Sequence record: LT598654.1
DNA: 64,000 nt
Reading direction: 5' to 3' (one strand)
Shown: one piece after another, positions 1 to 64,000 of the stretch
Layout of the letters: the number at the start of each line of letters is the position of its first letter
Position numbering within the stretch: the first letter of the stretch is position 1
Program-made: the position numbers and the translations under genes
The notes under the pieces: generated by a model
What the model was told of the DNA's origin: nothing
Seen by the model: only the letters and a program-made list of their open reading frames with translations
Database searches by the model: none

Positions 1-167
1 GTAAGGGCGGCTCTCTTGCTGTGCAAGACTTGGAAGCTCGTATCCAATCTCTGCGTAGTAAAGCTGACTCTTATGAACGTAGTGACTACTACCGTTGCTT
101 GGAAAACTCGGACAAGACTGTAGAGCAGTGTAACACTGAATTCCCTCAACGGACAGGTAACGAATAA
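1..167 (+). CDS. 3' end of a hypothetical protein (5'-truncated by window edge)
   Basis: Open frame KGGSLAVQDLEARIQ...TGNE* from base 3 to TAA 165-167, which overlaps the ATG at 167. Confidence 0.6.
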   Translation, partial: KGGSLAVQDLEARIQSLRSKADSYERSDYYRCLENSDKTVEQCNTEFPQRTGNE

Positions 168-583
168 TGGACATATTGGGTAAACTAATCTTTTGGTTAG
201 CTTACCCTCTTATCTGGCTTCTTCATCCTACACTGGTTAAGCTTAGATACGAGGGTATCAAAAACAACGAAGCTGTTAGAGGCGCGTTCTGTATTCTGGC
301 ACTGACAGCAATTACTTTCTACGCCTGCATAGCTTCGTTTATTGTTTTCAATTGGATTATTGTTGCAGCACCAGAGGCTACCTATGAGATTAAACGAGAA
401 ATACTTAGTACAAACAGGGGTATGCTCGAACAGCAACAAAGAGCGGCAGCCGCGAGTACTGTGCAAACGCAAATACAGGCAGCCGAGGTAGACTACAGTG
501 TTCCAGATACTGCACCCGCAGATGATGCACAAGACAGAATTGAATCACTGAAAAAGAAAATGCAGGAAAAGAATCCTGATTAA
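167..583 (+). CDS. Hypothetical membrane protein
   Basis: 138 aa; two hydrophobic segments followed by a Q/A-rich coiled tail; coupled to the upstream stop. Confidence 0.75.
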   Translation: MDILGKLIFWLAYPLIWLLHPTLVKLRYEGIKNNEAVRGAFCILALTAITFYACIASFIVFNWIIVAAPEATYEIKREILSTNRGMLEQQQRAAAASTVQTQIQAAEVDYSVPDTAPADDAQDRIESLKKKMQEKNPD

Positions 584-600
584 AAGGTGGGAGGTACAAA

Positions 601-1332
601 GTGGATTTAAGGAAGCTTAGCCAGTGGCAACTATATGACTACTATTCGTTCTGGTTTTTAGTCAGTGAAAAATCGCACCCATTAGGTAGCGTTCCTAACT
701 TGGCTATTGTGAGAATTACGGATGAACTGGATAGAGATATACAAGACCGTAGCCGTCATGTTATCTTTAAACAGAATAACAGCTTTACCGACATTACGTT
801 TCATCTTGGTAAAAGTATTGTATCCAGTCCAGGTAATGTTAGTACTCTTATAAAGTCTTTCAAGGATGTTATAGAGCACTACAATGTGTTTGCAGTGTTT
901 GACCATGTTTTGGATACGTCGGAAGACAATGTTCGTGCTGCATTCAATTCTCTGAAAATCCTGGCAGATAGCAATTGGGTACGCACAAAGGATCAGTTAG
1001 GATGGCCCTACTGCTTTACCCGTGGTCAGGAGAATGTCAATCCTCCTTTGTTACCTCCCGAAGTCGCACTCAGCAACAAGCTGGCTGTACGCGCACTTGG
1101 TGTTATGTTAAGTGACGACACCGACGAAATGCTATTCAATCAATCCCGTACTGGTGACAAACAGTGGTGGAATGTAGAAGCATATTATTGCTCGTATGTT
1201 CCAGGGTGTAGCAAACACTTGATAAAAACTGACCATAAAAACTTCGCTGACTTTGTATGTGTACAGCAAGACAGGTTAGCCAAACTACTAGGTGTACCGC
1301 GAAGTATGTTAGGAGAAACTCTTGATGAATAA
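601..1332 (+). CDS. Hypothetical protein
   Basis: 243 aa; GTG start with GGAGG RBS; no recognisable motif. Confidence 0.75.
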   Translation: MDLRKLSQWQLYDYYSFWFLVSEKSHPLGSVPNLAIVRITDELDRDIQDRSRHVIFKQNNSFTDITFHLGKSIVSSPGNVSTLIKSFKDVIEHYNVFAVFDHVLDTSEDNVRAAFNSLKILADSNWVRTKDQLGWPYCFTRGQENVNPPLLPPEVALSNKLAVRALGVMLSDDTDEMLFNQSRTGDKQWWNVEAYYCSYVPGCSKHLIKTDHKNFADFVCVQQDRLAKLLGVPRSMLGETLDE

Positions 1333-1774
1333 AACAAGACTGTCAATGTCAATAGGGTCACAAAGCTTGGCAGGAATCATGTTACCGAAGACATTCGAAG
1401 GTTATCCTTTAAGTCACGGTAACTACTTCTCAGTGTTAGACTTAGACTGGGTTATAAAGTACCAAGAAGGTCGTGCAACTCGCTTCCAGGTGTACGAAAA
1501 CCTTATCCGCGTTCTGAATATGAATGCGGAGAACTACCAAGCATTGGAGAAGTTCTGTCACTTTCAATCATGTGAAGCAGTTATGTACCATCAAGTTATC
1601 GAGAACGACCGCATAGTAAAATGGGCTGTTGTCTGTGACGAGAGAATTCCGAGTATCAAATGGCTAGATGAAGACTTCTGCTTTTTGAGCCACCATGTTC
1701 CACATCCTATTGTACGTCAGCAGATGGCAGATGATTACGAAAAAATACGAGAAGGGTTTCGCAATCGATGTTAG
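1322..1774 (+). CDS. Hypothetical protein
   Basis: 150 aa; overlaps both neighbours in operon fashion. Confidence 0.7.
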   Translation: MMNKTRLSMSIGSQSLAGIMLPKTFEGYPLSHGNYFSVLDLDWVIKYQEGRATRFQVYENLIRVLNMNAENYQALEKFCHFQSCEAVMYHQVIENDRIVKWAVVCDERIPSIKWLDEDFCFLSHHVPHPIVRQQMADDYEKIREGFRNRC

Positions 1775-2607
1775 ATCCTATTTTAAAATGGGTTGGTGGT
1801 AAACGTTGGATGAAAGACACTCTAACTGATCTGTGGTTAGCCAATCCGTCTGAGCGTTTTGTAGAGCCTTTTTGCGGAGCACTAGGTGCAAGCCTGTCTG
1901 TTAATCCTAAACGTGCTTTACTGAATGACTTTAACCCACACCTAATTCAGCTATTCAAAGGTATCAAACGCGGTGAAGAATTTGACATTCTTATGGAGAG
2001 TAACGAAGAACTTTTCTATCAATACCGCGAAGCATTCAATCACCTTGATTATACAGTAGGAGCAAACTGGGAAACCGCGCAACTATTCTTCTACTTGATA
2101 CAGACAGGATTCAATGGTCTGTGCCGTTACAATCTGAGTGGTGAGTTCAACGTACCTTTCGGCAAGTACAAGTCAGTAAACTACGAGCGTGACCTAGCTG
2201 CTTATCGAAAACAATTCAGGGGTTGGACGTTTAGTAACCGAGACTTTGCACAGGTTAGCATCCGACCTGGTGACTTTGTTTTTATTGATAGTCCCTACTA
2301 CGAAACGTTTAGCAGTTACACACCCCAAGGTTTTAGCTGGGAAGACCAGTTGAGATTGGTAGAGTTCGCGTCGTCAATTGAATGTCCTGTAGTATGTACA
2401 AATAATGCAGTACCTTCTTTGATGGAGGAGTATATAAGAAACGGCTTTGAAGTCAGGGTAATGTTGGCGCCGCGTAGTGTTTCATCAGACGGTAACAGGG
2501 AGGCTGCTTTTGAAATGGTAGCTACCAAGAACTTAGAACTAACTGATTTCTACCTTGCACACAGCCGAGAAGTAAAACTAAAAGTAAGTTGGTCACGGAG
2601 AAAGTAG
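1768..2607 (+). CDS. dam: DNA adenine methyltransferase (D12/Dam class)
   Basis: LKWVGGKRW, FVEPFCGA (SAM-binding motif I), LNDFN, GFNGLCRYN..G.FNVPFG, and DSPY (DPPY-type motif IV). Confidence 0.92.
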   Translation: MLDPILKWVGGKRWMKDTLTDLWLANPSERFVEPFCGALGASLSVNPKRALLNDFNPHLIQLFKGIKRGEEFDILMESNEELFYQYREAFNHLDYTVGANWETAQLFFYLIQTGFNGLCRYNLSGEFNVPFGKYKSVNYERDLAAYRKQFRGWTFSNRDFAQVSIRPGDFVFIDSPYYETFSSYTPQGFSWEDQLRLVEFASSIECPVVCTNNAVPSLMEEYIRNGFEVRVMLAPRSVSSDGNREAAFEMVATKNLELTDFYLAHSREVKLKVSWSRRK

Positions 2608-2969
2608 TGCAACAAGTATCACTCGCAATAAAATTGTTTCATGCAGGTCGGTTTACTACTTTCTTGCGTCAGTTTAGTGACTGGGATGGTAACGAGTTCT
2701 TTGGTGAAAAAGAATTTAAACACAGTCCAGAAGCACAGTACCGATTAGGCTGGAACTTAACTGACTGGCCCTGGGAATGGACTGTTACGGTGGATGCAAG
2801 CCGAAAGAATTACATTCTCATGGAAACTTCTATGGCGTATCGTGTAGAAAACATCCAACCTCAACTGGTATCTATGATGTTGGAACTACGGGCTTTTGGT
2901 GAGGTATTGAAAGAACCAGATTCTAAGTTATTAGATTTAGACGATGTGTATTCTATGTTCAACAAGTAA
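2589..2969 (+). CDS. Hypothetical protein
   Basis: 126-aa ORF continuing the operon. Confidence 0.65.
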   Translation: MVTEKVVQQVSLAIKLFHAGRFTTFLRQFSDWDGNEFFGEKEFKHSPEAQYRLGWNLTDWPWEWTVTVDASRKNYILMETSMAYRVENIQPQLVSMMLELRAFGEVLKEPDSKLLDLDDVYSMFNK

Positions 2970-2975
2970 AGCGTT

Positions 2976-2989
2976 TATAATTTTATACT
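2976..2989 (+). promoter_or_regulatory. Candidate -10 elements upstream of the HDOD gene
   Basis: TATAAT (2976-2981) and TATACT (2984-2989) in an AT-rich gap before AGGAG RBS; no clear -35. Confidence 0.35.
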
Positions 2990-3010
2990 TGTTAAACAAG
3001 GAGACCTTTT

Positions 3011-3859
3011 ATGGTTAATGAATTTAGACACTTATTTGCAATTCTGTTAGACAAGATTACCAGTGATACCCTTGTGCTTCCTACGCTACCGGAAATTGCT
3101 ATGAGAGTAAGCCAGGAGGCGAACAAACCTGACGTAGAGTTAAGGGACATTGCAGAAGTTATCAAGAATGACCCTGCGTTAACGGCACGTATTATTCGTA
3201 TCGCTAACAGTGCTCAACGCGGTAGCCGAGTTAACAAGGTAACGGACTTGAACAGAGCCCTTACCCGCATCGGCTTAATCCAAATCAAGAACGTTTCACT
3301 TGCACTAGCAATGGAACAAATCTTTGTTACCAAGAACCCTGTTATCAAGAAAGCTTTCGAAGATACTTGGAAGCGGACGTTAAAGATAAACAGTAACATG
3401 ATGGCATTACACAAAAGCTATGTTATCAATACAGGTAATCGAGATATTGCGGCGGACGAACTCGCGCTAACAGGTATGGTTCACCTTATCGGTATGCTAC
3501 CTATCATAGCAGAAGCAAACAATAACAAACAGTTTGCGGATGAAAAGTTTTTGGAGCAGGCTAACAATCTTCTAGCCAGTCGTATTGGTAAATCTATCAC
3601 AAGTACTTGGGAATTTCCATCGTCGTGTATCTATGCTGTTGAGGTATGGAACAAGTACAAGTTACGCCGGAGTGAAGTGACCTACGTTGATTTTATTCGT
3701 GGTGCTTATGCTATTGAAGACCTTATTGCAGACCGCGTAATTGCGGAGCAAGTGTTTGACGACTTGACTTCCAAAGGCATCCTACCGTCTATTGAATACA
3801 TCCAATCAGACGTTTACAAACGTGATGTTGTACTCGCTAACGAAATATACGGTGATTAA
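3011..3859 (+). CDS. Stand-alone HDOD-domain protein
   Basis: LPTLPEIA...IAEVIKNDPALTARIIRIANS...DLNRALTRIG is the HDOD N-terminal signature; GMVHLIG at the HD position; WEFP near the C-terminus. Confidence 0.88.
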   Translation: MVNEFRHLFAILLDKITSDTLVLPTLPEIAMRVSQEANKPDVELRDIAEVIKNDPALTARIIRIANSAQRGSRVNKVTDLNRALTRIGLIQIKNVSLALAMEQIFVTKNPVIKKAFEDTWKRTLKINSNMMALHKSYVINTGNRDIAADELALTGMVHLIGMLPIIAEANNNKQFADEKFLEQANNLLASRIGKSITSTWEFPSSCIYAVEVWNKYKLRRSEVTYVDFIRGAYAIEDLIADRVIAEQVFDDLTSKGILPSIEYIQSDVYKRDVVLANEIYGD

Positions 3860-3870
3860 TACTGTAAAAC

Positions 3871-3896
3871 AAAGGGAGTAATATACTCCCTTTTTT
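3871..3896 (+). terminator. Rho-independent terminator
   Basis: GGGAGTA/TACTCCC stem followed by T6, directly after the HDOD stop. Confidence 0.75.
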
Positions 3897-3908
3897 ATTA
3901 GGTGAACT

Positions 3909-4181
3909 ATGGAAATATCAACTTTAGCAATTGAACGCCTGTACAATATAATGTTGGCGCGCTACAACTTCCTGCGTCAAAAGTTAGATGCACTCAAAGG
4001 TTATCCTAAATCAGGTAACCGAATAGGTGTGTTTCAGCACATGACAGTACAGTCAGGTTTGAGCATGTTGCGCAAGTTGGAAACAGACATTGTTAACCTT
4101 GAGCAAGAAATAAAACAGCTAGAGAACGAACAAACTAGCGAAACTATCTTTTATGAATTAATGGCGAAATACGACTTATGA
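3909..4181 (+). CDS. Hypothetical coiled-coil protein
   Basis: 90 aa; AGGTG RBS; heptad-like LETDIVNLEQEIKQLE. Confidence 0.7.
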   Translation: MEISTLAIERLYNIMLARYNFLRQKLDALKGYPKSGNRIGVFQHMTVQSGLSMLRKLETDIVNLEQEIKQLENEQTSETIFYELMAKYDL

Positions 4182-5194
4182 TTACACGAATTGGAAACAC
4201 GCTGAGTAAAATTGACGCTAAAGGTACTTATCAGATTTGGTATCACGGCGGATGTAATGATGGTCTTATGAGTGCGGCTGTTACTTACAGCTGGTTACGA
4301 AACATGGGTGTGCCGAAAGAAAATATTATGGCAGAACCCGTTAGCTATCGTCATACACCGAAGCCGTTTAACAATCCTCATGGTATCTTTATTGTTGACT
4401 TCTCAATCGATCCTGAACTTCTTAATCAGTACGCACTGCAAGTTGGGGAGCAATCAGGTGGGTTTGTCCTTACTATAGATCACCACGACTCTGCGCTATC
4501 TAAACATTCTGATTGGTTGGTATCAAATCGTGCAGCAGAAAACAACCTGTTTATCTTTGATAACAATTATTCAGGTGCTGGTCTGTGCTACGCTCTTTTC
4601 TATGACAGTTATCCAGACCAATCGGTTTTGCCTGACGCGGTAGCTGATGTGCAAGACCGTGACCTGTGGAAATTTGAACGTCCGAACTCCAGAGAATTTC
4701 ATCTGTTCCTGTTGAGCCTCAAGTTAGAAGACCGTTACTCTCCCGACTATGTATCAAACTATTTTATGGATGGTACTGACAGCATGATGCAGGCTGCCTA
4801 CAACAGTGCTGTAGAAATCGGCAGTTCAATGAAAAGCATGTTCGACCTCACGGTTAGAAACATTGCGGAGGAAGCCGCAACCGGAACGTTGATCGACGGT
4901 GAAGGTAACCAAATCAAAACTATCTTTTGTAATGTTAGTGCATATATGTTCATTTCGGACACCGCTGATCATATTATCAAGTACGAACTCCTACGCAGTG
5001 ATGAACCTTTTGTGGTAATGCTGTACAACGTAGCAAAAGACGGTGCTATCAAACTCAGCTTCCGAAGTGCAGATGGGAAAAGTAACGGACTTGCTAAACG
5101 GTTTGCTGAACTGTTCGGTGGAGGTGGTCATCCAAATAGTGGTGGTGCTTACACTACACTGGAAAGACTTGCTGAACTTTTACCTAAGGATTGA
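4178..5194 (+). CDS. DHH/DHHA1 family phosphoesterase
   Basis: YHGGCNDG, IVDFS, IDHH, DRDLW, SFRS and GGGH motifs. Confidence 0.88.
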   Translation: MITRIGNTLSKIDAKGTYQIWYHGGCNDGLMSAAVTYSWLRNMGVPKENIMAEPVSYRHTPKPFNNPHGIFIVDFSIDPELLNQYALQVGEQSGGFVLTIDHHDSALSKHSDWLVSNRAAENNLFIFDNNYSGAGLCYALFYDSYPDQSVLPDAVADVQDRDLWKFERPNSREFHLFLLSLKLEDRYSPDYVSNYFMDGTDSMMQAAYNSAVEIGSSMKSMFDLTVRNIAEEAATGTLIDGEGNQIKTIFCNVSAYMFISDTADHIIKYELLRSDEPFVVMLYNVAKDGAIKLSFRSADGKSNGLAKRFAELFGGGGHPNSGGAYTTLERLAELLPKD

Positions 5195-5197
5195 CGT

Positions 5198-5452
5198 ATG
5201 CAAATTCGAACAGGTGGAATGATAATCTTTGATCTGACTGCAATTGGTGTCTTTTGCATTTTCGCATCCAAAGGCATCTACTACACAGCAGAATGGATTG
5301 ATAGCCAGTTACCAAACTTCTTCTACGGTTGGCTTTTTGTGTGCCTTTCTTTCGTGATAAACAAAGTCTACTGGCTGGATGCCTATATCAAGAAGTATTA
5401 CCCAGTGTGGTGGCACAATCGACTAAACTTCTACAAAGGGGATGAATTCTAA
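5198..5452 (+). CDS. Small hypothetical membrane protein
   Basis: 84 aa with two hydrophobic/aromatic segments. Confidence 0.6.
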   Translation: MQIRTGGMIIFDLTAIGVFCIFASKGIYYTAEWIDSQLPNFFYGWLFVCLSFVINKVYWLDAYIKKYYPVWWHNRLNFYKGDEF

Positions 5453-5871
5453 TGTCTACAGTCACAGAAAATATGGGAGTAGCCCTAGCAATGCTGTTCC
5501 CTGATGCGACACAGGAACAAGCGGCAGTATTCGAGCAGACCATTAATGCGCTGGCTGTCCAGTTCGAGGGTGAGGTCGAAGTAAGTCCTCTAGCAATATC
5601 CACACCGGCTAGTGCTAATCGTGTGTTCCAGAATCTGGTATACCTACACAACGATTTGGTAAATCAAATACGTGCCACAACAGGTCAGATGTTTGTTCAT
5701 TACAAACCTACTGCCGTGAGCAGTTCAGCAGAGTTGCTGGTTAAGATTAAAGGTCTTATCACTAGCATAAAGCAGTACCGTACTATTCTTAATACTGCAC
5801 ACACTCCGATGGATTCTTCACTTGTCGATGGTATTAACGAGGACCTTGAAACTATTTATGGCACTTCCTAA
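5452..5871 (+). CDS. Hypothetical protein
   Basis: 139 aa; start overlaps the upstream stop. Confidence 0.7.
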   Translation: MSTVTENMGVALAMLFPDATQEQAAVFEQTINALAVQFEGEVEVSPLAISTPASANRVFQNLVYLHNDLVNQIRATTGQMFVHYKPTAVSSSAELLVKIKGLITSIKQYRTILNTAHTPMDSSLVDGINEDLETIYGTS

Positions 5872-6424
5872 TCAATCGGACAAGAAGTTAATTGCGGATA
5901 TTAAAACGGAACTAACTCGAATAATCATTGAAGAAAAAGCAACGATAAACGAAGGTATGTTGGTAAAGCAAGCCCTTATGAAGGCACTTGACCAAGCACA
6001 GTACAACCAGAAGACTATCCGCACCAGACCTATGGAATGGACTGACTTGCCTTTGACGCGAAGAACTCGTATCCGAAATTGGCTTGCGTACAAGATATTT
6101 AAGCGTGAGAAGATACGTAGATTTCGTTGGTATCATCTGTTGTTTGGGTATAAAGTTCGTGCTAATGCCACTGCTAAAATCTCAATCAGTGATTTGCGCA
6201 TTAAGATTGATGTACCCGTTGCAGATAGTGATTACCAGGATTCAAGGTACAGTGAAGCACTCGCTGTCTTGAATAAGAAAATGCAGGATAGTATAGAACA
6301 GTCTGTGTTTGCAGCTATTGAAACTCCATACAATAAAGTGTGGACAGACATTGAATTGAAAAGACAGGCAGAAGTACAAACTTTGCAATTCGATTTTAAA
6401 GTAGAGGGAAAGGATGAAAGTTGA
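5858..6424 (+). CDS. Hypothetical protein
   Basis: Probable start at MALPNQ (5858) with GAGG upstream; the ORF track starts at 5822. Confidence 0.7.
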   Translation: MALPNQSDKKLIADIKTELTRIIIEEKATINEGMLVKQALMKALDQAQYNQKTIRTRPMEWTDLPLTRRTRIRNWLAYKIFKREKIRRFRWYHLLFGYKVRANATAKISISDLRIKIDVPVADSDYQDSRYSEALAVLNKKMQDSIEQSVFAAIETPYNKVWTDIELKRQAEVQTLQFDFKVEGKDES

Positions 6425-7025
6425 ATTAGTTGTAGCAAGTAACCAAGAAGGAGTAATCGGTAACTACTCTGGCGGTAAGCATACTATCCCGTGGAATGTT
6501 CCTAGTGATTTGGCTCAGTTCAAAGAGTTCACGTTGAGCAAAACCTTAATCATGGGATTCAATACTTGGCAAAGTATCGGTTGTCGTATGTTGCCTAAAC
6601 GAGACCATATCATTGTGACTTCACGCTGGTGTAGCATCAATCCTTTTGACTTTGATGAAGTGATGGCTTCTGCTCTAGGTAAAGGCATCAACGCAAAGTG
6701 GGAAACCAACAAAGAGAAAGTGAAACAAGGTAGCCTTGTATTCCTTCCAATTCACATGTTGGTTGAATACATGCGAAAGCACGACCACGATTATGTATGT
6801 TCTGGTGGTGCTCAGCTTTACAAATGGTTCTTAGACAACAACTTGGTTGACTTGGTTAGGTACACAACTATTTGTACTGGAGACACAGAGTATTCCAATC
6901 CTATTAAGTTAGATACCTCACTGTTCTCCAAGTATGAACTTGTCGGTAACCGTGAGAACTATCTTGGTGTACCCGGTAAAGACCAACATGCTTTCTTTGT
7001 AGAATATTTAAAGCCTAAAAAATAA
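6414..7025 (+). CDS. folA: Dihydrofolate reductase
   Basis: VVA...GVIG...IPWNVPSDLAQFKEFT..KTLIMGFNTWQSIG.RMLPKRDHIIVT and GGAQLY. Confidence 0.92.
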   Translation: MKVELVVASNQEGVIGNYSGGKHTIPWNVPSDLAQFKEFTLSKTLIMGFNTWQSIGCRMLPKRDHIIVTSRWCSINPFDFDEVMASALGKGINAKWETNKEKVKQGSLVFLPIHMLVEYMRKHDHDYVCSGGAQLYKWFLDNNLVDLVRYTTICTGDTEYSNPIKLDTSLFSKYELVGNRENYLGVPGKDQHAFFVEYLKPKK

Positions 7026-7142
7026 TTCAGAATTTCGATCCTTACTAATTTAAAATTGAGTTACTACTTGCTCAGTTACTCGGTTCCCGTGGCTTTTGTT
7101 TTACAATAGCCCCCGATTAGAAGTGTCTCGGGTATAATAAGA

Positions 7143-7430
7143 TACTATTCAGAACTACCTTAGTTCGCTAGCAAGACGGAGTGTATAAATTGACAGTCCG
7201 GTCAACACAAGGGCTTGCTAAACAGTAAGGTAGAAGTAAGGATCGAACAGTAGCAGTCTACATGGATGTGATTGTTTTGTTTTGGGTTGGTAATGGTTAA
7301 TTGCTGTTGAACAACGTGTCCGTTCTCAGTAAGAGGTTTTTCACAATTTCCTCTATTTAGTCTGCGTAAGCGATGGCCCAAACAAATTTACTCTTAGCGA
7401 TACGGTAACTACTGTTTTGACTTACATTCC
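7143..7430 (+). ncRNA. Candidate structured non-coding RNA
   Basis: ORF-free gap. Nested stems 7155-62/7226-33 (8 bp perfect), 7169-75/7214-20 (7 bp perfect) and 7190-94/7201-05; long-range pairs 7246-53/7409-16 (8 bp perfect) and 7277-88/7375-85. TATAAT lies just upstream. G-U pairs favour the + strand. Confidence 0.45.
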
Positions 7431-7528
7431 TTTCACCATGTCATGTCAAAATTCCTCAAGAAATTCGCAAATAAAATAATACTAATTTTTACATACGCTT
7501 CTTCACTTTCTCACGAGTACAAAGTTTT

Positions 7529-7813
7529 ATGTGGACTGATTCTAATTCACGACCCGGAATGGTTTGCTTTTCAAATCCTTCCAAAGATAACCCCATTGAT
7601 TTAAGCAGAGTGAAACCTGGAATCACTAAGCTTGCAGTAAAACCTTTTAAAGGATGTTGCGGTAGTCTTCTTGGCTTTTCCGAGTATACGATACTTGACG
7701 TAGGCGAATACAAAGACAAATCATGCACCATACCTCTTTTCAGAGTCGAAGGTAATCTTTTCTTCTCACCGGCTCAGATTTCGTATCTCATTACTCCTGA
7801 CGATTCCGAATAG
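7529..7813 (+). CDS. Hypothetical protein
   Basis: 94-aa ORF followed by a terminator; weak RBS. Confidence 0.45.
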   Translation: MWTDSNSRPGMVCFSNPSKDNPIDLSRVKPGITKLAVKPFKGCCGSLLGFSEYTILDVGEYKDKSCTIPLFRVEGNLFFSPAQISYLITPDDSE

Positions 7814-7826
7814 AATCTAACAAATC

Positions 7827-7852
7827 AACCTGACATTAGTTCAGGTTTTTTT
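7827..7852 (+). terminator. Rho-independent terminator ending the + strand block
   Basis: AACCTGA/TCAGGTT stem followed by a T-run. Confidence 0.7.
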
Positions 7853-8022
7853 GTGGCAAAATACTGAGAAAAACAGCTTTTATAGCTATCATACGTGACT
7901 AGAAAATTGAGTATAAAAGGAAGCAGGAATGCGTATGTAGGATATAGAGGAGGTAGGATTCTACGTATCTAAAATCGCTTGATTTCAACGTAGTAGGCTG
8001 ACAATTATTGAAGAATTTAACC

Positions 8023-8054
8023 AAAAAAGAAGGAGAACACGAATGCTCTCCTTC
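8023..8054 (-). terminator. Rho-independent terminator ending the - strand block
   Basis: GAAGGAGA/TCTCCTTC stem with A6 on + (U-run on -); a second hairpin lies at ~8056-8092. Confidence 0.7.
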
Positions 8055-8101
8055 AAAGGTGTCGTCGTAGAGGCTAATAAACGACGACCTTGCAGGACCA
8101 C

Positions 8102-10573
8102 CTACAACAATGTTTTAGAACCATCTAAGCTGTGCAGTTGCTTAACCGATTTAGGTTCACCGAACTTACGGTCACGAACCATTCGGATTTGAATAGTACC
8201 TTTCGGAACATCGATACCAATTACTTCCGCAGGTAAGAACACTGAACCTGATTTAATCGCGTACAGTGGAGCACCGAACGTAAGTGCTTTGGCATTGATA
8301 GACTCGTTAGATAGCTTAGCAAGTTCTTTTTCTTTCCGCGTTTTATCCGCAGGAGAAATTCCCTTACTTCGAATCTCTTCCACCAATCTCGCAATCTGTC
8401 CTTTGTTGCGCTCTCTGGTATCCAAGTTACGTTTAACTTCTAACAACTTCAAGCTACGTTCCTGCTGTTCTTTTGGAACAGTCTTCAAGGTCATAAAAAT
8501 AACAACACTGATCTTAGGAACTTCACCAGGCTTCTGACCAAGAACATCAACGCGACCTTTGATAGCCTTACCATAGATTCGTTGAATGCGAACAACAAAA
8601 TCTTTGGCTTCATTGATAAACTTCTTGTTTACCGTATCAGTGTTGAACACCAGATAGTAGAAACCTTTTGGCGATTTACGAACACGGTTACCCTTTAACT
8701 TTTTGGTATCGTGCGCAAAGATAGCTGTGAACTTCTTGTCGCGAATGATAGCTTCTTGGAGTTCTTCCATTGCAGCTTTTTCATTCCCAGGAAACACAGG
8801 TTCGTTAGGCTTCCAGTCGGTGTCATCGTAACGAGGTACTTCGATTGATTCATCGTAAACTACCAGCTTAGCAGGCTTGTAGTCTTTCTCCAACATGCGT
8901 CCCATAGTAGAGAACTTGTTGAATATAGCGCCTTTGATGTACGTAATCTTTTTACCATTAAGACGTTGAACAATATCGATAACGTCTTCGGTGTAGTAAC
9001 GAATAATCTTAGCAGTACTACCGATGTTCTTTTGGTTTTCCATGAAGCTGTTGAGGTTCTTTTTAACCTCTGCAACTGTCTCACCTTCAACTACAGCAAC
9101 CCGCTCCGGCTGATGTGCGCTAGGAACAAAGAAACCGAGTAAAGTAACAGAACGCTTTTTATTATTAGTGCGTACTGTCTTCTTTTGTATTTCTTTTTCA
9201 ATTTGTTCTTCGCCCTTCTTAACAGGTCGTCCAGGTGTAACGACTTGATTACTGGGCTTATCGATTTGTTTAATATCACCATTACCTCGCGTCAGCTTAA
9301 TTCCATCGCGCTTACCACCAAAACCTTTACACTGCTTAATAAGATTTTGTGCTTCGCGTTCACTAAGCTTCCATTCCTGACCAGGTAATTCGTCAGCAAG
9401 CGCAAGGTATACTGACTTAGCACGAGGGCTATAGCGAATACCAATAACAAGACCTGGTTCAACTTCTAAATCATAACTGCGGTTGTGCTTTTTAAAGTGT
9501 TTGCTTCGAGCACCATTGAATTTGTACCAAGCGTAGTTAAGCAAACTGAAATCTTTCTTAGCACTTTCACTTAACAGACTGGTTTGGTCTGCACTGATTT
9601 GCGAGGTACTTACAGATTCAGCAAAATCAATTGCTGCCTGTTTAGCCTGTTCGTCACCAGATACAATGAATGCACCATTGCCTTTAGGAATTGTTTCATA
9701 TCGGTCAACAGGAACAACTTTACCTTCACCTGGAGAAGGGAACTTGATAAAGACTTTGAACGTGTCTTCTGTTTCATCAACAGGTTTAACTTCAACGTCT
9801 TTGTATTCCATAATGTCAGAGTACCAGTCTTTGGTTTTCTGACAAGCATCTTCCATTGTGTTTGGTTTGAAGCCACAGCTTTCACGTTTTACTTCTGTGC
9901 CTTCACCGAAGCCGTTGATTGCTCTGTGCGACCAGCCGTACCACTTACCATCGAAACGACTTTTACCGATACTACATACCTTGTTATTGCCGCTAGCCAA
10001 CTCAGGCATAATTCCTTTTTCTTCACACAGGAACTTAGCAGTTTCGGCATCACCGATGTAGTCACCGTTAATGTTATACGCAGATACCAACTGAGTAGGG
10101 TTTTCTTTAGGGCTTCCCCAACCTAAAACACAATCCTCTTTTGCCAAATAGTAGCCGTATGCAGCAAGAGGAGAGGTATCTGTTTCGACAGTACGCTTGA
10201 ACATACCGCCTTTGTTTACGTAACCTTGTTCTTCAAGAGACTTAACGAAGCTATCAAATTCGTCTTCACTTGGATCACCGGTTGGGACATTAACAGGTGC
10301 TTCGGGTTTGCAGTTTTCATCTGTCTCGTCATCCCACTCAGACCAAAGACGGCTAGGTTCCCATACTTTAGGCTTGTGCGGAATACTTGTCTGCTGACCA
10401 ATAGGTTCTACGTCAAGTTTTTTAAACGTTTGGTCATTACGCTCAATAGATGATATTTGACTAACCGAACGGAAAGCACTGAGAGATTGGAAATCAAGTA
10501 GGTACAAGAATTGACCTGTACCTGACTCAGAACACAACCGACTATGTTTAGCCACTTGTAAAATAGGGAGCAT
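8102..10573 (-). CDS. Large multidomain basic protein, probable internal head protein
   Basis: Probable start MLPILQ (10573, AAGGA RBS). Contains a YAWYKF.G...L..CK.F.GK domain shared with ORFs 44941 and 57660, and several S-x-S-A/G motifs between domains. Confidence 0.7.
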   Translation of the reverse strand: MLPILQVAKHSRLCSESGTGQFLYLLDFQSLSAFRSVSQISSIERNDQTFKKLDVEPIGQQTSIPHKPKVWEPSRLWSEWDDETDENCKPEAPVNVPTGDPSEDEFDSFVKSLEEQGYVNKGGMFKRTVETDTSPLAAYGYYLAKEDCVLGWGSPKENPTQLVSAYNINGDYIGDAETAKFLCEEKGIMPELASGNNKVCSIGKSRFDGKWYGWSHRAINGFGEGTEVKRESCGFKPNTMEDACQKTKDWYSDIMEYKDVEVKPVDETEDTFKVFIKFPSPGEGKVVPVDRYETIPKGNGAFIVSGDEQAKQAAIDFAESVSTSQISADQTSLLSESAKKDFSLLNYAWYKFNGARSKHFKKHNRSYDLEVEPGLVIGIRYSPRAKSVYLALADELPGQEWKLSEREAQNLIKQCKGFGGKRDGIKLTRGNGDIKQIDKPSNQVVTPGRPVKKGEEQIEKEIQKKTVRTNNKKRSVTLLGFFVPSAHQPERVAVVEGETVAEVKKNLNSFMENQKNIGSTAKIIRYYTEDVIDIVQRLNGKKITYIKGAIFNKFSTMGRMLEKDYKPAKLVVYDESIEVPRYDDTDWKPNEPVFPGNEKAAMEELQEAIIRDKKFTAIFAHDTKKLKGNRVRKSPKGFYYLVFNTDTVNKKFINEAKDFVVRIQRIYGKAIKGRVDVLGQKPGEVPKISVVIFMTLKTVPKEQQERSLKLLEVKRNLDTRERNKGQIARLVEEIRSKGISPADKTRKEKELAKLSNESINAKALTFGAPLYAIKSGSVFLPAEVIGIDVPKGTIQIRMVRDRKFGEPKSVKQLHSLDGSKTLL

Positions 10574-10583
10574 AATTCGTCCT

Positions 10584-11258
10584 TTATTCTGTAGGAGTTG
10601 GAGGATTACCTTCATAAGCGGGCCAGTTAGCCCACGTTAAAGATTCTAATTCGGCAACAGTAGTACACGCAGATATTCGTGCCTTAGTTGCTCGACGTTC
10701 GCCTTCTAATTGACCAAAGAAAGTAGCAAGTGATACCTGGCTATCTGTCCAGTTGGCTATAATGGCTAACGCTAAATAATAGTAAGGGTCGCCTGTTACA
10801 TCGGCTTCACTTTTTAAAATATTGGGACACGGTACTTGTTCGTGTGTTGGTAAATCAGTTGTTGAATTCAAAGCCTGCCATTCTTCGACAGCAGTTTTAT
10901 ACTCCACCGCCGCAGCAAACTTTAATTCATAAACAGTTTTCTGAGTCAGAGGTGTAGTCTGACTTATTGTATGTAGAGCAAGCGCCTTCCTTTGAATGAT
11001 GTTGCATTCTTCCATGAGTGTAATTATCCAGGCATCGATTGTCGCAGCGACTCTGAATTCTTCAAGCTTACTGCTAGCCCATCTTGTACTATCGGAAGGA
11101 TTCTCCCATTGAAGACAATTGAACTCTGTTTGTGTTGGTAGTTTTACACACCGAACACGAATAGATGGATCTTGAATAGCAATAACCTCGACAAGAGACA
11201 GCACCCTTCTGTTTAAAGGGCTATCCCTTAGCTCGGCTGCAACGTCGTATGTGCTCAT
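10584..11258 (-). CDS. Tail-fibre assembly chaperone-like protein
   Basis: Probable start MSTYDV (11258; ATGA overlap). C-terminal YELK..AA...EADVTG...LA.AI...E.ERRATKARISACTT..EL resembles phage fibre-assembly proteins. Confidence 0.55.
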   Translation of the reverse strand: MSTYDVAAELRDSPLNRRVLSLVEVIAIQDPSIRVRCVKLPTQTEFNCLQWENPSDSTRWASSKLEEFRVAATIDAWIITLMEECNIIQRKALALHTISQTTPLTQKTVYELKFAAAVEYKTAVEEWQALNSTTDLPTHEQVPCPNILKSEADVTGDPYYYLALAIIANWTDSQVSLATFFGQLEGERRATKARISACTTVAELESLTWANWPAYEGNPPTPTE

Positions 11259-11794
11259 AGAATATCCTGATTGGTAATAGGTCGGATGCGTTTTAAAGAT
11301 ATAGAAACAGAACCGCCTACCAGATATAAGCTTACCCTTGTATTTGCATGTTGTAGCAATAGAGTAAGCCAACTCGGTTCGGTTAATCGTATTGTAGTAC
11401 TCATGGTATTCGTTGTTTCATTGGAATCACCGCTGGTTCTAACAATAGATGACGAAACAGTTTTTTGAATAACAGACCCTGTTGTGTCGGACGCAGTACC
11501 TTGAAGAATTCCACTAGACAATCTGGTGAAACGTGTTGACCAACCGGAGTTTGAAGTAGCCTCTGCTGTAACTGAATAGTTAAGCTCGTAAACTCCAGTC
11601 AGTTGCGTCCAAATCTTATAAGCATCCTGGTCTGGATCATAAAAGAAAACATCAGTATCAAGGTTTTCGATTAGGTCTAAACTTGCTGCCCAATATACAG
11701 GTATACTGTAGTTCGGTGAAATTGATAAATCATAAGGACAAACTGCTTCAAACAGAGCGTCCTTGTATTCGATCATCTTCCCATATACGTTCAT
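11255..11794 (-). CDS. C1q/TNF-like beta-sandwich protein (possible fibre tip)
   Basis: Probable start MNVYGK (GAGG RBS). FFYD...TGVYELNYSVT and the beta-rich C-terminus resemble C1q/BclA-type domains. Confidence 0.45.
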   Translation of the reverse strand: MNVYGKMIEYKDALFEAVCPYDLSISPNYSIPVYWAASLDLIENLDTDVFFYDPDQDAYKIWTQLTGVYELNYSVTAEATSNSGWSTRFTRLSSGILQGTASDTTGSVIQKTVSSSIVRTSGDSNETTNTMSTTIRLTEPSWLTLLLQHANTRVSLYLVGGSVSISLKRIRPITNQDIL

Positions 11795-12281
11795 CTTCTT
11801 CCTCTTTCTTCTTTGGTTCGAACAGCGCACGAGGACTATGTTCGTTTATATAGCTAAGTCTGCTAAACAGCATTGTAAAGCGCAAACCCTTTAAGTCAGA
11901 TGCAGGAATTTTCATTCCAACATAGTACGACTCAGTGTTCCACTTCATCTTACAGCATTCTTGTACCTTACCTTGTTTACTGACATTAAAAACGTGTTCT
12001 TGGCAAATCCACTTTTTGGTTTGCTCGTCACGATAAACGAAATAACCGATATACGTATCGAGACCTGTAACCTTTCCGTATTCAGTTGCGTACTCAGTCG
12101 GGTTAGTAGCAGGAAACTTAGCTACTAACTTACCTTTAGGAATAACGGGCAACTTAAACAGACGTAAAGGCAAGTCCCTTACATTGTAATATGTCTCAGC
12201 AAGTTCCTCGATGATTGCATCTTTCAATACCATCTTTTTAGGAGACAAGCTCAAACTGGATAGGTTCAGGTCTGCTAACAT
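11748..12281 (-). CDS. Hypothetical protein
   Basis: 177 aa; start abuts the tmk stop. Confidence 0.7.
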   Translation of the reverse strand: MLADLNLSSLSLSPKKMVLKDAIIEELAETYYNVRDLPLRLFKLPVIPKGKLVAKFPATNPTEYATEYGKVTGLDTYIGYFVYRDEQTKKWICQEHVFNVSKQGKVQECCKMKWNTESYYVGMKIPASDLKGLRFTMLFSRLSYINEHSPRALFEPKKKEEEDERIWEDDRIQGRSV

Positions 12282-12944
12282 TTATGCAACTCTCTTATTA
12301 ATAAATTCAACGACTCTTTCAAGAACCTGTTCCTGAGTTAGGTCTGACGTATCAACAACGCAGGTTGTTTCTTGGGTAGTGAATCCCATATCCGTAAAGT
12401 CGTCTAATGCCTTACGGTATGCGTTACGCAAAGCATTAAGATTACTGTACTTGGCTTCTATCTGGTCACCTTCACCATCTAAGAAGCTGCGGTCACCTAC
12501 TGCAATCGCTTTTCTTTCAGCAGCAACTTTAGGGTCAACATCAAGCAGTATATAATTGCACTCGATACCTTGTTCTTTAAACATTGCACCGAACGTATGC
12601 TCACGACACATGAGGAACAGGTCTTTGAGATTTATATTATTGTACAGAACCTGGTAGGCATAAGTACTTAGATCAAATCTGTCGGTAAGAACGATATTAC
12701 CTTTGTACAAGTAAGGTACGATAACACGCTCAACGTTCTCTACTCTGGATGCAAACATGCCGAACAAGTAGGTTAGATTGTTCAAACCTTCTGTGCCTTT
12801 CAACAAGCTGCGAATATCCATACCGAAAGGAGTACCGCCTGGCTCATTTGTGGTAATCGAGTTTTCGTAGGTCTTTGCTAAACTCATTAGTAGGCTAGAC
12901 TTACCTGTGTACTCACTACCTTCAATTATAAACAACTGCTTCAT
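12282..12944 (-). CDS. tmk: Thymidylate (dTMP) kinase
   Basis: IIEGSEYTGKSS P-loop, EPGGTPFG.DIR.LL, FASR, and LTDRF.LSTYAYQ. Confidence 0.93.
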   Translation of the reverse strand: MKQLFIIEGSEYTGKSSLLMSLAKTYENSITTNEPGGTPFGMDIRSLLKGTEGLNNLTYLFGMFASRVENVERVIVPYLYKGNIVLTDRFDLSTYAYQVLYNNINLKDLFLMCREHTFGAMFKEQGIECNYILLDVDPKVAAERKAIAVGDRSFLDGEGDQIEAKYSNLNALRNAYRKALDDFTDMGFTTQETTCVVDTSDLTQEQVLERVVEFINKRVA

Positions 12945-12964
12945 TGTGTTTCCCTATTAGTTAA

Positions 12965-13600
12965 TTATTCAAACCAAGCTAAGTCGGCTGATATTGTTCT
13001 GGCTTTGCCATATTGTTTTGTATCAGGGTTAAGAATCTTAACCTTGATCTTTTTACCGGAGTAGTCAACGGCGATAAGTCTACCACGATGTTCTTTGTTT
13101 GGCCCAATTAAAATGTCTTTGTTGAAGTTGGATTGGGCTGCTTTTGTTTTCTTTGCATTGAAGAATATTGATTTTAGTCCTTCTGCGCGTTTTAAATGAT
13201 CGGCACACCATTTACGCGCATCTTCGGACTGAGCATCAGAAATTCGATACAGGTCAGTATTAATAAAGAACGCTCTGATTGCAGGTTCTTTATCAGCAAA
13301 CACAAAAGACTGAGGTTCCATATTAGGAGCAGTTCTGCTTACCAGGTATCTGTCATGTGCTAACCGATTAATCGTAGTAACCGAGTTAGACATTTTGCTT
13401 TTCCAGATACACCGATACAAACGGGATTCATCATCATGCACCCAACTGAGCGTGACGTTACCTGAATTGTGAACTTCTTGAGGGATTACACCGCCATTCT
13501 TTTGTGCAAGTTTGCGTTTGTGGTTTATCACATAGCCACTCTTTTCCGACTCACTGACAAAACTTTGGTCGGGTATAATGCTTAACAGTTTAACTTGCAT
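12965..13600 (-). CDS. Hypothetical (probable virion) protein
   Basis: 211 aa; FVSESE motif near the N-terminus; SH3-like beta-rich C-terminus resembling the end of the 8102 protein. Confidence 0.7.
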   Translation of the reverse strand: MQVKLLSIIPDQSFVSESEKSGYVINHKRKLAQKNGGVIPQEVHNSGNVTLSWVHDDESRLYRCIWKSKMSNSVTTINRLAHDRYLVSRTAPNMEPQSFVFADKEPAIRAFFINTDLYRISDAQSEDARKWCADHLKRAEGLKSIFFNAKKTKAAQSNFNKDILIGPNKEHRGRLIAVDYSGKKIKVKILNPDTKQYGKARTISADLAWFE

Positions 13601-13633
13601 TACGATTCCTTTAATTTTATTTCTATTAAATTA

Positions 13634-13984
13634 CTACCATAGAATTTTTAGCGACCAGTACGCTGCTTGAAACTTGTCTTTGTACGCAGGTTTACCGTCT
13701 TTCTTCAAGATAGCCATATGGCGTTTTCGATAACGTGCTCTGCGTTCTTTATCTTTATGCGTTGTAAAGTCTTCATAGTCTTTGTGACCAAACTTAACAA
13801 GCTTAAAGCGGTTGCCCTTCTTTGCAAGAACAACCTTTTTATGTCGAGTCTTTCCTGGGTTATCAATAGGTTTATCGAATCCCGGGAATGTCATTCCTCG
13901 ATAGACTAGCTTCTTTCCTTTACGTTCCAGCTTTTCTACGCTTTGACCTTCTTGGTCTGCGCTTAGGCTTATCCAAAGTTGCAT
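13634..13984 (-). CDS. DUF5754-like basic protein
   Basis: Probable start MQLWISLSA (GAGG RBS). KKVV...VKFGHKDYEDFTTHKDKERRARYRKRH...AAYWSLKILW matches my recollection of the DUF5754 consensus. Confidence 0.65.
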   Translation of the reverse strand: MQLWISLSADQEGQSVEKLERKGKKLVYRGMTFPGFDKPIDNPGKTRHKKVVLAKKGNRFKLVKFGHKDYEDFTTHKDKERRARYRKRHMAILKKDGKPAYKDKFQAAYWSLKILW

Positions 13985-14720
13985 CGAGTTTTTCCTCGTT
14001 AACATTCGTTTGTTTGGTACGTAATTGCTGAATAGCTCTTTGCACACTAGGTTCCCTTAGCTTTTGTTTGAAACTACTATTTGGAAACCGTTTAAGATAT
14101 TCTTTCTGTTCAATAGTGTCTAACTTGTACAGGAAAGATAGTTCATCTATAGGTGCATCGAATTTATATTTTTCTGATAGCTGAGTAATGCCTTTATGTG
14201 GATTGAGGTTTGCAGCACAAAGACCTCCACGCCAAGCAAGTTTTGTTATCAACCATCTTCTAAGTTTACCTTCTACTTTAGAACGTCGTGCAGGAACGAC
14301 ATTGGTTAGCCAAACGGGCAACGTCTTTGTGCCTTCATCTAACCTAACTACTTCTGCATTGTAGTCCGAAGTATCAAGGATAAACAGTCCTGCTTTGTGT
14401 TCTTTACACAGGTCTTTAATGAACTGACCTTTGTCTGACTCGTACAGCCATTTAGGAATACAGAAATAAAACTTATTGCAAAAAGGTAGATACTTCTGCC
14501 ACTTACTATCAGTTGCGAAATCTTGCCAACAGCTTTTAACCTCGACAATGATAATCTCACCTTTCATATTGAAAGCAACTACGTCGGCGCGTAAATTACC
14601 TCCAGATTTAAGCCCTACTTCTTCATATACGCTGTAACCCTTACCGCAGTAATAACGAATGCAGGCTTCTGTAGACTTGTTTGTTATTGTTGCTCTACTA
14701 AAACTCTTATAGGCTTTCAT
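13920..14720 (-). CDS. mmcB: MmcB-like PD-(D/E)xK endonuclease
   Basis: LRADVVAF..KGEIIIVEVKSCWQDFATDSKWQKYLPFCNKFYF matches the MmcB pattern. Confidence 0.8.
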   Translation of the reverse strand: MKAYKSFSRATITNKSTEACIRYYCGKGYSVYEEVGLKSGGNLRADVVAFNMKGEIIIVEVKSCWQDFATDSKWQKYLPFCNKFYFCIPKWLYESDKGQFIKDLCKEHKAGLFILDTSDYNAEVVRLDEGTKTLPVWLTNVVPARRSKVEGKLRRWLITKLAWRGGLCAANLNPHKGITQLSEKYKFDAPIDELSFLYKLDTIEQKEYLKRFPNSSFKQKLREPSVQRAIQQLRTKQTNVNEEKLDATLDKPKRRPRRSKRRKAGT

Positions 14721-14726
14721 ACAAGT

Positions 14727-15914
14727 TTAGAAAATAAAATCCACTCCAAGACTAATAATCTTAATATCTCCGATGTGTGATCTCTTATCTTCTCCCCAAA
14801 CAAAGTCTGCTTTGAAATCAACACGAGGCGCAAAGTCATAACGCCAAGTAATTCCTTTGAAATCAAATTGTCTCTGTCCGAACAACGTAATGGCATATTC
14901 GCCAATAGCTAGGAGGTTAGAGTCATCAACATCAGCTAACTGTTTAAAATTATTGAAATCTTGAAAATATCGCTCAGCGTGTATCGTCACAGTATGCGAT
15001 TCATAAAGTCTATATGATGCAGCCACGTACCAAGTTTTGTTGAAGCTATCTATGCTATCGGTTAATCCATAACTGGCATATTCGGAAGCTAGTGTTAGGT
15101 CTTGGTTAATCTCGTATCTAAAACCTGTATACCAATACTGTGCCTTATCGTCAATGCTTAGTGCATCGTATAGGGCACTAACCTGATCAGGCTGTGCGCC
15201 AACTAAATCTACTTGGGGTTTTATCAGACCCGCTAGGGTGTTGTTTAATTCACCTACATCAGCATCCGATTCCCAGTAACCTCCGAAAAGAGTAAATCCG
15301 CAATCGGTACATTCAAGTTCAAAGCTAAACGACTTTATATTTGAAAGTTCCGATTCTACGTAGGTGTTGTTTATACTCTCGTACAGGTCGCCTTTCCAAG
15401 AACCATATATCCAATCGGTGCGAAGAAATAAACCGTCGGTGATAAAATGCTTGGTACTAAAATCTATGCCCTCAATAACATCGAACTCATGACCTATGTA
15501 TACCGAGATAGGAAGCCTAGCAAAATTGTGTGCGTAACCTACATGCTCATACCTAGAGTAATAAAAAATAGGCATAGCAAGGCGCCCAGCGCTTACCGAG
15601 AAGTTTTGGTTTATATCATAGTTCAGATAAGCCCACTCGGTTTTTAATTCAAAGTCCTGCTTGGCATCCGCAGTAACCTGAACAATAGCTGTTAGGTCAT
15701 CTGTAAGTGCTAGATTTGCCTGTACGCCAAAGAAAGATTCATCAAATGATATTTCGTCACTTTCTGAATAGAGACCAAGTAGCTGAGGGTTTGCTTTTTC
15801 TGAATGGAGTGTCCCTACTCTAACTGAACCATACCCACTTACAGTCAAGTTATCTACTACTTGACCTGCAAATGATAACTGAGGAAGTAAGGTTAGCAGT
15901 AATAAGTTTTTCAT
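14727..15914 (-). CDS. Outer-membrane beta-barrel (porin-like) protein
   Basis: Sec signal (MKNLLLLTLLPQLSFA); SGYGS, FGVQ, EWAYLNY and GRLAMP motifs; alternating beta pattern; C-terminal BAM-type signal SLGVDFIF. Confidence 0.85.
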   Translation of the reverse strand: MKNLLLLTLLPQLSFAGQVVDNLTVSGYGSVRVGTLHSEKANPQLLGLYSESDEISFDESFFGVQANLALTDDLTAIVQVTADAKQDFELKTEWAYLNYDINQNFSVSAGRLAMPIFYYSRYEHVGYAHNFARLPISVYIGHEFDVIEGIDFSTKHFITDGLFLRTDWIYGSWKGDLYESINNTYVESELSNIKSFSFELECTDCGFTLFGGYWESDADVGELNNTLAGLIKPQVDLVGAQPDQVSALYDALSIDDKAQYWYTGFRYEINQDLTLASEYASYGLTDSIDSFNKTWYVAASYRLYESHTVTIHAERYFQDFNNFKQLADVDDSNLLAIGEYAITLFGQRQFDFKGITWRYDFAPRVDFKADFVWGEDKRSHIGDIKIISLGVDFIF

Positions 15915-16366
15915 AAATCTATCTGCCCTGATTTGATAACCAAAACAATTCGCACATCGTTGGTAACATACTTCATAGGGACATAACCTATTGCAGTTTC
16001 GTTACTAACGACATAATCAACTACTCTGTTAGGATTATCGGTATAGATAGGAGGCTTGACTTTACCGGTGAAGACTAGCTTAGACCAAGTAGAGCCGTAA
16101 CCTTGTGTGTTAGTATCTAAGTAAGAAGCAACGTCCTCTGTCACTCCTAAGTCAGATAACATAACAACACGAATGGAAGATTTGTCTATCGGGTATCGAG
16201 TTAATCGACCCATTAAAATGTTAGTAACATCCTTCCTGCTTAACGATTCAAAGTTATATTGATTAACTATGATTGCAATGTCTTCGGAGGAATTCGGTGA
16301 AGGTTGCGCACTTGGTTGAATAGCAACAAGTGACGCAATCAAAAGCAGGTGTTTCCATTTAAACAT
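15911..16366 (-). CDS. Small periplasmic binding protein ('phosphate ABC substrate-binding'-like, single-lobe type)
   Basis: Signal peptide; IAIIVN...LSRKDVTNILMGR...WSKLVFTGK..PP...VVDYV.SNETAIGYV; 4-bp overlap with the porin gene. Confidence 0.8.
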   Translation of the reverse strand: MFKWKHLLLIASLVAIQPSAQPSPNSSEDIAIIVNQYNFESLSRKDVTNILMGRLTRYPIDKSSIRVVMLSDLGVTEDVASYLDTNTQGYGSTWSKLVFTGKVKPPIYTDNPNRVVDYVVSNETAIGYVPMKYVTNDVRIVLVIKSGQIDL

Positions 16367-16376
16367 GTTTAACCCT

Positions 16377-16826
16377 CTACGGATTAAGAGGCTTTACGTG
16401 TTCACCTGAAACTTCAATCTTCATACCAACTAATGCCTTCATATTCAGAAATGTTTTAATATCGGAATCTGTAGGTTGATACTTAACGCTAGTATGTAGA
16501 TTGAACTCAGGGTGGTAAGAATGCTTCAAGCCGAAACTTTTTGATATAGCCCAATGTCTTCGTACAAGCGCAGGACACTTTAACTTAAACACCAGTGCTT
16601 TCCATTTACCTGTGCCCATAACATCCAGACCTGTAACCTCGCAAGTGTATTTGCGATCAGGTCGTGCTTCAATTCGATGAACCTCATTTTGCTCTGGCGC
16701 GTACATGAGAGTTATGTGCATATCAGGAATTAGGTCTTTAATCATGGCATCTGTAAACACCTTTCGAATCTTTAAAATGTCGAGAGGGTTAACATTAAGT
16801 GCCATGTAGGTTCCAATTTCTTTCAT
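16377..16826 (-). CDS. acb1: 2H phosphodiesterase, Acb1/T4 gp57B-like anti-CBASS nuclease
   Basis: Two HxT/S motifs (HITLMY, HTSVKY); GTYMAL, ALVFKL...RRH and E..KPL are collinear with T4 57B; similar length. Confidence 0.75.
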   Translation of the reverse strand: MKEIGTYMALNVNPLDILKIRKVFTDAMIKDLIPDMHITLMYAPEQNEVHRIEARPDRKYTCEVTGLDVMGTGKWKALVFKLKCPALVRRHWAISKSFGLKHSYHPEFNLHTSVKYQPTDSDIKTFLNMKALVGMKIEVSGEHVKPLNP

Positions 16827-16835
16827 ATCCTATCC

Positions 16836-17207
16836 TCAGGCAAGAGTGCTTATAGGAGCAGCGTGAACCACAGTGCTTGTGACATTTTTTCCATTACTAC
16901 CTTTATAGATAACTGAATCACCTAACAAGGCGCTCGATACGCGACGGTCAACAAGGCTATCGAAAACAATGTTAGTTCCGTTGTCATCAAGTATTACCAT
17001 ATGCGTAGGCTTACCGTCAGACAGTTTACTAACCAAAGCAAATTGCATATTAGGCATACGCAAGTAGTTTTGTTTTGCGAAGTGCAAAGCCTTTGAGTAA
17101 CAGGAAGATACCAGTTTCTCTTTTCCAATAACCGCGTTGTGCAGTTGTTCAAGTCTTTCATCCAAAGACTTGGTTAGTGATATTGATATTAACATAGAGG
17201 CAAGCAT
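16836..17207 (-). CDS. Hypothetical protein (possible minimal papain-like fold)
   Basis: 123 aa; ISISL near the N-terminus; C(YSKA)...H(MV)...D order. Confidence 0.6.
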   Translation of the reverse strand: MLASMLISISLTKSLDERLEQLHNAVIGKEKLVSSCYSKALHFAKQNYLRMPNMQFALVSKLSDGKPTHMVILDDNGTNIVFDSLVDRRVSSALLGDSVIYKGSNGKNVTSTVVHAAPISTLA

Positions 17208-17234
17208 AGGGGAGACAAGCTCCCCTTTCCGTTA

Positions 17235-17762
17235 TTAGCTAAAGATTACTTCAAAATCAGTTGCAGAGTATTCACGCTGGTCAAGGTAACCACCGAGAAG
17301 TTTTAAGTCTGCTTCTGATTCTTCATCACCTGCTGTACCGAAGTAAGCAATAGGTGCATAGAAGTTTGACGTAGTAATGTCAGTGATTGTCATATTGGAC
17401 GCATCACCACCGTTTGACGTTACTGCGAACACAAACCAACCTGGAATACCTTCGTCAATATACTGGAAATCCGCAGGTGACTCAGACAGAGGCCACTGCA
17501 CCATTTTAACATTGGGGAATCGCGGAGCAAAGTCTTTGTCGTAAGCAGTTACCTGTAGACAAGTATCACCTTGAGCACTAGCCCAATTAAAGATAGCATC
17601 CATGCGAAGGTCACCGTTGCTGTTAATGTCGGCGTCTTTCATGGCATCAATGTCTGCACTTGTAGGTGGTGTACCTGTGAACATAGCCAGGATTTTAACA
17701 CCCGATGCAGAAAGGCGCGTGTAATTAGAGAAGCGAACAAAGTTATTTGAAACCTGAATCAT
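17235..17762 (-). CDS. Paralog-array virion protein, short form
   Basis: 175 aa; MFTGTPPT...GWFVF...GTAGDEESEADLKL. Confidence 0.8.
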   Translation of the reverse strand: MIQVSNNFVRFSNYTRLSASGVKILAMFTGTPPTSADIDAMKDADINSNGDLRMDAIFNWASAQGDTCLQVTAYDKDFAPRFPNVKMVQWPLSESPADFQYIDEGIPGWFVFAVTSNGGDASNMTITDITTSNFYAPIAYFGTAGDEESEADLKLLGGYLDQREYSATDFEVIFS

Positions 17763-18685
17763 AGTGTGTCCTCCACGTGCTTACCTTCTAACTCGCAGAA
17801 AATTAAACGAGCTGCCTTACCAGGTTGGATAGTAGTATTTGCTACAGTCAGTTCGGCTGGTGATAAGGCAGAACCAACGTTCATCCAAATGAAGGGCCAG
17901 TTATCAATTGCAGACGAAGCACCGTGACCCCGTAAGTCAAAGAACATCATACACCAGCTAACAGGTGTTGAAGTATCTACATTGGTTGTAGGAGCAACGT
18001 TTGAAAAGAAACGGATGTGGTGCATACGAACAACATTGGTGCTGTTGGAAGTAAATACAAAGCGAATCATATTCGTATTGTAAGTAGCCCCAAATGCGAT
18101 GCGCTGGTCGGTAGCTGCTGCGGTATCGACAGAGGTAATATCTACAAATTCTTCACCTACGCTGTCCCAATACTGAACAGTAAAGTCAGCAATGTTAAGT
18201 GCATTAGGAAAAGAGAAGTCAATACCGTCAATGTCAGCATTATAGCCGAAACCAAATTCAATGTATTCACCGGAGTTGATTGGTCCTGTGCCTTCATATT
18301 TGGATTCACCTTGCGTAACATCCTGTGTTAGTAAGTCCGTAAATTCAAATTGGGCGTCAGCATCAATAGGTAACGTGGTTGAGATTGAAGTAGGTACACA
18401 CCAATACGCACCTTCACGAGTAACGTCTTCACCAGTGCCTTTAAAATCAAGACCTACTTTATCAGAGTTAGGTCTGAACTGGATTTTACCTGTTGCACTG
18501 TCATAGCTGAGAACAGATTCAACCATTGCAACACTAGCATTGTATACGCTCAATACATCAGTTGGGTCAAAGGGAATTTCTGCTTCGGTAGCTGGAATGG
18601 TTGAGTTAAACAAAAACACTTTAACGTCTTTGTTAGACAACGCACCAAACGACTCACCTAAGCTCTTTGCTTGTTCTATGATCAT
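17759..18685 (-). CDS. Paralog-array virion protein, long form with discoidin/CBM-like insert
   Basis: 308 aa; FLFNSTIPAT..EIPFD; insert EYIEFGF...FTVQYWD...IRFVF; C-terminal SW...NVGS. Confidence 0.8.
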   Translation of the reverse strand: MIIEQAKSLGESFGALSNKDVKVFLFNSTIPATEAEIPFDPTDVLSVYNASVAMVESVLSYDSATGKIQFRPNSDKVGLDFKGTGEDVTREGAYWCVPTSISTTLPIDADAQFEFTDLLTQDVTQGESKYEGTGPINSGEYIEFGFGYNADIDGIDFSFPNALNIADFTVQYWDSVGEEFVDITSVDTAAATDQRIAFGATYNTNMIRFVFTSNSTNVVRMHHIRFFSNVAPTTNVDTSTPVSWCMMFFDLRGHGASSAIDNWPFIWMNVGSALSPAELTVANTTIQPGKAARLIFCELEGKHVEDTL

Positions 18686-18694
18686 GAGTACACC

Positions 18695-19237
18695 TTATTG
18701 ATGATGGAAAGTAAATACGCTTGGAATAATAGGCGTATCACTTGTAATTGATGTTGTAGAAATTTCTAAGTCAGCGCCTGATCCCGGATTTCCTACTGTA
18801 CCGATAGCGGTATAGAAATTCTCGTAAGCAACAGACCTGTAGTTTGCAGTAGTGACTTGATCAAATACCTGACTCAGAACAAACCATGTTGCAGTACCTT
18901 CCGCTAGGTGAGCGTAGTTAGTATTGCTACTGCTTAAATCGATTTCACTGGTCTGTGTGTCGATTGCTGTCCACAGACTTGCATCGTTAGGAGAGAAGTT
19001 ATAGTACAGTTCAGTACCGAATCCGTCACACCAGCCCATCAAAAGATGGTGATGAACCATATCATCCAAGCCGTTTGCGTTCAAAGAACCAGACAGCTTA
19101 GCTGTATTGTATTCTGCAAATGTAGGCGGTGTTCCTGAAAACAGGTGAAGCAACATTTGAAAGTTACTTCCGTTTTCCTGAGAGTACAGACGATTGTTCA
19201 TTCCTAAAAGAAAAGATTGATTAAAAATCATTATCAC
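18695..19237 (-). CDS. Paralog-array virion protein, short form
   Basis: 180 aa; LFSGTPPT...ATWFVL...GTVGNPGSGADLEI. Confidence 0.8.
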   Translation of the reverse strand: MIMIFNQSFLLGMNNRLYSQENGSNFQMLLHLFSGTPPTFAEYNTAKLSGSLNANGLDDMVHHHLLMGWCDGFGTELYYNFSPNDASLWTAIDTQTSEIDLSSSNTNYAHLAEGTATWFVLSQVFDQVTTANYRSVAYENFYTAIGTVGNPGSGADLEISTTSITSDTPIIPSVFTFHHQ

Positions 19238-20271
19238 ACCTCACGGGCTTTGAAAGTAAAGTCACCAGCCAACAAAGCGCAATCTCTTCCTCTGTCTGGA
19301 GTTTTACGACTGAAAATAAATTCAGCATCATCCTCAGGACCACCAGCCGTAGCAAGCAAGAAAGCACCTTCATGTGTGTATTGCATGTATGCGCCAAGAC
19401 CTGGTGATACAGGAATAACGATAGCCCAAGTAATCTCTTGAGAGGCAACAGGTTCAGCAGGGGTAGCACCAAAGAAGCTAAACTGATCAAGTACAGAATA
19501 GATATTAGACGAATCACCTTCATCTATTTCAATACGAAGCTTGGTAGTGACTGCTTGCTCCGCAAGAACAATAGTCTGGTTATCTACCTGTTCAATAGGG
19601 CTCAGCGTATGGATCAATACCCAATCACCCGCACCCGCATTCAGAGTTTCATCCCATTTGAATACGCGCATGTCACCTTCAAACATGTTAGTGCCAGGGC
19701 CTTTGATTTCGATAGAATCAATACCGACTTCTGTAGCAAAGTCGAGGTCGAAATAGAAACCTTCCAACAAATTCTCAGGACCTATTCCAAAGAAACATCC
19801 GTATTGATGTTTAGTTGGACCGCCAGGAATAAACAACGAATCCAGAGGACTGTAGTTGTTTGAATTATGCGGGTTAGCAGGAGTGTTCAGGTACTTACCT
19901 AAGTTAGTCTCAACTGTCTGTGGGATATGACGATACTTTGATACCGAGTAATCATAGTATCCAAGTTTAGGCAAACAGATTACAGACGAAGACTTCTGAG
20001 TAAACTGTATGGTATTAACAGAGGTAGCACCTTGATTCGCCGTCAGGTAAGAACTGGTTATCATATTGTTGTAGATACCAGCCCAGTTAAACAAACGGAA
20101 ATTTTCATCAATGTTACCGTTGAGATCTGAGTTTCCGTTTTCAATAAACATTTCAAAGGGAATGTCTTCGACGGAAGCAGGAACCGCACCACCGAATGCG
20201 TAAATGAGATAGTCTGGTCCCATTCGTGTACGCATCTGGAATTGAGGCATATATGTGTTATCAATAATCAT
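19234..20271 (-). CDS. Paralog-array virion protein, long form
   Basis: 345 aa; AFGGAVPASVEDIPF; insert containing WDETLNAGAGDW; ITWAIVIP. Confidence 0.8.
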   Translation of the reverse strand: MIIDNTYMPQFQMRTRMGPDYLIYAFGGAVPASVEDIPFEMFIENGNSDLNGNIDENFRLFNWAGIYNNMITSSYLTANQGATSVNTIQFTQKSSSVICLPKLGYYDYSVSKYRHIPQTVETNLGKYLNTPANPHNSNNYSPLDSLFIPGGPTKHQYGCFFGIGPENLLEGFYFDLDFATEVGIDSIEIKGPGTNMFEGDMRVFKWDETLNAGAGDWVLIHTLSPIEQVDNQTIVLAEQAVTTKLRIEIDEGDSSNIYSVLDQFSFFGATPAEPVASQEITWAIVIPVSPGLGAYMQYTHEGAFLLATAGGPEDDAEFIFSRKTPDRGRDCALLAGDFTFKAREV

Positions 20272-20278
20272 TACTTCC

Positions 20279-21031
20279 TCACATAGTTATAGTAGGAGTA
20301 TTGGACGGCTGAGGATTCCATTGAGTCCCCATGATAAGTTTACCTGACAGAGTAGACATAGTTAACTCTGTGGATTTCACTACCATAAACCCTACGTTCT
20401 TTTTGAAAGCTGCACCTGTTGCATCACCTACAGTAGAGATAGGTTTGTTAGAAACATACTTAACCTCAGAGCTAACGTTAACTGAATTAGGTGATGCCAG
20501 TTCAACAGGGGCTTGATGGATAAAGAATTGAGTTTCAAAATCCATATCTGCAAAGTCTAAATCAATAGGTGTGACTTCTGCATTGAACGTTAGAATCCAG
20601 GGGCGTGTATCAGGTTGACCGATACTGTTTTGAATCTCACCGTCAACAGGTTGTGAGAAATTAATATCGTTAATGGACTCTACTTCGACACCTGCGCTGT
20701 AGTCTGACGCAAGAAGATATGTATAGCTGTTTGAAATTGAATCAGCTTCCACCCCTGCATCAAAATCCATACCCGTTAAGGCTACAACAATAGAGTAACC
20801 GAACATTTCGGATTTGCTGAACTGTTGACTTTCTAACAGGTACACACCTAAGACAGTGTTTGATTCCAATAAGCTATTCTTAGAAAAATCGAAACTTTCT
20901 TCAAAGGTGTATACTGAAAAATCAGGAGTAGCGTTTCCGATAAGGGAAGACTTCTTTAAGTTCTCCCCATCGAAAACCCAAGCACCAGGGTCAAACTGAT
21001 CAGCAACGTATGGTATGATTTGTAAAAACAT
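20279..21031 (-). CDS. Hypothetical acidic protein within the array
   Basis: 250 aa; beta-rich; lacks the full array motifs (only TVGDATGA resembles them). Confidence 0.7.
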   Translation of the reverse strand: MFLQIIPYVADQFDPGAWVFDGENLKKSSLIGNATPDFSVYTFEESFDFSKNSLLESNTVLGVYLLESQQFSKSEMFGYSIVVALTGMDFDAGVEADSISNSYTYLLASDYSAGVEVESINDINFSQPVDGEIQNSIGQPDTRPWILTFNAEVTPIDLDFADMDFETQFFIHQAPVELASPNSVNVSSEVKYVSNKPISTVGDATGAAFKKNVGFMVVKSTELTMSTLSGKLIMGTQWNPQPSNTPTITM

Positions 21032-21047
21032 ACTTAGTTACCTTTTG

Positions 21048-21602
21048 TTATACAGCTGGTTGCTGTGCCTGTACGTTGATATTAAAGTTTACAGTAATAT
21101 CGTTCAACTTGTAGCTACGAGTAGTGTCAATAACTGGGTCAGTCATTTCTAAATCTGCACCCGATTCGATACCACCTACTGTACCGAAGATATGCCAGTA
21201 AGAATAGCTATCTGGGTTACCGTCTATGTGTTGGAACATCCAGAACCAAGTTGCAGTAGAACCGTCTACCAGCCCGAACGCAGATTCAGCACGTTGAGAC
21301 AAGAAGAAGTCCATTTGCTTTTGCGTAGTTAAACGTCGGTTAGTTAGGTTGTTGTAGGTCAACGAAAGCAAATTCGTGTAACTACCACCTGCTAACATAT
21401 TCGCGTTGAACTCACTGGTAACCATCCAACCGTCGGCGTGGTGAGTAACACCGTTAGCGTAACCTTCAAGTTCTGAGTAGGTAGGCATCGTACCATCGAA
21501 CAAGCGCACAGTAACACTGTCTGTACTGTTGCCGTAGTTTTCCCAAAAACGTTTTAGTGCAGATGCACGGAAATCGTCGTTAACATCAATCACGTTACTC
21601 AT
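21048..21602 (-). CDS. Paralog-array virion protein, short form
   Basis: 184 aa; LFDGTMPT...ATWFWM...GTVGGIESGADLEM. Confidence 0.8.
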   Translation of the reverse strand: MSNVIDVNDDFRASALKRFWENYGNSTDSVTVRLFDGTMPTYSELEGYANGVTHHADGWMVTSEFNANMLAGGSYTNLLSLTYNNLTNRRLTTQKQMDFFLSQRAESAFGLVDGSTATWFWMFQHIDGNPDSYSYWHIFGTVGGIESGADLEMTDPVIDTTRSYKLNDITVNFNINVQAQQPAV

Positions 21603-21636
21603 TGATTACTCCAAAGTAATTAGTCGCATGTTTAAA

Positions 21637-22704
21637 TTAAAGAGAATCTTTAAATTCAAGATTAAAGTTCTGAACGGTAGGACCTCTGAAACGATCCATA
21701 AGAGTTCTATCCAGTTCAATAGGCGCACCTGAACCTACTGTACCTACGTTACACATAATCACAGGATACCCACTAGTTGTACTCTTGTTGTAACTACTGG
21801 TGTTGTATCGTGAAAAGAAGTTGTTGTAAACAGTCTGGTAAGGATACAGCAATGCCCATGTAATATCACGAGCATCTGTATTCCACGCAGGTTGAGGTCC
21901 GATTAAGTTCAACTGGTTAAGTGCGAAAGAACCTCCACCTGTATTGTTCCAACGGAAACGGAAACGTGTAGAAGTCACAGCCGCAGGCAACTTAATAAAA
22001 CGGGTAAGGTTCTGAGAGAAATAGAACGTATCGTTAATTGAATACGTTATTGCTTCTACCCAATCACCTGCACCCTCATTAGCAGTTGCATCCCACCAAT
22101 CAAAAGTCCAAACACTAGGAGTATTACCTGCGGCCTTCCAGGTAATGTATGCAATTTCTTCTACTGTAACTTCCTGACCATCATAGTCAAAGATATAGTT
22201 ATCAGTACTAGAGTCAGCGGGTGAACCACCGTCCCAGTTATCGGTTGCTTTTGCCATCGCAGGGTCAGCAATACGCAGACGGTTATCGAAACGGTAGAAG
22301 AAATGCTGGGCACGAAGATACGTTTCATTATCGGCATGTGCGTCCGGGTTCTTAATCGTACCATCATCTTCAAAGTACAGAGAAGACATAAGACGATAAG
22401 GTGCCAAATAATACTTGTCAGTTCCCGGAAAAGGAGTATTTACCTTAACGTCAAAGCGAGTCCGAGTGGTTGCACGAATTGATGATCGGTTTACGCCCAC
22501 ATCACCATAGACCAAAGACAAAGTTTGAGCGTGAACTAAATGGCGCTGCACTTCATACAGGTCTTGGTAATCAAAAGGGATTTCATCAACTGAGTTAGGA
22601 ACAGCACCGTCGAAATAGATAGCCATCGCCATATTATCAGCGGTGCTGCTAAAGTGGTGCTTGAAGCTATTAAAAAAGCTAGTGTGTGCGTTAAACAAAA
22701 ACAT
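21637..22704 (-). CDS. Paralog-array virion protein, long form
   Basis: 355 aa; YFDGAVPNSVDEIPFD; WDATANEGAGDW; ITWALLYP; NVGTVGSGAPIEL. Confidence 0.8.
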   Translation of the reverse strand: MFLFNAHTSFFNSFKHHFSSTADNMAMAIYFDGAVPNSVDEIPFDYQDLYEVQRHLVHAQTLSLVYGDVGVNRSSIRATTRTRFDVKVNTPFPGTDKYYLAPYRLMSSLYFEDDGTIKNPDAHADNETYLRAQHFFYRFDNRLRIADPAMAKATDNWDGGSPADSSTDNYIFDYDGQEVTVEEIAYITWKAAGNTPSVWTFDWWDATANEGAGDWVEAITYSINDTFYFSQNLTRFIKLPAAVTSTRFRFRWNNTGGGSFALNQLNLIGPQPAWNTDARDITWALLYPYQTVYNNFFSRYNTSSYNKSTTSGYPVIMCNVGTVGSGAPIELDRTLMDRFRGPTVQNFNLEFKDSL

Positions 22705-23852
22705 TATACACTTACCTCAGGCTCGATGAATTCAAAGTTAATGTTCAAGATTCTAGGGAAGAAGTACCCTGGAAGCCCCGTGCTCTTTGACAGTACCAAT
22801 AGATGATCTTGGTCTAACGCATCACCTACACTACACAACATTACTGGAAGCTTACCTACTTCACTATGGCTTTCAGTATTTGCTCTGGCAAAGATGCTTT
22901 CGCGCAGGTTAATAGGCGCCGGTAACACTAGTGCCCAAGTAATATCAAGAGGTGCAGTGTTATAAGGCTCTAATGTACTCAACAGGCTAACATGACGAAT
23001 ATAGTTGTACGAATTACCAGTGTTAACACCACTTAGAATAAACTTCTTAGCAGTGATTGGAGGAATCTCAACAAAGAACTCCTTATCTGCATTAAAGTTT
23101 ATCTCGCTGGTATCGTTGATGTAATGTTGAACCCATGAAGAAGTTTCTTCATCATAATATTCAAGTGCCCACTGTGCTGAGGTGTAGCTGGTGTTGGAGT
23201 ATTGGTAAATCTCCAACGCATCTACCGTAACGTCTTGATCGAACTCCATGAACACACCCTGGTCATTAGACAGGGCATAACGTCCGCTGTAAAGAGAACC
23301 GTAGTTAGTCCAGTCTCGACCTAAGTTACCAGGTGTACCTGAATAGCGTTCATTGTACCAACAAGCTAAGTCACCGAAGTGCATCTGCCATCGATAGCTA
23401 TTGATTCCTGAGTAGTCTAATTCACCTGGACTCTGGTCGGGAAACAATCCATAGTACGTTGAACTTGCCGGATCACTAGAAGGGAATTCATTTAAGAACT
23501 CAGGGCTAAGGTCATAACGTGCCAAGTATTCGGGAGCCAGTCTGTATCTGCCTCTGCGAACATCCATAGCACTACGCTTTACCGGAACGGCGTTTAACGA
23601 GTGATCACCTTCAAGGATATTTGCATCCTCACCTGTCTTTTGGTACATAGCTGCAAAAGACATAGCCACACAGTTGCGTGAAATATCAAAAGGATTCTGA
23701 ACACTAAAAGGAACTTCGTCCAATGAATTAGGAACAGGGCCTGAAAACAAGTAACAGGCAAATACTTTACGAGTATCAGAGAAGGAATCACTAGACCCCA
23801 TTATCTCCAAAGCAGACTTAGCTAAGCTAGGTCCTGTTTTAAAAGTTAACAT
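22704..23852 (-). CDS. Paralog-array virion protein, long form
   Basis: 382 aa; LFSGPVPNSLDEVPF; MEFDQDVTVDAL; ITWALVLP; SVGD. Confidence 0.8.
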   Translation of the reverse strand: MLTFKTGPSLAKSALEIMGSSDSFSDTRKVFACYLFSGPVPNSLDEVPFSVQNPFDISRNCVAMSFAAMYQKTGEDANILEGDHSLNAVPVKRSAMDVRRGRYRLAPEYLARYDLSPEFLNEFPSSDPASSTYYGLFPDQSPGELDYSGINSYRWQMHFGDLACWYNERYSGTPGNLGRDWTNYGSLYSGRYALSNDQGVFMEFDQDVTVDALEIYQYSNTSYTSAQWALEYYDEETSSWVQHYINDTSEINFNADKEFFVEIPPITAKKFILSGVNTGNSYNYIRHVSLLSTLEPYNTAPLDITWALVLPAPINLRESIFARANTESHSEVGKLPVMLCSVGDALDQDHLLVLSKSTGLPGYFFPRILNINFEFIEPEVSV

Positions 23853-23853
23853 A

Positions 23854-24930
23854 TTACTCTCCGTAAGTTAAAGAAAAGGCGCTAAATTCTAAATCAGTTT
23901 TACCTGATAAGTTAGTAGCCGATTCTAATACGAAAACGCCACCTTTAGAGTAATCACCTACGCTACAAATCATTAGTGGAAACGTATCGTTCGCAGGATA
24001 CTCACCCGACAGAGTTAGGTTTGTGTCCCAGTCGCTTCCGTTACCTAAGTTGAGCAAACCGTACCAATAAGGCATAACGATACCCCAACCTAATGAAATA
24101 GTTTCGTTTAGGTTAGAAGGCTCAATGCTTGAATAGAAGCTAATGTACTTACAAATCCAATCTTGGCTTCCCGTGTCGCCGCCCTTCAATCTGAACTTTG
24201 TACCTACCACTTCTGAGGATAAAGTTACTTCGTTCTTTGAATTGGACTGAGAGTATGTGACGTTCACTGCTGAACCCCAACCTCCTGCACCTGCATTGAG
24301 TGTTTCATCCCAAGGCTCAAGAGTGAAGTTGGTATTCGTATAAGGATTACCTGAATGAGATTGTTGGATAGCAACGTGTGCAATGCTAACCTCTTCCTCA
24401 AACTCAATAATACTCGGATAGTTGTAGTGGCGACGGTTTGGTGAGATATAGAATTGAGGGTCAGTGTTACCTGCTTCAAATGCGTCTGGATTTCGCCACA
24501 AGATTGGAGCCCAGCTTGCTACGTAACGTAAACCGTTTACCTTAGCGTATCGGTTGTCACCACCTGCTTCTATCCCATCTACCTGTACATCGTAACATGA
24601 ATATTTAGGGAACACACGATATAGATCGTTACGTGTGCTGTCTTGGTAAGGAGTCGTAAGCATCGACACGCAGCCTGAGTTTGACGCAGGTAATTCAGCA
24701 TCAATAGACAATGTATCAACGTCTTTAGGCATATTTAAGAATGCCCAGCCCTTTGCATTAGATGAAACCTCGATAGGATTAGTTATGTCGAAGGGAATAT
24801 CATCAACACTGCTTGGCTTGTCACCTTCCATTAACCACACAATAGTACGAGGGCCACCGTTTTCAGTAGACCCAAAGAAATTCCGACTAAGATTTTCTAA
24901 TTGTGCAGCGGAGTCTTTGAATAAAAACAC
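23854..24930 (-). CDS. Paralog-array virion protein, long form
   Basis: 358 aa; LMEGDKPSSVDDIPFD; WDETLNAGAGGW; LGWGIVMP; SVGD. Confidence 0.8.
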   Translation of the reverse strand: MFLFKDSAAQLENLSRNFFGSTENGGPRTIVWLMEGDKPSSVDDIPFDITNPIEVSSNAKGWAFLNMPKDVDTLSIDAELPASNSGCVSMLTTPYQDSTRNDLYRVFPKYSCYDVQVDGIEAGGDNRYAKVNGLRYVASWAPILWRNPDAFEAGNTDPQFYISPNRRHYNYPSIIEFEEEVSIAHVAIQQSHSGNPYTNTNFTLEPWDETLNAGAGGWGSAVNVTYSQSNSKNEVTLSSEVVGTKFRLKGGDTGSQDWICKYISFYSSIEPSNLNETISLGWGIVMPYWYGLLNLGNGSDWDTNLTLSGEYPANDTFPLMICSVGDYSKGGVFVLESATNLSGKTDLEFSAFSLTYGE

Positions 24931-24931
24931 A

Positions 24932-25342
24932 TTAGTCTCCTGAGAAATAAGCTTGGGAATCCGTAGTAGCGAAGGTTACTTCTTCACTGCTACCGTAATT
25001 AAAATCCCCATAATTAAAAGAGTAGTTGTCTGCATTGCTAACTACAGAAGTAGAGCCTGCACCTTGTACATGTTTATGCGCCGTGTAGTGAGGTCCTGCC
25101 GAACTAATGTGAGTTACTGTACTGGATACAGGAGACTCTAACATAGAAATAGCAGTGGTAATACCTTGAAATACTTCCTTGTGGAAAATCTCAAGGTCTA
25201 CCTCTGTGTCTGCAACGGCTGTATAAACAAACTTACCTGTAGGCACAGCTACGGCGACTTTAAGGATACTGGGATATGGATATATCTTTCCCGGGTCTCC
25301 GTAAGAACTGTAGAAGGTATCTTGTTTAAGTAAGCTACTCAT
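24932..25342 (-). CDS. Hypothetical protein within the array
   Basis: 136 aa; tightly coupled to neighbours; lacks the array motifs. Confidence 0.7.
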   Translation of the reverse strand: MSSLLKQDTFYSSYGDPGKIYPYPSILKVAVAVPTGKFVYTAVADTEVDLEIFHKEVFQGITTAISMLESPVSSTVTHISSAGPHYTAHKHVQGAGSTSVVSNADNYSFNYGDFNYGSSEEVTFATTDSQAYFSGD

Positions 25343-25888
25343 TTACTGTACCGTTAGTGAACCTAAATCAATTGTTACACTGCTAGGTTTAATGAACATA
25401 GACTCGGTAACGTTAATGTCGAGGAACTTCAACTCACCGGAACCATCTAAGTCGCTAATGTCTCCAGTAAACACGTAATGCTGTGTTAGATAGTCAGCAG
25501 ATACGCCTCTGATAGCAAACCAACCCAGCGTACCAGAGCCATTGATATTGTTTACGTTACCATCGACTTTATATTCGTTAGCACCTCTGTTTCCAAATCC
25601 GAAGCGCAAAGTAGTTTCGTTCTGAGGGACAATGTTTTTACTAAAGTCATCCAGAACAAATCTGCGAACAACGGTCTGACTTAGAGTAGTCTGAATATAC
25701 GCATCCCATTTGGTAGCATCCATCCATCCTGTGCCTCCGTCTTGATATACATCGGCTGCCTCGATAGCTGTCTTGTCAGGTCGTGTTCCTTCATACAAGT
25801 CAAATATTACCGGGAAGCCTCTGTCTTCTCCAAACATTCTGTACAAAGTGAATGGAAATAAACTAGAGCTTGCTAGAATCGTTGACAT
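25343..25888 (-). CDS. Paralog-array virion protein, short form
   Basis: 181 aa; LYEGTRPD...LGWFAI...GDISDLDGSGELKF. Confidence 0.8.
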   Translation of the reverse strand: MSTILASSSLFPFTLYRMFGEDRGFPVIFDLYEGTRPDKTAIEAADVYQDGGTGWMDATKWDAYIQTTLSQTVVRRFVLDDFSKNIVPQNETTLRFGFGNRGANEYKVDGNVNNINGSGTLGWFAIRGVSADYLTQHYVFTGDISDLDGSGELKFLDINVTESMFIKPSSVTIDLGSLTVQ

Positions 25889-26427
25889 TAGCTAGACACT
25901 CCCTGGATATTGAAATCAATTTGAATGTCATTGAATTTGAAAGGCTTGGTAGTAACGATGTTGGTATCAGTAACTTCCATATCAGCACCACTACCGATAA
26001 GACCTACTGTACCTACGGCTGCGCAACGAACATCAGCACCTGTATAAGAGGTTGCTTCGTCGTGCTGTATCATCAAGAACCATCCAACCAATCCGTCTAC
26101 AAGAGGAGTAGATACGTCAGTGCTACGGCTAAAGCAAAAACGAACAGTGGTAAAATCAATGTGTTCAATATACGAGAAGTTACTGTAACGTTGACGTACC
26201 AGTTCAGTACTACCGTGAGTACCCGTGATCCAGTTGATGAATCCCGAACTGGGCTTAGCCCAACCGTTTGAGTGCCAGCTATCAACGTTAGCTACCAGGT
26301 CAGCTTTTGTCGGAGGTGTGCCTGTGAACAGACTTATAGTAACGTCTTCGAGGTTGTTGTTAATGTCAACAATTGTGTTTTTAAGCAATACAGATTTCAT
26401 TGCTCTGTTTGGAATAACTGTAGGCAT
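25888..26427 (-). CDS. Paralog-array virion protein, short form
   Basis: 179 aa; LFTGTPPT...VGWFLM...GTVGLIGSGADMEV. Confidence 0.8.
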   Translation of the reverse strand: MPTVIPNRAMKSVLLKNTIVDINNNLEDVTISLFTGTPPTKADLVANVDSWHSNGWAKPSSGFINWITGTHGSTELVRQRYSNFSYIEHIDFTTVRFCFSRSTDVSTPLVDGLVGWFLMIQHDEATSYTGADVRCAAVGTVGLIGSGADMEVTDTNIVTTKPFKFNDIQIDFNIQGVSS

Positions 26428-26441
26428 TCTCTAAACTCCAG

Positions 26442-27650
26442 TTAAATGTCATTAAAGTCTAATACAAAGTTAAGCAACTCAGGAACTTCACCGGGTGCTA
26501 TAGAACGTGCCTTGTTCAACGTCATAGTGTTCCCATCGTTAGGACCACCTACGTCAACAAGCAATTGAGGATACTCACGCTTGTACAAATCAGGATTCGT
26601 TAGGGCTCCGTTAGTAACCCAGAACTCACGACCATTCACAGAATAGCCATAACGATCACGAATTTCACTGAACGAGTAACTACCCATATGGAACGGGCAG
26701 ATAAGACCCCAAGTAATATCAACACTAGGTACAGCAGTAGGCGGCGTAGAGGTTAAGAAGCGTAACCAACCGATGTAACAGTCATTACCACCAGTGCCTC
26801 CGAATTTTACACGGAAAGCTTTACCCGTTACATGAGTATCAAGCTCTATGTATTGAATTTCTGTATTTTCGGCAACGTTTATAGTCTGTTCGTCTACCCA
26901 AGTCTCAGTAGCTTCATCCCAAACGTCAAGAGTGATTACAGTAGGGCTATAGTTAGCACCCGAATACCAACCCATCCAGTACTCCAAGCTATCTAACGTA
27001 ACTTCTTCGTTAAACTCGAATACAGAAGGATAGTTATATGGGTATCGACCACCTTGTGCTTGAACAGAGTACCAATCGTAACCACTACCTACGCTAGGAA
27101 TAGGTCCGTCCCTGAGGTTAAGCATACGGTCGCGTGTACGATACTTAGACCACATGCGCTGTAGACCGAAATCAACACTGCACTGTCGGTAATCGTATTT
27201 AAACAAATCCAATACAGTAAGAGACAGGCTATTGGCAGAATAATTGATATAGTACTCTGCATTAACCATCGCAGTATTGTCGTTGCGATCATCATGCCAA
27301 AACATTTCACCGACTATAACAGCAGGAGTTAACGACCACTTGCTGTACGTTTGGTCCAGGTAAGGCTGCTTGGTAGGAATCAGAGTACGTAGATGCTGAG
27401 AATCAATACGTGTAGCACCAGGACCTGCTTGACCTGTTGTGTCTACATCACTTAAAAAGTGGATAGCGGTTTCGCAGTTACGTACTACATCAATTGGACT
27501 GGTTGCATCAAAAGTAATGTCATCAAATGATGTAGGCACAGGACCTGTGAATCCGTAAAAGATATTATAGTGCTGCCAAGCTGAAACTACATCACTGCGG
27601 TGAGTAGCATAGCTGTTTGCTAAAGCAGGACCAGAAAACAAAGTATACAT
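26442..27650 (-). CDS. Paralog-array virion protein, long form
   Basis: 402 aa; GFTGPVPTSFDDITFD; FEFNEEVTLD; ITWGLICP; DVGG. Confidence 0.8.
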   Translation of the reverse strand: MYTLFSGPALANSYATHRSDVVSAWQHYNIFYGFTGPVPTSFDDITFDATSPIDVVRNCETAIHFLSDVDTTGQAGPGATRIDSQHLRTLIPTKQPYLDQTYSKWSLTPAVIVGEMFWHDDRNDNTAMVNAEYYINYSANSLSLTVLDLFKYDYRQCSVDFGLQRMWSKYRTRDRMLNLRDGPIPSVGSGYDWYSVQAQGGRYPYNYPSVFEFNEEVTLDSLEYWMGWYSGANYSPTVITLDVWDEATETWVDEQTINVAENTEIQYIELDTHVTGKAFRVKFGGTGGNDCYIGWLRFLTSTPPTAVPSVDITWGLICPFHMGSYSFSEIRDRYGYSVNGREFWVTNGALTNPDLYKREYPQLLVDVGGPNDGNTMTLNKARSIAPGEVPELLNFVLDFNDI

Positions 27651-28786
27651 TACTCACTATCCCCTTCGAATTTGATATTGAAATTAATCAAGTTAATGTC
27701 TTCGAAAGGCATTACTTGGTCTGCTCGGTTGACAATAACTGCTGCATCCGAACCTGGTTCACCTACATCGAGAATCATCAACGGGTAACCATCTTTACGA
27801 ACAGTTTCTTCATCCGTATTAACATCGTACTGGTAAAGGTTCGGGTACGTATCAAAGCTAGAATCACTTTGGTTGGCACCTGAGAACATAATAACACCCC
27901 ACGTAATATCGACAGGTGTTTGCTGGATACCAGGATCTGCTTTAGAACAGAAGTGCATGTGTCGCCAATATGGATTCGTGTTACCTGTATCACCGAAAGT
28001 TATACGAATCTTGCTTGTGGTAAATGTCTCAGCGAAATCAATCAAGCAGACTGCGTTACGTCCATTGATTAACTGAGTATCATCGAGAGTGTCTACTTGA
28101 ACCCATTGAGAAGTAGCACTATCCCAACGGTCAATTGTTGCAGTAGTTGGCGTATAGTTACCGCTTGCAGAACCTTGACCAATCCACATACTATCGATAG
28201 GTACTTCCTGATCGAAGATATACACCAAAGGATAGCGATAAGCATAACGACTTAACCCTGCACTTTTGGCATAAGTGTTCTTCAGGAGGCGTTCTTCACG
28301 GTAACGATAACCGTTGATATTATAAATATCTTGAAGTTCACGCATATACAAGAAGCTAGCTTCGTCTTGGTAGGGAGTGTTGAAGTAGGTGGAGTCTTGA
28401 GCAGATTCACCTTCTTCGAACATGTTCTCAGGACCTCTGTGCGTTCGTGCAAGAGTACCTACCGAATGATTATAGACATACCGACCGAGTTCATCAAAGT
28501 ACTTGACGCCTTTAACTGCCATGTGTGCAGCGTAGTGGGTATAGTCAAATTCGCTTGTTTCGTTTCCTGTTACTGTATGTGTACCGTAAATTTGGTTAAA
28601 CGCAACAGCGGTTTTTGCTAACTCTACAGGACTTTTCTGCAAAGCTAGAGGTATATCATCAGCACTAGTTGGAGGAGTGCCGTCGAACAGAAACAAGATA
28701 GCGTAATTGTTATAGCTATTTGTGTCTGCGTTCTGCATACTACCCCAACCATAGGTTAGAGAAGATTCAGTAAAAAGAGTATACAT
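27650..28786 (-). CDS. Paralog-array virion protein, long form
   Basis: 378 aa; LFDGTPPTSADDIP; YIFDQEVPID; ITWGVIMF; DVGEPGSDA. Confidence 0.8.
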   Translation of the reverse strand: MYTLFTESSLTYGWGSMQNADTNSYNNYAILFLFDGTPPTSADDIPLALQKSPVELAKTAVAFNQIYGTHTVTGNETSEFDYTHYAAHMAVKGVKYFDELGRYVYNHSVGTLARTHRGPENMFEEGESAQDSTYFNTPYQDEASFLYMRELQDIYNINGYRYREERLLKNTYAKSAGLSRYAYRYPLVYIFDQEVPIDSMWIGQGSASGNYTPTTATIDRWDSATSQWVQVDTLDDTQLINGRNAVCLIDFAETFTTSKIRITFGDTGNTNPYWRHMHFCSKADPGIQQTPVDITWGVIMFSGANQSDSSFDTYPNLYQYDVNTDEETVRKDGYPLMILDVGEPGSDAAVIVNRADQVMPFEDINLINFNIKFEGDSE

Positions 28787-28801
28787 TAGTGTTCCTCACA
28801 A

Positions 28802-29872
28802 CTAAGAGCCGAAGCCTTGAAAGTTAATGTTCAGTTTACTAGGCTTTGCTACACCTAAGTAGGTCACATTAGGATCAACTAGTTCTACGGTAGAACCTGA
28901 ACCTGTTGCACCTACATCGAACAAAATCATGGGAGCAGGGTAGTCCAATGCACGATAGCTAAACGTACCTGTGATAGAAGCTGCATACGAACTGAAATCA
29001 GGAAGAGGAATAAAAATTCCCCAAGTAGGTGTTCTAATGTCCGTTTCGGTTGCTGCTACGTAAGGCTGCTGGTTTGTGAACAGGGACACCGAACTAACTG
29101 ACCAGTGTGGGTTACCTACAACATCAGTTGCTTCTGCTCTTGCGGCAGCGCCTCCTCTACAGGTGAGTCTAAGCTGAGAGATACCTGTTAAACTAAGAGG
29201 TGTAGTAAGATTCAAAATACCTGTCTGCAAAACATCCGTATCGAATGTTTGATGTTGCACCCAATCGCCAGCACCTGCGTTAAGAGTTTCATCAAAGTAG
29301 TCAAGGCTAACGCTGGTTGCACGAGTCGTATCAGAACCTGAACTTCCCTGATACGTTCGGGTGTAAGTAACATTACGTTGGACAAAACCAAAACCTGTCA
29401 GAGAAATAGAACCACCCGAGCCGTCGTCTAAATCAGGAAGGTCTATAGGTATGTAAGCGCCTTCACCTGTTCCGCAATTTAGATACAACCACTCACTTTG
29501 CTCACGGAAAGCAGAGTAATGAAAGAAAGAAGACCAGTCCCAGCTTAATGGGTCTAAGGAAGCGAACTCACTAGACCAAGCATGTTTGACAGGTATAACA
29601 AAATCAGTAACACCTACAGTAGCTCCGTAAACTCCTGCTTGTTCGTTAAATGGAACTGTTACTAAACCTGGTGAGTACGAAGCAGTCTGAGGCCCGACTC
29701 GTTTTAATCCTACAAAATTTGACTCAGCAAATACTTCTTGGATAACGGTTGGGTCAAATGCTAACTCGCCTAAATTCGTCGGAACAGTACCATCAAATAA
29801 GAGAAGTGCTCCGCTAGGAACATTCTCTGTAAATGATTCGGACATTACCGAACTCAGATTAATACCTTGCAT
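28802..29872 (-). CDS. Paralog-array virion protein, long form
   Basis: 356 aa; LFDGTVPT...LAFD; FDETLNAGAGDW; PTWGIFIP; DVGATGSGSTVEL. Confidence 0.8.
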   Translation of the reverse strand: MQGINLSSVMSESFTENVPSGALLLFDGTVPTNLGELAFDPTVIQEVFAESNFVGLKRVGPQTASYSPGLVTVPFNEQAGVYGATVGVTDFVIPVKHAWSSEFASLDPLSWDWSSFFHYSAFREQSEWLYLNCGTGEGAYIPIDLPDLDDGSGGSISLTGFGFVQRNVTYTRTYQGSSGSDTTRATSVSLDYFDETLNAGAGDWVQHQTFDTDVLQTGILNLTTPLSLTGISQLRLTCRGGAAARAEATDVVGNPHWSVSSVSLFTNQQPYVAATETDIRTPTWGIFIPLPDFSSYAASITGTFSYRALDYPAPMILFDVGATGSGSTVELVDPNVTYLGVAKPSKLNINFQGFGS

Positions 29873-29880
29873 TTGTTTTC

Positions 29881-30945
29881 CTATTGCTTAAACAGAAGGT
29901 TGAATTTGTGTACCTGTGGATATTGACCATTAGGAACTGGATTGTTGATAAGTTCAATCGTTGCACCTGAACCTGCATCACCCACATCCGCAAGCATAAT
30001 CGGAACTTCTATTTGTGTGTTTTGATTTAAGTCGAAAGGTACAGTAGCGGGCCAACTATCAGAACTCCATGCGAACGATTGGTTATTAGGAACAACCAAT
30101 GCCCACGTATATGTAGGTGAGCTACTTATAACTGTTTTAGTCTGGAGCGCAAAACTACTACATGACCAATGTGGGTCACCACTAGATACGATGTAGCCGT
30201 TAAGTACAGGACCGTCTATACAACGAATACGAAGTAAGTCTCGCCCTATAATAGGTGTAGCAAGTTTCCTACTACCAAAGGAGTTAGCATCTACGTTAGT
30301 GTTTGGTCCGTTGATCCACGTACTTGTGTCCCTGTCATAATAATCCAACGATGCTACGGTACATCGAGTGTTATACGAACCGGAACCCTGCCAACTAGGA
30401 CGCTTCTGTCTGGAGTTTATTGTACGCTGCCTAAAGTTCCACGCATCAATTTGATACGTATCCTTAATAGACTCGTCCAATTTAATATATAGACAACTGC
30501 CCTCACGACCTATCCGAGTAAAGTTGCTGTTGTTGTATACATTGCTAAGTTCTTTGAACGTACCGAAATTAGTCCAGCGTGTCATCGGACCTGTTGTGTC
30601 AGCAGTACAGTACTTTATAGGTAAGTTATACAACTGAGTTTCTACTGTAGTCGTACCGCCTTCACCGTCGTCAACGGACTCACTCAATGTTGAGATTAAA
30701 CTGTCGTCGGTGAATACTTTTGGGGCTGGCTGTAAACGACTTTCACCAGGAGTATACGCTCCTGTTTTTTCGGTGTAATAGTCAATGGATAAACAATTGT
30801 CTTGGATAGCTGCTAAATCGGTATAGTCAAAAGGCAAAGAAGCTATGTCAGAAGGCATAGCTCCACCGAAGTAAAACACATAAAAACCTACTGTGTTGTT
30901 ACCCATGCCGTATGACAGTACCCTGTTTAAATTAATAGCCTGCAT
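29881..30945 (-). CDS. Paralog-array virion protein, long form
   Basis: 354 aa; YFGGAMPSDIASLPFD; YTWALVVP; DVGDAGSGATIEL. Confidence 0.8.
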   Translation of the reverse strand: MQAINLNRVLSYGMGNNTVGFYVFYFGGAMPSDIASLPFDYTDLAAIQDNCLSIDYYTEKTGAYTPGESRLQPAPKVFTDDSLISTLSESVDDGEGGTTTVETQLYNLPIKYCTADTTGPMTRWTNFGTFKELSNVYNNSNFTRIGREGSCLYIKLDESIKDTYQIDAWNFRQRTINSRQKRPSWQGSGSYNTRCTVASLDYYDRDTSTWINGPNTNVDANSFGSRKLATPIIGRDLLRIRCIDGPVLNGYIVSSGDPHWSCSSFALQTKTVISSSPTYTWALVVPNNQSFAWSSDSWPATVPFDLNQNTQIEVPIMLADVGDAGSGATIELINNPVPNGQYPQVHKFNLLFKQ

Positions 30946-30964
30946 ATTTAGCGCCTTAAAGCAG

Positions 30965-30993
30965 AAAAGGGAGGGGGCTTACGCCCTACTCCC
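30965..30993 (-). terminator. Rho-independent terminator between the fibre-base genes and the paralog array
   Basis: On -: GGGAGTAGGGC-GTAA-GCCCCCTCCC followed by TTTT, overlapping the stop of ORF 30986. Confidence 0.6.
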
Positions 30994-31402
30994 GAACCAC
31001 TGAAAATACTGCGCGACCCAACGTAGGTGTCGAGTTAAATACGATGGTTACCGTATTAGCATCTGTTGTTTCAACATCATCAGGAACTATGACTTTACCG
31101 TTCTCGTCAAAGATTTGAACGATATAAAGTTCACTGTTCATGTTGTGGGCGATAACCCAAGTAGTTGCAGCACTCTCTTGTACGTGAACAAAAGTATCTG
31201 CATTACCTGCAACGTCATCCAACAGCACAGCTTGTAAGGTTCCATCAATGTTCATCAGAATCTCACCAGCAGACAACTGAATGCCTGATAACTGACGAGG
31301 ACCTGCACCTTGACGAACAATAACAGAATTAGCAGCAACGTCTGCTGCCAGGTAGGGACGTAATGGAAGTTCCGTCTGAACGAAATCAGTAAATGCACTC
31401 AT
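30986..31402 (-). CDS. Virion/fibre-associated structural protein
   Basis: C-terminal FVHVQ..A..TWVIAHNM...VQIFD...D...DANTVTIVF...GRA is a common phage appendage beta-domain. Confidence 0.7.
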   Translation of the reverse strand: MSAFTDFVQTELPLRPYLAADVAANSVIVRQGAGPRQLSGIQLSAGEILMNIDGTLQAVLLDDVAGNADTFVHVQESAATTWVIAHNMNSELYIVQIFDENGKVIVPDDVETTDANTVTIVFNSTPTLGRAVFSVVRE

Positions 31403-33057
31403 TATTCAGTCTCCTCGAATTCAAGGATAAGAGTACCCGAAGTATTAGAACCTGCGAATGCACTATCGGAAATCCAAACGTAGTCGCCGGTAGGATCAAG
31501 GTCACCGTTGCTATCAACAATAGTGAAACCTTTCTGTACGTCAGACTTATCCGCTTGGTAAGTAAGAACGTCAGCACCCTTGTACGACACGATAACATTG
31601 TTCACATCGTATACGTTAGTACCGATTGCAACCGACTGCGAAAGAGCAGGAACAGTAAGGTCACGTTGAACAATACCAGCAACCAGATAATTTGCACCAC
31701 TTGTGAGAGTAGAGCCATCTGTGTTTGCCAGGTTGGTAATAGTCAGACCGCTGAACGTGTGGTTGCCTTTGGCTACAGAATCATCAATCGTTAAAGTAGT
31801 ACGATAACGAGAGTCAGACACCTTAGTCCAAGAACCAGACAGAGTACCGCCCGATGCTACCAAAGAAGTTGGAGCGTTCAGGAGTTTCTGGTCAGCACGT
31901 ACTTCGATTGTGTAGTCTTCACCCGCTGCGCTTGAACGCAACGAAGAAGGAGAACCAACGATAATAATCTGTGCATCAACCACATCGTTTGCAACGTCGA
32001 TTTGCAGATTAGTGGTAGATACGGCACCGTTCGCTGAACGTGTAGCGGTAACAGAAATGTTGTTGGTATCAACTTGGTAACCAATCGTTTCATCGATACG
32101 TGTAACAGTTTTGTTTGACGCATACGAATTAGGATCAGTAACACTCAATCCTGCATTTGGAGTGTACACAACTGAATCCGCATTAGATACAGTCATATCA
32201 AAGGTCATGCTTTCGTTACCCTTGATAGCCTGCTGTCCTGCTGGATAGTTTTCAGTAACAGCACCGAATGAAGGATAAACTTGGCTAACCGTCATTGTGT
32301 CTGCGCTAGTGAACGGGTCACCGTCAGTTCCTAACAAGTTAGTACCGTATGCACGAATGCTAAGTTCACCGCTACGACTTGAAACAGTAAATGAACCTGT
32401 GAATGACTTATAGCCAACACCTGCGCTATCAGCAGCGCCAAGGGTAAGGTTCTTTTCTTGACCGCTAACACCGAAGTTAACCAATGTAACAGTCTCAGCG
32501 TCGTTACCGATAACACCAGAAACAGAAACAGTGTCGCCTGCTTTTACTTCTGTTTGAGAACCAGGATAAGCACCCAAGTTCAGGTCAGTGATTTCAGGAC
32601 CGCCGATCAGGATTGTAAGAGGAACAGTGTACTCAGTACCCGTTGAACTAACAACAACAATGTCTTCTTCAAGGGCTTCTTCGTCAACTGTAATGTCTAC
32701 ATATCCGTAGAACACACGCGGGTTGGATGGATCAGCACTAATGTTAGCCGGGTCAGCAGCGATACCGTTAACAGTAACATCAACAGTGGTAGCACCTACG
32801 TTAGGCTCAGCTAAGAAATGGACACGTACATCAGCAGTGTTCGTAACTGCTCCTGACAGGTAGTAGTCAGCAGGCAGAGTACCAGCATGATATTCTTTAA
32901 GACCGACCAAGCCTCCCGAAGTAGGCTCAATGTCGATAACAAAAATACCACCGGCAGTCCGTCTGTCAACGTATTGCTTAGGCGTTGCGTGTAAATCAGA
33001 TGCAGGATCACCTGATAAAGTCGCTTGCCCAACAACTGTAGGACTATGGAGTTTCAT
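31402..33057 (-). CDS. Large Ig-like-repeat virion/fibre protein
   Basis: 551 aa; HATPKQYVD fibre-type motif near the N-terminus; T/S/V/G-rich beta repeats; GAGG RBS. Confidence 0.7.
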   Translation of the reverse strand: MKLHSPTVVGQATLSGDPASDLHATPKQYVDRRTAGGIFVIDIEPTSGGLVGLKEYHAGTLPADYYLSGAVTNTADVRVHFLAEPNVGATTVDVTVNGIAADPANISADPSNPRVFYGYVDITVDEEALEEDIVVVSSTGTEYTVPLTILIGGPEITDLNLGAYPGSQTEVKAGDTVSVSGVIGNDAETVTLVNFGVSGQEKNLTLGAADSAGVGYKSFTGSFTVSSRSGELSIRAYGTNLLGTDGDPFTSADTMTVSQVYPSFGAVTENYPAGQQAIKGNESMTFDMTVSNADSVVYTPNAGLSVTDPNSYASNKTVTRIDETIGYQVDTNNISVTATRSANGAVSTTNLQIDVANDVVDAQIIIVGSPSSLRSSAAGEDYTIEVRADQKLLNAPTSLVASGGTLSGSWTKVSDSRYRTTLTIDDSVAKGNHTFSGLTITNLANTDGSTLTSGANYLVAGIVQRDLTVPALSQSVAIGTNVYDVNNVIVSYKGADVLTYQADKSDVQKGFTIVDSNGDLDPTGDYVWISDSAFAGSNTSGTLILEFEETE

Positions 33058-33170
33058 CTATATACCTCATTAAGTGAGATTTGTATTTAACCGATTAAAT
33101 AGGAGTCAATGAGATAACACCTACTGTTAAATTAGTAAAATACTGCTCAACAATTTTATCAGACAGAGGC

Positions 33171-33196
33171 AAGAAAAGGGAGCGAATGCTCCCTTC
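33171..33196 (-). terminator. Rho-independent terminator
   Basis: AAGGGAGC/GCTCCCTT stem followed by a T-rich run on -. Confidence 0.65.
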
Positions 33197-33504
33197 TATA
33201 GAAGAAATGTTTTTAAGCCTTTGCGTTTGAGCTTCTTGTATATTCCGGGCTGGTCGGTAATGAAATAATCAAAATCCAAAGAGCTGATTGAATCTACTTT
33301 AGAAAAGTTTATACCGTGAATCTGCTGGACTCTTGTCAGTTGTGCAAATACAGGACACCCGAATTTAAACACGAAGGATACACCGGGGCTACTTATCTGC
33401 TCTCTTTCGCAAACTCGTCGCCTCAGTCGAGTAAACACCTGTTCTAAATAGGCTTGGTCGTAGTCCTTAGATTGGGAGGTTACGACGGCTACTTCTACTA
33501 ACAT
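33196..33504 (-). CDS. Hypothetical protein
   Basis: 102-aa ORF ending at the terminator. Confidence 0.6.
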   Translation of the reverse strand: MLVEVAVVTSQSKDYDQAYLEQVFTRLRRRVCEREQISSPGVSFVFKFGCPVFAQLTRVQQIHGINFSKVDSISSLDFDYFITDQPGIYKKLKRKGLKTFLL

Positions 33505-33676
33505 GTTTTCCTCGCTTTGGGTTTAAAGGGTTACGTACTGTTTTGCGCTCAGTCCAAGGACCCCACGTTCCGCACGACTCACAAGAATAAGATTCCTGAC
33601 CCATCATAGGAATGCGTGTAACCTCTTTATGGCATTGAGGACAAACAGGAATCCTAGTTCTTTTATCCGTCTTCAT
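33467..33676 (-). CDS. Small zinc-ribbon protein
   Basis: CPQC-(x17)-CESC. Confidence 0.6.
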   Translation of the reverse strand: MKTDKRTRIPVCPQCHKEVTRIPMMGQESYSCESCGTWGPWTERKTVRNPLNPKRGKHVSRSSRRNLPI

Positions 33677-33947
33677 TATCCAACTCCGACAACTCAGGTT
33701 TAGGTGGATAGTGGATACCGTAAGCAGCCAGTTTCCTTTCTAAACGTTTGATGTAAGCATTCTGTACTTTAATCTGGTCTTTCTTAGCAATCAGATCATC
33801 GATAGCCAAGTGAGCAAGCCAATGATGGTCTCCACTAGTATCAGAGAAACCTTGCATTGTTTTGGATAACTCTTGCAGATTCTTTTTGCGCATAAATAAC
33901 CTAACGGCCCTTAGGATGTACGACAACATAGGAGTTGTCACTGTCAT
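33663..33947 (-). CDS. Hypothetical protein
   Basis: 94 aa with a coiled-coil C-terminus. Confidence 0.6.
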   Translation of the reverse strand: MTVTTPMLSYILRAVRLFMRKKNLQELSKTMQGFSDTSGDHHWLAHLAIDDLIAKKDQIKVQNAYIKRLERKLAAYGIHYPPKPELSELDNEDG

Positions 33948-34428
33948 TAAATTCAGCGAGGTTTAACATAAACTCCCGCGCTCTTTCACCACGATCATTT
34001 ACAATGTGGTTTTTACTTTCTACATCAGAATTGTAATCTGCCTGTGCATACATTGATAAAGCACTGGTTGCCTGGGTTAGCATATCTTCGAGTTTATCAA
34101 TGTATACATCCCTTACCGCTAATTCCGCAGCAATATCCATTTTACGATCAAGCTTTTCAGTAGTCATTGCATGAACGTGGTTACCGTACGCACCCGGTAT
34201 TTGCTCAACGTCACGGTAGAAGTAATTCTTGCTAAGTTCGAAAGTCTCTCCGTTAACAAACACATATTTTGCATGACTGCCCTTTTCAATAACCTCCGGT
34301 AGTTCATCAGGAACTAAACGTCCCTGGAAATCTTCTAGGTCAATGTGCTGGACATTGGTGTCATGTTTGTTTTGGTACACAACGCGAACATGGCTAGGTT
34401 CTTTGATTGTTATAGTTTTTATTGACAT
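33901..34428 (-). CDS. Hypothetical phage protein
   Basis: 175 aa; HVHAMTTEKL..KMDIAAELAVRD..I..L resembles a motif I recall from many phage small proteins. Confidence 0.7.
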   Translation of the reverse strand: MSIKTITIKEPSHVRVVYQNKHDTNVQHIDLEDFQGRLVPDELPEVIEKGSHAKYVFVNGETFELSKNYFYRDVEQIPGAYGNHVHAMTTEKLDRKMDIAAELAVRDVYIDKLEDMLTQATSALSMYAQADYNSDVESKNHIVNDRGERAREFMLNLAEFNDSDNSYVVVHPKGR

Positions 34429-34724
34429 TGCTGACTACCTATTGTGTATCCTTCAAGTAAACCTTTCAAGAAGCTAACGATGGTGTCGGCGCAACCTTTC
34501 GCGTGTTCAACTTCTTGATGTGCGTTACCTTGAAGAACGTATGTTTCAAAATACGACTCGTACTCGCTGTGCTTTAAACGTCCTAACAGTCCTCGCTTAG
34601 GTACACGTTTGCGTTCTTCTACAATATGAAAGCTTCTACCGGTTGTTTTATTAACGCTATCGACAAGTACTGCAATACCTCGATGGTTAGTGGCATTCTT
34701 TCCTTCAATTGTATTTGTAGGCAT
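34419..34724 (-). CDS. Hypothetical protein
   Basis: 101-aa ORF in the operon. Confidence 0.65.
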   Translation of the reverse strand: MPTNTIEGKNATNHRGIAVLVDSVNKTTGRSFHIVEERKRVPKRGLLGRLKHSEYESYFETYVLQGNAHQEVEHAKGCADTIVSFLKGLLEGYTIGSQQCQ

Positions 34725-34744
34725 TTCCCCTCCTAGCCCTTTAT

Positions 34745-34927
34745 TTATTTATTTACAAAGGTTATTCTACTTATATGAACCCAGTCTATTTCACCGGCTC
34801 TGTCTAGGGCTACTCGATGATTCAACCAGTCGAGCGCCCAAACTCTGTACGTTCCTGCATCACCAGAAACCTTAGCGTATTGCCAAGATTCTGGTAACGG
34901 AGGCATTTTTGATTTATTCCTCGACAC
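34745..34927 (-). CDS. Small hypothetical protein (YopX-like beta fragment possible)
   Basis: 60 aa; overlaps the upstream stop. Confidence 0.5.
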   Translation of the reverse strand: MSRNKSKMPPLPESWQYAKVSGDAGTYRVWALDWLNHRVALDRAGEIDWVHISRITFVNK

Positions 34928-35978
34928 TGCTTATGCCGCCTTTTTCAAGACCTTCGCTCACGTAAACTTTACGTATACCCAATTGAGTAAGAGCATCGCG
35001 ATAGGTTTCGGTTACATACTCGGCAATATGTTCAACCGTTGTTTCAACATCCATGACAATAGCATCGCTTTCATATACTGATTGCTGCATAGTTCCACGG
35101 CTACTGGTATACTCAACAATAATACGAGGTTCTTCGCCTTCACTGCCTGGTATACGCTGCAAAATGTTTTGATCCCAGATAAACGTCTTTTGGTCGAGTT
35201 CTTTGACGATAGACTGAATTTCTGTTTCGTAAAACCAGCGTGTACCAGGAGTAGCGCGATCATGATTCTGCCAAATGCTTGCATTTAACTGGAACGCCAG
35301 GTAACTGATATGACCGTGTGCTATATTCTGACAACCGAATGAAGTAGAATGTTTAAGACCGTGCGTGTAACGGAACGTGTAACCGTGAAGTTCAGGATCA
35401 CTTAATGCAGGGAACGAAAAGTTATTGGTAAGAGTAGCAACAACTGTTATGGTTTCGCCGTCTTCTGCAAATCGTTCTTCAAGGTAACTCGCAATCTCAC
35501 ATTCAGCGGCATACACAATGTCGCGCTCAGTCAACTGAGGCAATGAAGCTAAAGAGATACAATGGCTCTGTGTGTCTTCCATGCAGTTAAGGAAGCGGAA
35601 ACAGTTTGCAGGAGCACGTAGCGTAGTGAAAGGTGTATTTACTTCGATGATCGATTCACCTGTAGGAACGCTTACTATTACACCGTTGTTTTCAACGTCC
35701 TGTGTTACGTTGATTTTGCTACAACTCAATTGCATACTAGGGTGAAGGGTAACCCAACACTTGTGGTCAAAGCCATTGCCAGTATGGTCATCAATCCACT
35801 TCTTGATGCGCTTTTTGGCAGTAGAGAAGTCAATAAGAACATTCTCCACAGGGTCTTCCTCACCTTTTAATTCCAAGTGAAGGTTGAAAGCGTTACCCAC
35901 CAGACGACCGTTAGGTAATATCATACCCAAGTCAATGTTGGTAAGATTCGCGTAATACATTTCTACTACTTTGCTCAT
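34914..35978 (-). CDS. Tandem T-fold 6-carboxytetrahydropterin synthase-like protein (COG0720/QueD family)
   Basis: IDFSTAKKRIK..ID...FDHK (domain 1); YTHGLKHS..GCQNIAHGH metal/Cys motif, ETTVEHIAEY and VSEGLEKG (domain 2). Confidence 0.75.
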   Translation of the reverse strand: MSKVVEMYYANLTNIDLGMILPNGRLVGNAFNLHLELKGEEDPVENVLIDFSTAKKRIKKWIDDHTGNGFDHKCWVTLHPSMQLSCSKINVTQDVENNGVIVSVPTGESIIEVNTPFTTLRAPANCFRFLNCMEDTQSHCISLASLPQLTERDIVYAAECEIASYLEERFAEDGETITVVATLTNNFSFPALSDPELHGYTFRYTHGLKHSTSFGCQNIAHGHISYLAFQLNASIWQNHDRATPGTRWFYETEIQSIVKELDQKTFIWDQNILQRIPGSEGEEPRIIVEYTSSRGTMQQSVYESDAIVMDVETTVEHIAEYVTETYRDALTQLGIRKVYVSEGLEKGGISSVEE

Positions 35979-36006
35979 TATAAATATCCAGTGTTTGTTT
36001 GAATAT

Positions 36007-36888
36007 AGTTTACAGTTTTAGTTTAGATTGATCACACTGCCCTTTATAGTAGTCTGACCAGAGGCTTTTAGATCCATGCTAGCGTTGGTTTTATCCGTTA
36101 TCTTTCCAGACACAGTACGCTCGTATTTACCACCTATCTTTTCTTGCATATTGCCACCAACATCAACAGTGTAGTTGTTTTTGACAATAGTGTGCATATT
36201 ACCTTGAGAGCCTCCGTAGAAACCCTGAAACGCTATCTTGCCCTGAGGGTTAGCACTTAGTTGACTTAGCACAGTTTCGGGAGCATTCAGCAGATAACCT
36301 GGTATATCGTTTTCACTATCAGTAATAACCTGCTGCAAGTTTCCTACCACTGTTTGATTAACGTCACCGAGAATAGTTAAGTTGAGGTCTCCCGCGGTAT
36401 GCAAGAATACTTCACCTGTTTTGGTATCGTTGATATAGGTAAAGCCGTTGTACAGCTTGTGCCCTAGACGATAGGGATAGTTTGTCTCAAACTCAGGTAG
36501 AGTGTTTTGCAGATCAAAAGGAACAGGGCCGTAGCTAGGATTGTTAGCATCCCCTCCGTGTCTGAAATACACAGCAACTTTGTTTCCGCGTAAGGGTATT
36601 CCGTTCTGTACTCCAGTACGGCTTACTGTATCACCACCCTGCAATCCCTGTGGATGGTTATTACCCTCGGGTACTGCCCACGGAAGCTTGGTGTCTTCAA
36701 TACTATCTTGAAACACCTCTAAACGTACACGAACCCGACTAAGCTGTTCAGGGTCATTATCATCTACAACTACACCAATGTAAGGAGTGTTAGGGTCAAG
36801 CCCTTTGCGGTGTAGAATTTTGTTTAAATCAGTTGGTGAGTGCATTAAGCTATCCCATCGTATATCTTGTGTAGAGTTTACAGTTTTA
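36007..36888 (-). repeat. 14-bp direct repeat (TAAAACTGTAAACT on -) flanking the spike gene
   Basis: Exact copies at 36007-36020 and 36875-36888, each beginning with the TAA stop of the preceding gene. Confidence 0.7.
36018..36845 (-). CDS. Baseplate central spike (gp5/VgrG-like OB fold plus beta-helix)
   Basis: YIGVVVDDNDPEQLSRVRVR...LPWA; C-terminal V.GN/V.G repeats. Confidence 0.85.
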   Translation of the reverse strand: MHSPTDLNKILHRKGLDPNTPYIGVVVDDNDPEQLSRVRVRLEVFQDSIEDTKLPWAVPEGNNHPQGLQGGDTVSRTGVQNGIPLRGNKVAVYFRHGGDANNPSYGPVPFDLQNTLPEFETNYPYRLGHKLYNGFTYINDTKTGEVFLHTAGDLNLTILGDVNQTVVGNLQQVITDSENDIPGYLLNAPETVLSQLSANPQGKIAFQGFYGGSQGNMHTIVKNNYTVDVGGNMQEKIGGKYERTVSGKITDKTNASMDLKASGQTTIKGSVINLN

Positions 36889-38889
36889 AGTATTGGTTAA
36901 ACTGATACCGGGACCATTAATAGTAGCGTTAGCAGATGCACCATTTCCATTGGCACACAATAGGTCATTAATCATGTTTTCCATCAATCGCAATTTACGA
37001 GCCAGTGTATTTTGAGGCAAGAACAAGTCCATCAATGCAAGTCTATCCAAACACTGATTAGGCAGTTCGGCAGTGTTTACCCTATCCATCAACTGTTCTT
37101 TTATCTCGCTACATTTAGAACTGATCTTTGGATTGTTTAGATAGCTACTGGGGATATTGCCTTTGTCTATCATATCATTTAGACCTGACTCAAATTCCTT
37201 AGACAGCTTATCCATCGAGGTAACACGGTCTGCCAGTATACCTACGAAACCTCCAATGTCAGGACCGACTAAATCAATTGCTGCCAACTCACTAGGAATT
37301 AGACTACTACACAAATCATCCAATTTTTTAAGAGCAGATTGGAATTCTCTACCTGCGGCTTCAATAAAGTCAGTCGCTTCACCGTATTTATCTGCAAGGT
37401 TTTCATCTGCAAAAGCTTGTCCCTGCGCCTTGAAGTCGTCCAACATGGAGTTTAGTTTATCCTGTTGGTTCTGCACAAAGTCGTTGAATGAATCGAGTAA
37501 TCCTTTTTGTTCTTCTGCATCCGCATCGTACTCACCTAATTCCTTAGCAAGTTCGGTTGCTTCTGTATCTGAACTAGACACACTCTTTATGTTAGGGTTA
37601 GTCTGGGTTGCAGCTTTCGAGTTGTTGTTAGGGTCACTCGGATTAACAGCGGTCTCCGCACTCGGCGTAGTCTTACCCGATGTATCGGTAGCACCGTCTA
37701 CTACAGGTGTAGTACCTGCTTCGGATATATAGCAGCGGTACAGTGTATAGATTTCAGCGTAGTGGCTTTCACGGATAACAACACTACGGTTACCTACAAC
37801 ATATTTGCCTGTGTACGCAGAGTTGTTTACTGTACCTGCTTTCTCTACATCGGTATGATCATACTGAACACATTGTAATAGAGGCAGCATTGTATAGTAG
37901 TCGGTTAGACCTCTGATAGACTCCGTGAACAGGCTAAGATGACGCATGTTAAGGTACTGGGCATCGTAGTAGAACTCGTGCATATTGTATGCACCAAGAG
38001 GAGCGCAACCACTGTCGAAACCCTTACCTGCTGTCAAGCTAGTGAGGTCTATCGAACCTTGAACTTCACTGTTTACAGGTAGACCCGCACCTAAACTAAT
38101 AGGGTTAGACTCCTCGAAAATATCAAGAGGGCCTTCTAAGTTATGCTGAACATGAGTATGACCGTAGTTGGATAACTTGTTGAAGAATCCGCTGGTTGTA
38201 TCCGCACTAGTTTCTCTAAAGTGAACTTTTGTATCGTGCTCGTCCACAGGTAGAATGTTATAACAACCTGCCTGTGGTTCTTGCTGTATCTCAGTAAACA
38301 GATCACGTAAGTAGAATATATTACCCCAGTCCAGCACTCCCTTAACGCAAGTCTGGTCACCAGTGTAAGCCTTCGAAACTATATCATGGACAAACGTATT
38401 ATGAGTTCTACCTATGTTTAACCAATTCATCGAATCCGTAGTTGTTAAACCCGATTCAGGTAGGTTAACTTCAATATCGTGCTCACCTAGAATTTCCTGG
38501 ATAGCAGCAACACTAGTTCCTGTACGTGCTTCACGTTTAACCTCAATCGTATATTCAGTAAGGTCAGGGATAAGAGTGGCTGTACGGGTATAACCTTGAT
38601 TGGTAGGACTGGTCTTTACCTTGCCAAACACACGACAATTTATTTCAAACGGGTCGTTGTCGTCAGAATCGTTTGCAAAGGTAAGCTGAACTTTAGTTCC
38701 GTCAACTAAGTTATAAGGGCCGCCGGAAAGAAAGTTGTGCATATCGTTTAGAGTAAGCTTAGCAACAGGTAGGTTGAAGCCGAAGCCTGAGTGTAACTCC
38801 AGTTCTTTGAACACGTTATTGGCAGGAGGTAACTCTTGGTCATTGATTTTTATTTGTAGATAAACGCCTTTTCCGACTTCTAAAGCCAT
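36886..38889 (-). CDS. Baseplate hub (gp27/VgrG-like) with C-terminal helical extension
   Basis: 667 aa; position next to the spike and LysM genes; YTGKYVVG.RSVVI at the hub C-terminus, then a low-complexity linker and helical domain. Confidence 0.65.
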   Translation of the reverse strand: MALEVGKGVYLQIKINDQELPPANNVFKELELHSGFGFNLPVAKLTLNDMHNFLSGGPYNLVDGTKVQLTFANDSDDNDPFEINCRVFGKVKTSPTNQGYTRTATLIPDLTEYTIEVKREARTGTSVAAIQEILGEHDIEVNLPESGLTTTDSMNWLNIGRTHNTFVHDIVSKAYTGDQTCVKGVLDWGNIFYLRDLFTEIQQEPQAGCYNILPVDEHDTKVHFRETSADTTSGFFNKLSNYGHTHVQHNLEGPLDIFEESNPISLGAGLPVNSEVQGSIDLTSLTAGKGFDSGCAPLGAYNMHEFYYDAQYLNMRHLSLFTESIRGLTDYYTMLPLLQCVQYDHTDVEKAGTVNNSAYTGKYVVGNRSVVIRESHYAEIYTLYRCYISEAGTTPVVDGATDTSGKTTPSAETAVNPSDPNNNSKAATQTNPNIKSVSSSDTEATELAKELGEYDADAEEQKGLLDSFNDFVQNQQDKLNSMLDDFKAQGQAFADENLADKYGEATDFIEAAGREFQSALKKLDDLCSSLIPSELAAIDLVGPDIGGFVGILADRVTSMDKLSKEFESGLNDMIDKGNIPSSYLNNPKISSKCSEIKEQLMDRVNTAELPNQCLDRLALMDLFLPQNTLARKLRLMENMINDLLCANGNGASANATINGPGISLTNT

Positions 38890-39206
38890 TACAGAGTTAC
38901 CTTATTAGTTGAAGCGTTAGTCTTTTTAACCAACGCTGTAACCTGACTGGGTTCAGGGATGCGAATTCTTTGTCCAGGTTCAATCGACATTCCATCGCAA
39001 ATACCGTTGTACGCAAGAATAACAAAGAACATTTCTACATCACCAAAGTAATCAAATGCAATTAATTGAGGATTAGATTCTTCGCTTTGCCTAACCGTGT
39101 GCTCTATATAGGATGTGATAGAATCCAGTTGAGACAATAGCTTGTGCTTTAAAGGGTCATTGCCGTACCGATCAGATACAGCATAGGTGCTAATGTTTGC
39201 TGCCAT
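38889..39206 (-). CDS. LysM/gp53-like baseplate protein
   Basis: Probable start MAANIS; PQLIAFDYFGD.EMFFVILAYNGI...IEPGQRIRIP. Confidence 0.75.
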   Translation of the reverse strand: MAANISTYAVSDRYGNDPLKHKLLSQLDSITSYIEHTVRQSEESNPQLIAFDYFGDVEMFFVILAYNGICDGMSIEPGQRIRIPEPSQVTALVKKTNASTNKVTL

Positions 39207-39208
39207 GA

Positions 39209-40003
39209 TTAGGTACCTGATTGGTTTGAACTTGTAGCAATACCGTTTCGGCTTGCAAAGAACCATGCTTCAATATCTTCTCGTGAAACAGGGTAGTAGC
39301 TTTGAAGTTGAACGTTCATAACTACGCTCATTGGTAAACCAGAGCCATGCTCAAACTGACCGTCTACTGCTGCGCTTACGTTTGTAATAACACAAGGTTC
39401 CATAAAGAAGAAGTTACCGATCGTACACTTAAAGATTTTACCCTCTAAGAAATCAGTATAATCTCCACTAACAGTACCTCCGCTTTCAGAACTAGACTTT
39501 GCTTGGTCTGCGTATTGCTCTAATCCTGACTTAATCGGGTTCGGACCTGGTACTTGTAAACGTCCTAGTCGATCAGTACTAGGTGTAACAAGTCGCATCA
39601 TGCTAACCATAGGGTCTAGTACATCAGATGCCGAACTTTCCCAGTTATTTAGCTCAAAAGGAAGCGTAAGGCTTAGATAGCTTGGGCCGTTCCAAGTCTG
39701 AGGGCTAAAGTACTTGAAAGGTTGAACACCACCAAGTGTGCGCTTACTCACTTGGTCAAGAGAACCCGTGATAGCACCGAGTCCAGGTATTGCATCACCG
39801 AGACCCCCAATTGGATCCCAGTTATTTGCTAAATCAAAAGAGAAATCCTCAGGCACATAACCTTCGAATCTGTCTTCACCATCGCTGGATACGATAGAAC
39901 TTTTATACATTCCATCAACATCAATCAGGTCACTCTTTGAACTGTTTGCTGAACTACCATTAGGTAGGGACACAGCACTACTGTCGGTGATAAGATAATT
40001 CAT
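39209..40003 (-). CDS. Baseplate tube cap/initiator (gp48/gp54-like)
   Basis: 264 aa; CVITNVSAA...G.PMSVVMNVQL; position after the tape measure. Confidence 0.55.
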   Translation of the reverse strand: MNYLITDSSAVSLPNGSSANSSKSDLIDVDGMYKSSIVSSDGEDRFEGYVPEDFSFDLANNWDPIGGLGDAIPGLGAITGSLDQVSKRTLGGVQPFKYFSPQTWNGPSYLSLTLPFELNNWESSASDVLDPMVSMMRLVTPSTDRLGRLQVPGPNPIKSGLEQYADQAKSSSESGGTVSGDYTDFLEGKIFKCTIGNFFFMEPCVITNVSAAVDGQFEHGSGLPMSVVMNVQLQSYYPVSREDIEAWFFASRNGIATSSNQSGT

Positions 40004-42546
40004 TAAATGTATCCTAAGTTAAGTAACGTGAACGCTGCATCATCTACAATGACAGGAACATTGTCTAAAGTAGGTCGGTTATTGAACGAACCTCCCTTAA
40101 CCTGTTTAGGAGCTTCGGGTCTTACCGTTTTAGCAACAACTTTGTTTTGCTTTGGCTTCTCTTTAGCTGGCTCAGGCATGTTAACTTGAGCGATAACCGT
40201 AGGCGGTTCAGGACTCGCAAGAGTTTCATCACGAATCTGTGCATTGTCCATTGCTGTAGACACAACAGGTTCGGATGCAACGATCTCAGGAACTATATCA
40301 GAGGATTGACGAGCAACAACAACATCCGGTGCAGTAGGTTGAGCAACATCACGATAAGGAACAATCGGTGTTGCGGTATCGATATTAATCTCAGGCTTAG
40401 ATGGAACAGGGTCTAACCCATAGCTTTCACGTACCTGTGCCTCTATCTTTTCAATAGGGACAGTACCCTTTGACTTATCGTACTGCTTTTGAATCTCAGC
40501 CTCTACTTGGTTGTAGCCTTCAATTCGATTGACAGAACGGTTTGCACGGTCAGCTTCTTTTAGTTCCTGCTCTAACCTATCAAACTCTAGGTCTTGTACA
40601 CGTTGTCGGTCAGCTTCAAAAGCATCTTGCGCGACACCCGTAACCTGTCCACGCCTACCGCGAGTTTGAACAACACTGGATTCGGTTGCGTCTTCTGCAC
40701 TTTGCCTTGCAACTTCTTGTGGGTCAGTACCTGTTCCTAGCTGTTGAGCGGAATCTGTTTCACCTGAACCCAAGAAACTAGATACCAGTCCCTCGACTGC
40801 TTCTTCACCTAACCAACTGCCTGCTATACCTCCTAAGATACCGCCGATAGCAGTACCGACTACAGGTACAACACTACCTAAAGCTGCACCTGCCATAGCG
40901 CCAGCAGCACCTCCTGCCAACGAACCTCCTACTCCTGCATACTGTGTGGTCTTTTCTTCCTCAGACATAGTATCATCAGAAGCAATAGATGCTGCATCCA
41001 TGCCAGCCATAACAACTGTTAAACCTGGGATTCTGCCTAACGTCTTTTTAAGCATACCGCCGGATGCGCGAGTTGCAGCACCCGGAACATTGCTAGCAGG
41101 TAAAGCAGGTGCTTTTGCAGCAGGAGTCTTGTCCGGTAACTCAGGTACTTTCTGTGTGGTAGGAGTAACTGATTTGACTTCGGGCTTTGCGTCTGGGACT
41201 GGGTCATTGCTTCCGAAGAAACCTGTAACAGAACTAGCTACAGTACCTAGCCCCGCAGTAATAAGACCTAGCTTACCGCCACCTCTGAGTCCTCGTCTAA
41301 ACAAGCTTTGTTTAGGCTTTGTTGCATCAGGTTTGGCTTTAGAAGGTTCATTCGAAGTAGCTACGTCTTCTGCCATATTAGCAGTAGCATTTCTACCTTG
41401 CAGATACTTGGTAGCACCGTATGCTGTAGCAGCAACCGTAGCAGTACCCAACGCCGCATCTGTTCCTGCATCAACAACTTCACCTACAGTTTCACCTGCG
41501 TCTGTTATACCAAAGAAGCTACCCACAGAGTTTAGCGTATCCTTAATAGTGTCACCTACTTCGCTAACAGTATCTCGAAATCCTGGAAAGAGCATATCGA
41601 TAACAGAGGTAATTGTTTCTTTCAAGAACTCACCAACTGCAATAACGGCATCGGCTAGGATTCCTGGTAACCTGGTGAACATATCGCCTAAGAAATCAAA
41701 AGCATCTGACGCAAGTTGTTTCCAATTGTCTTTTAGATAATTGAAACCGTCCGTTACTAACGTGATAAGGTCCTTACCAAAGAAGGCTTTAACCAAATCG
41801 TTTGCGAGAAGCAATATACCTGCAAGACCTGCAAAACGGGTCACTACTTTACCAAGTATACCTAGAATGCGTCCACCCTTACCGCCTAATAGACCAGCTA
41901 GTAGACCTCCTCCCAATCCAATTCCTTCATCAGGTTTAGGAGCGCGAATGTCCTCAGACTTCTCAAACACTTCTATTGGTTCACCTTCAGTGCTTGCTGC
42001 TTTTTGGTCTAAGTCAAAGTCGCGTTCTTTGGTGTAGTCTAGTGCCTGACGGTCAATGTCTTCAATACGAGCCAACATGGTATTGTTCTTATCTAAGAAG
42101 TCTACCTGCTTTTGACTTTGACGGTCTACCGTTTCAGTCAGTGCATCGAATTTAGTATCGGTTGTCTCAGCCAAACGGTCAATAGATTCCTGTAGTTCAG
42201 GATTCTCGTTTGCGAATGCCATCAAAGCTTCCGTTTCAGGAGTAGTAGGCATTTCGACACTTACGTTACGGTCTTCACCCTGAAAGTTCTCCATTACCTG
42301 TTGGAGTCTTTCAGGCATGTTACGCAAGTTCATAACTCCGTTCGCATCAGAAACACTAACTGAGTCAGGAGACATTACGGTAACACTATCTGTCTGAAAT
42401 TCCACATCCTCAAAGTCAGCATCCAAAGAATCTATCTGAGTTGACTGTGTTTGAGTACCCATCATGTTTGGGTTTGGTGATGCAGATACTCCACGCTCAG
42501 CAAGAACACCAGCGTAGTCTGTGAGTTGTTCCCATGCACTAGCCAT
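40003..42546 (-). CDS. Tape-measure-like protein
   Basis: 847 aa; helical, with glycine-rich hydrophobic segments (GGAAGAMAGAALGSVVPVVGTAIGGILGG); position in the tail module. Confidence 0.7.
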   Translation of the reverse strand: MASAWEQLTDYAGVLAERGVSASPNPNMMGTQTQSTQIDSLDADFEDVEFQTDSVTVMSPDSVSVSDANGVMNLRNMPERLQQVMENFQGEDRNVSVEMPTTPETEALMAFANENPELQESIDRLAETTDTKFDALTETVDRQSQKQVDFLDKNNTMLARIEDIDRQALDYTKERDFDLDQKAASTEGEPIEVFEKSEDIRAPKPDEGIGLGGGLLAGLLGGKGGRILGILGKVVTRFAGLAGILLLANDLVKAFFGKDLITLVTDGFNYLKDNWKQLASDAFDFLGDMFTRLPGILADAVIAVGEFLKETITSVIDMLFPGFRDTVSEVGDTIKDTLNSVGSFFGITDAGETVGEVVDAGTDAALGTATVAATAYGATKYLQGRNATANMAEDVATSNEPSKAKPDATKPKQSLFRRGLRGGGKLGLITAGLGTVASSVTGFFGSNDPVPDAKPEVKSVTPTTQKVPELPDKTPAAKAPALPASNVPGAATRASGGMLKKTLGRIPGLTVVMAGMDAASIASDDTMSEEEKTTQYAGVGGSLAGGAAGAMAGAALGSVVPVVGTAIGGILGGIAGSWLGEEAVEGLVSSFLGSGETDSAQQLGTGTDPQEVARQSAEDATESSVVQTRGRRGQVTGVAQDAFEADRQRVQDLEFDRLEQELKEADRANRSVNRIEGYNQVEAEIQKQYDKSKGTVPIEKIEAQVRESYGLDPVPSKPEINIDTATPIVPYRDVAQPTAPDVVVARQSSDIVPEIVASEPVVSTAMDNAQIRDETLASPEPPTVIAQVNMPEPAKEKPKQNKVVAKTVRPEAPKQVKGGSFNNRPTLDNVPVIVDDAAFTLLNLGYI

Positions 42547-43487
42547 TAACCAAATCTCCCACCTTTAGTAGCCTCTTTTTGTTTCTGTTCTTCTGCCTTC
42601 TTCTGCTTGTCTTTAACCAAGCTAGAATGCCAGTAGAGCAGCTTCATTGCAGGTGTGTCTTCATCGATAACAGCACCTGGAAAGTTACCAAAGATATTAT
42701 ACTGTAAGTCCATGACCGTTTGAGTTCCTATAGCAGGAAGTATTTCAAACAGGTCTGCTTGCTTGTCTATGTGGTATTCTTTTCCACAAGAGGCACATGT
42801 TAGCTTATAGAGAGTGTAAGTACCGTAACGCATAGCACGTAAAGAATCTATGGTGTGCATAGTCTGTGTAGCGTCATCGTTGTACCAATCGAATTCCTCT
42901 AAAGCTTCTGATAAACTATCCGCTTTAATCCACATCAAGTATGGGACTATAGCTTCGTTTTCTGGTTTCTCTAGCATATCCTCTGCCTCAAGTAAGTCTC
43001 TGATCAGAGGCCACTTGTATCCTTTAGGCAGTTTGAAGTTATCAGGTATTTGCTCTACCCTAGTCTTTACCTGGTAAACAATCTCAGTGTTTAGACGGTG
43101 GCAAGGTGATCGCTCATAACCTAATCGAGATAAGCTAGATGAATTGAGGTGTGCTATTCCTGCGTCACGTACAAACTCTTTAGGAAAGTCTTTAACATGG
43201 ATGCGAGGATTAACACAGCGCCAAGTAATAGTGATACTGTTTTCGGGAAAGCTTTTCTGCCGTAACCAGTGCAGTATGTATTTAAAGTCCAGCACCAAGA
43301 GTTTAGTTACATCCTGGTCTACGTGGTCTTGCATCAGGTTAATCAGAGTGTCTATACTTTTATGCCTAGTCGCATTATCTAAAACACTCAAATCACCTAC
43401 CGTTAAAGGTCGGACTTTAATTCTGTTGAAATCGTAGTGGCTAAAATCAGAGATTAAGCCACCAACGTCTAGCCACCCGGTACTCAT
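42546..43487 (-). CDS. Baseplate/tail assembly protein (gp26-like), paralog 2
   Basis: KVRPLTVGD, DFKYILHWLR, W.C and CASCG. Confidence 0.6.
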   Translation of the reverse strand: MSTGWLDVGGLISDFSHYDFNRIKVRPLTVGDLSVLDNATRHKSIDTLINLMQDHVDQDVTKLLVLDFKYILHWLRQKSFPENSITITWRCVNPRIHVKDFPKEFVRDAGIAHLNSSSLSRLGYERSPCHRLNTEIVYQVKTRVEQIPDNFKLPKGYKWPLIRDLLEAEDMLEKPENEAIVPYLMWIKADSLSEALEEFDWYNDDATQTMHTIDSLRAMRYGTYTLYKLTCASCGKEYHIDKQADLFEILPAIGTQTVMDLQYNIFGNFPGAVIDEDTPAMKLLYWHSSLVKDKQKKAEEQKQKEATKGGRFG

Positions 43488-44260
43488 ATATTTCTAAAGA
43501 AGCTTTCTGCACTTAGTTGGAACTTCTGACGTACTTGGGTTCCGCATTTAGTACAGGTGCCAATTAAAAGATTGCCGATGCCGTGTGCATACTTCTGCTG
43601 GAGTTTGCTAGCTTCGTCAAATAGTACTGTGTCTTTGTCGCCTTGACTTTGCAACCAACTAAGCTTATCGCGCAACGTGTCACCATGCTTAATCCACTGT
43701 AAGGCAGGAATCAGTTGAGCCATAGTTGGGTCTTTGGACAGACGATCATACTCAGCTACAATCTTAGCACTGGGTAATTCAAAGGCACTCGCCTCACCTA
43801 GCTCAGACATTTCATCAGGCAACTGAACTTTAATCATTTCGTCAAAAGAGAATACCTCTGTGTTGTGTTGATCACAACTAACAGGTACTAGGCGAATGTT
43901 GCGCGTGTTCACATCCATAGCCATCTTACGTGCATCAGGGGCTTTAATCAAATCATCACTATCGTTCAGGTGATACCAAAACCCGTCACATTGCCAATCC
44001 AATGACAGAGGCGTATTCATAGAGCAACGCAAGTAAGTAACTACGTAATAGAAATCACCGACCGTTAAATAGCGTATAGGCACGTTTAGCAGGCTTTGCA
44101 CACCTGCTACGAATGAATCTGGATTTTTGTTAGTAACTGCTGTAGAGAACAAACCTATTTCTTTTAGGCTTAGTCTTCCAATTTGGAGTTCAGGATACTT
44201 TACGGTATCCTCGAAACGCTTACCTTTCGACGGTAAATCGGTAAGTGCTACAGTTTTCAT
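43484..44260 (-). CDS. Baseplate/tail assembly protein (gp26/gp51-like), paralog 1
   Basis: LPSKG, LTVGDFYYVVTYLR, W.C and CTKCG. Confidence 0.65.
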   Translation of the reverse strand: MKTVALTDLPSKGKRFEDTVKYPELQIGRLSLKEIGLFSTAVTNKNPDSFVAGVQSLLNVPIRYLTVGDFYYVVTYLRCSMNTPLSLDWQCDGFWYHLNDSDDLIKAPDARKMAMDVNTRNIRLVPVSCDQHNTEVFSFDEMIKVQLPDEMSELGEASAFELPSAKIVAEYDRLSKDPTMAQLIPALQWIKHGDTLRDKLSWLQSQGDKDTVLFDEASKLQQKYAHGIGNLLIGTCTKCGTQVRQKFQLSAESFFRNI

Positions 44261-44269
44261 AGATAATCC

Positions 44270-44803
44270 TTAGGATGCTGGAACAGTTTTAGGAATAAAT
44301 GCGTCACATGCAAAGTTTACATTTAACTTCTGTCGGTCATTGTTGGTATAGGACAGAGGAAGATTCTGGATACCGAGAGGCCAACAGTTACGTACAGTTG
44401 CTTCAAAGATAACCTGATTCTTAGTATTGAGTAACATAAACTTGAGGTCTTTTTTATAATACACAGCAGGGTAGTACCCACCGGATGTTGGATTCTGGAT
44501 ATTAGCCTGCCAGTTCAGGATATAACTCATGCTCCTTGCAGCTTGGTCTTCATACAGAACCATATCGAAGGACTGTATCTGACTAGCTCCAGGGAAGAAA
44601 ATATTGGTTGCTGCTATTGCTTTTTGTTTTTCAGAAATTTGAGGAAACGGTAAATTTGCCTCCTCACAGTACATAGCAGGAATAACTTCGGTGTTGCCTA
44701 TAGTAGGAAACTCGTCTATAACCCACTTTTGTGCCAACATCGGGCCTCTGTCTCCCGACGTACCCTGAATAACATCGTCAAGGCTTATCTGTCTTCTTGG
44801 CAT
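44270..44803 (-). CDS. Tail tube-like protein (gp19/gp54 fold)
   Basis: CEEANLP...FDMVLYED...W...I.NP...ATVRNCWP...LNVNFACD, paralogous to ORF 45977. Confidence 0.7.
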   Translation of the reverse strand: MPRRQISLDDVIQGTSGDRGPMLAQKWVIDEFPTIGNTEVIPAMYCEEANLPFPQISEKQKAIAATNIFFPGASQIQSFDMVLYEDQAARSMSYILNWQANIQNPTSGGYYPAVYYKKDLKFMLLNTKNQVIFEATVRNCWPLGIQNLPLSYTNNDRQKLNVNFACDAFIPKTVPAS

Positions 44804-44940
44804 AGGAACTCCGTATCAAGGTAAATATGAGCCACGATCAAAAACGCGATGCAAATGCAGGTAAGCACATGCACCGCTGTTTTATAAAGACCCTTTAAAC
44901 AGTATTATCGAGCAATAACTAGATAAGCAAGTTCATTGGG

Positions 44941-45621
44941 TTACACATCAACCACAACAATTAAATGCCGCAGTTCACCGTGCATTTTAACAGTACCGAT
45001 TTCTACATCGACACCAGGTAAAGCTTTTTCTATAGCTTTTTCAGTATCTCTTGCCCAGTTGCCGTATTGACCAACTGGTAATCCGTGCTTGCGTCGATAA
45101 GAACGGAGTGACGAAATACCGTCATAGAAATAGTACACTTCACCCGGTAGCATTTCACGGGCCTGGATGAACTCGACTTTCTTCAATCCTGGTATACGTA
45201 AACTTTTAAGCTTGCGTGTCAGTTCTTGATCCTCATGAGGATGCTTGAAAGCACTAACTTCTACTCGGACTGAGCCTGCGCCTTTTGACTTATCTAAAGA
45301 ATTGTCAGAATCCATTCCACCGGGTGCGCCTCTTAGACTATCTTTGACAGACTTGCCCCCAACCTTACCGCTGAATTGCTTACAACGTTTTATAAGGGTT
45401 AGGGCTTCTTTCTCGGTTAGTTTGAAACGCACATCAAGGGCTTGGGATTCAACCAGATAAAACTGTCCGTTACGCTGAGGCTTTAGACCGAATACATCGC
45501 CTGACTCCAACTCAAGGTCATAATGACGGTTGTGGCTGAGGTACTTAGCACTTCGTTTGCCTAAAAATTTATACCAAGCGTATTGCTTTACGTTGATTGC
45601 AGCGGACAGTGATATAAGCAT
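44941..45621 (-). CDS. Probable internal head protein
   Basis: N-terminal MLISLSA; YAWYKF.G domain shared with ORFs 8102 and 57660. Confidence 0.7.
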   Translation of the reverse strand: MLISLSAAINVKQYAWYKFLGKRSAKYLSHNRHYDLELESGDVFGLKPQRNGQFYLVESQALDVRFKLTEKEALTLIKRCKQFSGKVGGKSVKDSLRGAPGGMDSDNSLDKSKGAGSVRVEVSAFKHPHEDQELTRKLKSLRIPGLKKVEFIQAREMLPGEVYYFYDGISSLRSYRRKHGLPVGQYGNWARDTEKAIEKALPGVDVEIGTVKMHGELRHLIVVVDV

Positions 45622-45623
45622 AG

Positions 45624-45941
45624 TTACGACTTCTTACGGGCGGTCATTTGATCAAGGCGCTGTTTAGCACGAACGTAATCTCGGTAGAAGGTACGTGATT
45701 CTTGACGAGCCTTTTGAATTTCAGCAGGCGTACCAGCACGGTCACGTACTTTATCTAAACGAGATTTTACTTTTGCTCTGAGGTTGGTTACTTCACGACG
45801 GAGTACAGAAATACGATCTCTTTTCTGTACACGCTTACGTCGAGGTCCCATACGTCTTTTAGGACGGAAGACACGGCGACGAGTTGCGCCAATGTCTTCA
45901 TAAGTAACTGACTCAGAAGGAATGTCGATAAAGATTTTCAT
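45624..45941 (-). CDS. Arg/Lys-rich probable DNA-condensing core protein
   Basis: 105 aa; ~23 R and 11 K, nearly all after a 20-aa non-basic leader containing PSES. Confidence 0.65.
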   Translation of the reverse strand: MKIFIDIPSESVTYEDIGATRRRVFRPKRRMGPRRKRVQKRDRISVLRREVTNLRAKVKSRLDKVRDRAGTPAEIQKARQESRTFYRDYVRAKQRLDQMTARKKS

Positions 45942-45976
45942 TCAGCTTCTCCTTAACGTAGAAGGTTGTCAGTTAA

Positions 45977-46492
45977 TTAGGCGTCCCGTACATCATCAAA
46001 CGCGAATTCAACAGGAACTGGAATAGCCTGTGAAGACGAACCATCGAATGACATATCAGGTACAGTCTTAGGCCAGCAATTGACGATAGTAAACTCTTTA
46101 GCAATACTACCATCCTGCTTGAAGATACGGAAAGTACCGTTCTTAGCATAGTCTTCCTTGAAATTACCAAGCTGTGTGCTGTGGTCACGACAGAAAGTAC
46201 ACCACTGTTTTAGTGGAGTGTAGGTAGCCATTTCAGAGTTCTCAACAAACTCAACAGCCATACTACCGGTAACAGTAGATTTACCTGCGTGACGTACCGT
46301 ATGACCGAATACTTCAACAAGTACTTCTTCAATAGTAATACCTGGCTTGGTAGCAGTTTTACATTGAACACGGAAAACTTCTGTAGCAGACGAGTCTACA
46401 TCAGAAGGAAGTTCCGCGAAGATAAGCTCAAAGTTATCCGATAACAAAGGATCACCAATGTTAATCGCATCATCAAGTGTAGGTTTTGGCAT
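45977..46492 (-). CDS. Tail tube protein (T4 gp19-like)
   Basis: Directly after the sheath gene; CKTATKPG...HAGK...W...KEFTIVNCWP...VEFAFD. Confidence 0.88.
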   Translation of the reverse strand: MPKPTLDDAINIGDPLLSDNFELIFAELPSDVDSSATEVFRVQCKTATKPGITIEEVLVEVFGHTVRHAGKSTVTGSMAVEFVENSEMATYTPLKQWCTFCRDHSTQLGNFKEDYAKNGTFRIFKQDGSIAKEFTIVNCWPKTVPDMSFDGSSSQAIPVPVEFAFDDVRDA

Positions 46493-46507
46493 CGTAGTAA
46501 TTCCTAT

Positions 46508-48118
46508 TTATTCATAGCTGATTGCAGACTGTAATTGACCTGTTTTAGGAACTACAGCAGTAATGTGGATACGCTTAGTATAGCGTGTTGGGTCAAGGTA
46601 AACATCAACAATAACATCACCATTAGCGATAGTATCATTGGTATTGTTTCGACGGTCACACACAACTTCATACCAGTACAGACCACGACCACGTTTGATA
46701 GGTTCAAGCAATCCGTTAAGAGTTGCAGTTTGCTTATCAAACAACGTATCGTCGATTGGACGGAATACGGCGTATTGGTTATTGATCTGAATTGCAGCGT
46801 GTAACATACAAAGCAGACGACGAATACCTACATCATTAAGAGCAGACTTAACCGTATACATTGTATCAGCACCCCATACACGGATGCCTTGACCAGAGAT
46901 ATTTCGAATAACGTTAATCTGGTTTTCAACTAATGCGTTACGGTGACCTTGCTTGTAGGTTTCTTTAAGCTCAAGAGCGCCGTTAATGTAGCCTCGTTCA
47001 ATACCTGCAGGTGCATACCACGGGGCAGCAACTTCATCAGTACGGGCGAATACGGCAGCAACGTGACCTGAGGGTGGAACCCAAATATCAATACCGTTGT
47101 CGGTGTCACGGATTTTAATATCAGGACCGTACATAGCACTCAATGAACTATTAAGTCCAAGCGTGTTACGTCGGTAATCGATAGCTGTTTGCGTTTCCTG
47201 CAAGTCGCTAGGTAAGTCGAGGATAGCGATACAATCCTGACGTACTTCACAAACGGTATCCATTTTTAATTGGATAGCAGGGTCAGAGTAACCTGCGTTA
47301 ATCAGGATATTAACGTCTAACGATTCAGGGTCAGTGTACAGGTCCCATGCTTTGATAACATCACCGGTAGTGATTGCAGCACCATTGTCACCGTTGATCA
47401 AGTGACCGTTCAATTCGTTGTTCACATCGTCACGAATACCACCACCTACAGCGTTGATTAACACTGGACGGTTAGTGTTTGCGAATTCGTAATGGTTGGT
47501 ATTAAAACGAATGCGGATGTACTTAGACTTTTTGTTTACCTGGTCTTCGATATACATCTGACGGTTGGTATCGTTGGTCTTACGGAAGCAAGTTCCAATG
47601 TAAGTCTCAACAGCAACAGTAGACTCACCGTTGTATACACGCAGAACAAAAGATTCACCAGACGCATCATCGGTATTCGGATAGAATTCAATCCAAAGAT
47701 TGTTATTCCACTCACCTTCATCGCGACCGTACACCAACATAATGTCATTGTTGCCAAGAGTAATAGTACTTGGGTCTGCAAAGCCTGCTGACAGGTGGCG
47801 AGTAGAAGAATAGTTGTTGTCGGTGAAGACAATCATAGAACCGAACAATGCGTTACGCGCAATACGAGTAAAGTACAGACGATTGGCTTCTTCAAGAAAG
47901 GCTTCGGCACAGTAATGCGCTAAACCTTGTTTTGGGTGTCGAATTCCGAAAACAGAACGGAAATCTTCGTTATCTGTAACCAGTGTGGGTACGCCGATAG
48001 GACCTTTATGAGAAGCACCAACCATAGCACCGATAGAAGTTGCTGCGGCTGTAATGCGTTGACTCAGATCATTTTCGGCAGTATATACACCAGCTGACGA
48101 GCTATTGGTAGCAAGCAT
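46508..48118 (-). CDS. Tail sheath protein
   Basis: GVYTAEND...GASHKGP; WVPPSGHVAAVFARTD...WYAPAG..RG; WGADT; LNDVGIRRL. Confidence 0.95.
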   Translation of the reverse strand: MLATNSSSAGVYTAENDLSQRITAAATSIGAMVGASHKGPIGVPTLVTDNEDFRSVFGIRHPKQGLAHYCAEAFLEEANRLYFTRIARNALFGSMIVFTDNNYSSTRHLSAGFADPSTITLGNNDIMLVYGRDEGEWNNNLWIEFYPNTDDASGESFVLRVYNGESTVAVETYIGTCFRKTNDTNRQMYIEDQVNKKSKYIRIRFNTNHYEFANTNRPVLINAVGGGIRDDVNNELNGHLINGDNGAAITTGDVIKAWDLYTDPESLDVNILINAGYSDPAIQLKMDTVCEVRQDCIAILDLPSDLQETQTAIDYRRNTLGLNSSLSAMYGPDIKIRDTDNGIDIWVPPSGHVAAVFARTDEVAAPWYAPAGIERGYINGALELKETYKQGHRNALVENQINVIRNISGQGIRVWGADTMYTVKSALNDVGIRRLLCMLHAAIQINNQYAVFRPIDDTLFDKQTATLNGLLEPIKRGRGLYWYEVVCDRRNNTNDTIANGDVIVDVYLDPTRYTKRIHITAVVPKTGQLQSAISYE

Positions 48119-48160
48119 TTATGTATTACTCCTGTTTAAACCTTATTATTAAATTACAAA

Positions 48161-48559
48161 TCAAGCGTAAGTTAAGCGTATCGTTTGTTCAATTTCGGAC
48201 TCTATTGTTAGTCGTCCTTCGAACTTACCTGCAAAGCAGAACATGCGCTTAATATCTAACTCAAGGTTATTTGATAGGGTGTGGTCGTTAAACTTCAAAG
48301 TGAAGTCATACGGAGCCTGTACCATTACAAAGTGCTTAGGATTAAACTCAGGGAGCAACCAGAAGTCTACCTTTGTAACAAGTTGGCTAATGTCGTTAAA
48401 TGGATCAGAATGCGGAACCAACGCACTAGTTGACTGACGTACCAGAACACTTCTGGCGAACACGGTTGCGCTCGTTACGCTAAAATCAAATACTAGTGTG
48501 CGTCCAACATCCTTAGGACGTTGTAGAGCAGAGTTAACCTTTACGGGTATCGTCGTCAT
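48161..48559 (-). CDS. Hypothetical virion protein
   Basis: 132 aa between the neck-like gene and the sheath gene. Confidence 0.7.
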   Translation of the reverse strand: MTTIPVKVNSALQRPKDVGRTLVFDFSVTSATVFARSVLVRQSTSALVPHSDPFNDISQLVTKVDFWLLPEFNPKHFVMVQAPYDFTLKFNDHTLSNNLELDIKRMFCFAGKFEGRLTIESEIEQTIRLTYA

Positions 48560-49206
48560 AGGTCTATTTCCATATTGTATGTGATTTCACCTTCGTTATT
48601 GAACTTAGGTACACCCTTGTGAGTACCAATACGTCCGTCAACTGAGAAAGTAAATTCGTTACGGAATATTCCAGGATTAGCTTCATCTTCTATAACGCTA
48701 GGATTAAAGTTAACCACAGGACTGTCTGAATAGATACGAGTAGTGAACGGTAAACCCTGTCCGATAGGGATAAACACTTTAACATTTAAACTCTCCGTAC
48801 CAATCAGTATAGCGAAACGCTCCAAGAACGCTAGGTTATCTAACGGGTCATTTGTTTCATACACAAGATTACATTCTATACGACACGGGAAGGTATACGC
48901 CATGTAATATAGAGTGTTACTGTCTCCTGAACCTAGTCTATCACTACCTGCTCTTTTTAACGTCTTAACGTTTTGAGCAGTCTTAACCAGTTCCAAACTA
49001 GTCATCTGCCAATAGGCAAACGGGAAAGTAATCTTATCCGTGTTAGCATCTGCTTTGTATGATCCACGAGGGTCGTCATTAACCACAAGCGGAAAGTGAG
49101 GCCACATGAAACGGTTTTTGAACGCAGTCTTGACCGCTTGAAGTGTTGCGTACAAAGGTGCGTTTGTTTGTTTAGTACCTCCGAGGAAGTCGTTAGGTAT
49201 AGCCAT
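48556..49206 (-). CDS. Probable neck/tail-completion protein
   Basis: 216 aa alpha/beta; position between capsid and sheath genes; function inferred from synteny only. Confidence 0.5.
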   Translation of the reverse strand: MAIPNDFLGGTKQTNAPLYATLQAVKTAFKNRFMWPHFPLVVNDDPRGSYKADANTDKITFPFAYWQMTSLELVKTAQNVKTLKRAGSDRLGSGDSNTLYYMAYTFPCRIECNLVYETNDPLDNLAFLERFAILIGTESLNVKVFIPIGQGLPFTTRIYSDSPVVNFNPSVIEDEANPGIFRNEFTFSVDGRIGTHKGVPKFNNEGEITYNMEIDL

Positions 49207-49276
49207 TTACGCTCCTGAAACGAAAAAACCCTATGAAATGCTAAGAAAATTCCTAACACTTGCATAGGGCTTTGGG

Positions 49277-49681
49277 TTATTTGCTGAGTTTAATACTCAA
49301 CGGAGACTTGACCGTCTGCACTGTGGATGAATCAGCTTCTAAATCTTCTTCGTCATCCGAATCCATTGATTGACTGTTAAGGTAATCAAAGTCTTCGTCG
49401 TCAGAACGTAAAGCCTGACGTTTGCGACTCGTTTCCATTCCTTCCATTACTTTACGCATTGAAGAAGAAATTGAATCCAAGTCAGAATCAGGTTTCGAAT
49501 TAGCTAAACTCTCGGCAAGTACTTGTCCGGTATAGTTACCATCAAACAAATGTCCAATAAACTCTCCTGCGTCAGGATTGCTCATAGCCAATGCAAATAA
49601 TTTTGCAGCATTGTCGAAGTCTTTACGCTGATATGCAGTGCAAGATAAAGCCATCAAATCTCTTGATGTATTATCTTTCAT
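49277..49681 (-). CDS. Hypothetical head-module protein
   Basis: 134 aa; TPR-like N-terminal helices, acidic C-terminus with S-x-S motifs; GGAG RBS. Confidence 0.7.
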   Translation of the reverse strand: MKDNTSRDLMALSCTAYQRKDFDNAAKLFALAMSNPDAGEFIGHLFDGNYTGQVLAESLANSKPDSDLDSISSSMRKVMEGMETSRKRQALRSDDEDFDYLNSQSMDSDDEEDLEADSSTVQTVKSPLSIKLSK

Positions 49682-49698
49682 GCCCTATCTCCTACACT

Positions 49699-49722
49699 AA
49701 AGAAAGGGGAGACACGCTCCCC
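49699..49722 (-). terminator. Terminator downstream of the major capsid gene
   Basis: GGGGAG/CTCCCC stem followed by TTTCTTT on -. Confidence 0.65.
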
Positions 49723-49740
49723 ACCAACAAACCTAATAGA

Positions 49741-50823
49741 TTAGATACGTTGACCTTTAGCTACAGAGCGAACGTTACCCAGTACGAATGAGAAGTTCTC
49801 ACTCATTAACCAACCTTTAGTGGTTTCGCCTGAGTTCGCACCGTCAGTAGGAGTAGAACGGATACCGCGAGTTGAGTAAGCACCGTGATGCTCTGGGTTA
49901 GACAGAACGTAGATTTCGCCTTTTTCCAGAACACGTTGGTTTTCAGCGCGGAACGCATCAGTGATCAGTTCCAGACCAACCAGTGTACCGATCTTACCGT
50001 TTAATACCAGGTCGTACTTGCTTACTGGATCAAGCAGCGCAGAGAATTCTGCGTTACCGATAATGTCTTTCCAGTAGTCGTTAGACATGATCGCAGTTGA
50101 AGCAGGCAGGTTCCAATCAGTAACTTGCTCTTGGATAGACGCCAGCATACGAGGAGTCAGTTCACCAGAGATATAAGTCAGATCGTTAGCACGGCCTACA
50201 GATGCGTCAGCAGCACGTTTCCAGATGCGGTCTTCTGCAACCATGATCGATTCCATAGCTTGGTCACGAACATTACGCAGCAGGTCGCCAGCAGATTGGT
50301 CAAGTTCAAGTTGAGATACACGAACGTTACCTTTGATTTCGTATTCACTTGGAGTGAAGTGACGATCACGGATCAGTTGGTAACCCATTTCAGTCGGTGA
50401 AGTAGAAACAACAGCTTGTACTTCGTGACGCGGCATAGGAACACGTTGGTATTCGCCTTGACGCAGAGTGTTACCTACTGCAACGTTGCGCAGGAAACCA
50501 CGACGCTCAGATTGCTCCTGGATTTCTTCTGCAATAGCAGCACCCAGAGCAGCCCAGTCTTCAACAGAACTGTTAGCCTGTGCAACCATTTCAGCTTCGG
50601 CAGCTTTCTGTTCAGCAGAAGTAACAGATTCCTGTTTGATTTCGCCTTGAGAAGCCAAAGACATAATGGTACTGATACTTTGCATCAGTTCCTGTTTGTC
50701 GTGTGCGTTGATTTCACCGTTAGATGAAAGCGCCGTCATGCCTGAGCCGTTAATTTTCAGGCTTTCGATAGAGTCGCCGTTCGCAAGTACGTGGCGAAAG
50801 TTACGTGCAGATGATTTTTGCAT
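49741..50823 (-). CDS. Major capsid protein (HK97 fold)
   Basis: 360 aa; follows scaffold and decoration genes, own terminator, strong codon bias; AIAEEIQE..ERRGFLR...EDRIWK...GKIGTLVGLELITD. Confidence 0.85.
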   Translation of the reverse strand: MQKSSARNFRHVLANGDSIESLKINGSGMTALSSNGEINAHDKQELMQSISTIMSLASQGEIKQESVTSAEQKAAEAEMVAQANSSVEDWAALGAAIAEEIQEQSERRGFLRNVAVGNTLRQGEYQRVPMPRHEVQAVVSTSPTEMGYQLIRDRHFTPSEYEIKGNVRVSQLELDQSAGDLLRNVRDQAMESIMVAEDRIWKRAADASVGRANDLTYISGELTPRMLASIQEQVTDWNLPASTAIMSNDYWKDIIGNAEFSALLDPVSKYDLVLNGKIGTLVGLELITDAFRAENQRVLEKGEIYVLSNPEHHGAYSTRGIRSTPTDGANSGETTKGWLMSENFSFVLGNVRSVAKGQRI

Positions 50824-50869
50824 TTTAGATTACTCCGAATTCGTTAACAATTTAGTTGGCTACGCAGGA

Positions 50870-51571
50870 TTAGCCGACGCGCTTAAGGGTTAAGAAAGGA
50901 GTACCAGATGAAGGACCTTCTACAACGATGTAGTTAGTCAGTTCAGTTCCAGTACCACCAACAGTCAGCAGACCGTCAGTACCCAGGCTTGGGTGGATAG
51001 CGCCAGCCCAATCAGCAGAACCATCAAAAGTAGACAGTTGAATCGGATCAGCTTCAAGGATAAGACCTACACGACCCATTTCAGCAGCAGGATCGCCACC
51101 GATAGGACCGTCACCGTGGAATGCACGAGCTTCCATTACAGTTGGTTCGTAGTGATACTGTGCGAATACAGCTTTGTCTTCGTCGTCAGCGTGGAAGATC
51201 AGTTCAGAACCGTTAAGCGTAACACCACCCGCAGCAGCAGGAGCAGAAGTACCTACGCTAATGTCGCCGTCAGCAACAGCAGTACCATTGATTTTAACCA
51301 ACAGGTTACCTTGATCAGGAACGCGAGACAGGTCGAAAGAACCGCCTTCAACAACACCTTCGTTAACCATAGGCAGGAAACCAGGTGGTACAGAACGGCT
51401 GATTGAGAAACCTGCAAAGATTTCGTCAGCAGCACCAGTAGACAGACCTACCAGGTTTTTGCCGTTGTGTTGCTTGTAAACTAACGCCAGGCCTTCATCA
51501 GTGATGGCTTCACCTGGTACGTACTCACTGTCAGACGACTTAGTGAATCGAGTATTTTGATAAATGATCAT
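50870..51571 (-). CDS. Head structural/decoration protein
   Basis: 233 aa, G/A/V-rich, immediately upstream of the MCP with similar codon bias. Confidence 0.6.
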   Translation of the reverse strand: MIIYQNTRFTKSSDSEYVPGEAITDEGLALVYKQHNGKNLVGLSTGAADEIFAGFSISRSVPPGFLPMVNEGVVEGGSFDLSRVPDQGNLLVKINGTAVADGDISVGTSAPAAAGGVTLNGSELIFHADDEDKAVFAQYHYEPTVMEARAFHGDGPIGGDPAAEMGRVGLILEADPIQLSTFDGSADWAGAIHPSLGTDGLLTVGGTGTELTNYIVVEGPSSGTPFLTLKRVG

Positions 51572-51586
51572 GTTTGCTTCTCCGGA

Positions 51587-53524
51587 TTATTTAAGACCGC
51601 TAAGAACAGAACGCGCTCTGTTTTTAAAGTTGGCACTTGATGATTGCGACTGCATTGGAGCAGCAGCAGGTTTTTGAGTTTCAACAACACGAGGTTGCAG
51701 ACGATTTTCAAAAGTCTGGCTAACAGATTGTGTACCTTCTTTACGAGCATAACTCGCAGAAGCAACCATCTGTGCGATTTCGTTTTGAGAATCCTGTGAC
51801 TTGCTTAACAGAGTTTGAGTTTGATCAACTACCATCTTGTTAAAGTTGTCAGCATTCGCCTCGAATACGTTATCAACCAGTTCGCGGGCGTTCTGGATAC
51901 CAGCAGCCTTAAGCGCACTCGCCATGCTTTCGATAAGCGGATTTGTTTTACCTGCAAACACACCACGATTGATACCCATCATAGAGGTTGCAAGTGCAGA
52001 TTGTACACGTTCCATCAATACGGAGTCGCGTTGTTCTTGAGCCTGATTGTAGCTCAGTACTTTGGCATCTGCATCACCGATGATTTGGTTGCTGATAGCA
52101 GCAGTAACAACCTGGTCGTCAAAAGCAACAGCTTTAAAACCGAATTGTTCCAAACCTTTCTGTACGCCGTCAGCAGCAATAGCATTAAGCGTTGCAGTAG
52201 CAAAGTTTTGGTTACGGAAAATATCTTTCGCCGCACCAGTAACGTTTGATTCAGAAGCAACAGCAATAGGTGTTTCACCGTGCATTGCAATCCAACGATT
52301 TTGACCAGCAACTGTACCGCAGTTAACTAACGCGATAGACTCAGCAGCAAGACCACCTTCAGTAGAGTTGGCAACAACCGACATTACATTGATAGAAGCG
52401 GTAACGTTAGAGGAATCTGATTCAACGTCATCGTCTTCATCTTCGTCTTCTTCGTCATCCAAGCCGTCGATGCCGTCATCGTCATCTTCGTCTTCTTCAT
52501 CGTCGTCTTCATCGTCGTCCAGGTCTTCATCGTCGTCCGAATCATCTTCGTCGTCATCTTCATCAGAGGAAGCAACAACTTCAAAGTCATCGTCGAGTTC
52601 TTCGTCCAGGTCGGCGTCGTCTTCGTCCAGGTCATCCAGATCGTCCAAGTCTTCATCGTCGTCCAGAAGGTCGTCGGTGTCATCGAGTTCGTCTTCGTCC
52701 AGGTCAGCATCCATAGCAAGTACAGATTGCTCCAGGTCTTGAAGTTCTTCTGGGTCAACCAACGCAGTTGAGCATGAAGGACACAGGGTAACGTCTTCGT
52801 TAGAAGAAAGAACGTGCATACCGCAAGAATCTGAATCAACACACTGGTAATAGTGAGCGTTACCGTCAAAGTCAGAAGCAAGTGCTTCCAAGTTTGCAGA
52901 ACTTTCAGAACTCAGAGCCGCTTGCTTAACTGCTTCACCGCTGAACGGAGAGAAGTTAACGTTATCCGCGCTGTTTGATACGAAAGAAGCCGCACCGTCG
53001 CGGAAGTTAACCGCACCATTGGTATCTGCCAACAGGCTGATAAACTGGCTTTGTGCTTCTTCAAATGAGCTAGCAGCTACAACGATACCTTGTTCGCCTA
53101 CGATGCCGTCTTCAACGCTAGAGTCAGATTCAAGATCGTCTTCCAATTCGCGGTCAAAGTCAACGCCAGAATGGCAAGAAGGACAGTTGGCTACAGACTC
53201 ACAGCTATCAGCGATAATGTGAGTACTACATTCACTACACATGGTGTAATGAACCGATACCACATCTTCGTTATTGCTACTGTTTGACTCGATTTCAACA
53301 TCAACAACTTTCATCGACTCTTTACCTTTAGATAAAGGGTTAAGGAAAGTGTTGTGAGAACCAGCAGTAGTAGCCAACATAAACGAACCATCAGCGGAAG
53401 CGAGAACTTCCAGGTTATTCTGTTGAGCTACAGCCGCGTAATTCTTCACAGCTTGACCTCGAGTACTCGCAGTAACAACAATGCCTGCAAAGCTAGGTTG
53501 CTGGCCTTTTTGTTTTACTGTCAT
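51587..53524 (-). CDS. Prohead scaffold/core protein with Zn-ribbons and D/E tract
   Basis: Probable start MTVKQK (GAGGAG RBS); two Cys clusters; ~100-aa D/E run; helical C-terminus; first gene of the capsid operon. Confidence 0.7.
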   Translation of the reverse strand: MTVKQKGQQPSFAGIVVTASTRGQAVKNYAAVAQQNNLEVLASADGSFMLATTAGSHNTFLNPLSKGKESMKVVDVEIESNSSNNEDVVSVHYTMCSECSTHIIADSCESVANCPSCHSGVDFDRELEDDLESDSSVEDGIVGEQGIVVAASSFEEAQSQFISLLADTNGAVNFRDGAASFVSNSADNVNFSPFSGEAVKQAALSSESSANLEALASDFDGNAHYYQCVDSDSCGMHVLSSNEDVTLCPSCSTALVDPEELQDLEQSVLAMDADLDEDELDDTDDLLDDDEDLDDLDDLDEDDADLDEELDDDFEVVASSDEDDDEDDSDDDEDLDDDEDDDEEDEDDDDGIDGLDDEEDEDEDDDVESDSSNVTASINVMSVVANSTEGGLAAESIALVNCGTVAGQNRWIAMHGETPIAVASESNVTGAAKDIFRNQNFATATLNAIAADGVQKGLEQFGFKAVAFDDQVVTAAISNQIIGDADAKVLSYNQAQEQRDSVLMERVQSALATSMMGINRGVFAGKTNPLIESMASALKAAGIQNARELVDNVFEANADNFNKMVVDQTQTLLSKSQDSQNEIAQMVASASYARKEGTQSVSQTFENRLQPRVVETQKPAAAPMQSQSSSANFKNRARSVLSGLK

Positions 53525-53714
53525 CTGAATCTCCTCAGGAGTACTGTTAATGATACAAAGACGCTTTATTTTGCTGCACAGAGCAAGAGCCCTTTGCATA
53601 CTAAAAAATTAAGTATAAACAAAAAATATATAGAGAATTTTTGAGTAAAAATAGCATGTTTTTTCAATTATTTTTTGAGTGATTTTTAGCGTATTTTTGA
53701 CAAATTTTAGCCAT

Positions 53715-53740
53715 AAAAAAGCCCCGAATTAACGAGGCTT
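53715..53740 (-). terminator. Rho-independent terminator
   Basis: AAGCC..CG/CG..GGCTT stem with A6 on +; downstream of ORF 53759. Confidence 0.6.
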
Positions 53741-53758
53741 AGAATACGTTAAAGTTTC

Positions 53759-55534
53759 TTAATCATGGAAGAAAATAATAGCCTTTGTACCTCTTTTATC
53801 AAAGGAATTTATATGTATACGCCCAGCATTAGGCAACGTTCCTTCGTACACAGTACCGCCTACTAAACTCATGGGTTTAGCCTTGAGCGAGTCTCCTACT
53901 TTAGATAAAAGTTTTGAAAGCGCAGCCTTAGTTACTTCTGTACTAAAGCCTTTGTTATCCTTATAATCGAGTCGTTTTAAAGAAGTTCCTTTAATACCGT
54001 ACTCTTTCAAAAAATTACGTGCTCTTGCATCAGCAGTAAGGTCAGCACCAGGTTTATCCGAGTTTTTAATTTCTTCACGCTTAGCTTTGATCTTGTTCTT
54101 CAACTTAAGGACTTTATCCTTTTCACTAAAGTCCCAGTTTCGGTTAGATGTACGCCGCAAGTCTGTCAATTCATCCTGTAAGCGTTTTAACTCTAGTTTA
54201 AGAGTGTCTACTGTTTTAGGTTTAGCCGAACGCTTACTTGGAGAACTCTTTGTTTTGGTAGAACGAGTTAGCGTATTACGTCCCTTACCTGTAAACGCAG
54301 CGAATTTCTTACTGTTAAGAATTTTCTTAATGATCTGCTCAGGCACGATAGGGTTCGGTAAGTCAAAACTTAAATTACCGTCGTAGGGAGAATCGACACG
54401 CTTAGAGGTATTTCCTCGCTTCTGCGTCTTACCTACACCAGCAATAACCTTTCCTTTGTAGACTTGGATAGTCATTTTAACGCTTTTCTTTGAAGGGTGT
54501 GTTATAGATATAGAACCTTCGTTGGTAGCTGTAACATCATATCCTTCAGGAAGTAACTCTTTAGCCTTCGCTGCCATAGGCTTAAAAGCACCACGCGCAG
54601 TCTTAACAGGTTGCTTGGCTTTGTCTAAAGCTTTTGACTTATCTACGCTCTTTCCAGAAGTAGGCTTATCGGCTACCTTAGGTTCACTAGGTTCAGTGCC
54701 TCCATTCTCAACAAGCGTTAGTATACGACGAGCAGAGATACGAGGACCAATGTATGCCTTAGTCATGCGAGTAGCGCCTTTAGGCAAGGAGAACATGTGC
54801 CAACCCGGAGCAAGCATATTAGGAGCGCGTTTCTTGCGTCCCATCTTTGCACCCGCAGCAGAACCGCCTCGACCGCGAGGTGCAGCAGATTCAGAATCGA
54901 TACCCGCTTGGCTGCTTGATGTAGAGAGAAACTTGTTAGCTTTAGACGGTGTATCGATAAGAATGTTCTTACGTGCCTTTTGTTCAACTACAGTCTGGGC
55001 TTCGTCTTCGTCGAGACCTAAATCTGTAAGAGAAACAACAGGGTTACGACCATTCTTAAACAATGCCTTTGCTTTAGCTAGGTCACCTTTGTCACCTGTC
55101 AAGTCTACGGAAGAACCATCTTTAAACTTGAAGAAACCGTACATAACAGGAGACTTAGCAGTAACAGCACCTTTGGCATTAAGGAATTCTTCTTCATAGC
55201 TAATAGCTTCTGCCATCAATGTATCAATAGGTTCTTGATACTCGCCGTTGCCAATCGCTTCTTCAAAAGCAGAATGCAAAGCAAGTTCTTCTGCCGAATA
55301 ATCAGATGCAATTGCTTCCATTGAACGCAAAGCAAAAATCTTTTGCTTCATGCTCGGTGTATACTTGGCTTCTTTGGAAAGGCGTACAATAGAGAACACA
55401 CCACGTGCGCTCTTTAATACATAACGACCAGGCTGTGCATAAGCAACACGCAGTTTTGGTGTACTGTTCTTAACAGCCGTATCTATAGTTTTAGGTAACG
55501 CAGGTTTCTGCGCGGAGATTGATACGATTTTCAT
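53759..55534 (-). CDS. Large basic probable internal head protein
   Basis: 591 aa, K-rich; MKIVSISA start; two domains shared with ORF 55544. Confidence 0.7.
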   Translation of the reverse strand: MKIVSISAQKPALPKTIDTAVKNSTPKLRVAYAQPGRYVLKSARGVFSIVRLSKEAKYTPSMKQKIFALRSMEAIASDYSAEELALHSAFEEAIGNGEYQEPIDTLMAEAISYEEEFLNAKGAVTAKSPVMYGFFKFKDGSSVDLTGDKGDLAKAKALFKNGRNPVVSLTDLGLDEDEAQTVVEQKARKNILIDTPSKANKFLSTSSSQAGIDSESAAPRGRGGSAAGAKMGRKKRAPNMLAPGWHMFSLPKGATRMTKAYIGPRISARRILTLVENGGTEPSEPKVADKPTSGKSVDKSKALDKAKQPVKTARGAFKPMAAKAKELLPEGYDVTATNEGSISITHPSKKSVKMTIQVYKGKVIAGVGKTQKRGNTSKRVDSPYDGNLSFDLPNPIVPEQIIKKILNSKKFAAFTGKGRNTLTRSTKTKSSPSKRSAKPKTVDTLKLELKRLQDELTDLRRTSNRNWDFSEKDKVLKLKNKIKAKREEIKNSDKPGADLTADARARNFLKEYGIKGTSLKRLDYKDNKGFSTEVTKAALSKLLSKVGDSLKAKPMSLVGGTVYEGTLPNAGRIHINSFDKRGTKAIIFFHD

Positions 55535-55543
55535 ATAAAGTCC

Positions 55544-56728
55544 TTAGCGAGTTTCTTTTATGTAGATAGCTGGAATCCAATGTCTTCTATTACGACTTCC
55601 TTGAATAGCAACTTTACCATTTTTGGCATCTACGGCAACAGCAGTCTCCCAAGAAGACCCTCCGCTAGTCCACTGGACCAGTATCTCTCGTTGCTTACCA
55701 TCGAAGTGTATGTCCTGCATCAACTTCATAATGTCTATGCGCTCGGCTGCCTCATAGTTTTGCTTATCGTGAAGGTCTCTTGCTTCTTTATTGCTTTGAG
55801 ATTTACCGCCCGCTTTAAGAAGAAGTTTAGTGAATTCAGAATAAGGAACCTGAGGGTACTTATTGTACTTATCTAGGTCAGTGTCTTGACGAGAGGCTTT
55901 AAACAGTTTACCTGTATATTGACCTATCGATTGAGCGATAAAACTTCTACCTGTCTTCTGCTGGATAAACACGATGATAGCTTGTGTGTCATCACGGCTA
56001 CGTCCGGTCGGTATGATACGTCCATAAGGAGAACTGGAGTACGTTTCAGGCGTAATGTGTTTCAGGATAGCATCAGGTTGGATAGGACCAGAGTAACGGT
56101 AACCTAGTTCACCCCACACTTTGTCTACCAGAATGTAAGAGTTATAGGTTACTGTCTCAACCTTAGGCTTTTTGGTTACCGTTTCCTTAGGCTTTGTGTT
56201 GCGACGAGAACGCTTAACGGGCGCCTCCTCTACAACCTCTTTAGGTTTACGAGAACGTCTAGTCGGTTTTTCAACAGCGTCTTCTTTTGGAACTTTACCG
56301 CCGTTGTCGATAATAGCAGACAGAACCCGTGAACCCACTGTGCGACCTAAGCTGGTTTTGATTACACGATTCGTATCTTTCAATCGAGTGAACAACCACC
56401 AGCCTGCTTCAAGCATGTTAGACGCGCGGGCTGACTCAGATTCTAAGTCTTGGTATGCACCGTTACCTATAACAGAAGCCAATAAAGAGTTGTCTCCGGC
56501 TAAAGCTTCCATTTCAGTACGAGCAAACAGAACGGCAGCCATGCGAGGTCTGTAAGTCAGAGGCTTTTTAAATCGAGCAATAACAAACTCACCTCGGGTA
56601 CTTTGTAGAACGTAACGTCCAACCTGAGAGTGCTTTACTCTAAGCTTAGGTTTGCTTTTATCGATAGTCGCCTGGATAGCTCTGGGTATAGGTGCTTTAG
56701 ACCTTGCAGAGATAGATATGATTTTCAT
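55544..56728 (-). CDS. Basic probable internal head protein, paralog of ORF 53759
   Basis: 394 aa; MKIISISA; PKLRV...GRYVL.S.RG.F and NML..GW..F...ENGG/DNGG blocks shared. Confidence 0.7.
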   Translation of the reverse strand: MKIISISARSKAPIPRAIQATIDKSKPKLRVKHSQVGRYVLQSTRGEFVIARFKKPLTYRPRMAAVLFARTEMEALAGDNSLLASVIGNGAYQDLESESARASNMLEAGWWLFTRLKDTNRVIKTSLGRTVGSRVLSAIIDNGGKVPKEDAVEKPTRRSRKPKEVVEEAPVKRSRRNTKPKETVTKKPKVETVTYNSYILVDKVWGELGYRYSGPIQPDAILKHITPETYSSSPYGRIIPTGRSRDDTQAIIVFIQQKTGRSFIAQSIGQYTGKLFKASRQDTDLDKYNKYPQVPYSEFTKLLLKAGGKSQSNKEARDLHDKQNYEAAERIDIMKLMQDIHFDGKQREILVQWTSGGSSWETAVAVDAKNGKVAIQGSRNRRHWIPAIYIKETR

Positions 56729-56730
56729 GG

Positions 56731-57201
56731 CTAACCTTTATATGTGTTGTATAGTTTTTTAAGGCCTTCCAGTTTTCCGGGATAACCTTTCTTAGTGAGA
56801 AGTGAAAAGAATTCTATAGGCTTGAGGTCACCCAGAGGATTATCATCCTTAAGTTCAGCGCGTGGATGTACATAATCCTCTACGAAGTCCTCGTAGCTTA
56901 GTTCATACTCTTTACACGTTTCGATTAGTTCAAGAAATAACTTCCATTTCTTTTCTTCGATACCGTTTAGATCAACAAGCTCGTAACCTTTAACGTCCTT
57001 TTCAGATAACTCTTTAGGATACGCCAGGATGCCGTGTCTGTAATCACGCTTATCAACGTTAGAAAATTGGGGGTATTTATGAACTTCATCTGCTTGGATG
57101 AACTCAACCGGTTGTGGATTAGTCGGTTGAGCACCTATTGAATACGGTCGAAACTTCAAACCGTAGTAAAACTTTTTACCTAGACTTATGCTGATCAGCA
57201 T
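56731..57201 (-). CDS. Protein with DarA C-terminal-like domain
   Basis: Probable start MLISISLG; YYGLKFRPYSIGAQP...RHGILAYPKELS..DVKGYELVDL resembles the 'defence against restriction A C-terminal' pattern as I recall it. Confidence 0.55.
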   Translation of the reverse strand: MLISISLGKKFYYGLKFRPYSIGAQPTNPQPVEFIQADEVHKYPQFSNVDKRDYRHGILAYPKELSEKDVKGYELVDLNGIEEKKWKLFLELIETCKEYELSYEDFVEDYVHPRAELKDDNPLGDLKPIEFFSLLTKKGYPGKLEGLKKLYNTYKG

Positions 57202-57650
57202 TGACCTATACCCTTTGTCGTGAGACCCAACCAATCATAGGCTAGGTCTTTTGTATCGAACACCTTAAAATCTATCTGTGACTCAGAAAAGATTTTCTGT
57301 ATTTGATGCCGTGAGACAGCAGTGCTATTTTCATCGAACACCATTGCTACCTTACAGCTATTTTCCATTAAGCTGTTTAACCATTTACGGAATCGAAGAA
57401 ACTCTTTGAACTTTGATTCCGCATCAGGAGTTGATATGGTCTTTCGGCTAACGTAGATACAATACTTCCAAGCACAAGTTCTATTGTTAGACAAAACTCG
57501 GTTAATTGCATCAACAATACTTGTAGCATTATCAACACCGAAGGAACCAATCAATATAATTGATATAACCAAATCCTCATAGTACACTGCATAGGTACCT
57601 TTGGGACAGCTAATTGTCTTGGCTTCATTCGAGGCACTATTCATAAACAC
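57195..57650 (-). CDS. SpoIIAA/STAS-SEC14-like small protein (bacterial type)
   Basis: G.Y.V.YED.VI.I.LIGSF...A...STPDAE...FDT.D.AYDWL resembles a gammaproteobacterial STAS-like family. Confidence 0.5.
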   Translation of the reverse strand: MFMNSASNEAKTISCPKGTYAVYYEDLVISIILIGSFGVDNATSIVDAINRVLSNNRTCAWKYCIYVSRKTISTPDAESKFKEFLRFRKWLNSLMENSCKVAMVFDENSTAVSRHQIQKIFSESQIDFKVFDTKDLAYDWLGLTTKGIGQC

Positions 57651-57659
57651 ACCCTGTTA

Positions 57660-58610
57660 CTACATAGATTCAGTGCTTCCTGAATACTCACCGTCTTTTA
57701 CAAACACATTAACAAAATACTTCTCAGCAATCTCCCAACCTAACGTAGTCGAGAATCCTCGTGCTGATCTTCCGTGTACCATAGCTTCACACATAATAGC
57801 GAAAGCTTCATCCCACCATGGGTTGTTGTAACCGGGGTGATTAAACTGGTCCTTATGTACCTGCTTAGCCGCCAACAGTTTCTTAAACTTCATCTTGTCA
57901 GAGTTACGCAAAACATTCTTAACTACGTAATGACCTAATTCGTGAGTCAAAACCTGAGCAACAACCTTTGCGTTAACTGACCCGAACAACATGGTTAACT
58001 GTCGAGGGTTAATAACAATGTACACATCATACAGGCCTGAACGCCCGTTAAAAGTATGGATAATACACGTACCCATTTCTGTACTTACACCTAACTTAAT
58101 AGGTCTTTTGAACTTAACCTTAGTACCAATCATTGTCAATGCTTTATCTGTAAGCTTAACAATGTTTGAAGTCATAGGATGAATCCAACCGAAGTCAGTG
58201 CGCTTGGCTTCTTCTAATTGAGTAACAACTAGAGGAACACTGCCGCTGATTTTAGGTCGAATGAGTTCTTCTTCCTCTGGGTCAGGGTCAGGGTTTTCGT
58301 TGGTAGCTCCAACGGGAACACTCTTGGGGAACGTTTCATTGAACGTTTCGTCACCCGCCTGAATGTCAACACCGTTGACCTTGCCTAAGAAGGGCTTACT
58401 GCTGGTAACCAAGAGTTCAGCTTGACCTCTGTCCAGTTCAATACGCTGTTCCATATCTTTAGTGAACAGAAAGAACTTGTCTTTGTTCTGAACCAGAGAA
58501 TATACATGACGCATACCGATTATAATCTTGGTATTCTTGCTTTCGTATGATACCGGAGAGGTTCCGATATAACGAAACCATCTGCCTGTTGCTAGTACGT
58601 TCACTTTCAT
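57660..58610 (-). CDS. Zincin-like metallopeptidase with N-terminal virion domain
   Basis: VLTHELGHYV (HExxH) with downstream DEAFA; the N-terminal WFRYIG...L...SKPF.GK domain is shared with ORFs 8102 and 44941. Confidence 0.75.
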   Translation of the reverse strand: MKVNVLATGRWFRYIGTSPVSYESKNTKIIIGMRHVYSLVQNKDKFFLFTKDMEQRIELDRGQAELLVTSSKPFLGKVNGVDIQAGDETFNETFPKSVPVGATNENPDPDPEEEELIRPKISGSVPLVVTQLEEAKRTDFGWIHPMTSNIVKLTDKALTMIGTKVKFKRPIKLGVSTEMGTCIIHTFNGRSGLYDVYIVINPRQLTMLFGSVNAKVVAQVLTHELGHYVVKNVLRNSDKMKFKKLLAAKQVHKDQFNHPGYNNPWWDEAFAIMCEAMVHGRSARGFSTTLGWEIAEKYFVNVFVKDGEYSGSTESM

Positions 58611-58624
58611 ACATTACATCCAAT

Positions 58625-60310
58625 TTACTTTTCGTATTTTAATAAATTAGCTTGCTTTTCGATACTAGCAGGCATTCTAACACCAACTTGGTCGTAGAAA
58701 TCTTCAAGAATTCCAGGATCGATATAGTTAGCAATAGCGGTGTTAACAGTAAGCTTGCCATTAGAGAAGTGTCCAAGTTCTTTAGCTACTTTCTCCAGCG
58801 CACCCTTCAACCATTTATTAACTACAGCACTAGATGGAGTGGTCTTTCTAGTTAACAACGGACTCTTATCCAAAATCTGCTTAGCCATTCGGGTGCCCCT
58901 CAAAGTTCTGAACTTGTGTACGGTCACACCTTTTGGCATTCCCAGAGATTCAAGGAAACGATTCAAAGCATTGCCTGTAACACCCTTACCTCTGAAAGTA
59001 ATAAGGAGGTCTTTGCGCTGTTTGCCTTCAGCTAACGCATCAAGTGCAGCAATAACAAGTTTTAGATTTGGATTAGACGCAACGAGCTTGTGTTTTTGAA
59101 CCTGCGCTTTCTTTCCTTCGTACTCGATAAGCCTATCGCGACCCCGCTTTTTATACTGACCGCAGAGCAGAGTAGTAATACCGTAAGTCTTCTGACCTTT
59201 AGTTTTATTACCCTTGCTTCCGATACGAGCACTTGTTTGGTAAACAAGTTCAGCCAACATTGCAAGAACACCATCTTTAGTGTCAATACCGTCCGCTTTG
59301 AATTTAGCTAACCAACGTTTACGGATTGAGTCTGCTTTCTTATCAAACTCGGCAACCTTTTCGAACTTAGCTTTGGTAGTGTTTGACTTATACGCTAGGG
59401 TATACACTCGGCTATAGTTCTGAGCCATAGGGGCTTTGGTTTCGCATACATAGGTATTGTCTTCTTTAGGGTCGTAAGATGGGTTCATCTTAACATCACC
59501 TACAGGAGTACCGTTCAATTGAAGACCTGTTACAGTATAGTAACGCATGTTGTCATCAATCATGCCATCGAATTCCGCGGGAACAGGATGGTGTGCGATA
59601 CCTGCACTCTTTAATTCTTCGTATACCTTGCGAACAGGAAGATAAGGCTTACCTGAACTACGCACAAGATTCATAACAAAATCTTTAGGTACAGCATTCA
59701 TTGCAGAGCGTAACCGGTTGTACTCTTTGAGTAGAGGAGTACCTTTATGTGCGCTCCGGGTATCAGCATCAATGCTAATATCAGTACCGCCTAGTTCAGC
59801 AGTAACCTTTTTAAGCTTGTTCACTACGCTTGCTTGGTTACCTACCTCAGCAGTAAATGCCTTGCTCAGAGAAATGTCATTCAAGGCACTGACGTTTTTC
59901 TCCATAGATTTGACAGCACGGTGTCTAGTGCTTTCGTTATCCGATAGAGCGACGGTATTGAAGTTTTTAATCAAACCGAGTTCTTCTCTGGACACAGCCG
60001 TTTCATTATCCAAAGAAGTTTTCATTACTTTACGCAAAGACCTAGCCAAGTCCATTGCTGCATCAACCATATCCTGGTCTTCAACAAGAGTACGTCCAGC
60101 CAACAAGTCTTCGGTCATATCTTCCCAAGCCTCTATGTCCAAGTCGAACTTAGCAACAAAGCTTTTAGCATCTTTAACCCACTTGGGTAATTGTGCTTTA
60201 ATATCAGGACTTAGTTTAAAGCCTTCGGTGTCACTGTAGGCCGTTACGACCAACACTTTAGTAAATGACTTACTAGTGACACGGGCTACCCTTGACAATG
60301 TGATTAACAT
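58625..60310 (-). CDS. DNA topoisomerase IB with N-terminal extension
   Basis: Probable start MLITLS. Catalytic pentad in order: TSARIG (R), KK (K), HKFRTLRG (R), LGH (H), NYIDP (Y). Confidence 0.9.
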   Translation of the reverse strand: MLITLSRVARVTSKSFTKVLVVTAYSDTEGFKLSPDIKAQLPKWVKDAKSFVAKFDLDIEAWEDMTEDLLAGRTLVEDQDMVDAAMDLARSLRKVMKTSLDNETAVSREELGLIKNFNTVALSDNESTRHRAVKSMEKNVSALNDISLSKAFTAEVGNQASVVNKLKKVTAELGGTDISIDADTRSAHKGTPLLKEYNRLRSAMNAVPKDFVMNLVRSSGKPYLPVRKVYEELKSAGIAHHPVPAEFDGMIDDNMRYYTVTGLQLNGTPVGDVKMNPSYDPKEDNTYVCETKAPMAQNYSRVYTLAYKSNTTKAKFEKVAEFDKKADSIRKRWLAKFKADGIDTKDGVLAMLAELVYQTSARIGSKGNKTKGQKTYGITTLLCGQYKKRGRDRLIEYEGKKAQVQKHKLVASNPNLKLVIAALDALAEGKQRKDLLITFRGKGVTGNALNRFLESLGMPKGVTVHKFRTLRGTRMAKQILDKSPLLTRKTTPSSAVVNKWLKGALEKVAKELGHFSNGKLTVNTAIANYIDPGILEDFYDQVGVRMPASIEKQANLLKYEK

Positions 60311-60318
60311 AAAATACC

Positions 60319-60837
60319 TTACCAAATGTTTCCATCAAGCGCGAAAGGATCTCTGCGCTTAAAATTAACTTTATTACCGTTTCGTTTTTCGATGTAGTCT
60401 ACCAAGTCTTTGTAGTCTCGCATCAACAAGGGGAAGCTTAAACGGAAAATAGCTCCAGGTGTATAGAAGTTTGCGAACTCGTCGGGTACATGAGACATTG
60501 CATAAGCAACCAGTTCACTACAGAACCAGGCATCAGGTGCATGAGTAAACGTTCTAAAGAAAATTCCTCTGAGTCCGTGTAAGTCAAAAGGCTGCCCTAC
60601 TAAGGATTCAGCCTTTTCGATACTTCCTGCTACAAAACGGAAAGTAATCTGCCTGTAACGCAATTGGAATTCTTCTAAAGGAATAGAGTGTACACCGTTA
60701 CCACCCATTGCTTCTATCACACGTAGATTCTCAGGGTCTCGGTCATCAAGGATACCGCAGTGAGACCAAATAGAACCTGTTCTTACTCTGATTGTTTTTG
60801 AAATCCAGTGAGAGTTATTCCCAAATACCAATATCAT
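60319..60837 (-). CDS. Permuted papain-like NlpC/P60 (YiiX/YebB) protein
   Basis: WSHCGI precedes VIEA...GQPFD...WFCSELV (His before Cys). Confidence 0.85.
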   Translation of the reverse strand: MILVFGNNSHWISKTIRVRTGSIWSHCGILDDRDPENLRVIEAMGGNGVHSIPLEEFQLRYRQITFRFVAGSIEKAESLVGQPFDLHGLRGIFFRTFTHAPDAWFCSELVAYAMSHVPDEFANFYTPGAIFRLSFPLLMRDYKDLVDYIEKRNGNKVNFKRRDPFALDGNIW

Positions 60838-60856
60838 TAGATTACTTCCGATAGAG

Positions 60857-61333
60857 TTAGCGGTCTGTTAAAGACACGCCTACCTCGCGAACGAGTTCAT
60901 TAAAGGCCTTGACTCGTTTACCTCGAGGTAGGGATTTAATGTAATCGCTATTCTGGATTACGTTCAATACTGCCGTACCTGCTTCGTCCAAAAGGTTCTG
61001 TTTGCTGATTTGCGCAACAGCCTGGTCAATCAACACACGAACAGACAACTTGCTTTTACCAGGACCTTCGTCATAGCAGCTATCTACAAAGTCTAAGTCT
61101 ACTGGGTCATCAGCCTCAGTAATCTGTTCAAAGCGTTTGTAGTGCTTAATAAACAAAGCATGTGCAGAAGTAACAGGTCTTGATTCGGCAACGTCCTGCA
61201 CAAACTTTGATACTGCGGCACGGTACTCGCTTTCTGCATTAGGTCTGCCTAAAAACATTTTTTGGTATGCAACCAAAATAGCAAGAAACGCAGGGTCATA
61301 GGAATTTTTAGATTCACTTAGAAACACTTTCAT
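60857..61333 (-). CDS. Hypothetical probable head protein
   Basis: 158 aa; MKVFLSES start. Confidence 0.7.
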   Translation of the reverse strand: MKVFLSESKNSYDPAFLAILVAYQKMFLGRPNAESEYRAAVSKFVQDVAESRPVTSAHALFIKHYKRFEQITEADDPVDLDFVDSCYDEGPGKSKLSVRVLIDQAVAQISKQNLLDEAGTAVLNVIQNSDYIKSLPRGKRVKAFNELVREVGVSLTDR

Positions 61334-61335
61334 AC

Positions 61336-62124
61336 TTACCTCATGGACATTACTTGATTAGCGTTATGGTGATTTGATACGTATGCTGGATCTTCAACAG
61401 CACTGTTCTCAAAACCTGTAATCATCTGTACTTTACGGAAAGCAAGACGACCACCCATTTCATAAGTAGGTTTATTAATTACAGTGTGGCTACATGTTGC
61501 ACGTAAATTTTCTTTACGTACAGTGTGACCGCAGATACTACAAGTATATGCCTGATACCACATACCGATTGAATATGTGTTCAGTTCGTTAGTCAGTATA
61601 CGATTAGCAAGAACAGGGTCTTTAGTACGGTCAAACGCCAACAATTGAATGACACGAGCATGGTTACCTACGAAATTAGGCATACCCTTCATATAAACAT
61701 CAAGGATAACACCTTTAGCTTTGGTAATATCTTTGTTGTCGTGTTCTTGGTGAGTGGGCTTACCTTTCCAAGTTTTGTACGCCAACATACCTAAGTCAGG
61801 ACGGAAACGTAATGCTTCTGCCGTAGTCAAGCAATCGCCGTTTGTATTCGGAATGTCCGTAACAACAGAGGGAACCGGAACCATAACGTAATCGCTAAGG
61901 CGAGGACTTAACAGGTAATGCTCAGCAGCCATAGGCAACCAAACGTTTGCATCGATAACGATGTTGTCGTCTGCACCTGTTGCGCTAGGTTTAAAAGTAA
62001 TCTCTTTACCCTTACCTGCGTCTTTTAACTCAATTGGTTTCTTGAACGCGCTAATGTCAAACGAAGAACTTTGGAAACTGTTTTCTTCATTAACAATTAA
62101 CTGCTCTGCAATGTTCATTTTCAT
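61336..62124 (-). CDS. Prohead maturation protease (HK97/herpes-like fold, Zn-finger insert)
   Basis: PNTNGD, WKGKPTHQEH, YSIG, CSICG...CSH and FENSAVEDPA, the motif order of large-phage prohead proteases. Confidence 0.7.
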   Translation of the reverse strand: MKMNIAEQLIVNEENSFQSSSFDISAFKKPIELKDAGKGKEITFKPSATGADDNIVIDANVWLPMAAEHYLLSPRLSDYVMVPVPSVVTDIPNTNGDCLTTAEALRFRPDLGMLAYKTWKGKPTHQEHDNKDITKAKGVILDVYMKGMPNFVGNHARVIQLLAFDRTKDPVLANRILTNELNTYSIGMWYQAYTCSICGHTVRKENLRATCSHTVINKPTYEMGGRLAFRKVQMITGFENSAVEDPAYVSNHHNANQVMSMR

Positions 62125-62133
62125 AGTGTTTCC

Positions 62134-62781
62134 TTAACACGCAAGATAGTTATCAATGTCGGTGCCTTCGATAAACCAAACTCCATCTTCTTTGATTTCA
62201 TGGGAGCGTGATTTACCTGCAATAAAGCTTGCGTCAATAGAGTACAGCTTAGACAAACCGGGAATAAAGTTCTCTTGCAGGATAGTAGTTGCAACAGCGA
62301 GGTCTTCAAACATATAAATGTCAGACGTAGCAGATTCAGCAAACGTACCTGTTAAGTCAACAAGGTATCCGCCTACGAATTTACGCTGAGGGAAAGTATC
62401 AATGTAGACTCGCAGGTTACGAACAAAGGTACTAATCTTCTTGGTACTGTCTACCTCAAACTTTTCCAATGCACGGTCTAAAGAGTCCAGGCAGATAGTG
62501 ATGTTCTGCAATGCAGCCTGGTCATAGCGAGAAATATAACCTGACACGGCATCCATACAGTGGCTAAGTTCACTGACTAATTCGTCGTAGCTAACCTGGT
62601 CAAGAAGGTCTACACCACGCTTCTCATTACCGTCTTCGTCTTTAATCGCGCTATCACGCATAGCTTTTGTATAAGCATAGAAAGTAGCGAACGTTCTGAG
62701 CGCACCTGAAAGGTAATAACAAGAGGCAAACTTCTTGTGGGGAAACGCACTCTCGGCGGCTAAAGTTAATTGGACTTTCAT
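62134..62781 (-). CDS. Hypothetical protein
   Basis: 215 aa; MKVQLTLAAESA start. Confidence 0.7.
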   Translation of the reverse strand: MKVQLTLAAESAFPHKKFASCYYLSGALRTFATFYAYTKAMRDSAIKDEDGNEKRGVDLLDQVSYDELVSELSHCMDAVSGYISRYDQAALQNITICLDSLDRALEKFEVDSTKKISTFVRNLRVYIDTFPQRKFVGGYLVDLTGTFAESATSDIYMFEDLAVATTILQENFIPGLSKLYSIDASFIAGKSRSHEIKEDGVWFIEGTDIDNYLAC

Positions 62782-62790
62782 AAAGAACCC

Positions 62791-63114
62791 TTAGAGTTTA
62801 AAATAGTCAACAATGGTCTGTAGAACAGAAACAAGAGCTTTTTTAGACTTAGTGTTACTAACAGAGGATATTCGAACACGATTTCCTTTGCCTGTTAGAA
62901 TAACAATATTCCCTGAATCAATGTTTCTTCCTACTCTGAGTTCTTTACCTTTTAGTAGAACTTCAACACCTACATACTTAGAAGTATTAGACGGGTTAGG
63001 GTGATCGAATTCAGATAGTGTAGTAGGTACGTCAACACCTAATGCAACTAAATTGGCAGCCAAGTCTTTTAAAAACAGGTTACCGTTGCCAGTGGACTTT
63101 AAATTCACCTTCAT
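62791..63114 (-). CDS. Hypothetical protein
   Basis: 107-aa ORF in the operon. Confidence 0.65.
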   Translation of the reverse strand: MKVNLKSTGNGNLFLKDLAANLVALGVDVPTTLSEFDHPNPSNTSKYVGVEVLLKGKELRVGRNIDSGNIVILTGKGNRVRISSVSNTKSKKALVSVLQTIVDYFKL

Positions 63115-64000
63115 AACATTTCCTTAACTAGTGAATGCCTAATCCAGGTACGACATTCATCAAAAGTTTGTCGAATAGGATTTAATAAAACAACTTGGTT
63201 TGAATTAACAACGGTATAGGGCTGTGAACTATCACGACCAGACCTGTAAGCACTTTCGTTGAAGCCTTCAAATAATTTGATAACCCAACTACGACGCGAC
63301 TTACCGTTACCGTTAATCTTTGGATCAGATTCAACCTGACCGATCTGTCTACCAGAAAACATTACATCGTAGCGAGTACGGTCTGCATGTGCAGTTCGCT
63401 TTTGTGCAGGACAGACTTTAAAACTGATTCGAGGAATAGCACCTGATTCAGACTCCAACATATCCAATTCACCTGGAATGTCAATCTCGTCCTCTTCATC
63501 ATCCTCCAGTTCAGAGTCAATGTCTTCTTGGCTAGGCTTGTACCCTTCTTCAATCATTTCATACCTTGACTGTAAGAGGGCTACTTTCTCACTCAGACTG
63601 TTAATATCGATCTGTTTGAACCAATCCAAGTAACGTTGGATAAAGGTATCTAAGGTATCGAGTACTTTGGGGTCTTCGTCTTCGAATTCCTCGTCTTCCT
63701 CAGGTTCCTCTTCCTCAGCACTCAAGCTTCGTAACCTAACGTCAACCATTGAGTCGAACCATTGCGTTATGTCAGATAGCCATTGGTTTTCTTCTGTGTC
63801 TTTTCTGACACTAGAGTTAGATTCCATTTGAGGCTGGTCTGCACCCACTACGTCTTTGAGTTCTTTGTAATTGGTAGGCCCCATAAATATACTAAGAAGT
63901 ACGTGACCTACTGTTTTACCTGTTGAAGCGTATCGCTGTCTACCTAAAAGGTTTTCAGTGATAGAGTCAAGAATCTTGGTTGCTTTACGTGCTCCTGCTT
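63111..64000 (-). CDS. C-terminal part of a larger acidic protein (5'-truncated by window edge)
   Basis: The frame of the 63884 ATG stays open to base 64000 (AGARKATKILDSITENLLG...SIFMGPT); acidic tracts and ESNSS/SLSA/ESESG motifs. Confidence 0.7.
   Translation of the reverse strand, partial: AGARKATKILDSITENLLGRQRYASTGKTVGHVLLSIFMGPTNYKELKDVVGADQPQMESNSSVRKDTEENQWLSDITQWFDSMVDVRLRSLSAEEEEPEEDEEFEDEDPKVLDTLDTFIQRYLDWFKQIDINSLSEKVALLQSRYEMIEEGYKPSQEDIDSELEDDEEDEIDIPGELDMLESESGAIPRISFKVCPAQKRTAHADRTRYDVMFSGRQIGQVESDPKINGNGKSRRSWVIKLFEGFNESAYRSGRDSSQPYTVVNSNQVVLLNPIRQTFDECRTWIRHSLVKEML

Follow-up and report, generated by a model that had tools for sequence, protein, structure and literature searches.

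A conserved RNA of about 370 nucleotides with an intricate fold in a clade of marine jumbo phages

The DNA analysed here (the window, 64,000 nucleotides) belongs to the phage NCTB, which has a circular genome of 257,877 bp and was sourced from surface water (LT598654.1); positions in the window equal positions in the record minus 124,000. A preliminary description, made from the sequence alone, had singled out an ORF-free gap as the only large one in the window, and this is borne out: positions 7026–7488 form the longest stretch free of ORFs of at least 60 aa, and the sole other ORF-free stretch of at least 200 nt is the convergent-terminator region at 7814–8101. No frame within the gap is open for more than 61 codons. 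The 5' neighbour of the gap is a DHFR gene (6414–7025, plus strand; Pfam DHFR_1, E = 5e-22) and the 3' neighbour is an ORF of 94 aa (7529–7813, plus strand) that is unannotated in GenBank, shares 70% identity with a counterpart in a related phage (L002:7082–7372) and belongs to a family found in all related lineages. At 7489–7626 on the minus strand GenBank lists a 45-aa CDS (BN7874_170), which is probably spurious. The 94-aa ORF has an invariant GCCG motif and homologues in at least nine lineages. The DHFR of NCTB and of L002 carries an insertion of about 40 aa after residue 71 relative to other members of the clade and to the Pfam profile, and the Pfam alignment of the NCTB protein covers residues 3–71 only.

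Downstream, a bidirectional terminator-like hairpin (7827–7847) lies between converging plus- and minus-strand gene blocks, with a second terminator for the minus-strand block at 8029–8054. The convergent gene beyond it (8102–10615, minus strand) encodes an 837-aa protein with Tad6 (anti-Thoeris) and KMPT-N domains. In relatives (L010, L013), genes for Acb1, SspB, MmcB-like, HDOD and MCP-signal proteins lie near the locus. Combined with the Tad6/KMPT-N protein, these genes place the gap at the edge of a likely counter-defense and host-takeover region, and the neighbourhood also holds genes of nucleotide metabolism (DHFR, thymidylate synthase and thymidylate kinase).

Homologous elements are present at the same genomic place in nine sequences, representing approximately seven distinct lineages of uncultured marine jumbo phages. 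The syntenic loci were found by word searches (DHFR, the 94-aa ORF and the 837-aa protein) and contig look-ups, and lie on contigs of 180–278 kb: L002/L006, L007/L008, L009, L010 (also L011, L012, L029 and L111), L013, L014 (with L015 and L016) and, added later, L030 and L112. Identity to the NCTB proteins is 37–49% for the Tad6-like protein and 28–52% for DHFR, from which it follows that silent sites are saturated. Every related lineage has an ORF-free stretch of 290–600 nt at this place. The flanks of the stretch vary by lineage: the upstream neighbour is DHFR (6 of 8 lineages) or a 140-aa ORF, and the downstream neighbour is a member of the 90-aa family or an inserted ORF of 82, 228 or 250/312 aa, four unrelated families in all. 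The 312-aa ORF call in L030 (8462–9400, minus strand) covers about 140 nt of the RNA described below; its real start is probably the ATG at L030:9261, which is preceded by GAGGGA, and alignment of the protein to its L010 homologue begins only at residue 59.

A covariance model covering the 166-nt core, with a seed of five sequences, recovered two lineages absent from that seed (L013 and L030; the two E values are 4e-6 and 9e-6) and found one copy in the whole NCTB genome. L008 was not found by the model at E ≤ 1, nor was any copy found outside the NCTB-like clade in the other IMG/VR and metagenome loci searched, a set that includes 78 IMG/VR loci with Tad6-domain genes. Searches of a cultured-phage collection with the gap, the 94-aa ORF and the 837-aa protein (blastn/tblastn) matched only NCTB itself, and searches of IMG/VR with single proteins and with a DNA pattern gave no match. 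The IMG/VR loci returned by a DHFR profile belong to other phages and have no such gap, and the gap is likewise absent from more distant phages that share the DHFR or Tad6 neighbourhood.

Read on the plus strand, positions 7054–7425 specify an RNA of some 370 nt that is conserved and has an intricate fold (Table 1). All of the stems proposed in the preliminary description are present and most occur in the minimum-energy fold. The outer stem of its first hairpin (P3 in Table 1) and the closing stem of its second domain (7246–53/7409–16) are kept in relatives by compensatory changes, and the stem that it placed at 7277–88/7375–85, here 7276–86/7377–86, has positional counterparts in L002, L010 and L008. 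The boundaries required revision at the 5' side, where a start at 7143 had been given; the conserved element begins approximately 90 nt further upstream, near 7054, and takes in a pseudoknot that had been missed.

Table 1. Parts of the folded RNA and its flanking motifs, in window coordinates
Feature	Position	Strand	Details
Conserved motif TACTAATTTA	7043..7052	+	Just upstream of P1
P1, 5' terminal hairpin	7054..7077	+	At the same position in 8 of 8 lineages folded, with unrelated sequences
P2, variable hairpin	7091..7111	+	Single-sequence folds only; length differs by lineage
H-type pseudoknot	7112..7150	+	S1 7112-15/7129-32; S2 7122-28/7140-46
Pseudoknot extension, 2 pairs	7120-21/7149-50	+	Past a 2-nt bulge; read by eye from alignments
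Linker AGAA	7151..7154	+	Between pseudoknot and P3; (C)AGAAC kept in 5 of 7 lineages
P3, long hairpin	7155..7233	+	Outer stem 7155-62/7226-33
Closing helix, 5' strand	7236..7253	+	H' GTAAG 7236-40; GAUCG 7241-45; H AACAGTAG 7246-53
P5 hairpin	7254..7274	+	Conserved loop ACAUGGAUGU 7260-69; GGA 7264-66
P6 domain	7276..7386	+	Stem 7276-86/7377-86; sub-hairpins include AGAGG 7332-36/CCTCT 7350-54
P7, small hairpin	7388..7408	+	7388-91/7405-08; precedes 3' strand of H; weakest helix
Closing helix, 3' strand	7409..7425	+	H CTACTGTT 7409-16; UUGA 7417-20; H' CTTAC 7421-25
Second motif copy TACTAATTTT	7480..7489	+	40 nt before the next ORF

The 5' part of the RNA is organized around the pseudoknot and P3. 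In a plain MAFFT alignment, 97–100% of the cells of S1 and S2 are paired, with double-sided changes at 3 of 4 pairs of S1 and 4 of 7 pairs of S2; a separate tabulation took in seven lineages. The loop of this pseudoknot contains the TATAAT (7133–39) that had been proposed as a promoter; that reading was rejected because the hexamer is loop 3 of the pseudoknot, and it is not kept as TATAAT in relatives. The outer stem of P3 is fully paired in seven lineages by seven different sequences, and two A residues separate P3 from H'. The pseudoknot region of L008 folds differently, and the closing helix and P5 are retained in that lineage.

The 3' part is held together by a closing helix of 13 bp, interrupted by an almost invariant internal loop, GAUCG/UUAA, the 3' side of which is UUGA in NCTB and UUAA in six other sequences. 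The palindrome GAUC (7241–7244) is part of the loop's 5' side. L008, the sole lineage whose loop differs, has GGCC there, likewise a palindrome, and the AAUC of L013 is not one; the palindrome could be a hint of RNA–RNA dimerization or could be due to chance. Helix H encloses a four-way junction with P5, P6 and P7. The P5 loop keeps ACA-N-GGA in 5 of 7 lineages and a GGA in all seven, on stems that differ in sequence. P6 has counterparts by position in L002, L010 and L008 and is a single short hairpin in L030, while P7 was seen by eye and in single-sequence folds of NCTB, L002, L010, L009 and L014. The shortest form of the RNA, that of L030, measures 290 nt and retains everything except most of P6 and P7. 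A crossing pair between 7264–71 and 7422–30, from which a pseudoknot had been suggested, is displaced by H': the CTTAC at 7421–25 instead pairs with the GTAAG at 7236–40, covarying in 9 of 9 sequences, and bases 7264–71 sit in the P5 hairpin.

Comparison of the syntenic gaps of related phages, as the preliminary description had advised, revealed compensatory changes far in excess of chance. For the pseudoknot, P3 and P5 together, in a plain MAFFT alignment that had not been fitted to the structure, 94.4% of cells are paired versus 80.4 ± 2.8 in shuffles (n = 500), and double changes occur at 10 of the 19 pairs tested versus 4.8 ± 1.4, a value reached by none of the 500 shuffles; slid controls gave 30–41% paired. 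For the closing helix (H' and H, nine sequences), 96.2% of cells are paired versus 75.9 ± 2.4 in shuffles, double changes occur at 10 of 13 pairs (again 0 of 500 shuffles) and slid controls gave 25–51%. A rigid template for this helix, anchored on GATCG and consisting of 5 bp, a 5/4-nt loop and 8 bp, is matched at 13 of 13 pairs in NCTB, L002, L009, L030 and L112 and at 12 of 13 in L010; random anchors score 13 in at most 1% of trials. For all four helices, strands pair far better with partners from their own lineage than with partners from another. In the alignments, invariant short blocks alternate with helices that differ in sequence and retain complementarity.

The same material identifies the strand and the level at which conservation acts. 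S2, H, H' and P5 all contain G–U pairs, which on the opposite strand would become A–C mismatches; the RNA is thus read from the plus strand. Searches with tblastx returned equally weak matches in all frames and on both strands, which points to conservation at the nucleotide level and not at the protein level. It should be noted that folding energy, put forward in the preliminary description as a means of refutation, is no better than in dinucleotide shuffles: z is −0.67 (plus strand) and −0.19 (minus strand) for the span first described and −0.49 for the full NCTB core; among relatives, full cores range from −0.4 to −4.2. The NCTB stems are therefore not beyond chance by folding energy and are far beyond chance by covariation, and a folding-energy test alone, under which the finding would fail, would wrongly have discarded a real RNA.

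The motif upstream of P1 is conserved, with TAATTT kept in all lineages 1–9 nt (mostly 4–5) before P1. The form ACTAATTTW occurs five times in the 258-kb genome, no more often than a control pattern, and four of these copies lie between genes in the sense orientation, two of them flanking the RNA. The 3' copy also occurs in L002 and, in a variant form, in L009, and is absent in L014, L008, L010 and L030. Another copy (LT598654.1 61034–61042; locus L109) lies between gyrase A and the next gene, within a 24-nt loop that is closed by a perfect 10-bp stem with arms GAGTAGCGTA and TACGCTACTC. The motif has no recognizable −35/−10 (sigma-70) geometry. It may be a phage-specific promoter or an RNase E-type site of cleavage or processing, the latter judged against the RNase E consensus. 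A perfect 13-nt inverted repeat, 7034–7046 (TTCGATCCTTACT) with 7235–7247 (AGTAAGGATCGAA), connects the sequence immediately before the motif with the RNA's most conserved block. L002 retains only part of this repeat and the remaining lineages have lost it, and because it is not kept in relatives it was not used as a structural feature.

With respect to the 3' end, no terminator-like hairpin with a U-run directly follows 7425, the nearest being that at 7827–47, and in most lineages no terminator is visible between the element and the upstream gene. The sole RNA-library run found to include the stretch consists of contigs in which genes and gap have uniform depth; it probably represents the sample of origin and is uninformative as to transcription.

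The element was also compared with the known classes. A scan with Rfam 15 (4227 models) gave no match at the gathering threshold in the window or in the loci of six relatives, and at E ≤ 10 NCTB and three relatives produced only weak, unrelated matches that shared no family. No tRNA or tmRNA gene was detected by ARAGORN in the 64-kb window, in line with the lack of tRNA, tmRNA and other matches initially noted. The RNA is thus a new family, absent from Rfam 15 and, within the searches made, restricted to NCTB-like marine jumbo phages. The initial suggestion of an uncharacterized structured phage RNA is supported by the compensatory changes, the plus-strand G–U pairs, the lack of a frame-specific coding signal and the lack of a fitting Rfam family. 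A known riboswitch class was rejected, as no Rfam riboswitch matched (THF and ZTP included) and the downstream ORFs fall into unrelated families. Mimicry of rRNA was also rejected; in a blastn-short comparison with the E. coli rrnH operon, matches were limited to 9–12 nt (E 0.1–8), the matched rRNA sites differ by lineage and look-alikes of 16S 700–720 fall at covarying positions. Short motifs may resemble the glmS ribozyme, and the internal loop may resemble the UAA/GAN motif.

The flanking genes vary on both sides, which indicates an independent module and favours a stable RNA that acts in trans by binding protein. In this preferred reading, to which we assign a probability of about 0.5, the RNA is made on the plus strand and serves in trans as a scaffold or decoy that binds protein. 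It would start at TACTAATTTA or be cut there from the transcript of the DHFR operon, would accumulate as a stable species, and would offer two recognition surfaces, the invariant internal loop and the hairpin loop with GGA. A host regulator of the CsrA/RsmA type is a candidate partner for P5, as judged from the resemblance of its loop to the CsrA binding site. The 94-aa protein encoded next to the RNA was considered as a binding partner and found to be unsupported: the protein has distant homologues that are not accompanied by the RNA, and its AF2 model, a small beta-rich fold, is of only medium confidence (pLDDT 68) and has no significant PDB match (best E = 0.12). Against a stand-alone RNA are the lack of a clear terminator after the element and a motif that is rare in the genome and lacks −35/−10 geometry.

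In L014, L008 and L030 the next ORF starts 16–25 nt past the last helix, an arrangement that resembles a 5' leader and makes a cis-acting element a serious rival. Such an element, either the 5' UTR of the downstream gene(s) or an intercistronic part of the DHFR operon, would control expression or stability through binding of a metabolite or protein or through blocking of RNase, and we regard it as possible, with odds well short of even. The co-directional operon, in which most lineages have no visible terminator on either side of the element, would suit this role, as would the neighbouring genes of nucleotide metabolism and a compact junction whose conserved unpaired AGAA and GAUCG/UUAA resemble a ligand pocket. 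However, the downstream gene is not constant, and in NCTB, L002, L009, L013 and L010 a poorly conserved spacer of 45–130 nt, carrying the second motif copy in three of the five, separates the element from the next ORF. Further, no expression platform was found that alternates with the conserved helices, and none of the Rfam riboswitches matches.

Beyond the trans-acting reading in its general form, the RNA may, tentatively, represent a new class of large complex-folded phage RNA that is devoted to catalysis or to the assembly of a specific RNP acting on the host. Should this be the case, its functional centre would consist of the almost invariant GAUCG/UUAA internal loop together with the ACA-N-GGA loop, and the class would be comparable in standing to GOLLD, ROOL and OLE when these were first found.

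A ribozyme in the strict sense, which would cleave or process itself, for example by freeing itself or by splitting the operon transcript at the flanking ACUAAUUU motifs, is improbable. The size and complexity of the RNA (pseudoknot, four-way junction and invariant internal loop) are typical of catalytic RNAs and the same 9-mer lies on both sides of the element in NCTB and L002, but four lineages lack the 3' copy (L014, L008, L010 and L030), no known ribozyme family matches, and the pseudoknot is a plain H-type one rather than being nested as in HDV-like or group I cores.

More doubtful still is a sponge of the CsrB/RsmZ type that titrates CsrA/RsmA. The SELEX consensus of CsrA, RUACARGGAUGU, has invariant ACA and GGA with the GGA in a hairpin loop (PMC4347634), and the P5 loop ACAUGGAUGU (ACA-N-GGA-N-G-U) fits it in a hairpin loop of the NCTB RNA. 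A second GGA is present about 25 nt upstream in four lineages. This second GGA is in the paired H' strand, however, and is absent in L009 and L014, and GGA is not enriched in any lineage, with 3–9 motifs per RNA against 4.7–6.4 expected (within 2 sd throughout), on which ground a multi-site sponge of the CsrB type was rejected.

It is very improbable that the stretch is a DNA-level element, such as a replication origin or protein-binding array, or a decayed gene with chance stems; the folding energies, the GATC (Dam) site in the most conserved block and the Dam-type methylase encoded by the phage could be read in that way, but four separate helices are kept by compensatory double changes, the G–U pairs function on just one of the strands, iterons and tandem repeats are absent, the genes converge here and do not diverge, and conservation is not frame-specific. 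The origin-type element allowed for at the outset is unsupported for the same reason, as strand-specific G–U pairing and helix covariation are signatures of RNA.

Large structured RNAs that covary strongly and form a new class are seldom found, and past examples have turned out to be ribozymes, riboswitches and the cores of RNPs. The RNA described here is carried by phages and lies among genes of nucleotide metabolism and anti-defense (a Tad6-domain gene here and Acb1 in relatives). Its distribution is narrow and the phages are uncultured, and its shortest form, that of L030, is small enough for probing, cryo-EM and pull-downs.

Several known systems share individual features with the NCTB RNA. 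As in the group I introns of T4 (td, nrdB), a structured RNA of similar size with a pseudoknot is found among genes of dTMP synthesis; unlike these introns, the NCTB RNA interrupts no gene and its pseudoknot does not have the P3–P7 topology. A group I intron was rejected because both neighbouring genes are complete, with DHFR aligning to its relatives through its own stop and the 94-aa ORF being separate with its own start, and there was no match to the P3–P8 core of Intron_gpI even at E ≤ 10. The leader of T4 gene 32 has a pseudoknot that serves as a translational operator between phage genes. In the NCTB RNA, too, an H-type pseudoknot lies in untranslated sequence between phage genes, but as one module of a 370-nt multi-domain fold, with a downstream gene that varies and no gp32-type gene adjacent.

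The known CsrA sponges carry many GGA motifs. The P5 loop shows ACA-N-GGA as in a high-affinity CsrA site, a feature shared with CsrB and RsmX/Y/Z, whereas the NCTB RNA has one conserved site, perhaps two, and most of its conserved structure has no counterpart in the Csr/Rsm RNAs. The NCTB RNA matches none of the Rfam models of GOLLD, ROOL, HEARO, OLE and raiA, is not beside tRNA arrays and belongs to a single clade of uncultured marine jumbo phages. It nonetheless resembles these RNAs in its length of hundreds of nucleotides and its multiple covarying helices with pseudoknots, and, as with them, it is an orphan RNA linked to phages or mobile elements that was found by comparison in an intergenic gap.

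Follow-up and report, generated by a model that had tools for sequence, protein, structure and literature searches.

A short leader ending in a small-x-small pair is a candidate cleavage and packaging tag in jumbo phage NCTB and its relatives

In T4-type phages, internal proteins are targeted to the capsid by a leader that the prohead protease removes. Capsid maturation in herpesviruses relies on an assemblin-type serine protease with a small residue at P1. In phage SPN3US, gp245 cuts after A-X-E, with Ser preferred at P1′ (PMC10052503). Domains of polyvalent proteins delivered with the DNA include DarA_C, KMPT-N, SprT-like metallopeptidase, Tad6, DUF5754, and papain-like peptidase, and DarA of phage P1 is both cleaved and packaged into the head; the study describing these domains (Iyer et al. 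2017) does not mention a leader (PMC5512222). In PaBG, the capsid protein loses ~20% of its mass on maturation, several virion proteins give multiple gel bands, and proteolytic processing has been reported (PMC7412058). A literature search retrieved no experimentally determined virion N-terminus for any member of the clade to which PaBG belongs.

The window analyzed here, a 64,000-nucleotide stretch corresponding to positions 124001–188000 of LT598654.1, derives from Phage NCTB, a 258-kb jumbo cyanophage of the Lu11/PaBG/Erwinia-Dickeya clade. Sequence comparison indicates that NCTB and its relatives give their head protease and capsid protein, along with accessory proteins that are probably injected, a common short leader. 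The leader ends in a pair of small residues, usually Ser-x-Ser, and looks like a candidate new cleavage and packaging tag. As in T4-type systems, unrelated proteins that are small and mostly basic have a short N-terminal leader in common, sites of this class recur in the capsid propeptide and within the protease, the genes group together in the head module, and the cargo includes anti-defence functions. Unlike T4-type leaders, those of the NCTB clade can be as short as 5–7 residues, with cleavage inferred from sequence, and P1 cannot be Glu, since the middle position is unconstrained and the leaders contain no Glu. The clade resembles SPN3US gp245 and phiKZ-type systems in carrying putative N-terminal propeptides on many head and ejection proteins and in a three-residue motif whose middle position is free and whose P3 is small; it differs in having Ser or Ala in place of Glu at the third position, in its lineage and protease family, and in that the NCTB evidence is comparative. 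In contrast to P1 Dar and other polyvalent proteins, most NCTB domains are not joined in one giant protein but encoded by small individual genes that each carry a leader. Genes in the window with the tag or related strings are as follows.

8102..10573, minus strand: polyvalent protein, Pfam PF25188 (Tad6) and PF20294 (KMPT-N)
12965..13600, minus strand: 211-aa basic protein, FVSESE at residues 15–20
13634..13984, minus strand: DUF5754 protein, with an additional match to a "DNA pilot" PHROG family
16836..17207, minus strand: small protein, MLISISL after the second ATG
44941..45621, minus strand: KMPT-N protein (PF20294) starting MLISLSA (45621), between two tube paralogues
45624..45941, minus strand: 105-aa very basic protein (pI 11.7), IPSESV at residues 8–13
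53759..55534, minus strand: basic protein (pI 10.0) starting MKIVSISA (55534), paralogue of 55544
55544..56728, minus strand: basic protein (pI 10.1) starting MKIISISA (56728), paralogue of 53759
56731..57201, minus strand: DarA_C-domain protein (PF18789, E = 4e-11) starting MLISISL at 57201, the GenBank start
58625..60310, minus strand: type IB topoisomerase (TopoIB; PF01028) starting MLITLS (60310)
60857..61333, minus strand: 158-aa protein starting MKVFLSES (61333)
62134..62781, minus strand: 215-aa acidic protein starting MKVQLTLAAESAF
63111..64000, minus strand: C-terminal portion of a protein of 483 aa; the ORF extends to window-equivalent position 64562

All strings quoted in the initial annotation were recovered on the minus strand where it had placed them. 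Two depend on the choice of start codon: MLISISL at 17195 follows an internal ATG four codons past that at 17207, and MQLWISLSA in the DUF5754 protein is translated only from ATG 13984, which has a GAGG Shine-Dalgarno sequence, the GenBank start being 13894. The leader of ORF 63111, ELVSLSN, lies past the window end. Most tagged proteins are basic (pI 9–11.7), and their domains (DarA_C, KMPT-N, DUF5754, Tad6, TopoIB) are typical of injected proteins; the DarA_C protein, whose domain runs from residue 9 onward, matches phrog_1926, labelled "released from the phage upon host infection." The proposal of an injected toolbox is consistent with these features, although we infer the packaging itself. 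A family search with the 12965..13600 protein gave no match.

The initial annotation had held that hydrophobic-S-x-S-[A/S/G] marks the head module. In this loose form the claim failed: the 20,529 NCTB residues contain 14 matches to [ILVFMW]-S-x-S-[ASG], with ~8 expected, in head and non-head ORFs alike, tail-fibre-like ORFs among them, and S-x-S-[AGS] falls within the first 25 residues of 2/21 head-block ORFs versus 15/332 others (Fisher p = 0.27). The sheath, said to lack such an N-terminus, has S-S-S-A in its N-terminal region, and MLITLS, LSESK, and IPSESV fall outside the motif as it was defined. What does stand is a short N-terminal code, independent of the domain that follows, in a narrower pattern adjacent to the start codon. 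[ILVM][ILVT]-S-[ILV]-S, located 1–3 residues from an in-frame ATG, is found in 6 of the 353 NCTB ORFs genome-wide (~0.09 expected), an N-terminal excess of ~60-fold, whereas at internal positions its rate is that given by composition. Pooling 12 related head-module loci yielded 32 instances of hydrophobic-S-x-S-[ASGFT] among the N-terminal 25 residues versus 6.5 expected (4.9-fold), a comparison whose P value is inflated by the non-independence of orthologues; the control patterns T-x-T, A-x-A, and E-x-E were not enriched in the same pool. Tagged genes cluster near the protease gene, with ~8 kb of them in NCTB where Y3 has a single gene, but, contrary to what was originally supposed, the tag is not restricted to the head module: 44941 lies in the tail module, and 16836 and genes at record positions 9071 (plus strand) and 193152 (minus strand) also lie outside the head block.

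Conservation among relatives defines the element more closely. The tag is kept in orthologues that are only 25–50% identical while its flanks vary. Orthologues of 44941, at ~25% identity, begin MLISLSA (NCTB), MLIFLSESA (Y3), MLFFVSVSA (JA11), MLLFISASA (Yoloswag), and MLILLSESA (AD1); TopoIB begins MLITLSR (NCTB), MLVSLSR (related locus L013), and MHTSLSA (PaBG); and members of the Y3 gp149 family begin MVLSESAS, MLSQSAT, MHSLSAT, and MVLSVSAS. Orthologues of 62134..62781 contain RESSF and RESSLF, and relatives also have tagged genes at the position of 60857..61333. The usual order is Met, then Lys, Leu, or Glu, alternating hydrophobic residues, small-x-small (mostly S-x-S), and Ala, Ser, Gly, or Phe, with the middle residue free among orthologues. 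Substitutions are seen in close homologues of 44941 (MLLVLAA, MLILLAA), in the DarA_C protein of L013 (MLVSLCA), and in an L013 paralogue (ILSVNQ). Ala can stand in for either Ser, as on occasion can Cys, Asn, Val, or Leu, so that "small-x-small" describes the rule better than a strict requirement for Ser; of the Ser-P1 specificity first proposed, the departure from Glu survives and the obligatory Ser does not. The tag copies were also considered as DNA repeats, an origin rejected since codon choice varies from copy to copy. The domains that follow the tag are unrelated, comprising KMPT-N, DarA_C, TopoIB, and DUF5754 in NCTB and Acb1 (L017:10967, L018:10756), NUDIX (L020:2426), and an SprT-like protein (L022:1565) in relatives, and unrelated domains are likewise tagged in independent metagenomic genomes. 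In L020, the protease gene is followed by five consecutive tagged genes.

The window's protease, capsid, scaffold-like, and other structural genes are as follows.

49741..50823, minus strand: major capsid protein, extended at its N-terminus by ~70 aa
50870..51571, minus strand: virion structural protein, homologue of PaBG gp81
51587..53599, minus strand: scaffold-like 670-aa protein, acidic (pI 4.1) and Ser-rich, upstream of the capsid gene
61336..62124, minus strand: prohead serine protease (GenBank: "Phage endolysin"), phrog_18299, E = 4e-91

The product of 61336 has invariant His128 and Ser185 and a Cys/His zinc-ribbon insert. Its AF2 model has an overall pLDDT of 85, and the matches to this fold in BFVD are prohead serine proteases/COG3740 (E = 1e-4 to 1e-7, TM ~0.4–0.5), the closest relatives being uncharacterized proteins of PaBG, phiRSL1, and Phage G. 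On the strength of this model, we assign the protein to the HK97-type prohead serine protease fold. It shares with HK97 gp4-type (COG3740; XkdF-like) enzymes the fold, the invariant His and Ser, and a gene position upstream of scaffold-like and capsid genes, and differs from them in having no Pfam sequence match and in the zinc-ribbon insert. The comparison with T4-type proteases in the initial annotation was not borne out, as Pfam, PDB sequence, and PDB fold searches returned nothing, including the T4 enzyme. The resemblance to herpesvirus assemblin-type proteases is limited to the proposed cut after a small residue; no fold or sequence match to them was obtained. Residues 1–25 of the protease are disordered (pLDDT below 50) and contain S19-x-S21-F22. 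Among 117 homologues, the two Ser columns hold Ser in 100 and 98 sequences and Ala in 9 and 12, Phe follows in 94, and ~85% carry [S/A]-x-[S/A]-F, as in the SEAF of L015, where Ala takes the place of Ser; the residue between the two columns is hypervariable. In many homologues the motif begins 2–4 residues past Met, so a "propeptide" would be trivial there and the segment could instead serve as pseudo-substrate or docking strand.

Relative to the 282-aa capsid protein of Phage G, the NCTB capsid protein is extended by its first ~73 residues. At site 1 of this region, 69 of 120 capsid homologues read AL-S-x-S-TGE; NCTB itself reads ALSSNGE, one residue short and a poor fit. At the start of the HK97-fold body, NCTB has IKQESVTSA in a region that is hypervariable across the family. 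PaBG gp81, the homologue of 50870..51571, is present in several gel bands (PMC7412058). Internal sites are conserved inside otherwise variable linkers in two families: hydrophobic-E-S-[DE]-S-S in 5/8 sequences of the 51587 family, and ES[ED]S[GAS] ahead of the C-terminal domain in 5/6 sequences of the 63111 family, whose NCTB member holds ESNSS, RSLSA, and ESESG. The PHROG label "ATPase" on 51587..53599 found no support in Pfam or NCBIfam. ORF 8102 carries CSESG at residue 15, QSLSA at residue 30, and LSESA at residue 335, the last in the linker separating Tad6 (138–322) from KMPT-N (347–414), which is followed by ~400 aa of no assigned function. Paralogues 53759 and 55544 have their N-terminal domain in common, and DSESA (at residue 214) and ESESA (at residue 97, within a linker) each precede the second shared domain, in agreement with the equivalent placement first noted. 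The idea of a common code is supported across the protease leader, the capsid propeptide site of most relatives, and interdomain linkers.

Several other explanations were weighed. That the motif has no function, arising from chance, Ser-rich composition, paralogy, or flexible definition after the fact, fits the chance-level frequency of the loose form in NCTB, the two examples that are paralogues (53759 and 55544), the quoted examples that depart from the motif, and the starts at 17195 and 13984 picked among alternatives; the ~60-fold N-terminal enrichment, the retention of the tag at 25–50% identity despite variable flanks, the unrelated domains tagged in independent metagenomic genomes, and the flat control patterns already disfavor this explanation, and we consider it quite improbable. 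In three of the clearest cases the leader is spaced similarly ahead of KMPT-N, as expected if the leader were a structural part of the following domain, such as the first KMPT-N strand. However, the Pfam match in 44941 begins only at residue 14, past the tag, and in its AF2 model residues 1–7 have pLDDT below 50, with the fold starting at ~residue 11–15; on these two grounds this possibility is already disfavored, and with the tag also preceding DarA_C, TopoIB, Acb1, and NUDIX and lying in the protease leader, there is very little chance that it is correct.

The leader might instead act in targeting or docking only, as an uncut amphipathic β-strand bound to a prohead component by strand addition, such that the alternation of hydrophobic residues and Ser reflects strand geometry rather than protease specificity. 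The alternation of hydrophobic and small polar residues, Val or Leu in place of Ser in close homologues, the proximity of the motif to Met in many protease homologues, and a leader that is free in both AF2 models are all compatible with docking. An N-terminal docking strand would nevertheless make no sense in linkers or at the capsid propeptide site, S-x-S-small also occurs in acidic, non-hydrophobic internal linkers (e.g., LESESG and VESDSS), and PaBG virion proteins are reported to be proteolytically processed (PMC7412058), leaving docking alone unlikely. A further possibility is that the sites are cut by a different peptidase encoded nearby.

57660..58610, minus strand: protein with a KMPT-N-like N-terminus and an SprT-like metallopeptidase match; phrog_36535, phrog_37079
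60319..60837, minus strand: papain-like Peptidase_C92 protein (PF05708)

Neither has the leader (no S-x-S at the start of 57660..58610), and C92, which adjoins tagged genes, is the weaker candidate of the two. Homologues of 57660 directly follow the protease gene in Erwinia/Dickeya relatives and are also present in the L013, L015, and L020 head modules; the PaBG protein at the corresponding position, gp83, belongs to the virion (PMC7412058), although no sequence match between the two was found. Processing of polyvalent proteins by such metallopeptidase domains has been proposed (Iyer et al. 2017, PMC5512222), and C92 is present in NCTB-like phages. Against these points, the motif lies in the prohead protease's own leader and in the capsid propeptide, both classic prohead-protease substrates; Erwinia/Dickeya head modules retain the tag with no annotated C92 gene; and the SprT match is weak (NF003339, E = 0.004, 16.7 bits versus a cutoff of 113). 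Cutting by either peptidase is, in our estimate, improbable.

Overall, the observations of the initial annotation are partly confirmed and its interpretation is partly supported. The reading we prefer, to which we give about an even chance, is that the NCTB/PaBG/Lu11/Erwinia-Dickeya jumbo phages use a portable linear tag that is read both as a protease site and as a prohead address. The clade's prohead serine protease (61336–62124) would recognize and cut at small-x-small, and the presence of this element in interdomain linkers would allow multi-domain proteins to be cut into pieces, with 8102 (between Tad6 and KMPT-N), paralogues 53759 and 55544, 63111, and the scaffold-like 51587 as candidates. 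The N-terminal leader would double as the address that takes accessory proteins into the prohead, where, after leader cleavage, they would remain with the DNA and then be injected.

The window matches positions 124001–188000 of LT598654.1 with 100% identity. This circular, 257,877-bp record derives from surface water and belongs to Phage NCTB, named Trichodesmium phage NCTB by Evseev et al. and grouped by them with Lu11, PaBG, Dickeya JA/AD1, and Erwinia Y3, Yoloswag, and Alexandra (PMC7412058). Every gene of interest in the window is carried on the minus strand. ORFs are referred to below by window coordinate.

Genes of interest in the NCTB window, with the basis of each assignment
8102–10573, minus: polyvalent protein with Tad6 and KMPT-N (domain search)
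13634–14047, minus: DUF5754 protein (domain search)
44941–45621, minus: KMPT-N protein (domain search)
45977–46492, minus: tube (family search), with a paralogue at 44270–44803
46508–48118, minus: sheath (family search)
49741–50823, minus: major capsid protein (family search)
50870–51571, minus: virion structural protein (family search)
51587–53599, minus: 670-aa Ser-rich acidic protein, upstream of the capsid gene
56731–57201, minus: DarA_C protein (family search)
58625–60310, minus: type IB topoisomerase (family search)
60319–60837, minus: Peptidase_C92 protein (family search)
61336–62124, minus: head maturation protease (phrog_18299, E = 4e-91)

KMPT-N, DarA_C, Tad6, DUF5754, and Peptidase_C92 all cleared their Pfam cutoffs in NCTB, and the SprT-like match (57660–58610) was weak. 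Domains characteristic of the polyvalent-protein repertoire described by Iyer et al. (2017) are thus also found beside the NCTB packaging genes. The 823-residue product of ORF 8102–10573 (minus) combines Tad6 (anti-Thoeris, PF25188, E = 1e-41) and KMPT-N with ~400 residues lacking a family match, and thymidylate kinase and DUF5754 genes adjoin it. A QueD-like gene in the window (34914–35978, minus), together with QueE and GTP cyclohydrolase I outside it (record 215–223 kb), suggests that the phage DNA carries 7-deazaguanine modification. Also outside the window, GenBank annotations at record 96–104 kb and 210–212 kb include tail proteins with inteins and another sheath-like gene (210039–211679).

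Several of these proteins begin with a short hydrophobic stretch, hereafter the leader or tag, that ends in small-x-small, usually S-x-S. The initial annotation had read such N-termini as a hydrophobic-S-x-S-[A/S/G] code, and all of the strings it quoted were recovered at their positions. Alike N-termini use different codons in NCTB, which rules out a DNA-level repeat or a promoter spanning the start codons, and an AAGG/GAGG-type ribosome-binding site precedes most of these starts. As first formulated, the motif is not prominent: the 20,529 residues of the window hold 14 copies of [ILVFMW]-S-x-S-[ASG] against ~8 expected, and these are scattered across tail-fibre-like and other ORFs. The enrichment in head genes anticipated in that annotation was likewise not observed in NCTB, where S-x-S-[AGS] falls within the first 25 residues of 2/21 head-block proteins and 15/332 others (p = 0.27). 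A narrower pattern, [ILVM][ILVT]-S-[ILV]-S, was found 14 times in the whole NCTB record, read piecewise (7 expected), and six of these copies sit no more than three residues from an in-frame ATG, a placement with an expectation of ~0.09. These six ORFs start at window 55534, 56728, 57201, 45621, and 17195 (all minus) and at record 9071 (plus). A seventh tagged ORF, record 193152–194894 (minus), opens with MLKLNLLSISA followed by a KMPT-N domain. Pooling 12 loci (344 proteins), hydrophobic-S-x-S-[ASGFT] appeared 32 times in the first 25 residues compared with 6.5 expected from the internal rate, and T-x-T, A-x-A, and E-x-E controls showed no excess in the same region of the same loci. The pooled P value is inflated because orthologues are not independent; the direction of the N-terminal excess is clear all the same.

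We examined the head modules of PaBG, Y3, JA11, Yoloswag, and AD1 and those of seven metagenomic relatives located via protease homologues. Orthologues of 44941 share ~25% identity, occupy the same site between two tube paralogues, and begin with MLIFLSESA, MLFFVSVSA, MLLFISASA, or MLILLSESA, the NCTB counterpart being MLISLSA. KMPT-N proteins of the Y3 gp149 family start with MVLSESAS, MLSQSAT, MHSLSAT, or MVLSVSAS, and topoisomerases with MLITLSR (NCTB), MLVSLSR (a TARA contig), or MHTSLSA (PaBG). Among the metagenomic relatives, a leader precedes Acb1 (MKPIHISLSAG and MLTHMVSLSS; L017:10967–11506 and L018:10756–11271), NUDIX (MAKVTLSLSAV; L020:2426–2896), and a SprT-like/KMPT-N protein (MRLLISISAAA). 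In locus L020, five tagged genes follow the protease gene in a row (MKSLSAK, MKIFISVAN, MKILVSTSAT, MEILVSTSAE, and MKIFISVSSN). A short leader is therefore common to otherwise unrelated head-associated proteins, as in the class of prohead-protease propeptides and capsid-targeting sequences. Comparable leaders were not found in the head module of Phage G.

Gene order around the tagged genes offered further observations. Genes for Acb1 (anti-CBASS), NUDIX, PAS-GGDEF-EAL, and HD-domain proteins adjoin the head protease in relatives (L017:10967–11506, L018:10756–11271, L021:11898–12476, L020:2426–2896, L015:18217–20376, and L022:8881–9441). The PaBG-type Acb1/LigT genes of PaBG and L021 have no leader and start with MQIKVAM and MMIKLSM. 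The tagged KMPT-N gene 44941–45621 lies in the tail module, flanked by the tube paralogues 45977–46492 and 44270–44803 in NCTB and likewise in Erwinia/Dickeya phages; PaBG has its pair of tube genes side by side, and no such gene separates them. A 215-aa tagged acidic protein (62134–62781, minus) matched an NCBIfam branched-chain aminotransferase segment (E = 3e-5), probably spuriously, scoring 23 bits where the cutoff is 262. Annotated starts appear to be set too late, masking the leader, in BN7874_239, BN7874_177, Yoloswag gp143, and PaBG O152_gp262. The loci concerned are window 13634–13984, record 193152–194894, L011:18812, and L008:18253–19644; Yoloswag gp143 has MLISLSQNQDWW in frame upstream of the annotated start, and PaBG O152_gp262 has MLLSLSLAS upstream.

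The protease itself carries the element. Within the variable N-terminus of five clade proteases, S19, S21, and F22 are the sole invariant residues. Across 117 homologues (45–84% identity), the first column is Ser in 100 and Ala in 9, the second is Ser in 98 and Ala in 12, and the next is Phe in 94; the position between the two Ser columns is hypervariable, and two places upstream the residue is hydrophobic. An AlphaFold model of the protease (pLDDT 85, pTM 0.82) predicts residues 1–25 to be disordered. Neither Pfam (E ≤ 0.01) nor NCBIfam gave a family match for this protein, a PDB sequence search with a five-sequence profile returned no match, and Foldseek of the model against the PDB gave none at E ≤ 1e-3; likeness to a T4-type protease, a precedent the initial annotation had cited, was thus absent from the Pfam, PDB sequence, and PDB structure searches. 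Against predicted viral structures (BFVD), the model first retrieved proteins of PaBG, phiRSL1, and Phage G (gp19), followed by prohead serine protease/COG3740/XkdF entries (E = 1e-4 to 1e-7). On the strength of these matches, together with His128 and Ser185 (invariant in 46 protease sequences) and a Cys/His zinc-ribbon insert, the modeled protein is by fold an HK97-type prohead serine protease. It shares the fold and the conserved His/Ser of the HK97 gp4 type; the sequence-level Pfam match is absent. As for other members of the class, the gene is phage encoded, lies in the head module, and is syntenic with scaffold-like and capsid genes. GenBank labels it "Phage endolysin." The analysis corrects this name as well as several start codons placed too late.

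The proposal of a Ser-P1 code stood in part. Ser is usual at the motif positions, but it can be replaced: close homologues of 44941 begin with MLLVLAA, MLIVLAA, or MLILLAA, and in relative L013 the DarA_C protein begins with MLVSLCA and the counterpart of 55544 contains ..ILSVNQ. The L015 protease has ..SEAF. PaBG gp83, identified in virions by MALDI, starts with MLIKINLLEAVAAK. Given such variants, what these sequences keep constant is a leader that is short and hydrophobic, with a small residue at each of the two motif positions; Ser is not obligatory. Cleavage after the Glu of S-E-S would suit Y3 along with several sites in NCTB. In 44941 orthologues, however, the position between the two Ser is unconstrained, which excludes Glu as the specificity residue; this middle position is L, I, V, A, Q, K, R, H, T, or N in orthologues and in the 117 protease leaders. 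The third motif position is Ser or Ala in place of the Glu of T4 gp21-type sites, and leaders such as MLISLSA and MKIVSISA have no Glu at all. The features of a Sec or lipoprotein signal peptide were also absent, as the leader has 3–5 hydrophobic residues versus a core of about 10–15, and the motif ends at residue 6–8 in the clearest cases. Nor is the tag part of the domain fold after it: the Pfam KMPT-N match begins downstream, and residues 1–7 are unstructured in the AlphaFold model of 44941.

The occurrence of the motif at domain junctions, also put forward initially, was borne out. The basic paralogues 53759 and 55544 have a common N-terminal domain (residues 1–95) and a second domain, and ESESA (residue 97 of 55544) and DSESA (residue 214 of 53759) lie at equivalent sites in the linker ahead of the second. 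In ORF 8102, LSESA at residue 335 is flanked by Tad6 (138–322) and KMPT-N (347–414). The ORF 63111 family has ..ES[ED]S[GAS] ahead of a conserved C-terminal domain in 5/6 sequences, with varying flanks, and the 51587 family has a hydrophobic-E-S-[DE]-S-S site in 5/8. The acidic 51587 protein (pI 4.1; Asp+Glu 21%, Ser 11%) may be the scaffold. Its "ATPase" label in PHROGs and RefSeq was accompanied by no ATPase family match, and weak zinc-finger-like matches occur near residues 114–146. An AT-rich 160-bp gap upstream of 51587 (window 53599–53759) and a GC-rich hairpin (ggggagcttgtctcccc; window 17195–17260) directly preceding the start of ORF 16836 are possible transcription signals.

The major capsid protein gives a less uniform picture. 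Near residue 32 is a conserved block, AL-S-x-S-TGE[FI]NA, with S-x-S in 69/120 homologues; in NCTB and the phages closest to it, this block lacks one residue (ALSSNGE). Alignment of the capsid profile with the Phage G capsid chain (6wkk) begins at profile position 79 and chain residue 6, and the Phage G gene encodes only 282 aa, so the first ~73 residues in the clade are an extension. With its gene itself so short, Phage G is uninformative as to the mature N-terminus. The PaBG capsid protein is reported to lose ~20% of its mass on maturation (PMC7412058). At the fold boundary, H-S-x-S-[ASG] in Erwinia/Dickeya phages contrasts with ..IKQESVTSA.. in NCTB, this region being too hypervariable across the 120 homologues to pin a putative cleavage site nearest the boundary.

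In the mechanism with the best support, small-x-small would be recognized and cut by the clade prohead serine protease, the N-terminal leader would double as an address bringing accessory proteins into the prohead, and these proteins, mostly basic (pI 9–11.7), would be injected with the DNA after trimming. From the sequence patterns, we consider the chances evenly balanced that the element is both a prohead-protease cleavage site and a loading tag. Other giant phages offer a known parallel: in SPN3US, gp245 cuts N-terminal propeptides on the C-terminal side of A-X-E and favors Ser at P1′ (PMC10052503). A small residue here takes the place of Glu.

Cleavage is where the main rival departs: the leader may instead act as a docking strand and stay intact. 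For PaBG, 14 gel bands of virion proteins and a statement of processing have been published (PMC7412058); when these bands were mapped onto tagged genes, gp80, gp81, and gp83 alone could be placed. A less probable rival is cutting by the SprT-like protein 57660 or the C92 protein instead of the prohead protease. Homologues of 57660 follow the protease gene in Erwinia/Dickeya phages, and Iyer et al. (PMC5512222) suggested a comparable role for metallopeptidase domains in the processing of polyvalent proteins. For NCTB alone, chance combined with paralogy is a further, improbable rival.

That leaders are removed by prohead proteases is an established principle; novelty would lie in the motif, the protease lineage, and the cargo set. 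The openly accessible papers searched contained no description of the cleavage specificity, leader, or virion N-termini of the clade, only a statement of processing for PaBG proteins. More tentatively, and with rather less confidence than for the element itself, we propose that a large, mostly uncultured jumbo-phage clade uses a protease cutting after the small residue in small-x-small, that a 6–20-residue leader serves as its universal loading tag, and that reading this tag lists the injected toolbox. Protease and capsid homologues of the clade number in the hundreds in marine and other metagenomes.

If the cleavage-and-loading reading is real, a non-Glu specificity for a small residue, mostly Ser, would be added to the phage head-protease repertoire, providing a test case for specificity shifts inside the HK97-type protease fold. 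Packed and injected proteins would become predictable from sequence only across an uncultured jumbo-phage clade that counts among its members a phage of Trichodesmium, a bloom-forming cyanobacterium. The toolbox would include a type IB topoisomerase along with Acb1, Tad6, NUDIX, and DarA-like proteins, which in other settings are familiar as anti-defence factors that are expressed; all would be delivered pre-made with the DNA. Anti-CBASS, anti-Thoeris, and anti-restriction functions would then be deliverable as virion cargo, shifting the timing of counter-defence in infection.

Follow-up and report, generated by a model that had tools for sequence, protein, structure and literature searches.

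A phage-adapted copy of a bacterial porin and single-lobe PstS-like protein module in a clade of marine jumbo phages

Periplasmic binding proteins and porins are both already known from phages. Cyanophages encode PstS, a two-lobed protein of about 300 residues that binds phosphate and serves the PstCAB transporter of the host, and in temperate coliphages the prophage-encoded porins Lc and NmpC provide a precedent for porin genes. Roles in superinfection exclusion or receptor masking are established for phage outer-membrane proteins such as the porins of lambdoid prophages and Llp of T5. A number of bacterial sensors depend on binding proteins (MBP-Tar, PstS-CtpL, NspS-MbaA, LuxP-LuxQ, TorT-TorS and, together with chitoporin, CBP-ChiS); the binders of all these systems are full two-lobe proteins with known ligands.

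We analysed a stretch of 64,000 nucleotides (hereafter, the window) from the record LT598654.1 of phage NCTB, which originates from a Trichodesmium-associated sample (PMC7412058). On the minus strand, ORFs for a small periplasmic protein and an outer-membrane barrel lie between an Acb1 gene and an MmcB-like gene. Together they are a copy, adapted to the phage, of an envelope module of two genes that is widespread but uncharacterised in bacteria. Like cyanophage PstS, the small protein is a phage-encoded periplasmic protein of PstS fold, here predicted to be Sec-exported, which comes without downstream machinery and presumably finds its partners in the host. It differs from cyanophage PstS in having one lobe of about 120 mature residues, in carrying its invariant residues in a family-specific insertion while the segment aligned with the G-S-G-T of PstS is not conserved, in the coupling of its gene to that of a dedicated porin, and in that its bacterial relatives are linked to sensors, not transporters.

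The barrel shares with general porins (Vibrio cholerae OmpT/OmpU, OmpF/PhoE, DcaP and chitoporin) the 16 strands, a long loop between strands 5 and 6 and a C-terminal Phe, but its sequence identity to the porins matched by Foldseek is only 8-16%, its Porin_4 score is below the cut-off and some of its loops bear helices. From Lc and NmpC it is set apart by its occurrence in a jumbo phage clade, not in a lambdoid prophage, and by its pairing with a small protein. The bacterial pair has in common with binding-protein-dependent sensors a binding-type protein whose gene lies next to that of a chemoreceptor, c-di-GMP enzyme or kinase and which presumably passes its signal on to it, and with the chitin system also the involvement of a dedicated porin; in contrast to these systems, its binder is single-lobed, the porin gene is almost always adjacent, and the phage holds the input side only. 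Family profiles, adjacency, co-direction, signature, conserved loop and terminal Phe are common to the phage genes and the bacterial pair of a porin and an about 135-aa single-lobe PstS-like protein, whereas the phage small proteins form a clade of their own, with 11 of 35 conserved positions changed, and no sensor partner is encoded.

Gene layout and predicted proteins

The features of the locus are collected in Table 1. The small gene and the barrel gene overlap in NCTB and are spaced by 3 nt in L100 and L101. For the small gene, GenBank annotates only a 3' CDS of 252 nt, so that the signal peptide was missed there. The whole block of genes around the pair is co-directional, and no promoter-like site or convincing terminator was found between its genes. 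Acb1 occupies the same position in all six phage-type loci; the accessory block also holds a Tad6-domain protein (142.6 bits), and no ABC transporter is present in it. Both GC3 and codon usage of the pair are inside the 5-95% range of the window, indicating amelioration to the phage. These ORFs, the ATGA overlap and the profile matches of the flanks agree with the original prediction of two coupled, co-directional genes with Sec signals between Acb1 and MmcB, one of them ending in Phe. Neither the pair nor the neighbouring genes matched any PADLOC family, a library of defence and not of anti-defence proteins, and membership of the pair in a defence system was rejected. A broader 'envelope channel' theme in the phage was likewise dropped, as the gene named 'MscL' in GenBank (BN7874_079) has no Pfam support.

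Table 1 Features of the porin and small-protein locus of phage NCTB (positions in the window)
Feature	Position	Strand	Remark
MmcB-like nuclease-family gene, downstream flank	13920..14720	-	PF06319, 57.3 bits; GenBank name 'Transcription elongation factor'
Barrel gene	14727..15914	-	395-aa ORF; predicted 16-stranded outer-membrane porin fold
Last beta-strand of barrel, ends ...VDFIF	14730..14759	-	Predicted C-terminal aromatic signal for outer-membrane assembly
Long loop between strands 5 and 6 of barrel, residues 110-145	15480..15587	-	Position of porin L3 constriction loop; from strand map
Predicted Sec signal peptide of barrel, residues 1-16	15867..15914	-	Inferred; residues 1-18 with pLDDT <50, first strand from residue 23
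Small periplasmic protein gene	15911..16366	-	151-aa ORF; predicted single-lobe PstS-like fold
Stop/start overlap ATGA, 4 nt (stop of small gene, start of barrel)	15911..15914	-	Translational coupling
Family signature W94-S-K-L-V-F-T-G-K-x-x-P-P106 of small protein	16049..16087	-	Helix-end and loop insertion missing in PstS
Predicted Sec signal peptide of small protein, residues 1-20	16307..16366	-	Cleavage site by eye; low N-terminal pLDDT; equivalent in homologs
Shine-Dalgarno GAGGG	16373..16377	-	6 nt upstream of 151-aa start; overlaps Acb1 stop codon
Acb1-family (anti-CBASS) gene, upstream flank	16377..16826	-	PF23474, 43.2 bits

The signal peptides of both proteins were read by eye from a basic n-region, a hydrophobic core and an A-x-A-like end. 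The barrel matches the profile of its bacterial family with E=8e-144 and reaches 24.9 bits against Pfam Porin_4 (cut-off 27); the family profile found no match among PDB sequences, and the barrel has none in NCBIfam. Its AlphaFold model (pLDDT 81.9) has 16 strands, and Foldseek places it with OmpT, OmpU, OmpF, PhoE (1pho), DcaP and chitoporin (E 1e-15 to 1e-12), the probability being 1.00 and the query TM 0.5-0.6 for the first four. The loop between strands 5 and 6, of 32 residues, contains the conserved G110, P115, S120, V125, G126, Y127, P135 and Y139 and, to judge from porin topology, would fold into the lumen; the helix-bearing loops are those at residues 220-256 and 318-348. Of 83 bacterial homologs, 99% share the terminal Phe (F395), which the barrels of L100 and L101 have as well. 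Even the closest bacterial barrels found are only about 37-39% identical to that of the phage. A phosphate-specific porin was rejected: the top 50 fold matches are general porins, with no OprP/OprO-type protein among them.

The small protein matches its bacterial family profile with E=1.7e-41, but scores only 16.1 bits against Pfam PBP_like_2 (cut-off 27) and 18.1 bits against TIGR02136 (cut-off 206.6); bacterial members of the family are likewise far under PstS-family thresholds. Pfam family calls are thus weak for both proteins, and the family profiles together with the predicted structures are decisive. Superposition of 1twy on the AlphaFold model of the small protein (pLDDT 86) gives an rmsd of 2.2 Å with TM of 0.59 (query) and 0.37 (target), corresponding to one PstS-type lobe; over the PstS-type folds the query TM is 0.5-0.6 and the target TM 0.26-0.38. 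Fold matches also include 7xg7 and 7xg8, the structures of cyanophage PstS, and in a profile search of solved structures the family aligns to residues 77-186 of the 4q8r chain. In the model the protein is a single lobe of PstS and the two-lobe hinge feature is absent, so it would neither clamp a ligand nor dock to PstCAB in the manner of PstS. The original prediction of a captured bacterial envelope module, composed of a porin and a single-lobe PstS-like protein, is borne out by family profiles and fold models alike.

The family signature falls into a gap of the alignment with PstS. Its W, S, K, F, T, G, K and last P are 100% conserved among bacterial-type proteins, and the NCTB protein has the complete WSK..FTGK..P signature. 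In PstS, phosphate is bound at the G-S-G-T stretch. The segment that faces this stretch in the alignment with two PstS-family chains shows lower-case, non-conserved positions in the family profile and does not figure among the columns with a conservation of 90% or more. NCTB retains 19 of the 37 columns conserved to this degree. Among the 35 family-conserved columns in the mature part, 11 are altered and 11 retained in all five phage-type small proteins examined, a pattern that suits re-tuning better than decay; with changes at family-invariant positions, the phage protein could have lost recognition of bacterial partners. A charge reversal between acidic phage and basic bacterial small proteins, hinted at by a first sample, was refuted by the full set, in which the pI of bacterial proteins ranges from 5.0 to 9.4 and is below 6 in 41 of 93.

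Bacterial parent family and its neighbourhoods

Both phage proteins belong to large uncharacterised bacterial families, mostly from Gammaproteobacteria of Alteromonadales type. The bacterial parent family is not covered by any curated family. Clustering at 50% identity leaves at least 3,535 clusters, and at least 596 stretches belonging to it were counted in species-representative genomes. A barrel is present in 73 of 80 bacterial genome loci and, in an independent metagenome set, adjoins 80 of 87 small genes. Both gene orders occur among bacterial pairs, with a median spacing of 12 nt; the phage order is small gene, then barrel, and the nearest bacterial clade is ordered differently.

With chemoreceptor, GGDEF/EAL and kinase genes counted as sensor genes, these account in the genome set for 20.5% of the direct neighbours of bacterial pairs, for 9.3% of the genes one place further out and for about 1% (4/472) of those three or more genes away; the corresponding values in the independent set are 30.5%, 7.1% and 1.4%. 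Sensors are thus enriched approximately 20-fold beside the pair. The partners comprise HAMP and MCPsignal proteins, proteins with GGDEF, EAL, PAS and Reg_prop/Y_Y_Y domains, hybrid kinases and a ToxR-like regulator, spread over many separate clades; no ABC transporter or inner-membrane transporter was found as a recurrent neighbour of bacterial pairs. The pair had been expected to sit usually beside a chemoreceptor, GGDEF/EAL protein or kinase. The association is real and strongly non-random, but an adjacent sensor partner was found in 42 of 83 bacterial pairs and in 14 of 36 clusters at 60% identity. With a partner in only some 40-50% of pairs, it is not family-defining and 'usual' was an overstatement. 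Moreover, most of the bacterial relatives nearest to the phage barrel have no adjacent signalling gene, so the missing partner is not peculiar to the phage. The function of the pair may even be autonomous, with the sensors merely listening in.

Searches of the whole 258-kb phage record with MCPsignal, HAMP, GGDEF, EAL, HisKA/HATPase, REC and Reg_prop profiles gave no match at E<=10, and neither did phmmer with the ToxR-like and OmpR-type proteins of L002. The expectation that the phage encodes no output partner therefore stands, and a cognate receptor elsewhere in the phage was rejected, as the searches covered every piece of the record and yielded none.

Descent and barrel loss in the phage clade

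NCTB-like contigs from five independent metagenomic assemblies have the same synteny as NCTB. No other phage with the pair was found among 50,697 GenBank phage records or in IMG/VR, both proteins being searched, and a first metagenome scan for the pair also found nothing. Monophyly of the phage copies is recovered in 197 of 200 bootstraps for the barrel and in 158 of 200 for the small protein; the divergence of the pair among phages matches that of the flanking phage genes. A chimeric assembly was rejected, since the five assemblies are syntenic, the copies monophyletic and the composition ameliorated. These comparisons trace the pair to one old capture by an ancestor of NCTB-like marine jumbo phages, followed by vertical inheritance, and locate the site of capture to the accessory slot between Acb1 and the MmcB-like gene. 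The latter is a conserved backbone gene in Yoloswag and AD1, where Acb1, the small gene and the barrel are absent upstream of it. By sequence criteria, the pair is a host-derived, lineage-specific insertion into a conserved phage backbone, with ameliorated composition. The literature searched describes neither the pair nor porins in jumbo phages, in line with the original view that the pair had been undescribed in a jumbo phage. What appears to be new, with none described, is a coupled porin and half-binding-protein module retained across a deep jumbo phage clade.

The two genes have fared differently within this clade. Every one of the six phage-type loci has an intact small gene. Four of them also have an intact barrel, which is broken in L005, at 73 nt from a contig end, and was not found in L102, where 9.8 kb of the 112-kb contig were searched. 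It appears, with the L102 contig partly covered, that the barrel was lost twice and the small protein always retained. The FTGK part of the signature is degenerate only in L102, in which no barrel was found; this single case fits FTGK being a barrel-linked surface. In L005 and L102 the small protein ranks towards the diverged end of the block. Four lineages keep both ORFs at full length, with signal peptides, at mutual identities of 34-45%, a divergence at which synonymous sites are saturated.

Possible roles of the module

Our preferred explanation, to which we give a probability of roughly 40% as a whole, is that the module was captured and that the small protein is its key effector, acting on a periplasmic partner of the host with the barrel assisting. 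In bacteria, the pair would serve as the input of a sensing route across the envelope: a solute would enter by the barrel, and the small protein would cooperate with the barrel and report to the adjacent chemoreceptor, GGDEF/EAL enzyme or histidine kinase. In the infected cell, the phage copies would be exported by the Sec and BAM machinery of the host. The small protein is counted as the key part because its gene is intact in six of six loci, against four of six for the barrel. Its target in the periplasm of the host would most likely be the cognate sensor or else the barrel that the host itself encodes, and by engaging it the small protein would bias the infected cell in its motility or biofilm state or in its sensing. 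An assisting but dispensable part would fall to the phage barrel, through ligand entry or docking via the FTGK loop. The benefit of a shifted chemotaxis or c-di-GMP state to the phage is speculative. We regard as doubtful the most far-reaching form of this proposal, in which a re-tuned periplasmic 'sensor-input' protein with an optional porin imitates the input that host chemoreceptors or c-di-GMP enzymes receive, or jams it, thereby steering swimming or attachment, and which would also expose a large undescribed bacterial module of porin, single-lobe binder and sensor.

Auxiliary genes for nutrient uptake would be an explanation closer to cyanophage PstS: the porin would raise the flux of a limiting solute and the small protein would capture it for host transporters. 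The homology of the small protein to a PstS lobe, the cyanophage PstS structures among its fold matches, the general-porin fold of the barrel (with PhoE and chitoporin among the matches) and the Trichodesmium-associated origin of the phage are all in its favour. However, there is one lobe only, the G-S-G-T-aligned segment is not conserved, the invariant residues lie in an insertion missing from PstS, and the TIGR02136 score is far below its cut-off. Transporters are also inconsistent as neighbours, unlike the strongly enriched sensors, and two phages that retain the small gene have a barrel that is broken or was not found. We therefore consider nutrient uptake unlikely; import of phosphate in particular, one of the roles originally proposed, is poorly supported, as its basis is remote homology to half of PstS. 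The retention of the small gene where the barrel is dispensable, the 11 phage-specific conserved states at family-conserved positions and the company of Acb1 and the Tad6-domain protein would also suit a periplasmic counter-defence or host-takeover effector unrelated to sensors, with the re-tuned small protein blocking or sequestering an envelope component and the barrel an ancestral leftover. Yet the Acb1 and Tad families are known to counter defence by acting on cytoplasmic signals, and the barrel is intact in four of six relatives and evolves at the rate of its neighbours; the lack of PADLOC matches also speaks against it, though that library holds defence proteins. We consider such an effector quite unlikely.

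Remodelling of the outer membrane, whereby a phage porin replaces or dilutes a host porin used as receptor and so excludes superinfection or masks the receptor, could invoke the precedents of prophage porins and Llp as well as a bona fide porin fold with a predicted assembly signal. As the main purpose of the pair, which the original prediction had also offered, it is weakened because the barrel was apparently lost twice while the small gene stayed; masking needs no periplasmic partner, yet the small gene is universally kept, and the barrel is remote in sequence from any bacterial barrel found. This makes remodelling highly unlikely. Extremely unlikely, in our estimate, is that the two are neutral passenger genes in slow decay. 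The barrel broken or not found in two relatives, the partly degenerate signature in L102 and the higher divergence of the small protein in L005 and L102 would be expected of such genes, but both ORFs are intact with signal peptides in the four deeply diverged lineages, the small gene is intact in every locus, and family core residues and the terminal Phe are retained.

The pattern of loss in the clade, with the small gene constant, the barrel variable and the FTGK motif decaying in the one locus that yielded no barrel, amounts to a natural dissection of which part of the module matters. The bacterial parent family is itself of interest, as it is very large, uncurated and enriched beside chemotaxis and c-di-GMP sensors. 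Should the phage protein act on sensors of this kind, a virus would here be manipulating the behaviour of its host from the periplasm.

Locus architecture and protein folds

The two open reading frames of the original prediction were recovered on the minus strand, the stop codon of the small gene and the start of the barrel gene sharing an ATGA overlap. A GAGGG Shine-Dalgarno sequence, which overlaps the stop codon of Acb1, lies 6 nt 5′ of the 151-aa start. Neither a promoter-like site nor a credible terminator was found between the pair and its flanking genes; terminator-like sites numbered 10 versus 6.0 ± 2.4 in shuffles. Sec-type N-termini, judged by eye, are predicted for both proteins, and the barrel ends in ...VDFIF.

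Features of the NCTB locus (window coordinates)
Feature	Position	Strand	Length	Remarks
Tad6-domain protein	8102-10573	-	823 aa	Tad6 (type I Thoeris inhibitor), 142.6 bits; fused to KMPT-N
DUF5754 protein, longest ORF	13634-14047	-	137 aa	
MmcB-like gene	13920-14720			flank; PF06319, 57 bits
Barrel gene	14727-15914	-	395 aa	ORF
Small gene	15911-16366	-	151 aa	ORF
Acb1				flank; PF23474, 43 bits
Paralogous gene run	17235-21602	-		upstream of block; function not assigned

The window corresponds to positions 124001-188000 of the Phage NCTB genome (LT598654.1), which is circular, measures 257,877 bp and comes from surface water; the phage has been grouped with PaBG, Lu11 and Dickeya and Erwinia jumbo phages and termed Trichodesmium-associated (PMC7412058). 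In the deposit, Acb1 and both pair genes are 'hypothetical', the MmcB-like gene is a 'Transcription elongation factor', and the small-gene CDS comprises only 252 nt from an internal start, which leaves out the signal peptide. Outside the window, the label 'Large-conductance mechanosensitive channel' at LT598654.1 54329-54913 (5329-5913 in stretch L094 of that record) is unsupported, with no Pfam match at E ≤ 0.001.

The Tad6-KMPT-N protein, labelled hypothetical in GenBank, has homologs of 919 and 828 aa at the equivalent relative position in the NCTB-like metagenomic contigs L100 and L101, and together with Acb1 it makes this a block rich in counter-defence genes. The paralogous run, kept in all NCTB-like contigs, comprises proteins of 175, 180 and 184 aa, each matching phrog_17152, interleaved with proteins of 308, 345 and 250 aa; one protein of the run has a weak virion-structural match. 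The DUF5754 frame shares 128 nt with the 3′ end of the MmcB-like gene, but its start lies later in GenBank and in relatives (113-117 aa), and the real gene is therefore probably shorter.

Both pair proteins score below the Pfam cut-offs of 27 bits (barrel, Porin_4, 24.9 bits; small protein, PBP_like_2, 16.1 bits), and NCBIfam and PHROGs gave nothing decisive for either. Sixteen strands make up the barrel model (pLDDT 81.9), in which a 32-residue loop joins strands 5 and 6 and the loops at residues 220-256 and 318-348 contain helices; its Foldseek matches are OmpT, OmpU, OmpF, PhoE, DcaP and chitoporin (E from 1e-15 to 1e-12). The small protein is modelled (pLDDT 86) as one α/β lobe whose structure fits one half of PstS-type proteins (1twy, rmsd 2.2 Å; TM 0.59 query-normalised versus 0.37 target-normalised). 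Its fold matches include the cyanophage PstS structures 7xg7 and 7xg8, and its sequence profile spans chain residues 77-186 of 4q8r. Unlike PstS, the family carries an insertion with an invariant WSK..FTGK..P segment; the stretch aligned to G-S-G-T of the matched PstS-family chains is unconserved.

The bacterial parent module and neighbouring sensors

The small-protein family comprises more than 6,500 proteins at E ≤ 1e-3 (word-indexed search), at least 3,535 clusters at 50% identity (exhaustive search) and at least 596 stretches among species-representative genomes, mainly from Alteromonas, Pseudoalteromonas, Psychrosphaera, Colwellia, Shewanella, Rheinheimera and related marine Gammaproteobacteria. 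Its usual source name is 'phosphate ABC transporter substrate-binding protein'; neither this protein nor the barrel is covered by a curated family in Pfam or NCBIfam. With gene calls that are longest-ORF approximations, a barrel homolog occurs in 73 of 80 bacterial genome loci, and of 87 small genes in a further, independent sample of 80 metagenome loci, 80 adjoin a same-strand barrel. Either gene order was seen, as were tandem multi-copy arrays, and the median spacing is 12 nt. Several copies often reside in one genome (e.g., L020 from Psychrosphaera, with three consecutive pairs, and L049, L064, L072, L083, L085, L088 and L104; L015 and L030 are separate loci of one genome), which suggests diversification for different ligands or partners.

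Three kinds of protein recur beside the bacterial pairs: chemoreceptors (HAMP plus MCPsignal), and two kinds that share Reg_prop/Y_Y_Y periplasmic modules, namely large GGDEF/EAL/PAS proteins and hybrid histidine kinases. A ToxR-like Trans_reg_C/TPR protein is encoded at one locus. Signalling genes account for 20.5% of genes adjoining the pair, 9.3% two genes away and about 1% (4/472) three or more away; the independent metagenome set gave 30.5%, 7.1% and, farther out, 1.4%. The association is real, as had been proposed, but the partner is not universal: a signalling gene lies within two genes of only 42 of 83 pairs. Collapsing orthologous loci left one in 14 of 36 clusters at 60% identity and 8 of 18 at 45%; 17 chemoreceptor cases represent one syntenic Alteromonas locus, and in the clade nearest the phage barrel most bacterial members have no partner. 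Sensors flanking the pair in Rheinheimera-type loci (L027, L046 and relatives) often carry Reg_prop/Y_Y_Y modules. Sensors of this type bind glycans in Bacteroides hybrid two-component systems. These modules hint at an oligomer, and not an inorganic anion, as a possible ligand of the pair.

The phage itself is partner-free, as originally predicted. The remainder of LT598654.1 was scanned piece by piece, each separately, and profiles for MCPsignal, HAMP, chemoreceptor ligand-binding regions, GGDEF, EAL, HisKA/HATPase, REC and Reg_prop/Y_Y_Y, as well as phmmer with the ToxR-like and OmpR-type proteins of stretch L002, gave no match at E ≤ 10 anywhere in the NCTB record, in which the pair is single-copy.

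Capture and retention in NCTB-like phages

Neither gene has another carrier among 50,697 GenBank phage records or on any IMG/VR contig. The NCTB order (Acb1, small gene, barrel, MmcB-like gene, DUF5754) is common to five metagenomic contigs: an 8.5-kb Logan contig from ERR11733743 (pair of 146 plus 398 aa), L005, L100 (64.6 kb; 143 plus 392 aa), L101 (30 kb; 148 plus 392 aa) and L102, from a 112-kb contig, where the barrel was not found. In L100 and L101 the pair is as similar to NCTB (small protein 40-45%, barrel 34-42%) as the flanking genes are (Acb1 34-46%, MmcB-like 44-46%, 175-aa and 308-aa proteins 33-42%). Phage barrels and small proteins are monophyletic in 197 and 158 of 200 bootstraps, respectively. 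The GC content of the pair is 0.395 versus 0.425 for the window, with GC3 and codon usage inside the 5-95% range of the window. Erwinia phage Yoloswag and Dickeya phage AD1 share the backbone (NUDIX, MmcB-like, dTMP kinase) but lack Acb1, small gene and barrel at that site. Taken together, the shared synteny, flank-like divergence, monophyly, composition and absence from Yoloswag and AD1 exclude a chimeric assembly and indicate that the pair was captured once, by the ancestor of the NCTB-like phages, and has been passed on vertically since.

Beyond its own clade, the NCTB barrel is closest (39% identity) to barrels on three metagenome contigs of 26-27% GC (L006, L008 and L009). Alongside CysRS and a pilin-like gene, these contigs carry a phage-family gene for a primase/toprim protein (phrog_849, E=1e-34) whose relatives occur in 390 phage records. 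Their barrels fall outside the NCTB grouping (61/200 bootstraps), and the contigs may represent a second, low-GC phage-like lineage in which the barrel gene precedes the small gene.

All six phage-type loci retain an intact small gene, and four an intact barrel. In L005 the barrel has lost its 5′ part with the signal peptide and carries a single large in-frame internal deletion and a premature termination, its two homologous pieces sharing one frame; the 182-aa remnant (L005:7708-8256) lies 73 nt from the contig end, where an assembly artefact is possible. In L102, neither barrel nor remnant was found in 9.8 kb of the contig, and 19 nt separate the small gene (137 aa) from the MmcB-like gene downstream of it. 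Flanking genes of both are closer to NCTB than are their counterparts in L100 and L101, where the pair is intact (MmcB-like protein, 60% in L102 versus 44-46%; 175-aa protein, 66% in L005 versus 39-42%). We therefore infer, from flank identities rather than a formal phage phylogeny, that the ancestor had both genes and that the barrel was probably lost twice. Only in L102 has FTGK degenerated within the signature, a single case of correlation with barrel loss, while WSK and the phage-clade C-terminal motif were kept.

Of 35 mature-region columns conserved at ≥90% in 41 bacterial-type small proteins, 11 are kept and 11 changed in all five phage-type proteins examined; the NCTB barrel keeps 25 of 33 conserved columns. 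Small-protein distances are at least 1.42 between phage and bacteria versus 1.0-1.08 among phages, whereas those of the barrel are similar (1.15-1.2 versus 1.02).

Possible roles of the phage pair

That the pair serves nutrient uptake is unlikely: the small protein is a single lobe whose stretch aligned to G-S-G-T is not conserved, transporter neighbours are lacking, and the barrel appears to have been lost twice. Those losses also bear on outer-membrane remodelling, a very improbable role when the dispensable member is the barrel itself. Neutral decay of the pair is scarcely credible, as the reading frames stay intact across deep divergence. The company of Acb1 and the Tad6-domain protein would suit a periplasmic effector with no relation to bacterial sensors, which we consider rather improbable.

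The comparisons above establish the folds and families of the two proteins, their pairing and association with sensors in bacteria, a single old capture with vertical inheritance, the lack of a partner in the phage and the differential retention of the two genes. Our preferred reading, to which we assign a probability of about 0.4, goes further. The bacterial pair would provide the input to a sensing route across the envelope, and the phage small protein may act as an effector on some partner in the host periplasm; its FTGK loop would link it to the barrel, which may assist the small protein yet be dispensable.
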